Shown here: piece after piece, positions 1-64,000 of the stretch
How positions within the stretch are numbered: the stretch's first letter is position 1
Layout: the number at the start of each line of letters is the position of its first letter
Source: Hemiscyllium ocellatum
Taxonomy: Eukaryota
DNA: 64,000 nucleotides
Direction: 5' to 3'
Assembly (NCBI RefSeq): GCF_020745735.1
Contig: NC_083412.1
Coordinates: 74,552,320 to 74,616,319, forward strand
Program-made: the position numbers and the translations under genes
The notes under the pieces: model-generated
Database searches by the model: none
Told to the model about the DNA's origin: nothing
What the model saw: the letters and a program-made list of their open reading frames with translations, nothing else

Positions 1-460
1 AACTGATACTGGAGATGGCAAGACTGTCATATAGGGAGAGGGTGGTTCAATCAGAATTGTATTCACTAGGGTTTAGAAAAATGAGAGGGGATTTAATTGA
101 AATGTCTATAATTTTAACATGGCTAGATAGGCAAGATGGGAGGAAGATGCTTCCCTGGTTGGTGAATCTAGAACCAGGGTCTAGTCTCACGTTGTGGTCA
201 GCCATTTAAGCCATTCCTCTTCTCCACTTAGAGGGTGCATACCCTGTGGAATTTACTGCCACAGAAGGCTGCAAAGGCTAGGTCATTGAGTTTGTTCAAG
301 AAAAAAATTAATAAATGTTTAGACATTAGAGCCATCAAGGGGTATTTCGAGAAAGTGAAAATATGGTACTGATAAAGGATCAACTCTGAACATATTGAAT
401 GGCGGAGCAGGTTCAATTGGCCAAATAGCCGAATTGTAGCTTCTCCTAGTTTCTATGTTA
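1..460 (+). mobile_element. CR1 LINE 3' remnant
   Basis: ORF 15..209 LSYRER..LYSLGFRKMRGDLIEM is the CR1 ORF2 C-terminus, followed by a CR1-like 3'UTR (GGCCAAATAGCC..TTCTATGT). Confidence 0.8.
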
Positions 461-1419
461 GCATCTGGTTAAAGAGCAGAATTGAGGATAGCCAACATCG
501 TCAGAGAATTTTGCATTGAGTGAGGTAAACTATTCGGGGGCGGGGGGAGGAATTTACAAAGAAGAGCAAAAAGAAAAATGTTCCACAGAATTGAGCTGTA
601 GTCGCACACGAATTTTCAAACTACTCAAAATAACCTGTTTTGATGCTCTTGGTGCTTGCCAGAGTCACAACAGGAAATACTGCAGCCCTACCTCAAAGTT
701 TTGACCATTGATTTTATTGATTGGAAGGTTGTTGCACCTATGTTCTCTGACAGCAATATGGAATTGCAAGGGGGGAATCTCCACTCAGCTTTTCTATCAT
801 ATAATGTTTTTTGGTGTATATTTTGACAACCTCTGATTGATAACACAATGTGGATTTTGTTGTTTGCACATTATCTCCTATCACAAATCACAGAAGTAAT
901 TCTGTACTTGTCAGTTGGTGTGTGATTGTATCAAGATGATGTATCATGCCACAGCCAAATTCCAAACATGAAACAAAGCAATTTTGGATGAGCTTATTGG
1001 CTGGTAGTGTTGAGCTCTGGACTGAATATAAACAAGGAGAAGGAGGTGACGGTAGCATGAGGAAAGTAAATCCTATATTTATGGAAAATAACAAATTGTT
1101 TGAAATGCCTGTTGCTAGCTCAATCATCAGTCAGGGCTGTTTACAGCAAAGTCCTGGATTGACTAGAAGTCTGTTTTTGTTTTGCCTTTTTCAGGTAAAG
1201 ACAGTAAATGGTCAGAACTACATAGGTTTCACCTCTGAGCACTAAACAAATCATACAGTGATCTCCAGAAGTGATGACTCCCCTGCATTGAACTCCAGCT
1301 GAATTTCGCAAATCAGACAGTGAATCTTATAGTCATAGTCATGCCAGAAAGTCTCAAGAACACTTGCAGATTTTCTCACTCGACAATGAATGGGCAACCC
1401 TTGGAAGAGTTGGCTACAA

Positions 1420-1965
1420 GTGGCTACAAGAGAAGGCCAGAGTCTAGGAATACTGCAATACGTAACTCATCTCCTGACTAACCAAATCCTGTCCACCATC
1501 TTCAAGGCACAAATCAGGAGCATAACGGAATACACCCCACTTGCCTGGATAAGGGCAGTTCCAACAACATTCAAAAAGCTTGATACCTTCCAGGACAAAG
1601 CAGCCCGCTTTATTGGCGTCACATCCCCTCGTTCCACCACTCACGCACAGCAGTAGTAGTGTGTACTATCTACAAGATTCACCGTAGAAATTTACCCAAG
1701 ATCCTTAGACAGCACCTTCCAAACCCATGGCCACTTCCATCTAGAATTAAAAGGACAACAGATACATGGGGACACCCTTAGCCTCAAAGTCACCATCCTG
1801 ACTTGGAAATATGTTGCCATTCCAAAGCTGGATCAAAATCCTGCAATTCCCTCCCTAACATTGTCAGTCTACCTACAGTACATGGATTGCAGCAGTTCAT
1901 GAACGCAGCTTACCACCACCTTCACAAGAGTCAATGGGTACAGGCAACAAATGTGAGCCCAGCGT
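1420..1965 (+). mobile_element. L2/CR1-group LINE 3' remnant
   Basis: TIFKAQIRSITEYTPLAW..KKLDTFQDKAARFIG post-RT motif; related copies at about 25100-25660 and 47130-47930 (shared CACCATCCTGACTTGGAAATAT-type segment). Confidence 0.7.
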
Positions 1966-2759
1966 TGTCTCTTTTTATTACTGCCAGTACAAATATAGTA
2001 TCATTAATAAAAAGTGAATTCGTGAAACAGATGACAAGACCAACAAAACAGTGCAAAAGTAGCTAATCAGCTTATTACTTTTCAATTTACTGTTGTCCAC
2101 TCTCTCTGAGGGCTTCTACATAACAATGCGGGTAAAGAAACTGATTTGAAATGGTGGCAATGCATCATTGTGCTTGAAAATTGATGTCGCTGTAATTCTG
2201 ATTAGAAACAAAATCCTATGGCAGTGGCACTGAATTTTTAATGAGTCCTAATGAACATACTCATTAGTGTCACAAATGGCAGAGCAGTCATTATCTTTAT
2301 CAGTTGCTGAACCCCATTACCTTTTGCTGGAAATAGATACTGAATGATGTATCTGGTCAAAGTGGAATGGGGTAGCACTTGGGAAATCACAGATCCTGAA
2401 GACTTTTAGTCTTTTTCAATACATTGATTTTACTTCATGTAACTAAAACGAAGATGCATTATTTTGGGAAAAAAAAGGTTACGACCCAAAAGAGTTGAAA
2501 AATGCAGCATTAGAGGCAGACTTAACCATTAAATGGGAACAGGTTTCCTGCTGTTAAAGAACAAAGGATTTTAATCATATGTGACAGTGGTGTTTGGAAA
2601 GAAAAAAAACTTTCAACATTCTCTACTGATTTTATTGGTAACTTTCCCATGGGAGCATAGTCCCAGATTGGTGGTGCCATTGCCTTCTGATAACAATATA
2701 TGCTATACATAGAGTCCACAATAGGCCAACACCTGCATGATAGTTGATGGAATTTAACT

Positions 2760-3135
2760 TTTCTTGATTAATAAGAGAGTCAATACTAGGGTAGGTGGAA
2801 CTGTGGAATTGAGGCCATAATCAGATCAGCAATTATGTTGTCCAATGGCAAAGCAGGCAAGAAGGAATGCTCTCCCCCAGAAGGCAATGGAGATCAAGTC
2901 TCTGGATGCTTTCAAGAAAGAGATAGATAGAAGTCTTAAAGATAGTGGCTATGGGTATAAGGCAGGAACAGGACACTGATTGTGGATGATCAGCCATGAT
3001 CATAATGAATGATGGTGCTGGCCCAAAGGGCCGAATGGCCTACTCCTGCATCTATTGTCTGTAGTCTATTGTCTAATGTCTAGGAGGGCTAAATGGTCTC
3101 CTCTTGCTTCTTATTCAAATGTTTGTATGTTTGCT
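2760..3135 (+). mobile_element. Nested CR1 3' tail fragments
   Basis: GATCAGCCATGAT..AAGGGCCGAATGGCCTACTCCTGC tail plus CTATTGT-like terminal repeat. Confidence 0.65.
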
Positions 3136-3589
3136 TATTTGTATGAAGATACATTTAGTTAAAGTTGACTGGGGAAAAGGCTTAAAATAAGAGGATAGAT
3201 ATGCAGTGGAGGTAGATACTTAACAAAGATTTATTTCATTGAAGAAAAGGGGTGTTTGAGAAAGATAAACAATTGTTATTGAATAACAAGGCTAAGGAAA
3301 ATAACAAATTGTTGTGAAGATTAGTTATGGATCTGAAAATTTTGAAAAGTTTAGAAGTATGTGAAGGAGAACCAAAAATATAGAAGAAGGATAAAATAGT
3401 TTATAAGAATAAACTAACAAGGAATGAAAAACAGACAACAAGTACTTCTGGAATCTGATAAAAAGGAAGGGAGTAGCTAAACATTTAACTCTTAGCGAAT
3501 GAAACTGGGAGATTAATAATGGCAAATTCAGAGTGGAGGGGCCAGGAAGCTCCCAATGCTATTGGCACAACGAAAGGGCATGTATCTCG

Positions 3590-3692
3590 AGAAATAAAAA
3601 TAGAAATTTCTGGAAAAGCTTAGCAGGTCTGGCAGCGTCTGTGAAGAGAAATCAGAGTTAAAGTTTTGGGTCCAGTGACCCTTCCTTAGAAC
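3590..3692 (-). mobile_element. PLE terminal fragment (family D) with degenerate hammerhead
   Basis: Reverse complement reads TTCTAAGGAAGGGTCACTGGACCCAAAACTTTAAC; same family at 12520-12612, 17785-17895 and about 21480-21555. Confidence 0.6.
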
Positions 3693-3899
3693 CCTTCCTG
3701 TATCTCTAAATTCTTGTCAGCCTCCCTGGGAGAGATGGATGTTGCTGTGGGAGGTCAATGACTTCAAGGTCACCTCAATGTGGAAGCACAATTACTGGCC
3801 TCACATCAATCATCACATAACTGGCATTTAGACCAGTAGGTAGATGAATTGTCTTTCTGGGGAAACTGTGTCACTGGATTAGCATTTATTAATTCCTGA

Positions 3900-4550
3900 A
3901 TCACAGAATTGTTATGTGCAGAAGAAGGCCAAGTGGCCCATCAAGCTTGCATCAGTTCTATTATCTAGTGCTAATCTTCTGCCTTTTCCCCAAATACTTG
4001 CACACCATTTCTATCCAAAATATCACTTGTTGCCTTCTTGACTGCTTCATTAAACATGCCATCACTATATTTCCAGGCACTGCTTTCCGTACCCTAACTA
4101 CTCACTGTGTGAAAAAAAATTCTCATGTCATCCTTGCTTCATTTGCACATCACTTTAAATCTATGTCCTCTTGTTCTTTTTTTCTTCTTTTATGAGTGGA
4201 AACAGCTTCTCCTTGTCTACTCTGTCCAGCCCACTCATGATTTCAAAAACCTCTATCAAACCTCCTCTTACCTTTCTTCTCTCTGAGGAGAATGGTCCCA
4301 ACTTGTTTCATGCGAAGAGATTATGGAGGTTGGGACTGTTTCTACTGAAGGTTCTCAGTCCTGGAAACATGCTCCTGGACTCTTTCCAATGCATTCACAG
4401 GTTTTCCAAAAATGTGGCAACAACAGTAGACAATACTCCAGCTGAGCAAGTTCAACATCATCTCCTTCTCTAGTACACTATGCCCCTATTAACAAAATTG
4501 AGGTTACCATATCTTTTATTAAAAGCCATCTCCACCTGGACTGCCACCTG
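3900..4550 (-). mobile_element. Old CR1 3' remnant
   Basis: Antisense CR1 tail (AGAAGGCC..GGCCCATCAAG) and decayed ORF2 C-terminus. Confidence 0.7.
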
Positions 4551-4859
4551 TGCATACCCTCTTTGAAGCCTCTCAACCCAATGGCCACCCTGCATTGAAG
4601 TTGTTGTCTCTGGTAGGGACAGATTTGGCAAAAACAATCTGGGGAGAGGTCACAACTTTATTGCTAATTGGTCCTCAACCAAGTTATATTGACTGACAGC
4701 ATGCATGGAGCACACAACCAAACTGTTTCCCAAGGCATCTCTGGAAAAATAACTTGGATATCGAAATGCAAGGGGGAGTCAACCTGACATTGATACCCCC
4801 TTCTTCCTGGGGCTGGGAAAATTCTACATAAAGGTTTTGCAAAAGAAATGTGGATAGTT

Positions 4860-5545
4860 TGAGTGACTGTGCTACCTGGCAGCATCAGTCTAATATCAGA
4901 AAAAGTGAGGGTGTCCACTTTGGGAAGAAGACTAGAAAAGCATTCTTTTTTAAATGGGAAGTGACTTGAGAATGCTGATGCACAGCTAGCCTTGGGTCTT
5001 TCTGCATGAATCATAATAAGTTAGCATGTAGGTAGATCAAGTTTTTGGGAAGGCGAATGGAATGTTGACCATTAATGCAAGTTGAAGCAATATAAAAGTA
5101 ACGAAGTCTTGCTAAAACTGAACACCACATTTTAGAGAGACTACACCTATTGCACTGTGTACTTTTTATCTTATCATTTAAGGAAAGATCTACTTGCATT
5201 TGAGGTAGTTCAGAGGATGTTCACACACATATCTGAAGCATGTGATGATATTTATTTTATGATATGGCAAGATAGTTGAACCTGTATGCATTGAAGTTTA
5301 GAAGAATGAAAGGCGGTCATGTTGAAACATATAGGATTCTGAGGGAAGATGCTGAGAAGGTATTGCCCCTCATGGGACAATCCTGACTTAAGGAGTATAA
5401 TTTTTTGACAGTGATGTATCTTTTGAATTACAGACAAATTCTAGAACTATAAGGGAGTTAAGGTTATGAGAAATAAAATGCAATCAGAATAGCTCCAATC
5501 TTATTGAATGGTAGAGCAGAATCAAGGGACCATATTGACCTTCTC
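4860..5545 (+). mobile_element. Old CR1 3' remnant
   Basis: Decayed VHFGK..GKANGML..RGGHVETYRIL motifs and CR1 tail. Confidence 0.6.
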
Positions 5546-6510
5546 TTATATATTATATTGTTATATTATTATCTTCAATTTATCCCCACACTCTGTATTT
5601 CTGCAATAATTTATTATGGCAACATCTTTAATGACAAGTCTGAGCATTTTTTACTCTTTCTGCTTTATATTTTATATATTTAGCAATTCATGAAACAAAA
5701 CATTATATTCCTATAGTAAAACATTATCCTGACAGTGTTCACCTCTTTAACATTTTAGTTATGATAAAGGATCATTTTTATTCTGTCAAAGAGAATCTTT
5801 GGTAATCCTTCTTAATGCTGTATTTTAATTCACCTTAAAAGCTGTTTTGTCCCTGATGTTAGAAACTGCGGTAGAGTAACAAGTTTGATTGAAATGAATT
5901 TTAATGAATAATTTTTAATCAGTAATAGCAAAAAGGCATTGCTTTTAATATAATTAATGTGTTGGCATTATGTAGCTACCTCTAATAACAATGAATTGAC
6001 TTGGCATTTGATTTAGGAAACGTGTCACATGGAAAAGAAATCTCAAATACCATGGTAAAAATCGGAAGGCTTTCTGACAATCAGGATACACTATCTTGTT
6101 AATTAAATGTAGAGTAATTCCACAATGAATAAATTAGTCTCTTAAATCTCATCGCTTGGCAGATATTATATCGTGAACACATACTATTTTTACCAAAGCA
6201 TATTGAGTCAGTATAATGCAAGTTTCAACTAGCTTCAATGGAAAGACATGAAATGGCGAATTGGTCTTATTTAAAAGTGTGAAAATTGCTCCTTTGAAAT
6301 GATTGTAAACTGTAGACGGAGAGCATATGCATGCATTGTTGATTCAGAGTGTGATTTTTTTTAAATGGAGGAGCTACTAAAAAAAACTAAAATCATGGTG
6401 ACTCCTTCAACGGGTCTCCAACCCCAGCAAAGCAGTCAGAATGTGGACAGAAATTAACAAAAAAGGTCAAAAGGGCACAGAAGGTACTTAATAACATGCA
6501 TTTTATGATA

Positions 6511-6711
6511 TGATTTGGAGATAGCTGTGTTGGACTGGGGTGTACAAATGTAAAAATCACACAATACCAGGTTATAGTCCAACAGATTTAACTAGAAGCA
6601 ATAGCTTTTGGAGCGACGCTCCTTCATCAGGTGGTTATGGAGCATCGTTCCGAAAGCTAGTGTGCTTCCAATTAAACCTGTTGAACTATGATCTGGTGTT
6701 GTGTGATTTAA
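6511..6711. mobile_element. PLE-derived inverted hairpin insertion (family C) with hammerhead motifs
   Basis: Arms AAATCACACAATACCAGGTTATAGTCCAACAG.. and ..CTGTTGAACTATGATCTGGTGTTGTGTGATTT; minus arm reads CCTGATGAAGGAGCGTCGCTCCAAAAGCTA; TSD CATTTTAT(G/A)ATA at 6499-6510 and 6712-6723. Confidence 0.8.
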
Positions 6712-6999
6712 CATTTTATAATAGATTTAGACTCTCACTGTACCTTAGATACTTACCTTAGATTGCCTTTATGCTTTGACCTGAAGCAATAATACTTTCC
6801 TCATGTGCATCTTTTTCCATGTTACATATGATGAAAGCATTGTTGGGATATCTACCACATTGCTGTCTAGTCAACCCATTTTCCTGCTTAGTTTTAACAC
6901 TTGACTCTGAACTGTGTTATAATTAGAATGCATCTAATGAAAAACCCAAGTAAATAAAAAATACTTGAATTCATAAGGCAGAATTATTGCAGAATTGTA

Positions 7000-7930
7000 A
7001 TGTTTTAAAACACTTACCACTGATAAGGTACTTTTGAAGTGAGGTCATTGTTGTAATGAAGGGGTGACAGCAATGTGGTGAAAATCAGATAAATGTTTTT
7101 GTGATGGTTCATTCTGGGTGATATGCATTCTTTTGTCATGTGGTTTGATGCCACGATGTTAGTTTGGGCTCAAGAAAGAGTGATTTAACAGAAGAAAAAG
7201 TCACAATTGTCTTCAGTCTTAGACTACACGGTTGGTTCTGTTAGAATGTGTGTTTCTTCAATAAAACCAATTGGCTTTAAAGCGATTGAAGAATTTAGAC
7301 TGCAGTTTGTAGAATGTGAACTTTCTTTACCTGAATTGGCTGTAAAGCCATTCCGGCCCCATTAGTTTAAACGATGCAGCTATTATGTGATTTTCGTAAA
7401 ACACGAGATCACACAAGAATGGAGGTATCGCATTCACGTTATATCAGAATCGACTGTATATTTATTCGAAATACGGTATTATCTGGTAATCATAGCCTTT
7501 GATTTATAATTACATTAGGTTAGGATGAAATGATCATTTTGTGTTCATGTCCTTGTGCCTCTTAAGACTTAATTTAACTTAACTTTTAATTTAACTCCTA
7601 ATTCTAGCATATTTAATCTCCACTCACCTTATGCTCAGTGATGTACAGCTCTGAGACATCATCACAAGGTTACTCCATGATCCTGAAGTTTTTACCACAG
7701 CATACAACAGGGATAATTCTCTGCTTAGTTTCAAAATAGGGCCATCCTGTCTTTTATGTCAACTCAAGCAGGCAGTTGAGGCCTCAGCTTAACACCTCAC
7801 CCAAACAAAAACTCAGCTTCAATAGCGCAATGCTCTCTCATTGGTGAACTGCAGTGTTAGCCTTAATTGTTATGCTCAAGCACTGGTATGGATGATTGAG
7901 AGACCAATGCTATCAATTGAGTCAGAGCTA
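7000..7930 (-). mobile_element. Old tRNA-derived SINE remnant (SacSINE/Deu-like), split by later insertions
   Basis: Tail-like segment 7010-7100 (TACTTTTGAAGTG..TGTTGTAATG) and head-like segment 7770-7930; similar copies at 52050-52430 and 53100-55900. Confidence 0.45.
7224..7458. mobile_element. Tc1/mariner Tigger-like MITE
   Basis: Imperfect TIRs GGTTGGTTCTGTTAGAATGTG / CACGTTATATCAGAATCGACTG with TA flanks; shares CCATTAGTTTAAAC core with 22652-22864. Confidence 0.65.
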
Positions 7931-8099
7931 ATACAACAGGGAAATGATTGACAAGTTGTTCTCCCAACTCAAAAATTCTCCAGTGTCAGCTCACTGATCT
8001 GATTTCTAAGATAAAATAATACTTCATGTGTATACATCCAAACCTATCTTTCATTGATCGAAAGATTATAGTAAATGGGATTGTTCTAAGATTTTGAAA

Positions 8100-11060
8100 T
8101 AGTAAGTGGGAGGGGGCCATACTGGACCTAGTATTGGGAAAGGAGCCTAGCCAAGTGATCAATGTTTTAGTGGGGGAGCTTTTTGAGAATAGTGATCATA
8201 ATTCCATAAGGTTTTGGATACTTATGATTAAGGACAAGAATGGACCTTGGATGAAGGTGTTAAATTGGAGGAAGGCAAATTATAAATGAATTGGGCAAGC
8301 ATTGGATCATATGGATTGCAAGTGGCTATTTGAGGGTAAATCCATTTGACATATGGGAGTCTTTTAATGACCAATTGATGAGAATGCAGGATAAGCATGT
8401 TCCTGTGAAAATGAAAGAAAGACAGGAATGGCAGGATTCAGGACCCTTGAATGACAGAGGAAATTATCAGCTTAGACAAAGAAAAAGGAAGCATACCTAT
8501 ATTCTGGGCAAATAAAAACAGACAAAGCAACTGAAGAATATGGAGAAAGTAGGAAGGAGCTCAAATGGGGAGTTAGGAGGGATAAAAGGAGCCATGAAAT
8601 GTCCTTGGCCAGTGGGTTAAAGAGAATCCCAAAGCATTTTATACATATATTAGGAGCAACAGGGTAGCTAGGGAAAGAATCGATCCATCGATGTTTCGGG
8701 CACAAACCCTTCAACAGGAATGAGGCTTGTGAGCTAAGGAAGTAGACAGATAAATGGGGGTAGGGGGGTGTGGATGGTGGTGTGGGGCTAGGGAAAGGAA
8801 GCTAAAAGTGCGATAGGTAGATGAAGGTGGGGTTAATGGTGATAGGCTGGAGAGGAGGGTGGATGGGACAGGTGGGACACCCGCATGAAGCATCCCCACT
8901 GCCCCAGGGCCAAACACTTTAACCCCCCTCCCACTCCGCCAAGGCCATGCAGGTGCTAGGCCTCCTCCATCGCCAAACCCCAACCACCCAATGTCTGGAG
9001 GAAGAACACCTCATCTTCTGCCTTAGGATCCTCCAACCACATTTGATTAATGTGGATTTCCCAGTTTCCTCATTTCCCCTCCCCCCACCTTATCCTAAAC
9101 CCAGCCTTCTAACTTGGCACCACCTTCATGACCTGTTCTACCTGTCTATCTTCCTTCCCCTCTGTCCCATCCACCCTCCTCTCTGACCTACCACTATTAC
9201 CCCCACCTCCATATCGCACTCTCTGTTATCTTCCCTTCCAGCCCAACACCCTCCCATTTATTTCTGTACTCCCTTGGCTCACAAGCCTCATTCCTGATGA
9301 AGGGCTTATGCCACAAATATTGATTCTCCTGTTCCTTGAATGCTGCTTGACCTGCTGTGCTTTTCCAGCACCTCATTCTGATCTCCAGCATCTGCAGTCT
9401 TCAAGGATATAGGAGGGAGGTTATTTATGGAATAAAACAAAATGTGTGAGATCCTTAATGAGTACTTTACATTGGTATTTACCAAAGAAAGGGACATGAG
9501 GGATGTTGAGGTGAGGGAAAGATATGTGAATACTCTTAGGCAGGTCAAGATAATGAAGGAAAAAGTCTTGGCTATCTTAAAATGTATTGAAGGAAACATG
9601 TTTCCAGGGCCAGATGGGATCTATCTCAGGTTACTGTGGAAGGTAAGGAAGGAAATAACTAGGCCGTTAACAAATATCTTTGCATCATTTTTGGTCTCAG
9701 GCAAGATTCCACATGATTGGAGAATGGCCAATGTTATTCCTTTGTTAAGAAGGTAAACAGAGATAATCCAGATAGTTACAGGCCAGTGAGTCTGATGTCA
9801 GTGGTGGTGAAGCTGTTGGAAAAGATACTGAGAGACAGGATCTATTCACATTTGGAAGTGAATAGACCTAACAGTGGTAGGCAGCAACTGTTTGTATGGG
9901 GAAGGTCATGTTTTACCAACCTGGTAAGATTTTGAGGGAGTGACAAGAATAATTGAAGAAGGAAAGGTTATGGCTGTCGTCTACATGGACTTTAATTAGA
10001 CATTTGTAAGGTATCTCGTGACAGACTGGTACAAAAAGTAGAGTCTCATGGGTTCCAGGATGTGCCGGATACAGAACTGACTTGGTTATAGAAGACAGAA
10101 TGTAGTAGTGGAAAGGTGGTTTTCAGAATGGAGATCAGTAACTAGTGGTGTTCTGTGGGGATCAGTTTGGGATCTTTGTTGTTTGTAATGTATCTAAATG
10201 ATCTGAAGGAAAATGCAGGTGGTCTGATTAGTAAGTTTGCAGGTGACAACAAAACTGGTGGAGTTGTAGATAGTGAGGAAGACTATCAAAGGACACAGTA
10301 GGATATAGATAGAATGCATTTTTGGGCAGAGAAATGGCAGGTGGAGTTTAATTGAGACAAATGTGAGGTGTTGCATTTTTAGAAAACCAAATTCAGGTGT
10401 GAATTCTACAATAAATAGCCAAAACCTGTAGAGCATTGACTTAGAGGGATCTCTGACGGGGGATAAGATGGTCAAGAAAGCATACAGCCCAATTGCTTTC
10501 ATTGGCTGGGGCATCGAATATGTAAGTTAGCAAGTTATGTTACAGCAGTTGGCACATTTGCAATATAGCATGCAGTTCTCATCACCACATTACCAGAAAG
10601 ACATGAATGCTTTGGAGAGTGTGCAGAAAAGGTTTACTAGAATGTTGCCTAGTCTGGAGGGTTTTAGTTTTGAGGAGAGATTGCATACATTTGGATTGAT
10701 TTCACTGGAAAGATAGAGGCTGAGAGGCGACCTGATAAAGCTCCACAAAATTTATGAGAAGTATAAATAGTTTGGATAGTCAGAGACTTTTTCCCAGGGT
10801 GGAAAGGTCAACTACAAGAGGGTACAGGTTCAAAGGGAGAAGGAGAAAGTTTTTCACACAGTGTGTGGTGGGTGCTTGGAACGCACTGCCAGAGGAGATG
10901 GTGGAAGCAGGCACATTAGCAACATTTAAGGTGTATCTTCTTAGATACGTGAATGTGAGGTGAACAGGGGGATAGAGACTGTGTATGAGCAACAAGTAGC
11001 AGGTTGAAATTCAGATTGTCAATCGGCACAGGCTTGATGGTTGAAGGTGCTGTAGTGTAT
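8100..11060 (+). mobile_element. CR1 LINE (end of APE, RT, 3' end), decayed and interrupted by a PLE at 8687-9401
   Basis: LDLVL/SDHN, PGPDGIY, YRPVSLMS, FAGD (from FADD), RGDLI motifs over several frames. Confidence 0.9.
8687..9401. mobile_element. Neptune-like PLE 3' end, inverted pair (family A)
   Basis: Plus arm encodes GIY-YIG C-terminus MQVLGLLHRQ..LEEEHLIFCL..LQP, then 3'UTR and CTGATGAAGGGCTTATGCC; minus arm 8687-8880 repeats the UTR and hammerhead. Confidence 0.85.
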
Positions 11061-12519
11061 TAATGTATTTACATGGTGTTGTTGTACATACTCACAACAT
11101 GTTGGTGTGGCAGCAATTTTATTCCGAAACCAATAAAAATGTAGAAATTCTTGATTGTGCCCAGGTGTTCCATTGCATCTAATAACCAATTTGGCAGCTC
11201 GTGAATTTTGTTAATAGTAAGATATATGCAATGATGAAATGCAATTGCTGATTCCACTCTGACCTTAGCAGAGAAGGAGAGCAGCAGAGGAGACCAAGCT
11301 GGGATCTTAAAATAGAGCAGTAGTGAGACATTGAACAAGTGAGTTCTATTCAGTAACCCACATATATATATTATGCTGTGTGTATGGACATAATATATTT
11401 TTGATGTCTCTATAAATAGAGTGCTACAGCACTGAAGAGAGATTGAGTGCCTTACGTTAACATAAGGGTAAACTATGGATGCTAGAAACCAAGAAAAGAG
11501 GCAGCATAGAAACGGAGTAACCTCTAAGAATTTATATGCAAACACACAATATGCAGACACCCACCACCCAGATTCTGTAAACTTATAAAGCATACACAAC
11601 TAATTTCAGTAAGGATGGTGACTGCAATGGAGACTTAAGAGTTGCAGAATTGAAGTCAGATCACAATTCGCAAGGCATGTGAGGAAAAGAGGGAAGGCTC
11701 TGACAGACAGGGTAACATCTGAGACAGGGTAACATGTCTTTCTGGTAATGTGGTGATGAGAACTGCATGCTATATTGCAAATGTGCCAACTGCTGTAACA
11801 TAACTTGCTAACTTACATATTTGAAGACATGTTACAGCCAGAAGACTTTGGAAAACAAATCGAGGTAATCAGAAGATTTCAAACAAAGAAAAAAAACATA
11901 TCAGTTACTTCCCTAGGTTAATATAGTACAGCAAGCAACTGGGATAGCAGCTCCATGTCACAGCAGTTTGAAAATGCTGGGGCCTCACAAAGCCATAAGT
12001 AGCAATTCCTGAGCTATAAAAAAACCACGTCAGAATTGCATACAACAAAGATAGTGCATCATATCAGTATATTTCTATATGCAGTTGTGCCTCGAGCTGA
12101 TGAAGTCCTCATGCGGCAAGGTGTCGAAGAAGGTACTTGTTAATTTGAAGCATTAATAAAGGTGTTCAATGCATATTTTAATGCAAAGTGAAATCTGGCC
12201 ACTGAAAGGATGAGATTTAACCATCAGTCCCAGCAGTGAATGGAATCGATTGGGGAAATTTTAACAGTTTAGCTGCATATACAGAGTCTTAAGAGACAAA
12301 TTAATAAGTTCTGCATCATTGTAGGCATCGCAAACAAAAAAACTCTGATTCTATTAATTCAAAAGGAAGTCATGCTAGAGCAAGCAATTCAATTTGCTTT
12401 TCAAATGGAGATAAAAAAATATTCTTTGAGGAAACATTGGGAATTCTTCTGATACGGTTGGATGGCTCAGCCCTAAGATAGTGAACCCTCACCCGCCCTC
12501 CCCCCCCCCCACCACCACC

Positions 12520-12612
12520 AAAATGCTAAACAAACATGGAAACAATGTACAGCAGGTCTGGCAACTTCTGTGAAGAATTAATATTTCAGGTCCAGTGACC
12601 CTTCCTCAGCAC
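12520..12612 (-). mobile_element. PLE terminal fragment (family D) with hammerhead-like core
   Basis: Reverse complement GCTGAGGAAGGGTCACTGGACCTGAAATATTAA. Confidence 0.6.
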
Positions 12613-12775
12613 TAAAAGCAACAGAGGACTTGATTGACACCCGGCTTCAGTAAATGAGAGCTGGCTGCAACAGACAATCCTGGACTGCACAACGATTGTT
12701 TGTCTTCATGCAAGTACTTATTTGTAATCTGGGGCAGAAATACAACCTCTGCTCATTTTGGTTCTGCTTTCTTTT

Positions 12776-13087
12776 AGATTAGATTAGACTTACAGTGTGG
12801 AAACAGGCCCTTCGGCCCAACAAGTCCACACCGACCCGCCGAAGCGAAACCCACCCATACCCCTACATTACCCCTTACCTAACACTACGGGCAATTTAGC
12901 ATGGCCAATTCACCTGACCCGCACATCTTTGGACTGTGGGAGGAAACCGGAGCACCCGGAGGAAACCCACGCAGACACGGGGAGAACGTGCAAACTCCAC
13001 ACAGTCAGTCGCCTGAGTCGGGAATTGAACCCGGGTCTTCAGGCGCTGTGAGGCAGCAGTGCTAACCACTGTGCCACCGTGCCGCCC
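12776..13087 (-). mobile_element. HE1-type tRNA-derived V-SINE, young and full-length
   Basis: Reverse complement: A box TGGCACAGTGG, B box GGTTCAATTCC, V-domain, CR1-like tail GGGCCGAAGGGCCTGTTTCCACACTG, (TAATC)n end. Confidence 0.92.
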
Positions 13088-14924
13088 AGTTTTGGTGACT
13101 GTAAATAAAAGATAACCTTTGAAATGTTTTAAATGTTTTCATCTAGGAGATAGTTCCTCAGTGGACAATTATAAGGTGCTGATCTTCAGTGGCCAAAAGG
13201 TACAATGGCTCTGGCAGTTTACAGAAAGTGGGAAGATGGAATGTGACCAAGGACAGGTCAGATGTGTGGCCTGAAAGTTAAAGAGGAGCAAGAAAGTGAA
13301 GATGTATGTGGAGGAAGTGTCAGCAGTGTGCCCTGAACAATCTGGGGTTGGTGCTACTGTGCCATTATGATGCCAGTGAAGGACAATGCCCGACAATGGC
13401 TGCATGATTGAGCCATTATCAAATGTGAGGGATGTCATTGGGACAGGGTATACAGGTAGCAATGATTGTAGCAAAAGGTTTGCTGATTCTCACATTGAGA
13501 AATATTCAATCAAATTGGCACTTAGCCAAACATAAGTAAGATTCAACCCAGTAATATCTTGAAAACTTTCAGAAAAGTAATAGGAGACATTAGCAATAGA
13601 TTTATTTGACTTCAGAGGAAAGACACCTTTAATGCTAATTAACTACTACTCCAGATGGATTAAAGTTTCAAATGTTCATTGCAACTGGGCCAGTGCTTAG
13701 AGCACTGCAACGAGGTTTTGCAATGTGGTGCCCTACAAGAAATAGTTTTGGATAATGGACTTCAATTTGTGAATGAGAATTCAGGATGTTCAATACAGGG
13801 GCTGCATTAAACAAGGTGACAGGTTCTCCACTTCATCCTCCGTTAGATGGAAATGTGGAAAGGGCCATTATTGCCAAGAACGCAGACTTGAAATGAGCAT
13901 TACTCAGCTAGAGACCAGACTCAGGAAACAACAAATATTCACTGGCAGAATTACTGATGGGGAGAAGATTAGAAAACAAAAACACTATTGTTGAGTGGCA
14001 ATCTTAGACTGAATATTGCATCTCAGGACAATGAGAAGGGAAATAAACTGGTAAAAGATCAGAGAAGAAAGTAACAGAAGTGGCATATCTCAAGACATAA
14101 AGCAGCAAGTCTTGACCTTGACAGCAGATCAGAAAATCTGGACATTGGACAGATATGTAGAGGCAACAGCCATCAGAGGAGCAAATTGACCAAGATCAGA
14201 ATTGGATGATACACTTGAAGGAGTGTTTAGCAGAACTAGGAAGGCATTGATTTTACTTGAGCCAAGAAGTGAGGTGGAGTAAGATTACCACAGAATGGTT
14301 GAGCGTTTTCAGGAAAGGTAGGGAATCATCATCCTCATCCTCATGTGGAAATCAAGTGAACCAGATCAGAACAACCATTCAAGGTTTCAGATTTTCTTGA
14401 CTTGTGAGATTTCTGACTTTGGGAGAAGTGGGGAACTGTCAATACAATGTTCATAATAACAAGGTCAATTAGCAATTAAAAACAGATTGCTTCAATTATG
14501 CATAATAAATCAAAGATAAACCTCTTTGTATTGGGACCAGGTGGGGGTGCAGGGAGCGAATGCAATAACGTGTGCAGATAGTAATTATGTGATGATGACA
14601 TCATCAATGGACAGCAATAGAGCAGGGCAGAGTAGATCAGACAGTGGAGTAGGTTGGAATGGGCTTAAGGCACTACATTAGAGAGCTCTACTCAGTAACT
14701 TGCATATGTGTAAGAGTAAATAAAGAGGATTGGCATTAGTGAAGAAAGAGAGGAAGAGCCCTATTTTATGTGACAGACAAATTAGGGATGTTGGAGACAA
14801 AAAAGAGTGACAACCTAAGAAAAAGGGTCCAGCCTCCAAACATATTAACGTAGGTACCAAAATCCAGAGAAACAGGAAATGATACGTTGTGCTCATGAAG
14901 CATTGAGTACACAAATATATTAAG

Positions 14925-15500
14925 TCATGCAGCTGTACAGGACATTGGTTAGGCCAATTTTAGAATATTGCATGCAGTTCGTGTCTCCTTCCTATTGGAA
15001 GGATGTTGTGAAAGTTGAAAGGATTCAGAAAAGATTTACAAGGATGTTTCCAGGATTTGAGCCATAGGGAGAAGCTGAATAGGCTGGGGCTGTTTTCCGT
15101 GGAGTGTCAGAGGCTGAGGGTTGACCTTATAGAGGTTTATAAAATCATGAGGGTCATGGATAGGATAAATAGACAAAGTCTTTTCCCTGGGATGGGGGAG
15201 TCCAGAACTAAAGGGCATAGGTTTAGGGTGAGATATGAAAGATATAAAAGAGACCTAAGGGACAATGTTTTCATGCAGAGGGTGGGTACAGAATGAGCTG
15301 CCAGAGGAACTGATGGAGGCAAGTACAATTGCAACATTTAAAAGGCACTTGGATGGGTCTATGAATAGGAAGGGTTTGGAGGGATATGGGCAGGGTGCTG
15401 GAAAGTGGGATGAGTTTAGGTTGGGATATCTGGTCACCATGGATGAGTTGGACCGAAGGGTCTGCTTCTGTGCTGTACATGTATATGGTTCTATGACTTT
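14925..15500 (+). mobile_element. CR1 (HER1-like) 3' end
   Basis: EKLNRLGLFS..RVDLIEVYKIMR..FKRHLD, with tail GACCGAAGGGTCTG. Confidence 0.9.
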
Positions 15501-15939
15501 ATGCTAGCAGCGGTGTTTACATAAAGCATGGCATAAGCATTAATGGCGATGGGATGAATAAGATGTTATTTCTTATATATATACAGGTAAATACAAACAT
15601 GCAAGAAAATTTCTGTACACTGCAGATCAAGTGTCATGATATGTTATAAAATAGATTTGAAGATAGCATAGTGCTATAGTTGGCAGAGATTATCCATTTG
15701 ATATAGAATCTAGTAAAATTGAAGGTGAGGACATGGAGAAGTTAATCATGATTCTGAAAAGAGGAACAAGAGATGAAGGCATAAATATGAAAATTATATT
15801 GGACAGGTTTGAGCACAGTGAAAGGGATGTTTGATTGAGAAGGAAAAGGAAGACATATTGATCCACTTCCGTAAATGGTGAAATATATCAGAACAGAAAT
15901 AGCAAATAAATACTCCCCTCCTTATTCAGCATACTAGTG

Positions 15940-16100
15940 GGACCCTTCCCTCCACAGCTGCCTGGTTTACTTCTCCATCACCCTCAACAACACCTCCACC
16001 CTATAATTTGCATATAGCAACTTCCCTATCACTCCCTTCCTTCCCATCATCCAGGGCCCCAACAGTTCTTCCAGCTGAATTAACATTCACTTGCATTTCT
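15940..16100 (+). mobile_element. Old PLE RT-endonuclease linker fragment
   Basis: Resembles 43940-44120 (ATCCAGGGCCCCAA..TTCCA..TTCAC). Confidence 0.4.
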
Positions 16101-16654
16101 CAATTCAGAATGAATCTCAAGAAGTCAAACTGGATGGGAATCCCTGCAAAATTGTGATATCCAAGGTGCCCCTGATGTGGCAGTCACATGAATTCCCAGC
16201 AGTCAGCAAAGGAAACAAAATGTCAGTATCAGAGTGTTTTATGGAAATGCAGTGTAACGCTCTACTTCATGGATAGTTTACAAGTTTTAAAGAAAACGCA
16301 AAAAACTCAATGCCATTTTGATCCTACACATTTCTGAAACACTTTCTCTTCTGACAATAGGTCACCACTTGGACTCGTTACAAATAATTGCAAATTATTT
16401 AACAATTAAGATAGCTGATCCAATATTGCCCGGTTCCAAGTTCAATTAATCATAGACATTACTCCGTGAGATTTGATATTCTATTAGTGGGACTGGCTGA
16501 TGGCTTCAACACCACTGGAAGTTTGAGTCATCTGGCTTTGACATTTTGAGATTTCACTGGAATATACCATTCACAATGCGGTTACCTTGGCATCAGAAGG
16601 ACCCAACATGGATAGGGAGATTTGTTCTATCTAAATCAAATACTATTTGCCATT

Positions 16655-16880
16655 GTGGGAAGATGAGAAGAAATGTTTTCACCCAAAGAGTTCCTAGGAT
16701 CTGGAATGCTCAACCTGAAAAGGTGGTGGAAAATGATTGCATAAATAATTTTAAGAAGGCTTCAGACAGCTCTTTGAAGATGAACTTTTTGACAGGGTAA
16801 TAACAATTTCTCTTTCTCAAGTCCAATATTAACATAATCGGCTGCAAGGCTTCATTTTGTGCTGTGCGTTTCTATGATTC
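16655..16880 (+). mobile_element. CR1 3' fragment
   Basis: MRRNVFTQRVPRIWNAQPEKVVE motif followed by tail. Confidence 0.7.
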
Positions 16881-17784
16881 CATAAGTCTTCTTCAGTCAG
16901 TAATGTGTGATTCTGAGCTGCTGGCCTCCCATTATTCTAAGTCTCAGTTCCTTTCCTGTTCAGATCTTTTACTCTCCATACCCTCCTGTGCTGTCCCAAA
17001 GAATCTCAATGGCACCTTGAGGAACAATCCTTTCAGATTTTTTACAATTTGCCAGAATCAATGTCAAGCTCAAAGGTGTAGATAATAACCAATACTTCCA
17101 TTTGTGGGACTCTGTTCTTAAGAAGAATCACTGCAAGTATTGTTAGGCTGGAAGTTTTTAATACAAAAAGACACATACACTGGAATATGAAGCAAATTTA
17201 TTAGCTTGATTTACTTAATATATATTAGAGTCATGTGCAAACTAATGAGTGAATTATTAGCTTAAACTACATAATATACATGTATATACAAAAAAGTGAG
17301 TCTCATGCTGCCTTCTATCCATCAGAGACTTGGTGACTGTGGCGTGTAGAGCTCCGTCTCAGATTCCAAGGCATCAGTTTGCAAACCCCAGCCCAATGGC
17401 AAAAAGTCCATGGTCCCAGACTCACAAACCTGGTCCAATGGGGAAAGTACAATGAGTGGGACAAAGTCCCCTAAATTAATACTATTCTGGTTCTATTCAG
17501 TATGACTATTTCATTGTACTTTCATTGTACCCAGATGTTCCATTGTTCAGAAAACAAGGTGAAAACATCTCCAGGTGGCTCCATGTTAACTACTTAAAAG
17601 AATGGTTCCCATACACACTCAAGCTTATGCAGTTACCTACTAGCCAAAACAGGCTGTTTTTTTTACATCAGGCCTACTATCATACACTTTTCCCCTTCAA
17701 TTGGTCATTGTCATGTCCAATTAACCTTTAGTGATTAATCTCTAATGGTCTGGTTTGAAGATATAATTTTGAAGCCCAACACAA

Positions 17785-17895
17785 CACTGGACCCAAAACG
17801 TTAACTCTGCTTTCTCTCCACAGATGTCACCCGACCTGCTTTCTCCAGACATTCCTGTTTTTATTTCAGATTTTCAGCATTCGCAGTTCTTTGTT
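17785..17895 (+). mobile_element. PLE terminal fragment (family D)
   Basis: ACTGGACCCAAAACGTTAACTCTG..GACCTGCT..TTTCAGATTTTCAGCAT. Confidence 0.6.
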
Positions 17896-19411
17896 TAACA
17901 TTATTTCCACATCTTGGGACAGTAGATTCCCATAATGGCTCTGCCTTGCATCCTCTCCTCTTGCCTCTCTCCTGCTTCTTTGCTTAATGTCAAATCTGGT
18001 CCATCAGTGACATGTTTCAGTTTTGGCAACAGATCACCACGCTGAAATGTTGACACTTTGTGAATGCCTAACTTATTCAAATTTCGTTTACTTAAACAGT
18101 GGTAAAATTGAGCTGAGATATTCCCTGTGTATAGATACTGCTTTGTTTCTAAATAACTACTTATATTTCTCACATTGACGGCATTTTGCCTTCATCCTGA
18201 TTTGTTGAAAGTGAGTGCGTGGACGTCAAATGTAGAGTCCACTTTAAACAATAAGTGGTGACGTAGCCAAATACACATTATACATGTAAAAATGTCTAAC
18301 ATTATACGAACTGTAATAAAGTGGAAGTATTCATCGAGGAATCTGAAGTGCATCTCCAGCATAACAAATGTTCTCTGAATCCCAATGCAGGTAGAGGTTT
18401 GCAGCTGAGTAAATTGCTTCTCATGAGGTGTCTTATAAATTGAAGAGTAGAATCATCAACTCAAACATTATCTATCAGCTCCTCTTGTAGGCTCAGATCT
18501 ACAGTGAAGGGTACAGAGCTGAAAGAACTGTGTAGTGAATGGGTAATCACTCAACATTTGTATGAAGGTACTCTATGCATTGCAAATTACCTATGATCAT
18601 TGAATGGATTTCTTTAATGTTGTCAATAGCTGTTGAAAAGACAGGTATACAGTCTTGCATTTATGGATGCTTAGGAAACCAATGATATCAATTTTTTTTT
18701 AGTCTTTCATTCTTGATATTTATAGGTTACCGCAACACAAATACAACTTACTTTATAGATATGTGCAGTTACCATTTGCAATTGCAATTATACATTTTAC
18801 TCGATTCTTGCGTATTATTTAATTGCAGCCTGAGGAGAAACAGTGGTATTGATGTGTAGTCTAATAAAAAAGGCAACGACTCACTTTAGAAATGTTATAT
18901 CATACCATATATAATTAATTACCATATGAATACACTATATAACCAGTGTAGTCATAAATCCAAAGTCTGGAAACATGAGGCGCTCAAAATTGTTTCGAAA
19001 AAATCCAAGCAACTCATGAAAAGAGCAGCATTAAACTATTTGAGGTTACAAAACCATTAAATCTCTCTCTATACACTGTCTCTGCTGAATGTGTCTCTCT
19101 GTCAGTCTATTTCTCCACACGTCTCAGGGCCTATGTCTCAGTCTCTCGTTCTCTCTCTCAAACTCTTCTCCATCTTGCGTTTTCTTGATTTCAGATTTAA
19201 ATCTTTCAGATTGAGCATGTGAAACAATGAAATAGAGTACAGAATAAGTAAAGTAATTTCTATTCCCAATTTGTTTCACAATTTTAAGTTTCAGGTCAAT
19301 TTTTATATCTATCTTGTTTTCTATTTTAAATACTTGTGGTTCGTTATTCTAATGTTATTCCCTAACCCAGAAAACTCTGAAACCCAACAATGAATTGGTA
19401 CCTGGTGTTGT

Positions 19412-19536
19412 GGCAAAAGTGAGGACTGCAGATGTTGGAGATCAGAGGCTAGATTAGAGTGGTGCTGGAAAAGCACAGCAAGTAAGACAGTGTCTGAGGA
19501 GCAGGTAAATCGATGTTTCAGGCAGGAGCCCTTCCT
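19412..19536 (-). mobile_element. PLE terminal fragment (family A, tailed)
   Basis: AAAGTGAGGACTGCAGATG..AAAGCACAGCA..CGATGTTTCAGGCAGGAGCCCTTC. Confidence 0.75.
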
Positions 19537-22500
19537 GCCTTTGTGGATGAGAGAGCTAATAGTGTGCTTCATTGATTGTTGGACATCCTAAGGCAATGAA
19601 AGGGGGCTTATAAATGCTAATGCTTTCACAGAAAATGGTTATATTTAGTACTTCTGCTAATAAGTATAATGACAGACTCACAACCTAATAAATTTCTACG
19701 TCTAGATATAATTTCTCCTCTGGATTTTCTCTAGCTATGTGTTTAAATTTAGCCATAATTATATAGAAAAATGAACCTTTACTATTGGAGGTGACATTTG
19801 CTCTAAAATCTCTCGATTTCACCATGTAATATCCTAGGGGTTGCTTACTGAGGCACACTGGTGTTATGATGTGAAAAGTAGAAGATGCATCCCACATGAA
19901 CCACCTCATCCAGTACAAGAACTGAAATTGTGCTGTTGGCAACATTAAGAGTCAAACTAATAAGCAATTGAGTTAACCAGCCCCTTTTGGTTACAAATCA
20001 ACTGACTATTATTTCACAATTTTATAATGACTGAAAATTTTGAGATTGAAATATAAAATCATTCTCACATGCTCTAAATCATTAGTGGTTTCTCTCAGGC
20101 AATGATTCCTTTTAAGCATATATTTCAAAACTGAATTACAAACACAGCAAAGTACTCCTGCAGGGAGGTTGATCACAAACATGTCACTGGCTCATTCAGT
20201 GATGACTTGATGTACTATACCTCTGAACAAATGATGTTTTAGTCATTAGAACTGGGCAATTGAGAAGTATGGAATTTACTGCTGAGCCCCACATCAGGTA
20301 ATAGCATTTTATTTATAAGCTGTGACTTTTCAGGTCAGTCAAAGCAAACTTGAGGCCAAAATTATTCCTTACGATAAATTTACTGAAAAATAAATGCAAG
20401 AAAGAAGTGATTGAATTTGTAGAGTAAGCACTAATGGACTATTCATCAGTATTCAGCACTATTCTGAGGAGTCCTTCATTTCCAAGAACCCATTAACCCA
20501 CAGCAAAATAGTTGGAATAAAAATAATTTATTCTTCCTATGGGCCAATCATGGAAAATTGGTATAAATTGCTCAGCACTACAAGCCATAGTAAAGGTGAA
20601 TATTTCCTACTACACTCTATTTGCAATAATTATTGATAATTTGTGAATTTAAAATCATAAGACACTTTTAAAAGTGTGTAGTACAGAGGTTTTTCTGCAA
20701 TAGAAGTGTGTGGTCAGGTTACTATTGAGGTAGCAAGGTTACACAATTTGTGCGTTTACCAAAGCAACGACTTTTGTTTTCCCAATACCTACACAGAGGG
20801 AGTTTTGGCTTTTCCAAGAATGGAAGTTGGATGAGATGACTGGGTTTGGCAACACCATGGTGGTGTTGAGAGAAGTAACAGAGTGTAAGGGTTGGAAGTC
20901 ATCCAAAGTGCTAATAAAAGCTGATTTTATCTCTTTGGATAATCAAGCAGCATCAAACAGACAGGAAATAATGTGACTGCCATTGGTTGCCAGTTGTTTT
21001 GGTGGAAAATGGCAACTGGTGACAAAACACTTCCAGCATAGAATCAGGACACTTCACCTAACAGATCCATGATTGTGGTTTAGGTTTCATGTAAGCCTTT
21101 ATAGAAACCTCTTGCTAATCATTAACTGTACTCTGTTCCCTTAATGTATCATTTTCCTCCTTTATCCATAGCTCCTCCTCAAACATCTTAACTCCACCTC
21201 AAGATGGGGAGCTCCAGACTCCAACTGTCCTCTGCTTAAATAAATTTCTCTTGAATTCCCTACTGAATTTATTCATCACTTATAGATCCTAGTTTTGGTC
21301 TCATCCACAAGTTCCTTATCAATTCCCTTCACAGTTATGTTGGATTACATAGGATACATGGCATAGACATAAACTATTGGGCTTATTGGGCTCATTTTAG
21401 TGATTATTTTCCACTTAAGCCTCCTCTCTCTTTTTCTCATTTAAATCTACTATTATAAGCATCTCCTCTCATTTACCTCAGCAGGCCTGGCAGCATTTAT
21501 TCAGAGAGAAACAGAGTTGTCATTTCAACCTTAAAATGACTGTTCTTCAGAATTGAAGACAGAGGTGGAAAGATAATGGGTTTTATGCTGCAAAACAAGT
21601 GGGAATGAGCAAGTGAAACAGAGGGACAATCAGGAAAATGTTAGAAACAAGGAAGTTTTAGAGGTCACCCAGCCACCCCACACCATTCCCACAGTGTCTA
21701 GTTTTCTTGGTATTGTATACACTATAGCTGACCTATATTCTGCTATTAATATCTATTACTAACATCTTCACTGGACCTGTCTTGCTTCCCTATAACTATG
21801 ACTGCTTCCTTTGCCTTTTATTCTTTAACAACTGTGCCCAGGATCACAATGATATCCAGAAGCTCCCACATTCTCCCGGGTGTAACTTGTCAACTGCCTT
21901 GCCATCTTTATTGTGTGTTAATTAGTTCATTATTTTAATTAACTTCTAATTATTAAATGCTAAACCTAGATTCAGTTTAGGATTGCTAGTAAAATCTAAC
22001 AAGAATAATAAACAGCTTACAATTATTATTGGCAAAAGTCATTAATGACTTTTAAAAAGAAATTATACCTTTTCAATATCAATATTATACACACAGCACT
22101 TAACACAGTTGTTCATGTGATTCATTCAGCTAACAACCCACAACTCTCTTCTGCTGTTACTGTGTGATTTTTCCCAGTTGGGTGTTCTTCAGAAGCTAGA
22201 GCTGTAAACCCAACGGACTTAAGAGCCCTGATCTCAATTTATTCTCTCCTAAACATTTCACATTCCCTTTCACGTTCTTTTTATGTATTGTAAATGAACT
22301 TATTACAGGCCTTTTCCTTAATGGCAATTTTGTAATTACCTTGTAATTACTGGCTGGTATTTTTCTTGCTTTTTAGAGGGATATTTTTCACCTGGATTCG
22401 ATTAAATGCTGGACTTCTCTTGGTTTGCCTGTAAATGTTTCAATTTTATTTGCCCTTGTTCCTTTCACATTCCCTTAGCATCACTTTTATCCTAATTTAT

Positions 22501-22651
22501 TATGTTTCCCTATACTTACTTCTTGTAACTGATCAGAATCATTTCCCATTACCACATCCAGAAGTATTACAGTTCTTGTCAGATATTATACATACATACT
22601 GGTAATATTGAAATCGCACGCAATAACATTCATGCCACAGTAGGTAGCTGG

Positions 22652-22864
22652 TATAGGTCATTCTGCTATAATGCACATTTTGTTAATGCCACTTCGTTAT
22701 AACACAATTGACAAACTTTTTCTAAAGCGTAAAGTTTTGAAGTGTTTATTGATTGCTACACACTTCTGGTGCCATTAGTTTAAACAGTTATGCTGTTACG
22801 TGATCTTTTAATAACAGGGGGTTGCATGAGAACGAACCATCGTGTTATAGCAGAACCAAGCGTA
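22652..22864. mobile_element. Tigger-like MITE (same family as 7224-7458)
   Basis: TIRs TTCTGCTATAA / TTATAGCAGAA with TA flanks. Confidence 0.65.
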
Positions 22865-23596
22865 ACATAAACGGAGATTGCAAGTGTTCTTTTAGATATC
22901 TAAAAGGAAAGAGAGAGAGGCAAGAGTAGACATTGTATGGCTGGAAAAGGAGGCTGAAAAGGTACTAATGGGAACGCAGAAATGGCGGAGGATCTGAATA
23001 GGAATTTTGCATCAGTTTTCACAGTGGAAGACACCAGCAGTCTACCAGAACTTCAAGACAAGCAGGGGGCAGAGGTGAGTGTAGTGGCTATCATTAAGGA
23101 GAAAGTGCTGGAGAAGCTGAAAGGTCCAAATGTGGATAAATCACCCAGACTAGATAAACTGCACCTCAGAGGTCTGAAGGAAATAACTGAGGAGATCGAT
23201 GGTACCTTTCAGGAATCACTGGAGTCAGGAAGAGTTCTAGAGGACTGGCAAATACCTAATGGAACACCCCTGTTTAAGAAGTGAGGGAAGCAGAAGACAG
23301 GAAACTATAAGCTGGTTAACCTGACCTCAGTTATTATTTAGAATCTATTATGAAGAATGAGATTGCAGAGTACTTGGAAGTGCATGGTGAAATAGGGCTT
23401 AATCAACATGGTTTCATCAAGAGGGCCCATACCTGACAAATCTGTTAGTATTCTTTAGGAGTAATGAGCAAGTTAAGCAAAGGAGAGTCAGTAGATATCA
23501 TCTATTTGGCCTTTGAAAAGGTGCTGCACAAGAGGCAACTAAATAAACTAGAAGTCCTTGGTGTTAGGGGCAAAGTACTGGTGTGGATAGAGGATT

Positions 23597-23816
23597 CAAG
23601 AAGTGTAGCACTGGAAAAACACAGCAGGTCAGGCAGCAACTGAGGAACAGGAAAGTTGACATTTTGGGTATAAGCCCTTCATCAGAAATATGTGTCCCCA
23701 CATTCCTGATGGACAGCTTATACCCAAAACGTCTGCTGTCTCTGTTCCTGGGCTTTTCCAACACCACATTTTTTGACTCTGATTCTAGCATTAGCAGTCC
23801 TCACTTTCTCTTTTCA
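23597..23816. mobile_element. PLE family A inverted hairpin insertion
   Basis: Inverted arms around CCCTTCATCAG..CCTGATGG; TSD ATAGAGGATT at 23587-23596 and 23817-23826. Confidence 0.85.
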
Positions 23817-24142
23817 ATAGAGGATTGGCTGACTGGCAGAAGGCAGAGAGTAGAGATAAAAGGGTATTTTTTTCAGAAAGGCAGCGAATGACAAGTGATG
23901 TTCTGCAGGGGTCTGTGTTGAGACCACAACGATTCACATTATACATGAACGAGCTGGATGAAGGAACTTATGGCATTTGCAGATGGCACAAAGGTATGTG
24001 GAGGGACAGGTAGTGTTGAGGCAGCAGAGAGGCTGCAGAAAGATTTGGACAGGCTAGGAGAGTGAGCAAAGAAGTAGCAGAAGTACTACAATATGGGAAA
24101 AGATGTGGATGTGCACTTTGGTAGAAAGAATAGAGGCATAGC

Positions 24143-24351
24143 TGAAAATGTGTTGCTGGAAAAGCACAGCAGGTCAGGCAGCATCCAAGGAGCAGGAGAA
24201 TCGATGTCTCGGGCATGAGCCCTTCTTCAGGAAGGGCTCATACCCGAAACGTCGATTCTCCTGCTCTTTGGATGCTGCCTAACCTGCTGCACTTTTCCAG
24301 CAACACATTTTCAGCTCTGATCTCCAGCATCTGCAGTCCTCACTTTCTCCT
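24143..24351. mobile_element. PLE family A inverted hairpin insertion
   Basis: About 85 bp near-perfect arms; TSD AGAATAGAGGCATAGC at 24127-24142 and 24352-24367. Confidence 0.92.
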
Positions 24352-25099
24352 AGAATAGAGGCATAGCCTACTTTCTAAAAAGGGAAAGCCTTTGGATATC
24401 TGAAGTCCTGGTTCAGGATTCACTTAAGATTAGCATGCAAATTCAGTTGACAATGAGGAAGGAAAATGCAATTTTAGAATTCATTTCAAGAGGGCTACAA
24501 TAGCAGAGTTGCATTGCTGAAGCTGTATAAGGCTCTAGTCTGAGCACATTTGAAATATTGTGAGCAGTTTTGGGCCCCCTATCTAAGGAAAGACATTCTA
24601 GTGTTGAAGAGGGTTCAGAAGAGGTTTACAAGAATGATCCCAAGGATGAAGGCCTTGTTCCTATGTGGAGCGATTGTGGATTCTGGATCTTTACTAGATG
24701 AAGTTTAGAAGAATGAAGGGGGCAGGATCTGACTGAAACTTACAGAAGACTGAGAGGCCTATATAGCTTGGATGTGGAGAAAAAGTTTCTATTAGTAGGA
24801 GAGACCATGGCCAAAGGGCACAGCCTCAGAGTGAAGGGAGTACCCTTTAGAACTGAGATAAGGACAAGTTTTTTCATCCAAAGTGTGTTTAATCTGTGGA
24901 ACTCATTGCTGGAGGCCAAGTTGTTGAATGTCTTTAAGACAAAGATAGATAGGTTCTTGATTAGTAAGGGATCTAGGGATAGTTAGAATGGAGGAGAATG
25001 GGGTTGAGAAATTTATCAGCCATGATTGAATGGTTCAGCAAACTCAATGGGCCGACTGGTCTAATGCTTATATCCTATAAGGTCTAATAGCTGAATCTC

Positions 25100-25660
25100 C
25101 CACAATCAACAACTAGGGGACTGTCAGAAACTGAATTGAACTGGCCACGTAACTATGTGTACAAAAACAGGTCAGAGAATAGGAATTCTGCAGGAAATAA
25201 CTCATCTTCTGCCAATTACAAGACCTATGTGTAATGGAACACTCCACTTGTCTGAATGGATATAGCTTCAACATTGCTCAAAAGGTTCAGTCTTCTCTAT
25301 GACAAGGACCAACATGAAGCAGCAGCGTTGAGTGCAAGATGGACCTAGTAACTCACCAAGATTCCATTAACACCAAGTTACAAATTAAGGGGGTTCTACC
25401 TTAGAAGGACTAGAGCATCAGATTCATAGGAGCAAGCACTGCAAATTCCCTTCTAGGTCATACACCATCCTGACTTGGAAATATATCACCATTCTGTCAT
25501 TGTCACTGGGTCAAAATCTTAGAACTCCCTTCTAATAGCACTGCGGGTGCCCCTTTGTCTGGTACTGGTACTACATCAGCACTTTACTTGGTTCAAGCGA
25601 CAGATCACCACCACCTCCCCCAGGGCAGTTAGGCAAGAAATGTTGGCCTAACCAGCAATG
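25100..25660 (+). mobile_element. L2/CR1-group LINE 3' remnant
   Basis: Homologous to 1420-1965 (CACCATCCTGACTTGGAAATAT; GGGCAGTTAGG tail). Confidence 0.65.
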
Positions 25661-26419
25661 CTGACTTATGTTATGAGAAGTAATCTCATGAGTGAATGTA
25701 AAATAATTGTATTATGAAATTGCTATTCCTTTCACACCTTTTAGCATCTCTTGTCCATTTATTTTGTGGTGGTGGGGAAGCAATTAAAATCACCCACAAT
25801 TATATGTCCTTCCATCATTTGCTTAGATATTTCTCACTCCACCGTTGGATAATTTCAGGTGGTGGCATGTCATAGGTCATTCACGGTCACTACTGGGCCA
25901 ACGTGCATTATTACATCCAAGTTATATTTTGGAGTTTTGATAATGATGGCAGAGGGTCCAACTTTCTTTCCATTGCATGGCTGACCAGAGACCTGGTTTT
26001 CCCATCCCACATGCCATTATTCAGTGTTGGAAGAATTTGCGGGTTGGGCACCCTTTCTGTTTGGCCATATTACAAACACACTTTCCTTTACTGTTAAGCC
26101 CTGGGAAGGCTTAAGCTCAGACTTTGCTGTTCAAAACAAGAGGTTCCACCCACTGCAACATAAAACATCCCCAGGTTAGATAGTCTAGCCTACATTCCTT
26201 TGACTAGATCTTTCTTCTTCTTTTATTTCAATATTGATGGAATGTGTTTCCCATCTTCAGTTGATAAAGTCCCTTAATCTTTTACCATTGTTATCTTTAA
26301 TTAGTACAATTGACCAATCTCCTTCTTCCTTTCCATCACTTTTTATTACATCATAATCTGTAAATTTTACTTTTGCCAGTTCTGGTACTTATATGGTCAT
26401 GTTTCAGTTTTTCTTACTA

Positions 26420-27110
26420 CTGGGTTACTGTCAGGGGGAGGAAAGGGAAGCGACGGTCAGAGCAGGGATCCCTTGTTGCCTTTCCCCTCAGCAGTAGGTA
26501 TACCATTTTGGAAACTGCTAGTGGGGACAGCCTACCAGGAGAAAGCCATAGCTGTCAGGTCTCTGGCACTGAGCCTGGCACAGAAGGGAAGGGGGGAAAT
26601 AGAAAAGTATTGGTGGTAGGGGTCTCAATAGTTAGACAGATTGACAGGAGATTTTGTGGTCAGGAATGGGACTCTCGGAAGGTATGTTGCCTCCCTGGTG
26701 CCAGGGTCCGGGATGTCATCGATCTGGTTTACAAGATTCTGAAGGGGGAGGGTGAGCAGCCTGAAATCGTGGTACGCATTGGCTCCAATGATCCTGTCAG
26801 AAAAAGGATTAAGGATCAGGAAAAGTGACTACAGAGTGTTAGATTGGAAGCTGAAGAACAGGACAAGTAGAGTAGTGATCTCCGGTTTGCTATTGGTGCC
26901 ACAAGATAGTGAGATAAGGAACAGTCAGCAAAAACAGCTTAACACGTGGCTGTGAGGCTGACGCAGGAGGGTGGGCTTCAGATACCGAGACCATTTGGAT
27001 ACCTTCTAATGAAGGTGGGATCTGTACATGAAGGACGGGTTGCACCTAAACTGGAGGGGCACAAATATCCTGGGTGGGAGATTTGCTCGTGTGATTCGGG
27101 AGGGTTTAAC
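26420..27110 (+). pseudogene. CR1 ORF1 C-terminal SGNH/GDSL esterase domain (disrupted)
   Basis: VVGVSIVR (GDS block mutated), CLPGARV, IGSND, DGLHLN. Confidence 0.85.
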
Positions 27111-27239
27111 TAGTTTGGCAGGGGGGGTGGGAATCAAAGCCACATGTCTGAGAGGGGGTCAGTTGCAGACGGGACAGTGACAGGATATATTGAATCTATC
27201 AGGAAGGTTTCTCACGTGATGAAACAAGGGGGTTGATTA

Positions 27240-30097
27240 AAGTGTGTCTGCTTTAGTGCAAGAAGTGTCTGAAATAAGAGTGACGAACTTAGTGCGTAGA
27301 TCAGTACTTGGGACTACGATGTTGTGAGCATAAGCCCTTGGGCTTATGCTCGAAACGTCGAATTCTCTATTCCTGAGATGCTGCCTAACCTGCTGTGCTT
27401 TGACCAGCAACACATTTGCAGCTGTGATCTCCAGCATCTGCAGACCTCATTTTTTACTACGATGTTGTGGCCATAACGGAGATGTGGGTTTCACAGGGGC
27501 AGAAATGGTTGCTTGATGTTCCAGGGTTTAGAATGTTTAAAAAGAACAGGGGGGGTGGAAAAAGAGGAGGGGGTGTAGCATTGCTAATTAGAGAGTGCAT
27601 CACAGCTACAGAAACGAAGGTTGTTGAGGAAGGTTTGTCTACTGAGTCAGTATGGGTGGAAATTAGGTACAGCAAGGGAACAGCCACTGTATTGGGGGTT
27701 TTCTACAGACCACCTAATAGCAGTAGAGAGATTGAAGAACTCATAAGTGGGCAGATTCTGGAAAAATGCAAAAGTAGCAGGATTGTTGCTATGGGTGATT
27801 TCAACTTTCCCAATATCAACTGGAACTTTCTAAGTGCTGGTGATTTGGTTGGAGCTGTTTTTGTCAGGTGTGTTCAGAAGGGTTTCCTTACTCAGTATGT
27901 AGACAGACTGACGAGGGGAGAGGCCATTTTGGATTTGGTGCTTGGCAACAAGCCAGGACAAGTGTCAGATCTTGCGGTGGGAAAGCACTTTGGTGAAAGT
28001 GATCACAATGCCTCACATTTAGCATAACCTTGGAGAGTGAAAGGAGCAATTACCAAGGGAAGATATTTAATTGGGGAAAAGGAAATTATGACACTATCAG
28101 ACAGGAGTTGGGAAGTACAGACTGGGAGCAATTATTCCACAGAAAGGGCACAGCAGACATGTGGAGACTATTTAAGGAGCAGTTGTTGTGAGTGATGCAC
28201 AAATTTGTTCCTCTGAGACAGGTAAGAAGGGTAAGATTAAGGAACCTCGGATGACAAGAACTGAGAAACTTCTTGTCAAAAGGAAGAAGGTAACTTACGT
28301 AAGGTGGAGGAAGCAAGTGTCTAGCACAGCTTTAGAGGATTACAAGCTTGCTAGAAAGGAGCTCAGAAATGGACTGAGGAGATCCAGGAGGGGGCATGAA
28401 AAAGGCTTGGTAAGAAGAATTAGGGAGAACCCAAAAGTATTTTACTCATACGTGAGGAATAAGAGAATGATCAGGGAGAAGATAGGGTCGATCAGGGATA
28501 GCAGAGGGAACTTGTGCATGGAGTCTGAGCAGATAGGGGAAGCACTAAATGGGTTTTTTGCTTCAGTTTTCACTAAGGATAGGGAACCTGTTATAAAAGA
28601 AAACTTAGAGGAGCTGGGATACAGTCTTGACCAGATCAAAATTGATGAAGTTGATGTGCTAGAAAGTTTGGAAACATGAAGATTGATAAGTCCCCACAGT
28701 TAGATCAGACTTATCCTAGGCTCCTCTGGGAAGCAAGAAAAGAGGTTACTAATCTGCTGGTGAGGATATTTGCCTCCTCCCTCTCCACAGGAGTCGTACC
28801 AGAGGATTGGAAGGAGGCGAATGTTGTTCCTCTTCTCAAGAAGGGTAATAGGGAAATCCCTGGCAATTACAGACCAGTCAGTCTTACGTCTGTGGTCAGC
28901 AAAGTTTTGGAAAGAATTCTGAGGCATAGGATTTATGACTATTTGGCAAAGCGTAGAGTGATTAAAGGCAGTCAGCATGGCTTTGTGAGGAACAGGTCAT
29001 GCCTCACAAATCTTATTGAGTTCTTTGAGAAGGTGTCAAGACAGGGCGATGACAGTCGAGCAGTGGATGTGGTGTATATGGATTTCAGTAAGGCATTTGA
29101 TAGGGTTCCCCATGTAGGCTCATTCATAAAGTCAGCAAGTATGGGATACAGGGAGATTTGGCTATCTGGATTCAGAATTGGCTGGCTGACAGAAGGCAGA
29201 GAGTGGTTGTAGATGGAAAGTATTCTGCCTGGAGGACAGTGTTGTGTGGGGTCCTGCAGGGCTCTGTTCTCAGGCCTCTGCTCCTTGTAGCTTTTATAAA
29301 TGACTTTGATGAGGAGGTTGTGGGGTGGGTTAATAAATTTGCAGATGACTCAAAGGTTGGAGGTGTCGTTGATAGTATAGAGGGCTACTGCAGGCTGCAT
29401 GCAGCGCGCCATAGACAGGATGCAGAGCTGGGCTGAGAAATGGCAGATGGAGTTCAACGTGGATAAATGCAAAGTGATGCATTTTGGAAGGTCGAACTCG
29501 AATGCTGAATATAGGATTAAATACAGGATTCTTGGCAGAATGGAGGAACAGAGGGATCTGGGTGTGCAAGTATATAGATCCCTCAAAATTGCCACCCAAG
29601 TTGATAGGGTTGTTAAGAAAGCATATGATGTTTTGGCTTTCATTAACAGGGGTATCGAGTTTAAGAGCCGCGAGGTTTTGCTGCAGCTCCACAAGTCCCT
29701 GGTGAGACCACACTTGGAATATCGTGTCCAGTTCTGGTCGCCCTACTATAGGAAAGATACAGAGGCTTTGGAGAGGGTGCAAAGAAGGTTTACCAGTATG
29801 TTGCCTGGTCTGGAGGGCTTGCCTTATGAAGAAATGTTGAATAAGCTCAGACTTTTCTCTCTGGAGAGAAGGAGGAAGAGAGGAGACCTCATCGAGGTGT
29901 ACAAAATAATGAGAGGAATAGACAGAGTCAATAGCCAGAAACTTTTCCCCAGGGCAGGATGGACTGGTACGAGGAGGTATACTTTGAAGATAATAAGAGG
30001 AAGGTATAAAGGGGACGTCAGAGGTAGGTTCTTTATGCAGAGAGTTGTGAATGCATGGAATGCATTGCCAGCTGAGGTGGTGGAAGCAGACATTTAA
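27240..30097 (+). pseudogene. CR1 ORF2 APE endonuclease plus reverse transcriptase (frameshifted)
   Basis: AITEMW, GGGVALLI, YRPPN, GDFNFP, SDH; NYRPVSLTS, YMDFSKAFD, QGSVL, FADD. Confidence 0.93.
27327..27455 (+). mobile_element. PLE family A terminal insertion with 12-bp fold-back
   Basis: GAGCATAAGCCC-TT-GGGCTTATGCTC then GAAACGTCGAAT; TSD ACTACGATGTTGTG at 27313-27326 and 27456-27469. Confidence 0.9.
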
Positions 30098-32728
30098 GTG
30101 ACTGCTCAACATGCACATGGATAGCAGAGAGTAGAGGGTGCATAGGCTAAGTTACTATATTTGACATTAGGATTAAATCTCGGCACAACATTGTGGGCCA
30201 AAGGGCCTGTTCTGTGCTGTACATATCTATGGCCTATGTTCTATGTACTACACCTGTTCCTTCATTAGGGAGCTATTGTCAACGGTTCCCTCATTTTATT
30301 TTGAACAATGTGTGTTTTGTTGTAAAAGGATTTTAATTCCTGTTTAATAGTTGTTGTTTTAATTTATTTACAGCAGTATTTTCAAATTTCTGTTTTATAA
30401 CTTGTCCCTACTTTATATTTGTTCCTTTGTAAACTGTACAATAAATCTGATAATTTATGGACTAGTATGAAAGCTTCCAGATGGATGTAAAAACGCTGTC
30501 TGGTTCCCGACTGTCATTGCTAGTGACTCTGGTCTGTACATAACTCCAGTCCAACATTACATTATTGACTCTTCATGCCCTGGGGGCAAATAAGTACTGG
30601 CAGTAAATGCTGCACTGGTAATGTCACCCACACCCTAAGAAGACATAAAACAAATGTTCTTCTGAGTTACCTCCTCTTTCTAAGCCAGAACTTTCTTTAA
30701 ATCTTTCAAATAACTTAATACACCTTTTCCATTTCTATTTACTCACTAGATTCAACTTATATGCTGGGTTTGTTAATGCAAGATTTTCATTTTTTGTTCC
30801 TTTCCGTGTCGAGGAGTGCTCTTAAACAAAACTGAGCGTTTTTTTTCCCAACTCCAAATCACCCGTGATTTTTTTTAACCTACTAACTCCCACCAGTGAA
30901 TCGTCATGTCTTATAATTGAATAGTTTATGGGCAAAGCCCAATATATGGTTTACAATAGATTTCTGAAGATTGAAGTGAGGTGTCATACATTTATCAAGC
31001 ATGTTGTAGTTGGGTGTCAAGTACAGCACATCCAATGTGACAGTTCTGGAATAAGTTGGGGAGAATTTTTTTGAGAGGTCTGAGGCAGATTTACCTCAGT
31101 TGATCAGGAACAAAGAGGGAGCTTGAACATTACCTGAGCAGCTTGTGAAACACTCATCATTCTGACTATTGAAGAATGACATGTAAGCCAGGCAGGTAGC
31201 ACCCTGTAGCATTGCTGGCCCCTGGAGAATTGAGCATGTCTGCAGCATACTGCTAGAAGCTACAATTGACTCTTGGAGAGCTGGTTTCTTCCCCAGGAGC
31301 TTAGGCTTTATGAATCCAAATTCTCACTAAAGTCTACTAGTTTTTATATATTCCTTTTACACTCAGTATGCAGCAAAGTATATATTTTCAACAATAGATA
31401 CTTTTTTAAAGAAAAACTTAGAATATACCTTGGAAGGAAAATGTGATTGTTTTATCTTTTAAGTTAACTTCCTCATTTAACAAGCTCTTTCTATGTTGGG
31501 TTATGTGTACAAGTCTCTCACTATGTTCTTGCTCCATGCAATTGCTATTGAACCAACTGAAATCTTGTTTATCAGTCGGTCTTCATTTCTGTATCCTTCA
31601 GTGCCAACTAAAAAAGGACGATGCATGCCCAGATGTTTTCCTTTGTGGATTTAATTGTTTTCCCACATTGTTATCAAAATGATTAAACTTCTTTGAAACT
31701 TTAGGAAGTTGTATGTAATGGCATGTCCCTCGTTACTTCATTCTAAATCTGAGCATTGCTGCACAATTGGGCCTGGTCCCAATGCCCAGTGGTAATTTAA
31801 ATTGACTTGTACTTTCCTGTTTAAGAGGCAAAGGCTAAAGGTTAATGTTGCTGCAATGTAAAGAGACATCAATCGCAGCATAACATTAATACGCTTCAGG
31901 ACAATCTGATTAACCCTTTCCTTATGAATATGGTAGAAGTTGTTGTATTTGCTGCACCATTACTACATTGTTCATGAGGTTGTTTGCTATGTGACAATCA
32001 CTCCACAGACCAGGCTCCCCAGTGTTTGTAGTTCCAGATGGGCCACCCCAAATGATTCAGTTCCAAGATGAGGAAGTGATATTATTCTCCCAATAGTCAA
32101 TTTAATTAGGCTTTCTTGAATTAACAAAAGTGAATTCATTAGTTACTAACAATGAGAAGAAAGAATAATGCAACACACATACACTCAGATTAAGAATAAA
32201 AAATGAGACCTACAGAAGAGATTTTTACAAGTCAGTCGTTCATGAAGAGCACATGGAAAAACATTGTTACCAGTACAGTGGTTGTTACCATTGACTTTCC
32301 CAGTCAGAGAGTTGATTTTGAGCTCTTCACTTCAGAGGTCAATTAATGTCTTTATGTCTTAGTTCCTTTCAGAGTGGATAGCTGGCACCACTCAGAGTGA
32401 GAGACTGCTTTTTTCCTTTTCTAATGGTGCAGGGATGTATCATAGCTGTGAAATTCACAGCACACTAGTTGACATGCTAGGATATTGGGCTAATAACACA
32501 TTCAGATCAAGGTTCAAGCTCTCTTGTAAATGCCTTTTTTTTTGTATATCCCTGGAAGGTTAAAGCAAAAACATATTTGCAGAGGATGGCTCCATGTTGA
32601 GAGAGAGTTAGGTTTTCAGCCTCTCATGAACTCTTCCTTTTAAGTCTTTTGATGAGAAGTTTCCCTGACTCCGTAAAGGTGTGTCATTTCAGAATTTCTC
32701 TGCAGATAGCCATTGAGTTTACACTGGG

Positions 32729-32980
32729 GAGAAAGTGAGGACTGCAGATGCTGGAGATCAGAGTCGAAAAACGTGGTGCTGGGAAAGCACAGCAGGTCAG
32801 GCAGCATCCGAGGAGCAGGCGAGTCGACGTTTCGAGCATAAACCCTTCATCAGGAATGAGGTTTGTGGAACAAGGGGGTTGAGAGATAAATGGGAGGGGT
32901 GTGGGACTGGGGGGGGAATGCGATAGGTAGATGAAGGTGAGGGTGAAAGTGATAGGTCGGAGAGAAGGGTGGGGCAGGAA
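32729..32980 (-). mobile_element. PLE family A 3' end (UTR, hammerhead, tail)
   Basis: Same terminus as 41553; purine-rich antisense UTR. Confidence 0.85.
32823..32857 (-). ncRNA. Minimal hammerhead ribozyme motif
   Basis: Reverse complement ATTC CTGATGA A GGGT TTAT GCTC GAAAC GTC GAC; stem II has G-U pairs and stem I is weak. Confidence 0.65.
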
Positions 32981-33365
32981 TATGTGTGAGAATTAAAGTT
33001 CAATATTTCCATATGTGATCTGAGAATATGATCCATAGCCCTGACAGTTAACCATCATCTTTTCTTGATGGGGTTGAAGATCCTACTTGATTTAGAGTAA
33101 CTCAAGAAACCATGAGTGAATCTTAATGAGAAAAAAAAACTTCTGTCTTTCACAAAAGGCGGTCTATTGCACAAAAGCATGAGGTGCAAGTTACATTGGT
33201 AAGTTAAATGTTTTTACGAGGACGAGTAGGAGACATGTGGACATAGGTCTTGGCCATGAAAGATCCTAAGGTGTTCTGCCTTTTCCCCAGCATCTTCAGG
33301 TTATAGGAACTTAATGCAATCTCCAACATCAGCCCGTTTGAAACCATCACGTTATACAGCAGAAG

Positions 33366-34288
33366 TGAACGACCTGGATGAGGGCGTACAAGGATGGGTT
33401 AGAAAATTTGCAGATGACACTAAGGTTGGTGGAGTTGTGGATAGTGACAAAGGATGTTGTAGGTTACAGAGAGACATAGATAAGCTGCAAAGCTGGGCTG
33501 AGAGGTGGTAAATGGAGTTTAATGCAGACAAGTGTGAGGTGATTCACTTTGGCCGGAGTAACCGAAATGCAAAGTACTGGGAGAATGGTAAAATTCTTGG
33601 TAGTGTAGATGAGCAGAGAGATCTCGGTGTTCAGGTATACAGATCCTTAAAAGTTGCCACCCAGGTTGACAGGGTTGTTAATAAGGCATACAGTATTTTA
33701 GATTTTATTAATAGAGGGATCGGGTTCTGGAACCATGAGGTTATGCTACAGCTGTACAAAACTCTGGTGCGGCCGCACTTAGAGTACTGTGTACAGTTCT
33801 GGTCACCGGATTATAGGAAAGATGTGGAAGCTTTCGAAAGGGTGCAGAGGAGATGTTGCCTGGTATGGAGGGAAGGTCTTATGAGGAAAGGCTGAGGGAC
33901 TTGAGGCTGTTTTCATTGGAGCAAAGAAGGTTGGGAGGTGACTTAATAGACACATATAAGATAATCAGAGAGTTAGATAGGGTGGACAGGGAGAGCCTTT
34001 TTCTAAGTATGGTTATGGCGAGCACGAGGGGGCTTTAAAGTGAGGGGTGATAGATATAGGACAGATGTCAGAGGTAGTTTCTTTACTCAGAGAGTAGTAA
34101 CAGTATGGAATGCTTTGCCTGAAACGGTAGTAGATTTGCCAACTTTAAGTACTTTTAAGTTGTCATTGGACAAGCATATGGACGTACATGGAATAGTGTA
34201 AGTTAGATGGGCTTCAGATTGGTATGACAGGTCAGTGCAACATCGAGGGCCGAAGGGCCTGTACTGCGCTGTAATGTTCAATGTTCTA
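33366..34288 (+). mobile_element. CR1 3' ~0.9 kb
   Basis: NDLDEG..FADDTK..LYKTLVRPHLEYCVQFWSP..GDLIDTYKI and tail. Confidence 0.93.
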
Positions 34289-35777
34289 AGTAAGTAATTT
34301 TTCTCTACTTTTAAATTTCATTTTCCACCTACTCTTAGATGCAAATTATTTCCCATAATGATCTCAATCTCTACTTCTAATTGTTTTCACAAGATTGTTT
34401 TAACAAAGATTAACCAATGACATTATTCTGTGATTTATGAGTTATTTCAGAATTGGATACAGCTACTGGAGATCATCTGCACCTAACCTTATTTATATTT
34501 TTCCCAGAATCTTTCTAGCTACCAGCTGTGCCTGGAAACATTTGATCACCATTGAATTAGCCATGATTTTTTGCATCCTTGGAGTAACTCAGCACTATCT
34601 CTGCTGACCTTTAATTTATATAACACTTACAGTAACTGTCTAACCTTATAACCAGCCACTACAATTTGTATTCTCATATTAAATGTCAGAATTTCTCTGA
34701 AACAAAATTAATGAGGAACACTTGACCTATGGCCAGTAAAATTCTCTCTCACCCTCTGATAACATATAATGTAAGTGTACAATTTGTGAGTTTGCTTCTA
34801 ATGTTATTGGAACATCACTAATGTTACTGGGTTTTCTTTGCATTCACATTTTGCAGCTCAAATTTCCTTCACATACACATCCATTCTTCTACTTTGCAGA
34901 GCTGTCATAGTGTTCCTCCTTAAGTCATGCAAATCTTTTCTCAAATTCTACTCATTTTTTGAAAAAAAAAAGCCTGGTGTCTTGCCCAGTGCATGCAAAA
35001 ATATACATTCAACCTTTTTAAGCTGAACTTTAAAAAGTAAACACAAAAGCTGTTGTGATAGCTGAAACGTATCGTTTCACTTCTGGCAGTATCAGCTCCA
35101 GACAGTCCTGAAACCCAGGCAAATACCTAATTAAATATGGACAAACGCAGCCACTTATGAAATTTATATATCCCTTTGTTAAGGATGGACTGACAATAGA
35201 GACAATTATCACAGACCAGCCAATTTGGCATTCTGTTTTTCCATGGACAAAAGAGAGATTGAAATGCTTATCTCACACCAAGTTAGACAAACGTGAAATT
35301 GATTCAATTTACCTACAATTGTACTACCATAACCCCCTCATTCCAAAAGCAAAGATGTTGGCTGTCTCAGTCTCTCAAGATGTAAGATGCCACATTACGG
35401 AACATGAATCCTTATTTAGAAAATGAATTTGGATTTAAAACTAGACAAATGGGTAAGACAGATTTTTTTGTGACTTGCTTTCAAAATAACTATCAGACCG
35501 AGAAGTCTTCAGAAAATCATACAGCCAGCTGCAATACAATTCCACAACCATAGAAATAAACAGCTATATCTTAAAAATGGAGAAGAGCTCTTAGCCAACC
35601 TATTGCAACTTGACCTTAATCAGAGTTGATCTCCTGTTAATGCAACAATGAGAGGTTTCACAGCTTACTAAGCATCCTTTTTTTCATAAACCTGCATTCC
35701 AACCAAAGTATCAGTTTATCTAAGAAAGTACAGGCTTGCTACTAAACAGAAATTTCTAAAAGAAATTATACCTTGTA

Positions 35778-36960
35778 ATCATAGAGTAATAGAGTCATAG
35801 AGATGTACAGCATGGAAACAGACCCTTCGGTCCAACCCATCCATGCCAACCAGATATCCCAATCCAATCTAGTCCCACTTGCCATCACCCGGTCCATATC
35901 CCTCCAAACCCTTCCTATGCATATACCCATCCAAATGCCTCTTAAATGCTGCAATTGTACCAGCCTCCACCACATCCTCTGGCAGCTCATTCCATACACG
36001 TACCACCGTCTGTGTGCAAATGTTGCCCCTTAGGTCTCTTTTACATCTTTCCCCTCTCACCCTAAACCTATGCCCTCTAGTTCTGGACTCCCTCACCCCA
36101 GGGAAAAGACTTTGTCTATTTATCATATCCATGCCCCTCATAATTTTGTAAACCTCTATAAGGTCACCCCTCAGCCTCCAACGCGCCAGGGAAAACAGCC
36201 CCAGTCTGTTCAGCCTCTCCCTAGCGCTCAAATCCTCCAACCCTGGCAACATTCTTGTAAATGTTTTCTGAAACCTTTCAAGTTTCACAATATCTTTCTG
36301 ATAGGAAGGAGACCAGAACTGCACGCAATATTCCAACAGTGGCCAAACCAATGCCCTGTACAGCTGCAACATGACCTCCCAACTCCTGTACTCAATGCTC
36401 TGACCAATAAAAGAAAGCATACCAAATGCCTTCTTCACTATCCTATCTATCTGCGACTCCACTTTCAAGGAGCTATGAACCTGCACTCCAAGGTCTCTTT
36501 GTTCAGTAACACTCCCTAGGATCTTCCCATTAAGTGTATAAGTCTTGCTAAGATTTGCTTTCCCAAAATGCGGCACCTCGCCTTTATCTGAATTAAACTC
36601 CATCTGCCACTTTGCAGCCACATTGGCCCATCTGGTCAAGAAACTGTTGTAATCTGACGTAACCTTCTTCGCTGTCCACTACACCTCCAATTTTGGTGTC
36701 ATCTGCAAACTGAATAACTGTATCGCTTATGCTCGCATCCACTTCAGTTATGTAAATGACAAAAAATAGAGGAATCAGCACCAATCCTTGTGGCACTCCA
36801 CTGGTCACAGGCCTCCAGTCTGAAAAACAACCCTCCACCCCCACCCTCTGTCTTCTATCTTTGAGCCAGTTCTGTATCCGAATGACTAGTTCTCCCTGTA
36901 ATCAGTGAGACCTAACCTTGCTGACCAGTCTACCATGGGAAACTTTGTCAAACGCCTTAA
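35778..36960 (-). mobile_element. CR1 (HER1-like) 3' ~1.2 kb
   Basis: ORFs 36593..36844 (GVPQG, FADD) and 35869..36639; (CTATGACT)n tail. Confidence 0.93.
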
Positions 36961-37416
36961 ACATATTGCTTATTTTTTTATTTATGTGGATTGTCATGAC
37001 TCTGATGGGAGGAATGCATGGAATATCAAGAACCATTATTCCTTGTCATCAACATGTGACAATGAACAATTTATTCGCCAAGGTTGTTAATTTTCATGAA
37101 TTTCACAACAGTCTGAGTTTAAAGAATCTCGTATCAAGTTTAAACAATTTTCAAGAAAATAGAATGTATTCATTATAAATAAACATAGTCGTTACAAAAA
37201 CAGATTATTAATTACCAATATGCAACCTTAGATTATAGAGTTAGAGTTCCAACACACTTCACATTCATTTATATGTAAGACAGACAGTTTTTCAGAAACG
37301 TTGTAAGTGGAAAATATAACCAAAATGAAACAAGTTCCATGAAGTGAGAGTCAAAAGCAGAAGAATGGAGTGATACAACCTCTTTGCAGTTCTTTTGGTT
37401 ATTGGCTATGAAAAAT

Positions 37417-37498
37417 AGAGGAACCTCGATTATCCGAATGATGTGGGCGGGCTGTATTTCATTTGGTTGATCGAATTCTGGATAATCGAGGTTCCTCT
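37417..37498. mobile_element. 82-bp Tigger-like mini MITE
   Basis: Perfect 19-bp TIR AGAGGAACCTCGATTATCC (37417-37435) / GGATAATCGAGGTTCCTCT (37480-37498). Confidence 0.75.
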
Positions 37499-37689
37499 GT
37501 GTATGTTGTTGTCTTTAACCTAGGAGGCATTTAGTTAAACTGAGGATTTTACTTGAGTTAGAAGTTTGTCTTTTCAAAGGATTTGAGTGTTACTTCTCCA
37601 CTCACAGATCGAAAGAGAGAGAAACCCTTCTTGCTTTCTAGCTTTTAGGTATCTGACTGCAACTACCCAACAGTTTTGTGACAACCTGC

Positions 37690-37770
37690 AATGTGAATTG
37701 GCCATGCTAAATTGCCCGTAGTGTGGACTTGTTGGGCCGAAGGGCCTGTTTCCACACTGTAAGTAATCTA
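37690..37770 (+). mobile_element. HE1 SINE 3' fragment
   Basis: GTGAATTGGCCATGCTAAATTGCCCGTAGTG joined to GGACTTGTTGGGCCGAAGGGCCTG..TAATCT. Confidence 0.8.
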
Positions 37771-37879
37771 AAACAAATTCAATCTATTGCTGGGCAGTTT
37801 TGTTTCAATCTAAAGATGGTAGTGCCTGTTTGTCTCTCAAATCCAGCTTCTACAAAAGTTACATGGCTTCATCCAATCA

Positions 37880-37988
37880 ATGATTTGGAGACACCGGTGT
37901 TGGACTGGGGTGTACAAAGTTAAAAATCACACAACACCAGGTTATGGTCTAACAGGTTTATTTGGAAGCACTAGCTTTCTCCTTCACC
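37880..37988 (-). mobile_element. PLE family C tailed terminus
   Basis: Near-identical to 6511-6610. Confidence 0.75.
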
Positions 37989-38987
37989 CTCAATTTGCTT
38001 TGAGTAGTAAAAAAAAATCTATTGCTGTAAACTATCATTTTGCAATTTATATTTCCAATAAAATATATAGTTTTTAAAAATGTCAACCCCCATGTCCCCA
38101 AAGAAGATGAAACATCTATTTCATCTCAAGATAAATATGGCATACATATAATGGAACATTTAAAGAAGTATATTCACCCACCCTCATTCATTTTTATGCA
38201 GGATTTGCACAAGTTCTTGTCAATTATTCTCAAACATTCAACCTTTCCAGCATTGTTACATACTTGATAATGTGTCTGCATTGTCCTTGTTAGCAATATG
38301 AATGGTTCTTATTTTATTATAGAGTGAATTAACAAAGCTAATTGAAATGATCTCACATTTTGGTTTTAAATTTCTTGTCAAAGGCCAAGGGTTTATTGTT
38401 AGTCTATATTTGTGTTTCTTATGACAGACATAAATTACAAAACATTTAAGAGCCGGTAATAATTCCAGAGTCACCTTTTCCATCATAAAGTACTTAATTT
38501 GATGCCGGGTTAATTTCTCAGAAAAGTACTCCACTGACTTCTCTATTTTTAATTCATCAACTAGTCTGTTTCCATTTCCAAATCACTTGCATCAATTGCA
38601 GTTTTACAAGTTTTAGTGAAGTCAATGGCAGCTAACACCAGTTCATTTGTTAAGTTTGTCTTCAACTTTTCAAAGGCCTTTTTGCACTCTTGCGACCATA
38701 TTATCTTGACCTGATTTTACACGATAAATCTATTAGACTTGTTGATACAATCTGAAGTTCGATAAATCTTTGTTAGTTAAACCTTTGATTCAAAAATAAG
38801 ACACACATATCTAGAAATTTCATGATTTTTGCTTAAATTTTAGGAATAGAAAATTCTACCAGTCTTTATCTTTACTTATCTTTGGCAAAACTTACCCTTG
38901 ACTATCATATGTCCAAAGTCTGGTTGAAGATTTGTAGCTCGGGTGTCCGTTGTTATGGTACTGTTCGCCGAGCTGGAAGTTTTTGCT

Positions 38988-39027
38988 GCAAACGTTTCGT
39001 TCCCTGGCTAGGGAACATCATCAGTGC
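38988..39027 (-). ncRNA. Minimal hammerhead ribozyme motif (intact core)
   Basis: Reverse complement GCA CTGATGA T GTTCCCT AGCC AGGGAAC GAAAC GTT TGC; 7-bp stem II, palindromic ACGT stem III. Confidence 0.8.
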
Positions 39028-39084
39028 TATTGGAGCCTCCTGTGAAGCGCTGCTTTGATGTTTCTTCCGGTATTTATAGTGGTT

Positions 39085-39242
39085 TGTTCTTGCCGCTTCC
39101 GGGTGTCAGTTTCAGCTGTAGTAGTTTGTATGTGGGGTCCAGGTCGATGTGTCTGTTGATGGATGTTCTTGCCGCTTCCGTGTGTCAGTTTCAGCTGTAG
39201 TGGTTTGTATATGGGGTCCAGGTCTATGTGTCTGTTAATGGA
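39085..39242. repeat. 79-bp tandem duplication inside the PLE
   Basis: TGTTCTTGCCGCTTCCG..GTGTCTGTT(G/A)ATGGA starts at 39085 and again at 39164. Confidence 0.9.
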
Positions 39243-40050
39243 GTTTGTGGATGAATGCCATGCCTCTAGGAATTCCCTGGCTGTTCTCTGTCTGGCTTGT
39301 CCTATGATGGTAGTGTTTTCCCAGTCAAATTCATGTTCCTGGTTGTCTGAGTGTATGGCTACTAGGCTCATATGTCCGAGGTAAGATACCTTCACTTTTG
39401 TGAACTCACCCTTGACAAGATTTATTTCTAAGCCGTCTAATGATAATTATTTTACATGTTCTTCTCACATGTTGCTGTATATTAAAACATCCTCCAATTA
39501 AACTACACAATTATTCACATTGGCTATGACATGATTCGTAAGCCTTTCGAACACATCTAGGGCATCTTTAAACACAAATAACATGATGCAACACATTTGG
39601 TGCAACAAAAGCAGATTTTTTATTTAGCTCTTGATGTTGGTAGTATTTTCCAGTATCCCTTCAACTGATCAATTTTAGAAATGTAGATATACTCAGATAC
39701 ACTGCTAACAATATTGATAAAATCTTTTAACCAAGGAATTGGGTATGTCCTTGTTTTTGGTAATGCCTTTCTGTAGCCTATGCAGAATTTAGTCAACCCA
39801 TGTGCTTTAGAAACTAACATCTCGCGAGGTTCATTCAAATGATTTTCTAACATGCCTCAAATCTCTGTTGCCATCTGAGTTTATTTTTCTGGTCTTAAGT
39901 GATAATGATGTCATTTCATTGTCACTGATAGCTGTACTGCCACATCATGCCAGGTTTACATGAACGTTTTTTGGATCTCTAAAGATTTTCTTAAATATCC
40001 AAAGTACTTTTATTAGCTATTTCGACTGTCTTTCTAAGCATGAGAATTAT

Positions 40051-40372
40051 GGGTGGCACGGTGGCACAGTGGTTAGCACTGCTGCCTCACATCGCCAGAG
40101 ACCTGGGTTCAATTCCCGCCTCAGGCAACTGTCTGTGTGGAGTTTGCACATTCTCCCCATGTCTGCGTGGGTATCCTCCAGGTGCTCTGGTTTCCTCCCA
40201 CAGTCCAAAAATGTGCAGGTTAGGTGAATTGGCTGTGCTAAATTGCCTGTAGTGTTAGGTGAAGGGGTAAATGTAGGGAATGGGTCTGAGTGGGTTGCTC
40301 TTCAAAGGGTCAGTGTGGACTTGTTGGGCCGAAGGGCCTGTTTCCACACTGTAAGTAATCTAATCTAATCTA
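40051..40372 (+). mobile_element. HE1-type V-SINE, full-length
   Basis: A/B boxes TGGCACAGTGG and GGTTCAATTCC; tail (TAATC)n. Confidence 0.92.
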
Positions 40373-40382
40373 AGTAAATTTT

Positions 40383-41310
40383 CATCAGCAATCCTTCACT
40401 AGGGAGTATGGTTGTCCACATCAGAGATTCTGTGTCACTGCCCATGGGTTCTGTGGGTCCCTGTGTGGTTGATGAGCCCAATCCTAGAGCCATACCTCCA
40501 ACCACAGATTTTCCAGGTGATGGAATTGGCCCTTGGCCTTGAGATCATTGGTGTTCCTTTTCTACACTTCCTCTTGCCAATGGGTGTTTTCAAAGAATTA
40601 AGTCCCTTCATTCAGAAGTTTCCTCTGTTGGTTTTTTCTGAATAAGGGTCTCCCATGCATTGATCTCTATGTTATATGAATTGAGGGAAGCCTTCAGGGT
40701 GTCTTTTGTTATCCTCTTGTTTAAGTACCTGCCTTGACCTGTGCAAGGATTTGTTTTGGCAGTAGGAACTCAGGTCTCTGAAGCATGTGGCTGGCTCAGC
40801 AGAATTGGTTTTGGATCATCATGGCCTAGATGCAGGTGCTATTAGTTGCTTCAAGGATGCTGATATTAGTACATCTGTCCTCCCAACTAGTGCAGAGAAT
40901 CTGCTTCAATAGCATTGATGGTACTTTTGAAGGGTCTTGAAGTTGCATCCTTATGTAATTCAAGTTTCGGAGCCAAGCAGAAGAATAAGAAGGATGATTG
41001 TCTGATACACAATCCAGAGAAATTTATCAAACTCCTTGATAACAAAATGTCAGTGACGATTCTCACCGATAGCAATATGACAGAATCCTTTGAGGGCAAG
41101 ACATGCACCAAACAGGGATGTGTCAACACCCCAAACATTTTCTACATCTTCATTGCCACCGTTCTTTATCGTGTCAAGAACAAGTTTTGCAGTGGTGGAA
41201 ACATTGTCTACAGGATTGACGGCAAACGTTTCATTCTCAGTGTGTTGGAATCCAAGAAGAAAATGACTTTGAACTTGCTTGCCAAATTTCAATAAGCATT
41301 AGAGTGTGGT
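40383..41310 (-). mobile_element. RTE-clade LINE remnant with inverted 5' segment
   Basis: Minus strand 41000-40383: LLGSET..KYHQ..TNISILE..LPKQIL..DTLKAS; plus strand 41010-41295: PEKFIKLL..KQGCVNTPNIFYIF..YRIDGKRF. Confidence 0.7.
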
Positions 41311-41831
41311 ATCTAACTGTCCCAGTATTTCTGTATTGGCTAATCAGAATATCGGAAGTTCACTTTGTCAATTCTCCGTCTCTCCCACTGCCTCACTCTT
41401 GCTTTTGCTGTCATCCTCTACTACTCTCACCACCTATTATATTTACTCTTTCCTAACTTCCTCTCTATGATGATAATGCTTTAACATGTTTAGATGATAT
41501 AAGAATTTCTTCTTCCTATGGTCTGGGATATCTGTCAAAAAAGTCTTCGAGTGAAAAGTGAGGTCTGCAGATGCTGGAGATCCAAGCTGAAAATGTGTTG
41601 CTGGTTAAAGTACAGCAGGTCAGGCAGCATCCAAGGAACAGGAAATTCGACATTTCGGGCCAGAGCCCTTCATCAGGAAGGAGGAGAGGATGCCAGGCAG
41701 GCTAAGATAAAAGGTAGGGAGGAGGGACTTGGGGGAGGGGCGATGGAGATGTGATAGGTGGAAGGAGGTCAAGGTGAGGGTGATAGGCCGGAGTGGGGTG
41801 GGGGCGGAGAGGTCACGAAGAGGATTGCAAG

Positions 41832-43032
41832 TTAGGAGGGCGGTGCTGAGTTCAAGGGAATCGACTGAGACAAGGTGGGGGGAGGGGAAATGAGGAAACT
41901 GGAGAAATCTGAGTTCATACCTTGTGGTTGGAGGGTTCCCAGGCGGAAGATGAGGCGCTCTTCCTTGAACCGTCGTGTTGTTATGTTCTGGCGATGGAGG
42001 AGTCCAAGGGCCTGCATGTCTTCGGTGGAGTGTGAGGGAGAGTTAAAGTGTTGAGCCATGGGGTGGTTGGGTTGGTTGGTCCGGGTGTCCCAGAGGTGTT
42101 CCCTGAAGCGTTCTGCAAGTAGGCGGCCTGTCTTCCCAATATAGAGGAGGCCACATCGCGTGCAGCGGATGCAATAGATGATGTGTGTGGAGGTGCTGGT
42201 GAATTTGTGGCGGATATGGAAGGATCCCTTGGGGCCTTGAAGAGAAGTAAGGGAGGAGGTGTGGGCGCAAGTTTTGCATTTCCTGCGGTTGCAGGGGAAG
42301 GTGCCGGGAGTGGAGGTTGGGTTGGTGTGGGGTATGGACCTGACGAAGGAGTCACAAAGGGAGTGGTCTTTGCGGAACGCTGATGGGGAGGGGAGGGAAA
42401 TATATCCCTGGTGGTGGGGTCCGTTTGGAGTTGGCGAAAATGACAGCGGATGATACGCTGTATACGGAGGTTGGTGGGGTGGTAGGTGAGAACCAGTGGG
42501 GTTCTGTCTTGGTGGTGGTTGGAGGGGCGGAGGAGCGGGAAGTGGAGGAGATGCGATGGAGGGCATCGTCGATCATGTCTGGGGGGAATCTGCGGTCCTT
42601 GAAGAAGGAGGCCATCTGGGCTGTACGGTATTGGAACTGGTCCTCCTGGGAGCAGATGTGGCGGAGACGAAGGAATTGGGAATATGGGATGGAGTTTTTA
42701 CAGGGGGCAGGGTGGGAGCAGGTGAAGTCCAGGTAGCTGTGGGAGTCAGTCGGTTTATAGTAGATGTCTGTGTTGAGTCGGTCACCCGAGATAGAAATGG
42801 AAAGGCCTAGGAAGGGGAGGGAGGAGTCTGAGACAGTCCAGGTGAATTTGAGGTTGGGATGGAAGGTGTTGGTAAAGTCGATGAACTGTTCAACCTCCTC
42901 ATGGGAGCACGAGGCAGCGCCGATACAGTCATCGATGTAGCGTAGGAAAAGGTGGGGGGTGGTGCCAGTGTAGTTGCGGAAGATGGACTGTTCCACATAT
43001 CCTACAAAGAGACAGGCATAGCTGGGGCCCAT
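41832..43032 (-). pseudogene. Second, inverted copy of the PLE RT/GIY-YIG region
   Basis: ORFs 42352..43032 and 41832..42566, frameshifted by a 13-bp deletion relative to the plus arm. Confidence 0.9.
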
Positions 43033-43064
43033 GCTTCCCCGGTCCCCAACGCCTTATCTTCACG

Positions 43065-44479
43065 ATGGACATCCAGTCCCTGTACACCTCCATCCCCCAT
43101 CACGAAGGACTCAAAGCCCTCCGCTTCTTCCTTTCCTGCCGCACCAACCAGTACCCTTCCACTGACACCCTCCTTCGACTGACTGAACTGGTCCTCACCC
43201 TGAATAACTCCTCTTTCCAATCCTCCCACTTCCTCCAAACTAAAGGAGTTGCTATGGGCACCCACATGGGCCCCAGCTATGCCAGTCTCTTTGTAGGATA
43301 TGTGGAACAGTCCATCTTCCGCAACTACACTGGCACCACCCCCCACCTTTTCCTCCGCTACATCGATGACTGTATCGGCGCTGCCTCGTGCTCCCACGAG
43401 GAGGTTAAACAGTTCATCAACTTTACCAACACCTTCCATCCCGACCTCAAATTCACCTGGACTGACTCAGACTCCTCCCTCCCCTTCCTAGACCTTTCCA
43501 TTTCTATCTCGGGCAAGCGACTCAACACAGACATCTACTATAAACCGACTGACTCCCACAGCTACCTGGACTACACCTCCTCCCACCCTGCCCCCTGTAA
43601 AAACTCCATCCCATATTCCCAATTCCTTCATCTCCGCCGCATCTGCTCCCAGGAGGACCAGTTCCAGTACCGTACAGCCCAGATGGCCTCCTTCTTCAAG
43701 GACCGCAGATTCCCCCCAGACGTGATCGACGATGCCCTCCACCGCATCTCCTCCACTTCCCGCTCCTCCGCCCTTGAGCCCTGCCCCTCCAACCGCCACC
43801 AAGACAGAACCCCACTGGTTCTCACCTACCACCCCACCAACCTCTGTATATAGCGTATCATCCGCTGTCATTTCCGCCAACTCCAAACGGACCTCACCAC
43901 TAGGGATATATTTCCCTCCCCTCCCCATCAGCGTTCCGCAAAGACCACTCCCTTCATGACTCCCTCGTCAGGTCCACACCTCCCATCAACCCAACCTCCA
44001 CTCCCGGCACTTTCCCCTGCAACAGCAGGAAATGCAAAACTTGAGCCCACACCTCCTCCCTTACTTCCCTCCAAGGCCCCAAGGGATCCTTCCATATCCG
44101 CCACAAATTCACCAGCACCTCCACACACATCAGCTATTGCATCCGCTGCACCCGATGTGGCCTCCTCTATATTGGGGAGACGGGCCGCCTACTTGCAGAA
44201 CGCTTCAGGGAACACCTCTGGGACGCCCGGACCAACCAACCCAACCACCCCGTGGCTCAATACTTTAACTCTCCCTCCCACTCCACCGAAGACATGCAAG
44301 TCCTTGGACTCCTCCATCGCCAGAACATAACAACACGACGGTTGGAGGAAGAGCGCCTCATCTTCCACCTGGGAACCCTCCAACCACAAGGGATGAACTC
44401 AGATTTCTCCAGTTTCCTCATTTCTCCTCCCCCCACCTTGTCTCAGTCGATTCCCTTGAACTCAGCACCGCCCTCCTAA
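43065..44479 (+). pseudogene. PLE reverse transcriptase plus GIY-YIG endonuclease (5'-truncated, with stops)
   Basis: ORFs 43065..43853 and 44252..44479 with RT motifs and endonuclease C-terminus. Confidence 0.9.
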
Positions 44480-44630
44480 CCTGCAATCCTCTTCCTGACC
44501 TCTCCACCCCCACCCCACTCCGGCCTATCACCCTCACCTTGACCTCCTTCCACCTATCACATCTCCATTGCCCCTCCCCCAAGTCCCTCCTCCCTACCTT
44601 TTATCTTAACCTGCCTGGCATCCTCTCCTC

Positions 44631-44666
44631 ATTCCTGATGAAGGGCTCTGGCCCGAAACGTCGAAT
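44631..44666 (+). ncRNA. Minimal type I hammerhead ribozyme motif (intact core; predicted cut after C44662)
   Basis: ATTC CTGATGA A GGGC TCTG GCCC GAAAC GTC GAAT: stem I ATTC/GAAT, stem II GGGC/GCCC, palindromic ACGT stem III, GUC triplet. Confidence 0.85.
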
Positions 44667-46309
44667 TTCCTGTTCCTTGGATGCTGCCTGACCTGCTGTG
44701 CTTTAACCAGCAACACATTTTCAGCTCGTATCTGTCAAAAAATCCAATTACTATCTTAATTATCTTGTATGACCACTAAACCTTACCTTCAGAGATTCAC
44801 ACTATAAAAGTATTAGGACTAATACTTTTCTCTGATTTACACTGTTTGAGTTGTGGCCTAATTGTTATTCTTTCTTTTCCTGCATCACTTCTCATACTCC
44901 TGTACATCTCTCCAGAAACATGGACACATAATCAAACTTTGAGTATTCATTTCTCTGTCTTAAAAAAACTCTTCCTTAAGGAACTTTAATCAACCTCTTA
45001 TTTGTAATCATAGATCAACTCAGTGAACAAAATGCCTTGGATACATTTGGGGAATCTTTCACAGCAAGTAATTTTTAAAAAATCCCAATCCTGCAGGTAT
45101 TTGTGATAATCTGCCTTAATCATTGTTTTCAAAGTCTGATGGTATTTTTCCAAGTCGCCCTGTGTTTGTGGGTGATATACAATGGCCTTCAACGCACCTA
45201 TTATTACAACCAAAATGACCTATTCTGTGCTGAAAAATGATAGATGTAAAGTTGGATCCTTGATCTGACTGTATTTCTATTGGTAGTCCATTACAAATAA
45301 AAAGCTGAGTTGATTTCTACACCAATACTTCAGCTACAATTGTCCTGAAAGGAACAGCTCTGGAAATTGGATTGTCATATCCATAATATCAAATTTATAC
45401 TGGTGACCTGCTTTCAATTTTTGTAATGCCCGATATAATCTATTATTGCTGTACTGAATGGGTCTTCAAAAACTCTTTTTGGTATTTGTGGGCCAAATGA
45501 CCTGTTTTTGTGCAGTAATATTAAAGGTGCTGGTTACAAATTGAGGTTTCCCCACTATCTGAGATGCATGGCATGTTTTACAGAACTGAATTGCTGTTTA
45601 TGAAGTCTTGGCCAATAAAACAACCGTTATCGATACATGTGTTTTATGTATTCCGTATGTGTTTTGATATAGCAATATCAAAGTGTTGATGAACAATCAT
45701 CCATTTCTCACCCGCAGATTGATGAGGATGTGTCCACCTCCTCATTCTAAAATAGCACTCTGGAATTCCTTTAGCATCAGCCTCAGTGTGAGCTTATTGT
45801 GTTAATTTGCTTAACTCTAGATCTCTGAAGAAGATATACTAAGCACATCTTTTGAATTATCCCCTCCTTGAAGAAAGTTTTGATGGTTGTACTAACTGCT
45901 GTGGTGTTATTTTGTCCTCAGATGGTGGCCATTGTTCAGCCGTTGCTCTGGTAGCCACATGCTATGGAAAAATAACCTGGAAATTATTACTTGTTCTGTC
46001 TCTTTAATTGCACTTGGATTTTCAGAGATTATGTGTGAAACTATACATTTTACATCAGAGAAATCATTATTCAGGAGTCAGTCAACTCCATCCTGGATAA
46101 TTTCTAAACACCTCTTACCACCACTGATCAGAACATCAAATCATATTTTAAATGGACTTAATACAATTTAGTGGCATATACTCTCCACTTATCCTGTTTA
46201 GTAAAGCTTTGGCTTTCATTGTACTCTTTGAATGAAGAACTATGCCCTTCTTCAAGGAATTGCTTTGAGTATCTTCTGTGTGAGTTATGTTGTGGGTTTA
46301 TCTTTAGTA

Positions 46310-46845
46310 ATACAGGGTAGTAGTGAGACTGCATCTGGAGTGCTCTGTGCAGTTTTGGTCACCTTATTTATGGAAGGATGTACATGTATTGGAGCTACTT
46401 CAAGGTTTCAGACAAATATCTGGACTGAGAGCATTGCCAAAGAGGTAAGGTTGGACTTGTCTTGTATCTGCTGGAGTTTAAAAGAGACAACTAGATTAAA
46501 ACGTACAAAATCCTGAAAGTTTTGACAGGATCAATGTGAAGATGACATTTCTTCTTGGGGGAAATTATAAACCGGGGGTCACCCATTTAAAACCAAGATG
46601 AGCTGACATTCTTTTCTCAGAGGGTCATGAGCCTTTGGAACTGTCTTCCTGAAAAGGTGCTGGCAGTAGAGTCCTTGAATATGTTTTTTTAAGACAGAAG
46701 TGAATAGATTCTTGTTGAGCAAGGAGGTGAAAGTTTATCGGGGATTAGGTGCGAGTATGAATTTGAGTTGACAATCAGATTAGCTGTGATCATCTCACAG
46801 GACAGGGGCAGGCTGAGTGGCCTTTTGCTATTCTCGTATTTGTGT
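46310..46845 (+). mobile_element. Old CR1 3' remnant
   Basis: GTGAGACTGCATCTGGAGTGCTCTGTGCAGTTTTGGTCACC..FSQRVMSLWNCLPEK and tail. Confidence 0.75.
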
Positions 46846-47129
46846 GTACTTGGGACTGTGGTCTGTTGCAGTGTTCCTCCTGGGACTGATTGCATTCCCA
46901 ATAGTAACCACTGCTAGGACAGCTGAAACATCCAGCAAATGGAATGACCGGCTGCTCTAGAGACACTGAGGGGCAGATGTCTCGCTCTGTGCCAACTTAG
47001 CCCATCTGCAGCAAGTTATGGATGCCAGGCAGGCTTAGTCAGAGTCTGTCAACTGGGCATCTACATTTCTGTAAGTCCCTCCCCACTTAATTGTCTGTTT
47101 ATTCTGTTGAGCAATGTTCAGTGCCATTC

Positions 47130-47930
47130 CTCAGATACTGAAGCTGTTTCTATTCAAGTGCAACAAGACCTGGCTAACATTACAGGCTTGATCTGATAAG
47201 TGGCAGGCAATATTATACCCAGGCCATTGCCAGCCAGTTACCACCTGTAACTAGAGATAATATGACCACCTCTGCTTTGCAATTGATGGCAGCTTCATTG
47301 CTGGTTTTCCCACTCAGCATCCTTAATGGGGGAACCAGAAACATAATGGGCCAGACATATAAATACTGCAGTCATAAGTGATCTGATATTCTATGTATGT
47401 GGCTCCTCTACTGACTCCCCAGCAAAATCTATCCAAAAATCTACAAGTCTCAAGTTATGAATGTGATGGAACATGCTCCAGTTCCCTGGATTAGTGTATG
47501 GTTAGCATCAGACAGGAACTCAACAGCATCCATGACATGGAATCCATTTGATAGGCACCACATCCATCTGCTTCAACATTCATTTCTCCCAGCACTTGCA
47601 TGCTCTGGCTGCAGTGTGTGCCAACTATAAAATGCATTGTAGCAACTCAATAAGAATTGCTCAACAATATCTTCCAAAACTGCAACATAACCACCTAAAA
47701 GTTCAAGGACAGATGGCAGATAGGGACACCAGCCCCTGAAAGCGCCCTCCAAACTACACATAATTTTGACTTGAACCTGTGTTACTACTCCTTCACTGTT
47801 GCTGCGTCAAATTCCTGAAACTCAGGCCTGAACAGCACTACGGCTGCACTGCATGATATAGACTGCAGCAGTTCTGGATTACAACACCGTATAACCTTCT
47901 CAAGGTCAATTAGGGATAAGTAGTAAACAC
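47130..47930 (+). mobile_element. L2/CR1-group LINE 3' remnant
   Basis: Homologous to 1420-1965 and 25100-25660. Confidence 0.6.
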
Positions 47931-48394
47931 TTGTGTTCTCCACTGAAATGAATTATTCTTAAAACAAAAAATGTACTACATCATTTAAATTCATAATTTG
48001 GCAGACTGGAGAGAGAAGAAAATATTCTCTGGATCATCCTCAGGAGTTTCTGCCTGCTTGTAATAACTCACTTTTGTCTTCAGTTTGTATATTCCCAAAT
48101 ATATGACCACTGACAACACAGCTCATTACACTTAATCAGCAGTCAAGCAGACAGGGAACAAATACTTGAGAGCTGTCTCGTGTCCAGCTGTCCCCTGTTT
48201 TAGTTCATAAGGAAACTGGAACAGACCACTATTCTGAATACCTCATAAAACTGAGCACCACAGGGAAAGAGAGAAGAAATGCCAGTCAGGAATTCTCAGT
48301 CCATCCAGATACCCCTGATGGAGGATTGGGCTCAGCTGGCTTCACCTGTACAGCAGAAAGACTTGCCGACTGATACTATTTGCACCCAAATGAG

Positions 48395-49520
48395 ACCATA
48401 AAACATAGGAGAGAAAATAGCCATTCAGCCCATTGAGTCTGTTCTGCCATTCAATTGTGGCTGATAAATTTCTCAATCCCATTCTCCAGCTTTCTCCTTG
48501 TAACCCTTGATCCCCTTGATACTCAAAGACCTATCATCTCAGTCTTAAGTATACTGAATGACCTGGCCACCACAGCCTTCTTTGGCAATGGATTCCTTAG
48601 ATTCACCACTCTCTGGCTGAAGAGTTTCTCCTTAACTCCAGTCTAAAAGATCTTCCCTTTACTCTAAGGCTGTGCCCTCAGGTCCTAGTCTCTCCTACCA
48701 ATGGAAACATCCACTCTGTCCAGGCCATTCAGTATTCTGTATTTTTCAATTAGATCCCCCCTTATCCTTCTAAACTCCTTTGAATATAAACCCAGAGTCC
48801 TCAAATGTTCCTCATATGTTAATTCTCATGTAATTCTCATTCCTGGGACCATTCTCATGAACCTCCTCTGAGCAGGCTCCAGGACCAGTACATCCTTTCT
48901 GACTTACTTCCTCAAAGAATTCTAGCAGATTTATCAGGCATGACCATCCCTTAATGACTTTGCCCTATTTTACTATACGCTTCCAAGTACTCAGAAATCT
49001 CATCCTTCATAATGTATTCCAGATTCTTACCCATGATCGAATTTAGGCTAATTGGTCTGTAATTTTACTCCCTAATTTTAGTGACTCCTGAAACATAATC
49101 AATAGCATGTCCACTATCTCTTCAGTTATCTCCCTAAGATCTCTGGGTGCAGTCCATCTGGTCCAGGTGATTTATCCATCTTCAGGCTATTCAGTTTTTC
49201 TAGCACCTTCTCCTTGGTGATGGCCACTGTACTCAGTTCTGCCCCCTCACTCCCTTGCATTTTTGGGATATTACTTGTGTCTTCCACGGTAAAGACTGAC
49301 AGAAAGTAATTATTCAGTTCCTCAGCCATTTCCTTGTTTCCCACTACTAGCTCTCCAGTGTCATTTTCCAGTGGCCCAGTGTCCACTTTTGCTTCTCTTT
49401 TGCACTTTTTGTACCTAAAGAAACTCTTCCAGTCTTCTTTATATTACTGGTTACTTTACCCTCATATTTAATCTTCTTCCTCCTTATTTCTTTGTTGCCT
49501 TTGTCAGCTTCCCAATCCTC
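48395..49520 (-). mobile_element. CR1 remnant, internally deleted
   Basis: ORF 49126..49386 EMAEELNNYF..DKSPGPDGLHP joined to a CR1 3' end. Confidence 0.85.
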
Positions 49521-51199
49521 TGGCCATTTAGCTCTTGAAACTGCCTTGCTATTCAGATAATGGCTGATCTATATCTCAAATGTGGTTACAGGCTTAAACT
49601 CCATATCATTTCATATACTTAACCACAATTTGCCAAGCATCCACAGATTTTTGTGGGAGAAAGTTCCAAAGTTTCTTTATCCATTATGTGAGAAGATGCA
49701 TCATTGCTCTAATTTTATTATATCCCCACTTGCTTTGATTCCCCTTACAGAGGAATTAGAATGTTTCGCATCCAAATGTTCCAATCCGCTCTCTTAGATA
49801 ACATTACGATTTTAAGTGAGTCAATCAGATCAACCAATCAAACTATTATTCCAAATAGTTTTGGTGGATGACAATTAAAGGAAGAAATGGGTCCAAATGA
49901 AAATTAAAAGGAAAGTAGTTAGGAAGGCAAATGGAATGTGTTATGGACTAGGTCAGACTCCCTCAAAACAATTCGGGAAAGTAGGCCAGACCCTAACTTT
50001 GCTCGTTGTTTTATTAAATACCAGTGTTTCTTTTCATTGTTCCATTCCACAGCTATGGTGACATCCAAACTAAGTGATATTTTAATTTAACCTTTGTGTA
50101 TCTACATAGTACAACTTAATGAGTAAGTACCTTGTGAACATTTGCTGATAGGGAACATTTGTACAACCAGAGATTTATAGCCACTCTTGTTAGGCAGCAC
50201 TGCAATTAATCCAATGCTCTTTAGATTTTAATGCTTGAAATACATGAATTTTAGTTTGAAGGATTGTCAGAGTTGATTTATATAAACCACTTCTACTTGC
50301 TGGACAATTGTCTTGCTACTAAGGTTTCATTGGTAATGCTACATTTACTTGTCATCTAATACAAACCTTATGTTGGAGACAGGTTCATGATACTTGCTAT
50401 TATTGAGTAAGATGTGGTAGGAGGGGAATGAGTAGGGAACTTAGAGGCTGTTTCCAGCCCAAATCACAACTGACGTGGAGTCTCTAACATCTTTCCTGTG
50501 GTGACTATAAGCTGTAGACCTGTCCTTGGAGTGTAATAATAGATCAGCTTCCGCTTTAGGGAAGTGAAGCAATTGTCCTTCTTGCAGCTCCATATTCTGA
50601 TGTTTTAAGGGCACAGTTTAGAACCTCAAATAAGCTTTACTTGAGTGTGTTACTGCTTACCTGAGAGTTCAGCAGTTACACCCAGGGGCATGTGAGCATA
50701 ACCAAGTACTGAGCCAATGCCTACAATTCGGTGGGTGACCAAATGCATATGTAGGAAGTGTGCAGAGAAAAGAGGACCACTGCCACGCTAATCAGACTAT
50801 GAACTGTAATCACCACCATAAAGCATTGAACATACCATCATTCCTACCAAGGGAGATGTGTGGGTCCATGACCTGAATTGGATAGGCCATGTTTAAAGTG
50901 AATTTATTCATCCATGTCTTATTTTGCATACCCTGATCAGGGGGCTCTCAGGAGAAACAGTTATGAATTAGAGTCTGCCAACAGAAGACAATTACAGGAT
51001 TGGGCTAATTATCCAGATGATGATGATGACCAACCCACTAGATGATTCTCAAGCCCTTTAATAGAAAGACACTGATCCTGAGCCTTCCCGAAAAGAGATA
51101 ACGATATGACCAGCTCCATAGGTCAAACTACGACGGGGCCTAACTGTATGACTCAGGGATGTCCTCAGGCATTTTGTATGGGGATGTAGGATAAACCAC

Positions 51200-51780
51200 A
51201 ACTTCATTAAAGTCCTTGAGGGAAGGAAACTGCCATCCTTACCTGATCTGGCCGACAAATAACTCCAGACCCACAGATTCTTAACTTCCATCTCAACAGT
51301 TAGGGATGGGCAATAAATGCTGGCTCAGCCAAAGTTGCTCCATCCCATGAATTAATTTTTTAAAATAAGGCAACAAGATAAAGGAGCAGAATTAAGCCAT
51401 TTGGCTCATTGAGTCTGCTCCACTATTCAATTATCATAGCTCTGTCTTTCAACACCATTCTCCCACCTTCTCTTCAGAACCCTTGAACCCTTATCAATGA
51501 AGAACCTATCTATCTCTGTGTTAAATAGGCTGAATGATTTGGCCTCCTTAACAACCACCCCCCCCTCCCCAACAATGAGTTCCACTGATTAACCACCCTT
51601 TGGCTGAAGAAATACCTCCTCCCCTCGGGTCTAAAGGGTTGTTCCTTCATGCTAAAACTGTGCCCTCTGGTTCTAGCCTCTCAAATTAGAGGAAACATTA
51701 CCTCCTTGCCCAATTTATCCAGGCCTTTGAGTATCAACCTTCTAAGCTCCATTGAGTGTGGACTCAAAATCTTCAACTGA
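51200..51780. mobile_element. SINE 3' part with L2-like tail (51200-51352, +) next to a CR1 3' remnant (51365-51780, -)
   Basis: CAGTTAGGGATGGGCAATAAATGCTGGC tail; AGGAGCAGAATTAAGCCATTTGGCTC antisense CR1 tail. Confidence 0.6.
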
Positions 51781-53295
51781 TAATGTAACTAATTTATGGG
51801 GTAGCGTTAAAGACTTGGGGAAACGTGTTACTTTTGGGTTTTATAGCTAAACATAGTTTGAAAGACTGCATCATATGTAACGTCAGATGATATTGGATAT
51901 TATTCACTTACATCTACAATAGTGTTCTCATCAGAATGAGACTTCCAGAAGCTGCTTGTGATATTAATACATGCATGTGACAAATTCCTAAGCCATTAAC
52001 TTGAAGTGTTACATGTCATATTATTGATGTTCAAAAACACACACAAACCTGAATTTAAATATCACCTTTCACATCTTCAGGGGATTCCAAAGTGTTCATC
52101 ACAAGCTAATGACTTTTAAAGCCTAATTACTATTGTATAAAGGAATACAGTAGTCAATATTCAAATTGTGGGATTCTATAAATGAAAGCATATTATAAGG
52201 TGTTCTGCTTGTCAGTGTTGTTTAATGTTGTTATAGCATTAGCTTTGAGACAAAGTTGATTGCCTGATCTGCATTGGCGTCTAACCATATCGTAGAGGCC
52301 ACATGGAACATCACTCCTTCAGAAATTGAAGTGTCAGCCGAGATCATATGTTTCAATCTCTGGATTGAGCTGTGATTCTGTGGTGTCCTGGCTTAGAGAC
52401 ACAATTACGACCCATTGAGCTAACTCTTCTGGTGAAGGAGACGATTACATATCAGAGACCACACACTCTAACTAAAGAAGGATGCATTTAAAGTTGCAGC
52501 CATGCTATTTTGAAACAAGAATGATTGACTTTCAATGTGAACAACTAGGATAAATTTAATCACTTTTATTTTCCCCTTGCAAAGTCTTAATTTAAAACAC
52601 ACTTCTATCAATATAATTCATTTTAACCATGCTATGTTTAAAAGTAAGTTAATGGAATTCTAAATGTTATCATGAGGTATAGAATATTAAAGCTAGGGCT
52701 CATAATGAACCTTTATAAAACTTTAATAGGACCTCAGTTAAAGTGCCATGTATTCAACACTGTAGGAAAAATATTGAGGCTTTAGGGGTGAGTATGAAAT
52801 AAATCAGAAGGAAGTTGTCTGAAATAAGACAATACAAATATGAAAAAAGGCTTGAGAAAAAGTGTTCATTCATTTTCTTCCAATAAATACAAATTAAGGG
52901 AATTGGGGCAAAAGGATCTGTGGGAAAATCTCCTTCCTTCCCCCTTTTTGTCTGGAAAATCTTTTATCAACTGAGAACTAACCTTGTCCCCTGTACAAAA
53001 ACTTATTAATGTCAGATGGTCAAGGTTATTGGTCCCAGAAATATTATGGGAATAACACTGGACCAGACCCCCAGGGCAAACACTGAAGGCCTGGAAGGGA
53101 AGACTTGCATTTATGTATTACCTTCCAGCCCCAGGAAGCTCCAAAGCACTTTCCAGGCAAACAATTATCTAAGAATCAAAACCATGTTGTAATATAGAAA
53201 ATGAGGCAGCCAATTTACACACAGTAAGACACAATGATCAGCACTAGAATTGTGATCAAATAATCTGTTTTTGTTTTGTTGGATGAGGGATAACT

Positions 53296-55380
53296 ATTGG
53301 CTAACTGATTGGAGGCAGATGTTTGCAGGTAAAGGGATGGCTGGAAAAAGGGAAGCCTTCAGAAATGAGGTAACAAAAGTCCAGAGAAAGTATATTCCTG
53401 TCAGGGTGAAAGGGAAGGCTGGTAGGTATAGGGAATGCTGGATGACTAAAGAAATTGAGGGTTTGGTTAAGAAAAAGAAGGAAGCGTATGTCAGGTGTAG
53501 ACAGGATAGATCGAGTGAATCCTTAGAAGAGTATAAAGGAAGTAGGAGTATACTAAAGAGGGAAACCAGGAGGGCAAATACAATGAAGGAGAATCCAAAG
53601 GGTTTTTACAAATATATTAAGAACAAAAGGGTAACTAGGGAGAGAATAGGGCCTCTCAAAGGTCAGCAAGGTGGCCTTTATGTGGAGCCACAGAAAATGG
53701 AGGAGATACTAAATGAATATTTTGCATCAATATTTACTGTGGAAATGGATATGGAAGATATAGACTGTAGGGAAATAGATGGCGACATCTTGGAAAATGT
53801 CCAGATTAAAGAGGAGGAAGTGCTGGATGTCTGGTTAAAAGTGAATAAATCCCCAGGACCTGATCAGGTGTACCCGAGAACTCTGTGGGAAGCTAGACAA
53901 GTGATTGCTGGGCCTCTTGCGGAGATATTTGTATCATCGATAGTCACAGGTGAGTCACAGAAGACTGGAGGTTGGCAAACATGGTACCACTGTGTAAGAA
54001 GAGCGGCAAAGGCAAGTCAGGGAACTATAGACAAGTGAGCCTGACCTTGGTGGTGGGCAAGTTGTTGGAGGGAATCCTGAGGGACAGGATGTACATGTAT
54101 TTGGAAAGGCAAGGACTGATTCGGGATAGTCAACATTGCTTTGTGAATGGGAAATCATGTCTCACAAACTTGATTGAGTTTTTTGAGGAAGTAACAAAGA
54201 GGATTGATGAGGGCAGAGCAGTAGATGTGATCTATATAGACTTCAGTAAGGCGTTCGACAAGGTTCCCCATGGGAAACTGACTAGCAAGGTTAGATCTCA
54301 TGGAATACAGGGAGAACTAGCCATTTAGAAACAGAACTGGCTCAAAGTAAGAAGACAGAGGGTGGTGGTGGAGGGTTGTTTTTCAGACTGGAGGCCTGTG
54401 ACCAGTGGAGTGCCACAAGGATCGGTGTTGCGTCCTCTACTTTTTGTCATTTACATAAATGATTTGGATGCGAGCATAAGAGGTACAGTGAGTAAGTTTG
54501 CAGATGACACCAAAATTGGAGGTGTAGTGGACAGCGAAAAGGGTTACCTCAGATTACAACAGGATCTGGACCAGATGGACTAATGGGCTGTGAAGTGGCA
54601 GACTGCATTTAATTCAGATAAATACGAGGTGCTGCATTTTGGGAAAGCAAATCTTAGCAGGACTTATACACTTAATGGTAAGGTCCTAGGGAGTGTTGCT
54701 GAATGAAGAGACCTTGAAGTGCAGGTTCATAGCTCCTTGAAAGTGGAGTCACAGGTAGATAGGATAGTGAAGAAGGTGTTTGGTATGCTTTCCTTTATTG
54801 GTTAGAGTATTGAGTACAGGCGTTGGGAGGTTATGTTGCGGCTTGGAATGTTGCGTGCAATTCTGGTCTCCTTCCTATCAGAAAGATGTTGTGAAACTTG
54901 AAAGGGTTCAGAAAAGATTTACAAGGCTGTTGTCAGGGTTGGAGGATCTGACCTACAGGGAGAGGCTGAACAGGCTGGAGATGGAGCGTCTGAGGCTGAG
55001 GGGTGACCTTATAGTGGTTTATAAAATTATGAGGGGCATGGGTAGTGTAAATAGGCAAAGTCTTTTCCCTGGGGTGGGGAGTCCATAACTAGAGGGCATA
55101 GATTAGGGTGAGAGGGGAAAGATATAAAAGAGACCTAAGGGGAAACTTTTTCCATGCAGGAGGTGGTACATGTATGGAATGAGCTGCCAGAGGATGTGAT
55201 GGAGGCTGGTACAATTGCAACATTTAAGAGGCATTTGGATGGGTATATGAATAGGAAGGTTTTGGAGGGATATGGGCTGGGTGCTGTCAGGTGGGACTAG
55301 ATTGGGTTGGGATATCTGGTCTGCATGGATGGGTTGGACTGAAGGGTCTGTTTCCATGCTGTACATCTCTATGACTCTAT
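53296..55380 (+). mobile_element. CR1 (HER1-like) RT-3' ~2.1 kb inserted in an old SINE
   Basis: KSPGPDQVYP, NYRQVSLT, YIDFSKAFDKVPH, GVPQGSVL, FADD; tail CTATGACTCTAT; same subfamily as 35778-36960. Confidence 0.93.
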
Positions 55381-55650
55381 AACTCTAAGTCCCTTGGGAT
55401 AACTCTGCTGTTCTTCTCAAAACTATTCCCATGGATTCTTTTACATTGATCTGAGACAGTAGGTAAGCCTGAGATTAACACACAAGCAAAATTTGCTGGA
55501 TGTTGAAAATCCAGAATTATATCAAAAGTATTCAGAAGGCCTCCCGAGCCTTTGCAGAAAGCAAAATTGATCTGTAACCTTCCCTCAGAACTTATCATAA
55601 CATCTTATCAAAACAACAGCCTATCAACAATGCAGCATCCCTTCAAAGTG

Positions 55651-55806
55651 GCAAATGTGTTGCTGGTTAAAGCACAGCAGGCCAGGCAGCATCTCAGGAA
55701 TAGAGAATTTGACGTTTCGAGCTGAGATGCTGCCTGGCCTGCTGTGCTTTAACCAGCAACACATTTGCAGCTGTGATCTCCAGCATCTGCAGACCTCATT
55801 TTTTAC
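55651..55806. mobile_element. PLE family A inverted hairpin insertion
   Basis: Perfect ~46-bp arms GCAAATGTG..ATCTCAG / CTGAGAT..CATTTGC; TSD TCCCTTCAAAGTG at 55638-55650 and 55807-55819. Confidence 0.92.
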
Positions 55807-57027
55807 TCCCTTCAAAGTGCACTGCTGCATCAGCCTAGACTTTTCTGCTCACGTTTCTGGAGTGAGATTTTAACCCAAACCCTCCTGTTGTGTCAGTAAC
55901 TTAGTTATGTCACCAGCAAAGCCAAATTAGGCTTTTTGTTTTGCTATCTGTGAGGATGTAACGTTTGTATGACATGTCGCATCACTTCAGATGGTAAACC
56001 ACATTATCCTCATCAAACTCACAAGATCACAGATTTAATATAATACTGAAGAGGCCATTGGCCCATTGTATCTGTACTGTCTCTTCAAATGAGCATTTTA
56101 TTTAGTTCCATTTTTCTGCTTTCTCCCTGTAACCCTGAACTTCGTTACTTTTCAGATAAACAGCTAACTCCCTTTTGAATGTTTCAATTGAACTTGCCTT
56201 CACCACAAATTGTCAAACAGGGCAATGCAGACCCCCAACCACTAACTTTGTTCATGGAATGTGGGCATTCCTGGTTAGGCATTTATTTTTTTATTGCTGG
56301 AGACAGGGACAGCATTGAAAGATCCCCTTCAGAAGATGCAGAGCACGGCAAACTATGTTAGCTGGACACAGAATGATGAACTTTGTCCTTTTATCCATGA
56401 AAGGACAGTTTTGGAGCTGTCATGGAAAATGTGAGTTGTTCTGTCAGAAATTCCAAAGGCCGCACACATGCTTGGAGAGAAAGTGGAGGTGTCTGTCTCT
56501 AAAATGAGTGGTATAATGTCTGAAGTATTTGTACTGATATCCATAGATATAATATCCATCTGCATGAAGAATCAGGTGTGACTGGTCCCTACCAGTTTTC
56601 TGCATATGCAGTCTCACATTTTAAAAGGATGGAGAAAGTCCTTATCATGGCCATTCAGTGCGCCATTGAAGTGCAGCAAAGTGCTCTTGGCTAATAGGTA
56701 GGAATAGGTAAACTAAAAGATGGAAGCTATTTAGAAAGGACAGTGGGCCCTTTTTTTAAAGGCACTCCCACTTCTTGTTCTCTTTACCCTTCTACTCCAA
56801 GTCTTTGATTTATTTATTGTCACATATATTTTGTTACAAAATCCAGTGAAAAAAACCCAATGTGCTGCCTTCAAACGAAATGTTCAAATCTGCATTTCTG
56901 GAAGTGACCAGTCTTTGAGAGGCACTCAAGTGCTCCAAAACCTAAAGGAATTCTTATTTAAGCAATTTACTTGTCAGAACTGAGGAATGAACAGCCCACT
57001 TTCTGGTCTGTTGAAGCCACAAAGCTT

Positions 57028-58020
57028 CATAGAGTCATAGAATTTACAGTACAGAAGAGGCCATTTGACCCATCATATCTACTAGCTCCCAAAAAAGCTA
57101 CCCAATTAACCCCATTCTCCAGACCTATCTCCATAGCCATCTAAAAGAATCACTCCCAAAAATATACCCAGCTCTCTTTTGAAACTTCCTATGGAATCTG
57201 CCTCTACCATTCTCTCAGGTAGTGTATTCCAAATCCTAACAACTCTCTGAGTAAAGAAGTTTCTCTTCATCTCTTAGTTCACTTGCTGACAATCTTGAAG
57301 TTGTGACCCTTAGTTGCTGACATACCATCTAGTGGAAACAGAATGTCCTTCTTTAATCTATTAAAATTGTTCATAAGTCCTCTGATCAAAGGAGAATAAG
57401 TCCAATTTATCTAATTTTTCCTTTGTCTAAAATACCTCATTTCTGGTATCATTCTAGTAAATCGCTTTTGCACTCTCTCCAGGGCTTTAACATCTTCTTA
57501 AATTAGAGAACTAGCCTGGTCACCTCCAGAGTATTATGCCCATGAACCCCGAGGCCCTCTGATTCTGTACTCTCCTCAAAGTTGGACATGGAGCCCGTAT
57601 TGTGCCTCTTTGTTTCTATCAAAATGCATTGCCTCACATTTCTCTGCATTGAATTTCATCTGCCAGGTGTCTACCCATTTGGTCAACTTGACAATGTCCC
57701 TCTGAAGTCATTCAGCATCATCCTCGCAATTCAATGTTTTCTCCAGCTTGGTATCAACTGCAAATTTAGAGACTTTGCCCTCGACACCCATCTCAAAGTC
57801 ATTTATGTTAGTCAGAAAAAGCAAGGATCCTGACACCAATCCCTGGGGACCACTTTATCCAATCTAAATGCCCATCTATACCTACTCTCTGTTTCCTATC
57901 TTTTAGCCAACTTCTAATCCATGCTGTCAAGGACCCATGAATCCCAAATATATCTAATGTGTTAATCAAACAGCTCAATGTCACTGAATCAAGCACTTTC
58001 TGAAATGTTGCACCATGTTG
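57028..58020 (-). mobile_element. Old CR1 RT-3' remnant
   Basis: GIHGSLTAWIRSWLKDRKQRVGI and antisense CR1 tail CATAGAGTCATAG. Confidence 0.8.
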
Positions 58021-58774
58021 CACTAATAGTCAAAGGAAGATGAAGACTTCTTAGTTGTAAAAGGATTTTTTTTAAAGGTAATGTAATCACCACAGATCAC
58101 AGCATTTAATTGAGCTGGTGTGTGTGTGTGTGTGTGTGGGGCGGGGGGGGTGGGGGCGCGGGGGGGAACAATAAGTTATTTTAATGCACTGGAAGATATT
58201 ATGACTGTGAGAATGAGTTGTATCCATGAAAGAAATGGAGCAATATACGTGACTTCAACCATAGGGGTTAAGGAACAGTAATTTTAAAAATTAATTTTAT
58301 AAGTAAGTGACACTTGAAGTTAACAAGAAGGCACTGCATAATGTCAAACAATATTAAATTACACAAGACATGCAGTAAGGCGTGAAATTTAAAAGTGGCA
58401 AGAAAAAAAGATTCATCAGAATAAAAAGAAACAACTTGCATTTTTAACCTAATGAAATATCTGAAGATATTTCACAGGAGCATTATCAAGCAGAAATTTG
58501 ACAGTGGGAACCAACAGAGATATTGGAACAGATGACCAAGAACTGGACAAACAAATAGGATTTAAGAAGCATCTAATGTTATAATCTCAGCTAATGTTAA
58601 TACCGGACAAGTCAGAACCAGTTTAAGACCTGGCTTGAGAGACTATAAATTATACTTCTGTTTTTGTTTACCTGGAAGGTAAGTCAATTAACATATTCAC
58701 AAGACATAAAATGTTACACAAAAGGAAAAACATGAACTCTGTTTACACTGTACCAAGAACTATTAGAACAGAAT

Positions 58775-58993
58775 GGAGAAAGTGGGGACTGCAGATGCTG
58801 GAGCTCAGTGTTGGGAATGTGGTGCTGGAAAAGCACAGCAGGTCAGGCAGCATCCAAGGAACAGGGGAATTGACGTTTTGGGCATTAGACCTTCATCAGG
58901 ACAGGCTGATGAAGGGCTCATGCCTGAAGCGTCGCTTCTCCTGATCCTTGGATGCTGCCTGACCGGCTGTGCTTTTCCAGCACCACACTCTCG
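58775..58993. mobile_element. PLE family A inverted hairpin insertion
   Basis: Arms meet at CTTCATCAGG-ACAGG-CTGATGAAG; TSD ACTATT(A/G)GAAC at 58759-58769 and 58994-59004. Confidence 0.88.
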
Positions 58994-59367
58994 ACTATTG
59001 GAACCCATGCACTACAAATATCAGGAAGAAAGATTCAAATCTTATACCCCAACATCCTGACAAATGCCCAAAGCTCAATGAAAGGTTACACCTGTATTCA
59101 TGTTAATGCTCCTTATGGTACAGCTATAATTACTTTCTTTCCAGCAAATGTCTTCATTCACTCAATATTCTTGTGATAAAGGCTTATAGTATGTTGCTAT
59201 TACCTGGGAAATAAGAGTTGAAGGTTGAGACAAATGTAATTTGCTTTTACTTCTATGAATTAGACATTTAAAAAAAAAAGGTCAGAAAGTCATTTCTGAG
59301 TAGTAAGGTTGAAATAGTCTTTTCATGAAAACATGTGATTGAAGTGTAGTGAAGCAATTACCATCGG

Positions 59368-59414
59368 AGGTGGTGGGGAGGGGGGGGGGCGGGGGGGGGG
59401 GGGGGGGGGGGGGG
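59368..59414 (+). repeat. Poly-G tract (G-quadruplex-prone)
   Basis: About 40 nt almost pure G; a similar (TG)n plus G-run at 58118-58168. Confidence 0.8.
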
Positions 59415-59697
59415 TGTTGAATGATGAGTGGTTCCTAGGTTCAGTTTGATAGAGGCCATATGGAGATTAAGCTCAGAAGAAGAAAAGCATAATCATAAGG
59501 ACATTTTGTTCCAATTTGTAAAAGCATTCAAGGAATGAGATTTTCTCAAAGTTTTCAGGACATTGGAACAGTAAAGAAATCGTAATATGTTTCAATCGTC
59601 CAAACAGAACAGTTAGGAGAGACAGAAAAGTAAGAAATTAAAGAGTTAATATCAGAAAAGGATATTGCTGGAAAATGATTGAATATTTCTTATTGAT

Positions 59698-60915
59698 AAA
59701 TATGTGACTTAGCTCACTGAGCTTGAAGGTTTGCTTTCAGATGTTTCGTCACCATACTAGGTAGCACCATCAGGGAGGGTCTCTGTTGAAGTGCTGGTGG
59801 TATATCCCACCTCTCTATTTTTAGATTTTGGTTTCTTAAGGTGGGTGATGTAATTTCTGTTTTTTCAAGGGAAGGTAGATAGGGTCTAAATCGGTGTGTT
59901 TATTGATGGAGTTCTGGTTAGAATGCCATACCTCTAAGAATTCTCATGAATATCTTTGTTTCACCTGTCCTAGGAGTTATGTGTTGTCCCATTCAAAGTG
60001 GTGTCCTTCTTTGTCTGTATATATAAAAACTAATGATAGTGGGTTGTGTCTTTTGGTGGCCAGTTGGTGTTCATGTATCCTGCTGACAAGGCTTCTGCTA
60101 GTTTGTCCGATATAGTGTAGTTTACAGTTCTTGCATGGTGGAGAAAGTGAGGTCTGCATATGGTGGAGATCACAGCTGAAAATGTGTTGCTGGAAAAGCG
60201 CAGCAGGTCAGGCAGCATCCAAGGAACAGGAGATTCGACGTTTCGGGCATTAGCCCTTTTTCAGGGCTTATGAAGCCATTCCTGAAGAAGGGCTTATGCC
60301 AGAAATGTCGAATCTCCTGTTCCTTGGATGCTGCCTGACCTGCTGCGCTTTTCCAGCAACACATTTTCAGTTCTTGCATGGTATCTTGTAAATGACATTA
60401 GTTTTGCTGGTGGTATCTAATGGATCCTTTAGGTTCATTAGTCGCTGTTTAAGTGTATTGGTAGGTTCGTGGACTACCATGATGCCAAAGAGTCTGAGTA
60501 GTCTGGAAGTAATTTCTGATATGCCTTAGATGTAAGATAATGTGGCTATAGTTTTGGTTGCATTGTGTCTGCTTGACTGGGACAACACACACACCCTAAG
60601 AGAGATGAAACAAAGACACGCCCAAAAATTCTTAGAGGCATCGCATTCTAACCAGAACTCCATCAATAAACACATCGATTTAGATCCTATTTACCTTCCC
60701 TTGGAAAAAAAGAACCAGAAATGACATCACCCACCTTAAGAAACCAAGACCTTATAAATAGAGAGGCAGAACATGCTACCAGCACTTCACCGGGGATTCT
60801 CACTGATGATGTTACCAAGTATGGTGAGGAAACATCTGAAAACAAACCTTCAAGCACAGTGCTAACTTACATGCTTAACATCAATCTGAGTGACAAATCT
60901 CCTCAAAAATTGCCA
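59698..60915. mobile_element. Poseidon-like PLE inverted pair (family B)
   Basis: Minus arm NVIYKIPCKNC..YIGQTSRSLVSRIHEH; plus arm DWDNT..KFLEASHS..INKHIDLDPIY; degenerate hammerheads at about 59738-59776 (-) and 60800-60839 (+); TSD ATTTCTTATTGAT at 59685-59697 and 60916-60928. Confidence 0.88.
60140..60367. mobile_element. PLE family A inverted hairpin nested in the family B GIY-YIG motif
   Basis: TSD CAGTTCTTGCATGGT at 60125-60139 and 60368-60382. Confidence 0.92.
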
Positions 60916-62189
60916 ATTTCTTATTGATTTGTATGTTAAGATTTTTAGGAATTCTATTATTATTTGCTTTTTAAAATTCTTTTGTGTGCCATAACTTTGA
61001 TATTCTCTTATTAAATGTACATTGGCAGCCTTGTATGAATATGTTCAGTAACTGACCATCATAGTAATCAAATTACAAAAGAAAAACCTGTGATCTATTT
61101 GCACTGAGATCTGACCTGTCTAGTATTGCATCACTGGGTTCATTATACCTTTTTTGTAGTCAATGTCTCTTCTTGAGACACTGAAATAAAATTCTAACTC
61201 AGCTCGCTTATTATGTAACATGGATACCTTAACCTCATGCGTTATAGGATATTTCCTGACTGAAATCTCCATAGCCTTCTATTTCTGACTTCCTTCTAAT
61301 CAACTCATATTTACTTTTCTGCAGCACTGGCTGGTCAACAACTAATAAAAATGCCTTCATTGTTAAGGGTCTCTTTGATTGAACTTGCCTCTGTTTGAAT
61401 AAACTTGCCTCTGTAAAGCTTCTGGGCCTCCTTCACTCTCTCTGGATTTTAAGCCCCAAATGATCAAACAACCAATTATCTCCCCAGCTTTTGTTTTGCC
61501 TTTAGACTGTATTTGAAGCCTTGGAAATTATTTTTTAAACTTATTATTTAAAATGACTGTTAAGTTTTTCCAGTAGTAAAAACTAAAATCCATTTTTTTG
61601 TCCACTTCAGAATGCAACTTCCCATATAATAACAATATAATCCAAGCGTTCACTACAATAAGAAGGAGAGAGCAATAGAAAGTCTCAGGAAGGAAATTCC
61701 ATTGACTTGGTTATATATGTAACTAGATTGCAAATGCTCTATATAACATGAACTGGAAGAAGTAAAATACATGCAGGTGCTGTGCTCTGCTGTTGCCAAT
61801 TCAGGATTTTCCAATCTGCCCATTCAATAGTGCAGCTGCTCTCATTTATTGTCTGTTGCTGTTCAAAAGGAATTTGCATTGAAAGTCTGTTTTTGTGCAT
61901 TGCTTGTTTTGTTGAACTAAAGTGTTCGTGATGTCTTAGTCTGTATCTCAATCTGTGGAAAAATGGAGCCAACACTATTGGGTGGCTGTGAAGTGATGTA
62001 CTAAACGCTTTTAATTTTTCAGTCAAAAACATCCCGATGTCCATTCTTGACTTCTCAGCTCTCAGGCTGGCATGATATCAAGCAAGGTTATGCTGCCTTA
62101 TTGAGTAGAGTGCCGAGAATGCACGTTCTAATGTCATTCTAATGGCATTGCAGTCATCGGAATTTGATATCCAAATTAACATACAATCT

Positions 62190-63520
62190 TAAGACAAAGA
62201 ACAAGAGTAGACTCCTTGCACCTCGAGTCTGCTCCGCCATTCAATATGATCATAGCTGATCTTCTGCTTTGACTGCACTGTCCTTCTGCTCTCCATATCC
62301 CTTGATCATGAACAGATTAAAAATTTCTCAAATCTGCCTTAAATATATCCAATGATGAGTCATGCACAATCTTTTCCTGGAGTTTATTCCAAAGATTCAA
62401 AACCTTTTGAATGGAGCAATTTCTCCTCATCTCAGTCCCAAATGAATGACTGCTTATTCTGAGAGTGTGTCCGAAGATCCTGTACCTAGGATGTACACCT
62501 TGTAAACCAAGTACCTAGGATGGCGCCGTAAGTGGCAATTTGGAAACTTTTCACTGCACTCATATGAGTACATGTCACAAAAAACCCAACCTAATTTAAA
62601 CCTCATTTTCAAGGTTCCCCAGCCAGAGTGAAACAAATTCTCAATGTCTCTCTAGTTATAGCCAGGTGGCATGTTGGCTCGGTGGTCAGCACTGCTGCCT
62701 CACAGTACCATCAACTCAGGTTCTATTCCTACACTGGGTGACTGTCCTTGTGGAGATTGCACATTCTCCCTCTATCTATGTGGTTTCCTCTGGGTACCTC
62801 AGTTTCCTCCTACAGAACAAAGATGTGCAGGTTAGTTTGATTGCCACACTAAATTGTTCTTGTGTCCAGGAATTAGTGGATTAGCCATGGTAAATGGAGG
62901 GTTATAGGGATGGGGTGGGCCTGACTGGGATACTCTTTGGAGGGTTGGTATGGATATGATGGATGGAATGGCCTGCTTCCACACCATAGAGATTCTAGTC
63001 AAGTCCCCTCAGAATCTTGCATGTTTTAATCTAATAACATTTTATTCTTATAAAACCCAGAGAGAATTAAGCAAATTTGTTCAGCTTCTATTTCCATAGT
63101 CCTATCTAGTGAACTCTCACTGTACAGTTTCAGTGCCTTTTTATCCTTCCTTAAATACGGAGACACAACTACTTGCAGTTTTCCGGGTGTGCCCCCAAGA
63201 AATCCTGGTACAAGTTGAACAAGATTTCATTACTCTTACTCTCAAAATTCCTTGCAATAAAAGTGAACATGCCATTTGCCTTTCTAATTGCTTGTTGTTC
63301 TTTATCAGAGCTTTTTTACATTCACGCTTTTTTAAAACATAAATTCTGCTTTTTTTTTACAGCCAAGGAGAATAACATTACACTTCCAAAAATACACTCC
63401 ATCTGTTACCTTGTTGCCCACTGATTTAACCTGTCTATATCTCTTTGCAGCTCTTTGTATTTCCTTACTGTGATTCCCACTTAGCTTCATAAACATGGAT
63501 GCATTACTCTTGGTGTGGAA
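62190..63520 (-). mobile_element. Old CR1 3' remnant, interrupted
   Basis: Antisense CR1 tail at 62200-62260; FLAIKVNMPFAFLI antisense-type segment at about 63250. Confidence 0.6.
62665..62997 (+). mobile_element. Old HE1-like V-SINE
   Basis: GGTGGCATGTTGGCTCGGTGGTCAGCACTGCTGCCTCACAG head, V-domain, and GAATGGCCTGCTTCC tail. Confidence 0.75.
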
Positions 63521-64000
63521 TTTTATATGAACTTGAGCAACAAGACCTGAGATGACGTGAGCAGCCTAACTCAATGTCAGGAGCAACTTGCTGCACCATT
63601 CATGCACCTCCCAGGGGGTGAAATGAGATTCTTGCTCAGCAGTGGCAAGTTGTCAAAAAGGGAATCATTGTTGATTAAATACAGCACAATTTGTCACATC
63701 AATATTCAGCTTCTTGTCTCACCAAACATACGGATAAAACTAGACTTCAGGAATACTTGACACAGAAGTCAGGACAGGTCCTGGTATCTTCAGCTTGCCA
63801 CTAACTGCACAGAACCATGTTTCTCAGGATCATGCATCTCAGGGGATTATCCATGGGCACACATATCTCATCCACGGACATTAGCATCATTGTTGAAAGT
63901 AAGAATGCAGATGTAGCAGGCGTGATGAAGGAAAATGGTATGGTGACCTTCGTAGTGAAAGGATTCATATCCAGGAGCAGGGAGGTGTTGCTCCAATTGT

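What the first reader, a model, noticed from the sequence alone, without database searches (positions are those of the whole stretch)
6499..60928. Recurrent rule: PLE hairpin insertions with one tailed arm, one arm lacking the 32-40 nt tail, and 10-16 bp TSDs
Seen in sequence: at least eight independent inverted insertions from three families (6511, 23597, 24143, 41543, 55651, 58775, 59698, 60140) share one architecture. It is TSD, arm, inverted arm, TSD, with the element 3' ends pointing outward. One arm always runs to the full terminus (family A: ..TGATCTCCAGCATCTGCAG(A/T)CCTCACTTTCTC). The other always stops at nearly the same internal point 32-40 nt earlier (tails about 35, 32, 38, 32 and 36 nt in five family A copies; about 40 nt in families B and C). 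Short 1-3 nt overlaps between TSD and element end are common (AGC at 24140, CAG at 60368, ACT at 58994 and 27456). Established: PLEs form inverted pLTRs and carry an optional 30-40 bp tail. Inference: both 3' ends of a staggered GIY-YIG cut prime reverse transcription by microhomology at two distinct, fixed RNA positions, on two RNAs or on a tandem transcript. The cDNAs then join head-to-head. Classic single-template twin priming cannot give overlapping arms.
Basis: partly seen in the sequence, partly recalled or inferred. Interest (0 to 1): 0.85.

Follow-up and report, generated by a model that had tools for sequence, protein, structure and literature searches.

The report
Penelope retroelement hairpin insertions, one-sided tail
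The window holds many small "hairpin" insertions made by Penelope-like retrotransposons, each with a short extra tail on one arm only; the pattern is real, but both this architecture and its likely cause (both cut DNA ends prime copying at two nearby RNA sites) are already published.

Summary
All eight named sites are head-to-head inverted copies of Penelope-like element (PLE) 3' ends. Each is flanked by a 10-16 bp target-site duplication (TSD). Exactly one arm reaches the full terminus (T); the other stops 30-43 nt earlier (P). The 3.2-kb copy encodes RT plus GIY-YIG, and the arms carry minimal hammerhead motifs. Contigs of two related species skip hairpin 55651 and keep a single TSD copy, so it went in as one event. 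Family-wide, contig ends cluster at P and T.

The rule is not absolute. One old inverted copy (8688-9399) has no TSD and no P end. Two "solo" copies carry 7-13 nt inverted stubs.

The architecture is textbook PLE (PMC3846280, PMC8557442). The proposed mechanism was shown in vitro in 2024 (PMC11167929): both strands are cut and extended, reverse transcription starts at two adjacent internal RNA sites, and the tail is the stretch between them.

What this window adds:
- Every event has exactly one T end (8/8 inverted, 4/4 solo).
- Neither arm can be a copy of the other.
- Microhomology is enriched at P junctions.

First readers noted the same pattern on other pieces of this genome. Low novelty, modest interest.

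The parts
6499..6723 (.). Family B hairpin. Insertion 6511-6711, tailed arm on the left (sense on the - strand), untailed arm on the right. TSD CATTTTAT(G/A)ATA at 6499-6510 and 6712-6723.
   Evidence: The T end ...TCTCCAAATCAT is shared with solo copy 37881. Five nt (CATTT) overlap between TSD and element at the P junction.
23587..23826 (.). Family A hairpin 23597-23816, tail on the right, TSD ATAGAGGATT. Old copy: arms about 79% alike, with a deletion in the right arm.
   Evidence: Excision restores the LINE frame ...VWIEDWLTGRRQRV, and paralog 29167-29204 spans the site.
24127..24367 (.). Family A hairpin 24143-24351, tail on the right (about 35-38 nt), TSD AGAATAGAGGCATAGC (16 bp).
   Evidence: Excision restores ...HFGRKNRGIAYFLKRESL, and paralog 4899-4960 spans the site. 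AGC/GCT overlap at the P junction.
41529..44742 (.). Long family A-type inverted pair 41543-44728. The arms are about 1460 nt and encode the RT C-terminal part plus GIY-YIG. Tail (about 43 nt) on the left. The untailed right arm is 231 nt longer at its 5' end. TSD TATCTGTCAAAAAA.
   Evidence: (Pfam RVT_1 and GIY-YIG).
55638..55819 (.). Family A2 hairpin 55651-55806, tail on the right. The untailed left arm has 25 nt of 5' sequence that the tailed arm lacks. TSD TCCCTTCAAAGTG (13 bp).
   Evidence: Orthologous empty site with a single TSD in two related species, and family-wide ends at 55772 (P) and 55806-55808 (T).
58759..59004 (.). Family A hairpin 58770-58993, tail on the left, TSD ACTATT(A/G)GAAC.
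59685..60928 (.). Family D inverted pair 59698-60915 with a different min-hammerhead. Arms about 300 nt and 82% alike. Tail (30-39 nt) on the right. TSD ATTTCTTATTGAT. Hairpin 60140 is nested in its centre.
   Evidence: The untailed arm aligns at least 21 nt further 5' against family E than the tailed arm does.
60125..60378 (.). Family A hairpin 60140-60363, the youngest (arms 96% alike), tail on the left. TSD CAGTTCTTGCATGGT. The target TTTACAG resembles the element's TTTTCAG at P.
27313..27469 (+). Family A2 'solo' copy 27327-27455 with a full tail. It has only a 13-nt inverted stub at its 5' end. TSD ACTACGATGTTGTG.
19416..19546 (-). Family A solo 5'-truncated copy with tail and a 7-nt inverted stub. 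The TSD is weak (TTGTGG).
32728..32960 (-). Family A-long solo 5'-truncated copy (about 235 nt) with tail and an intact min-hammerhead. TSD unclear.
37881..37980 (-). Family B solo copy with tail, truncated at the GAAAGC box.
8688..9399 (.). Exception: an old inverted family A-long insertion in a LINE. It has no TSD. The untailed arm ends at GAAACATCGAT, with ATCGAT microhomology to the target. The tailed arm ends inside the tail at CTGCAG.
   Evidence: paralogous empty site 53600-53740.

Best explanation
Each site is one integration event of a 5'-truncated, endonuclease-bearing Penelope-like element.

Proposed steps:
1. The GIY-YIG nuclease makes a staggered double cut 10-16 bp apart.
2. One target 3' end primes reverse transcription at the full terminus T. 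This happens in every event.
3. In the hairpin events the other 3' end primes a second, independent reverse transcription. It starts at an internal site P, 30-43 nt upstream, helped by 2-5 nt of base pairing.
4. Both cDNAs usually run to about the 5' edge of the hammerhead motif and are joined head to head by template switching or repair.
5. Filling the stagger gives the TSD.

Shown here: the architecture, single-event insertion with a true TSD, two discrete termini, one T end per event, and arms that are not copies of each other.

Taken from PMC11167929: both strands are cleaved and extended, and there are two RNA start sites that bound the tail.

Inferred: T is the first-strand site and P the second-strand site; how the arms are joined; how many RNAs are used.
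For: - PLE identity: RVT_1 followed by GIY-YIG in both arms of 41543. The min-hammerhead boxes CTGATGA-A-GGGC..GCCC-GAAAC-GTC are in the arms and fit the descriptor of PMC4209133.
- One T and one P end in 8 of 8 TSD-flanked inverted insertions. A T end in 4 of 4 solo copies. One tail motif per family-A insertion.
- Single event with a real TSD: contigs of two related species join 55637 to 55807. LINE frame and paralogs confirm 23597 and 24143.
- Family-wide, contig ends with unrelated continuations pile up at 55772 (P) and 55806-55808 (T) (table 7).
- Two independent copying runs: the untailed arm has 5' sequence that the tailed arm lacks. This is 231 nt in 41543, 25 nt in 55651, at least 21 nt in 59698 and about 5 nt in 24143 and 60140. 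The tailed arm in turn has the tail.
- Junctions form anew at each event: the centres differ between 55651 and 27340, which belong to the same subfamily, and among all A copies.
- Published biochemistry. Published architecture.
Against: - In vitro, the start-site choice did not differ between strands, and the start sites had no homology to the target. Neither strict T/P pairing nor microhomology is predicted by the published data.
- The sample is 8 inverted plus 4 solo copies from one 64-kb window.
- There are exceptions: 8688-9399 and the stubs at 27340 and 19416.
- Sequence alone cannot prove that P is a start of synthesis rather than a stop or a trimming point.
- No RNA data were examined.
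Confidence: 0.8

Rival explanations
1. Fold-back (self-priming) model. There is only one priming, at T. The cDNA then snaps back on itself and copies its own sequence. This second synthesis stops at P because the tail region is still covered by the RNP. Later unfolding and replication gives the inverted duplication.
For: - Self-priming was proposed for PLE palindromes in PMC3846280.
- Centres lie at or near the naturally self-complementary hammerhead helix II.
- The 7-13 nt stubs at 19416 and 27340 look like short fold-backs.
- Every event has exactly one T end.
Against: - The untailed arm contains 5' sequence that the tailed arm lacks. This is 231 nt in 41543, 25 nt in 55651 and at least 21 nt in 59698. 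It therefore cannot be a copy of the tailed arm's cDNA.
- In vitro, both strands are extended from RNA.
Confidence: 0.1
2. Hairpin master model. The short hairpins are a non-autonomous, MITE-like or retrozyme-like family. Its master RNA is already arm-loop-arm-tail and is copied whole by PLE reverse transcriptase. The one-sided tail would then be inherited, not made at each insertion.
For: - The size is uniform, about 210-230 bp.
- The element is very abundant: summed contig depth over it is 10^4-10^5 times the flanks, though this is not a copy number.
- The common 5' boundary lies about 5 nt upstream of CTGATGA (loose end at 55722).
- 27340 and 19416 could be read as 5'-truncated hairpins.
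Against: - Centres differ in position and symmetry between copies, even within subfamily A2 (55651 versus 27340).
- The same T/P asymmetry holds for a 3.2-kb coding pair and for unrelated families B and D.
- 60140 has a filler segment at its centre.
Confidence: 0.07
3. DNA transposon (MITE) with terminal inverted repeats, or two separate retro-insertions that happened to land at the same spot.
For: The palindromic look and the presence of TSDs.
Against: - TSD length varies from 10 to 16 bp.
- The ends are asymmetric.
- The arms are the 3' end of an RT/GIY-YIG element.
- A single TSD brackets both arms, and both arms are absent together in two related species.
Confidence: 0.02

Closest known systems
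Canonical EN+ Penelope-like element insertions: inverted pLTR plus one-sided 30-40 bp 'tail' (Arkhipova et al. 2013, PMC3846280; Craig et al. 2021, PMC8557442)
   Same: - Head-to-head inverted 5'-truncated copy.
[quoted passage not shown]
- An inverted pLTR about 37 bp shorter than the full one.
- Variable TSDs of 8-15 bp.
- A hammerhead motif in the repeat.
   Different: Most copies here are minimal (about 220 bp, no ORF). They stop at the 5' edge of the hammerhead. There are no direct pLTR tandems in this window. The one-T-end-per-event regularity has not been quantified in those papers.
PAc (Poseidon of Anolis carolinensis) in vitro TPRT (Frangieh et al. 2024, PMC11167929)
   Same: - Both target strands are cleaved and extended.
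- Reverse transcription starts at two adjacent internal RNA sites.
- The tail is the stretch between the two sites.
- The geometry is similar. PAc starts at +111-118 from hammerhead stem II (the ORF start). Here T lies about +117 and P about +82 from stem II (my count).
   Different: In vitro, no strand preference for either site and no homology to the target were seen. Here the two ends of one event always differ, and P junctions show 2-5 nt overlaps.
L1 twin priming (5' inversions)
   Same: The second target 3' end primes on the element RNA and produces an inverted segment within one TSD-flanked event.
   Different: The L1 segments come from one RNA and do not overlap, and the internal priming site is not fixed. 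Here both arms cover the same 90-1460 nt, and the second start is fixed to within about 10 nt. There is no poly(A).
Animal non-LTR retrozymes and min-hammerhead repeats (Cervera & de la Pena 2014, 2020; bioRxiv 10.64898/2026.07.22.740005)
   Same: Non-coding PLE-derived sequences that carry type-I or minimal hammerheads and are present in huge numbers.
   Different: Retrozymes are direct tandem repeats thought to move through circular RNA. The copies here are dispersed inverted pairs with TSDs.

Membership tests
EN+ Penelope-like elements | Single ORF with reverse transcriptase followed by a C-terminal GIY-YIG endonuclease | tested here: met
   ORFs in both arms of 41543-44728: RVT_1 (E 1.2e-07, YIDDC motif) and GIY-YIG (E 7.3e-05), in that order. 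Both bit scores are only just above Pfam's cut-offs. The copy is 5'-truncated, and PLE-clade phylogeny of the RT was not done.
EN+ Penelope-like elements | Inverted and/or direct pseudo-LTR arrangement with an optional 30-40 bp tail at one end | tested here: met
   Eight inverted insertions, each with one tail of 30-43 nt. No direct tandem pLTR was seen.
EN+ Penelope-like elements | Minimal or type-I hammerhead motif in the repeat | tested here: met
   Motif CUGAUGA + 1 nt + 4-bp helix II + GAAA + palindromic C15.2/G16.2 + UC, found in families A, D and E and degenerate in B. It fits the descriptor in PMC4209133. Rfam models give no hit, as expected for motifs without helix III. Cleavage was not tested.
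EN+ Penelope-like elements | Variable-length TSDs from a staggered cut | tested here: met
   TSDs of 10-16 bp. A single copy at the empty orthologous or paralogous sites.
Two-site internal initiation on both strands (PAc mechanism) | RNA-templated synthesis starting at P and at T from nicked target 3' ends | not testable with these tools
   Only the products are visible. Discrete ends at 55772 and 55806-55808 and arms that are not copies of each other are consistent with it.
L1-type twin priming | Non-overlapping direct and inverted segments of one RNA, with a variable internal priming point | tested here: not met
   The arms overlap over their whole shared length, and the second end point is fixed.
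MITE / DNA transposon | Symmetric terminal inverted repeats and a fixed TSD length | tested here: not met
   The ends are asymmetric and the TSD is 10-16 bp.
Animal retrozymes | Direct tandem repeats of a hammerhead-bearing unit | tested here: not met
   No direct tandem of the units in the window.

The most novel reading that the evidence does not exclude
In vivo the two initiation sites are used in an obligatorily coupled way. Every integration has exactly one T start. The second strand, when it primes on RNA, always starts at P with a few nt of pairing. This would imply an asymmetric, probably dimeric, RNP that holds the two nicked ends about 35 nt apart on the template or templates. The published in vitro system, which saw no strand difference and no homology, does not show this. 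The flood of about 220-bp hairpins would then be dead-on-arrival products that stop at the hammerhead edge.
Probability: 0.35. Interest if true: 0.55.

Novelty: new member of a known kind. Interest (0 to 1): 0.3.

Why it matters
PLE integration is the least understood retrotransposition pathway. This window gives clean in vivo products that agree with the 2024 in vitro two-site, two-strand model.

It adds three testable refinements:
- one full terminus per event;
- independent copying of the two arms;
- microhomology at the internal site.

For annotation, these abundant palindromes should be masked as PLE fragments. They should not be called MITEs, miRNA precursors or new hairpin genes.

Tried and rejected
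- Rfam at gathering threshold over the whole window found nothing. Permissive Rfam on 58700-61000 gave no hammerhead hit, only sub-threshold miRNA-precursor look-alikes caused by the palindromes.
Empty-site tests for 58775, 59698 and 60140 could therefore not be run. Both read-laying runs are now used.
- A scan of metagenome contigs for the tail motif found nothing.
- Consensus RNA folding of tailed arms predicts a stem between an arm segment and the tail that encloses P. It has no compensatory changes, and the z-scores are weak, -0.4 to -2.2. I do not rely on it.
- No target-site motif was evident at the TSD edges by eye.
- The 2026 retrozyme preprint does not discuss tails or inverted insertions.
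- The 99% inverted pair at 10514/11733 is a LINE fragment, not a PLE.
Full report
**What is there.** I read the sequence at each site and aligned 17 family-A arms, all oriented toward their outer ends.

In 23597, 24143, 41543, 55651, 58775 and 60140, one arm runs to ...GATCTCCAGCATCTGCAG(A/T)CCTCACTTTCTC(C). The partner arm ends within about 10 nt of ...CACATTTTCAG(CT). Family B (6511) and a third family (59698, my 'D') show the same asymmetry with unrelated sequences; their tails are about 36-41 and 30-39 nt.

A script that searched for flanking direct repeats found TSDs of 10-16 bp at seven of the eight sites. The 59698 TSD I read by eye. The tail motif ATCTCCAGCATCTGCAG occurs once per family-A insertion: 9 true hits against 0.24 expected by chance.

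**Identity.** Both arms of the 3.2-kb pair at 41543-44728 encode the C-terminal part of a reverse transcriptase (YIDDC) followed by a GIY-YIG nuclease. That combination is specific to Penelope-like elements. The coding strands show that the 3' ends point outward.

The arms carry CTGATGA-A-GGGC...GCCC-GAAAC-GTC. This is the helix-III-less minimal hammerhead that Cervera and de la Pena described in PLE repeats (PMC4209133). Rfam models do not detect it.

**Are these single insertions with real TSDs?** Yes, wherever I could test it.
- Contigs of two related species (organisms B and C, which share about 0.28 of the sampled 31-mers) run from 55637 straight to 55807. They lack the whole 169-nt hairpin with its tail and one TSD copy, and they keep a single TCCCTTCAAAGTG (records 9 and 24).
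- Hairpins 23597 and 24143 sit in a LINE. Removing each together with one TSD copy restores a continuous RT frame (...VWIEDWLTGRRQRV... and ...HFGRKNRGIAYFLKRESL...).
- Paralogous LINE copies in the window cross both sites without interruption.

**Family-wide signal.** The same read-laying run picked up thousands of paralogous contigs. Contig ends that continue into unrelated sequence (agreement 0.36-0.4) cluster at 55772, which is exactly CAGCT| = P, and at 55806-55808 = T.

The continuation of the inner end of the left arm is conserved (ATAAGCCCTTCATCAGGAA) and then diverges. Most copies therefore end about 5 nt upstream of CTGATGA (table 7). Contig depth is not a copy number, but over the element it is 10^4-10^5 times the flanks.

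**Limits of the rule.**
- 8688-9399 is an old inverted pair of the same family. A paralogous empty site shows no TSD. Its untailed arm ends at GAAACATCGAT, with ATCGAT microhomology to the target. Its tailed arm stops inside the tail.
- 27340 and 19416 are essentially solo copies with a tail. They carry 13-nt and 7-nt inverted stubs that do not reach P.
- The four solo copies (19416, 27340, 32728, 37881) all end at T.

The more general regularity is therefore one T end per integration event. This holds fully in 12 of 13 events, counting 8 inverted and 4 solo copies. The thirteenth, 8688-9399, has a single truncated tail. For the eight TSD-flanked inverted pairs, independent choice of end would give all-mixed pairs with p <= 0.004.

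**Mechanism.** Three observations bear on it.

First, neither arm can be a copy of the other. The tailed arm has the tail, and the untailed arm has 5' sequence that the tailed arm lacks:
- 231 nt of RT-coding sequence in 41543
- 25 nt in 55651
- at least 21 nt in 59698
- about 5 nt in 24143 and 60140

This argues against a fold-back in which one cDNA copies itself. It argues for two separate copying runs from RNA.

Second, the centres differ in position and symmetry even within one subfamily (55651 versus 27340). The same asymmetry also holds for a coding 3.2-kb pair and for unrelated families. This argues against a hairpin master that is copied whole.

Third, strict overlaps between TSD and element at the P junction are 3, 3, 2, 0, 0, 1, 5 and 1 nt. 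Looser readings give 6/7 matches at 60140, ATCT at 41543 and ATCAAT at 59698. Four of eight junctions with at least 2 nt gives a binomial p of about 0.001. The two A2 copies also overlap by 2 and 3 nt at T.

**Comparison with the literature.** The architecture is already described as characteristic of PLEs:
- A purified Anolis PLE protein cleaves and extends both strands.
- The geometry also agrees. PAc starts at +111-118 from hammerhead stem II. Here T lies about +117 and P about +82 (my count).

That paper saw no strand difference in site choice and no homology to the target. The strict T/P pairing and the microhomology seen here are therefore modest additions, not contradictions of the model. 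A literature search found no later mechanistic work.

**Verdict.** These are unannotated members of a known class that behave as the class is known to behave. The residual novelty is the possible obligate coupling of the two start sites in vivo. It rests on 12 events in one window, plus unchecked first-reader notes of the same pattern elsewhere in this genome.

It does not exclude one RNA being copied twice with strand displacement.

Noticed in passing
window 55773-55808 (table 5c) and 41543-41555: Rare contigs of the same species join the T end (55808) back to 55773-55779 with GA/GAA/GAAA between, so the tail is repeated in tandem. The tailed end of 41543 also runs on as ...CACTCGAAGAC. The RNA beyond T may carry a second ATCTCC... 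unit, and so a possible third start site.
   Followed up: partly
tails at 24317-24351, 6511-6551 (-), 60877-60915: The tails of three unrelated families (A, B, D) all contain ATCTCC. In A and B a tail segment is complementary to an arm segment 37-40 nt upstream of P (GGATGCTG/CAGCATCT and TGTTGGACT/AGTCCAACA). P would then sit inside a stem-closed loop, reminiscent of the stem-loop start site reported for PAc. There is no covariation within a family and the z-scores are weak.
   Followed up: partly
window 38917-39350 (- strand): A further PLE family ('E') with an intact min-hammerhead (CTGATGATGTTCCCTAGCCAGGGAACGAAAC at 39024). It is about 70% like family D and has an internal direct repeat of about 75 nt at 39060-39250. 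Its ends and TSD were not determined.
   Followed up: no
window 10514-10605 and 11733-11824: A 92-nt inverted pair, 99% complementary, 1127 nt apart. It is made of LINE RT-like sequence and is not a PLE. It could be a recent local inversion or duplication, or an assembly feature.
   Followed up: partly
window 23300-24800: One CR1/L2-like LINE RT fragment took two independent family-A hairpins about 320 bp apart (23597 old, 24143 younger).
   Followed up: yes
window 59363-59415: A G run of about 50 nt, with one C, lies between hairpin 58775 and the family D element.
   Followed up: no
window 58841-58964: The hairpin gives a sub-threshold Rfam match to a plant miRNA precursor model (MIR847, 38 bits against a gathering score of 184). 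This is an artefact of the palindrome, but such hairpins could mislead miRNA predictors.
   Followed up: yes
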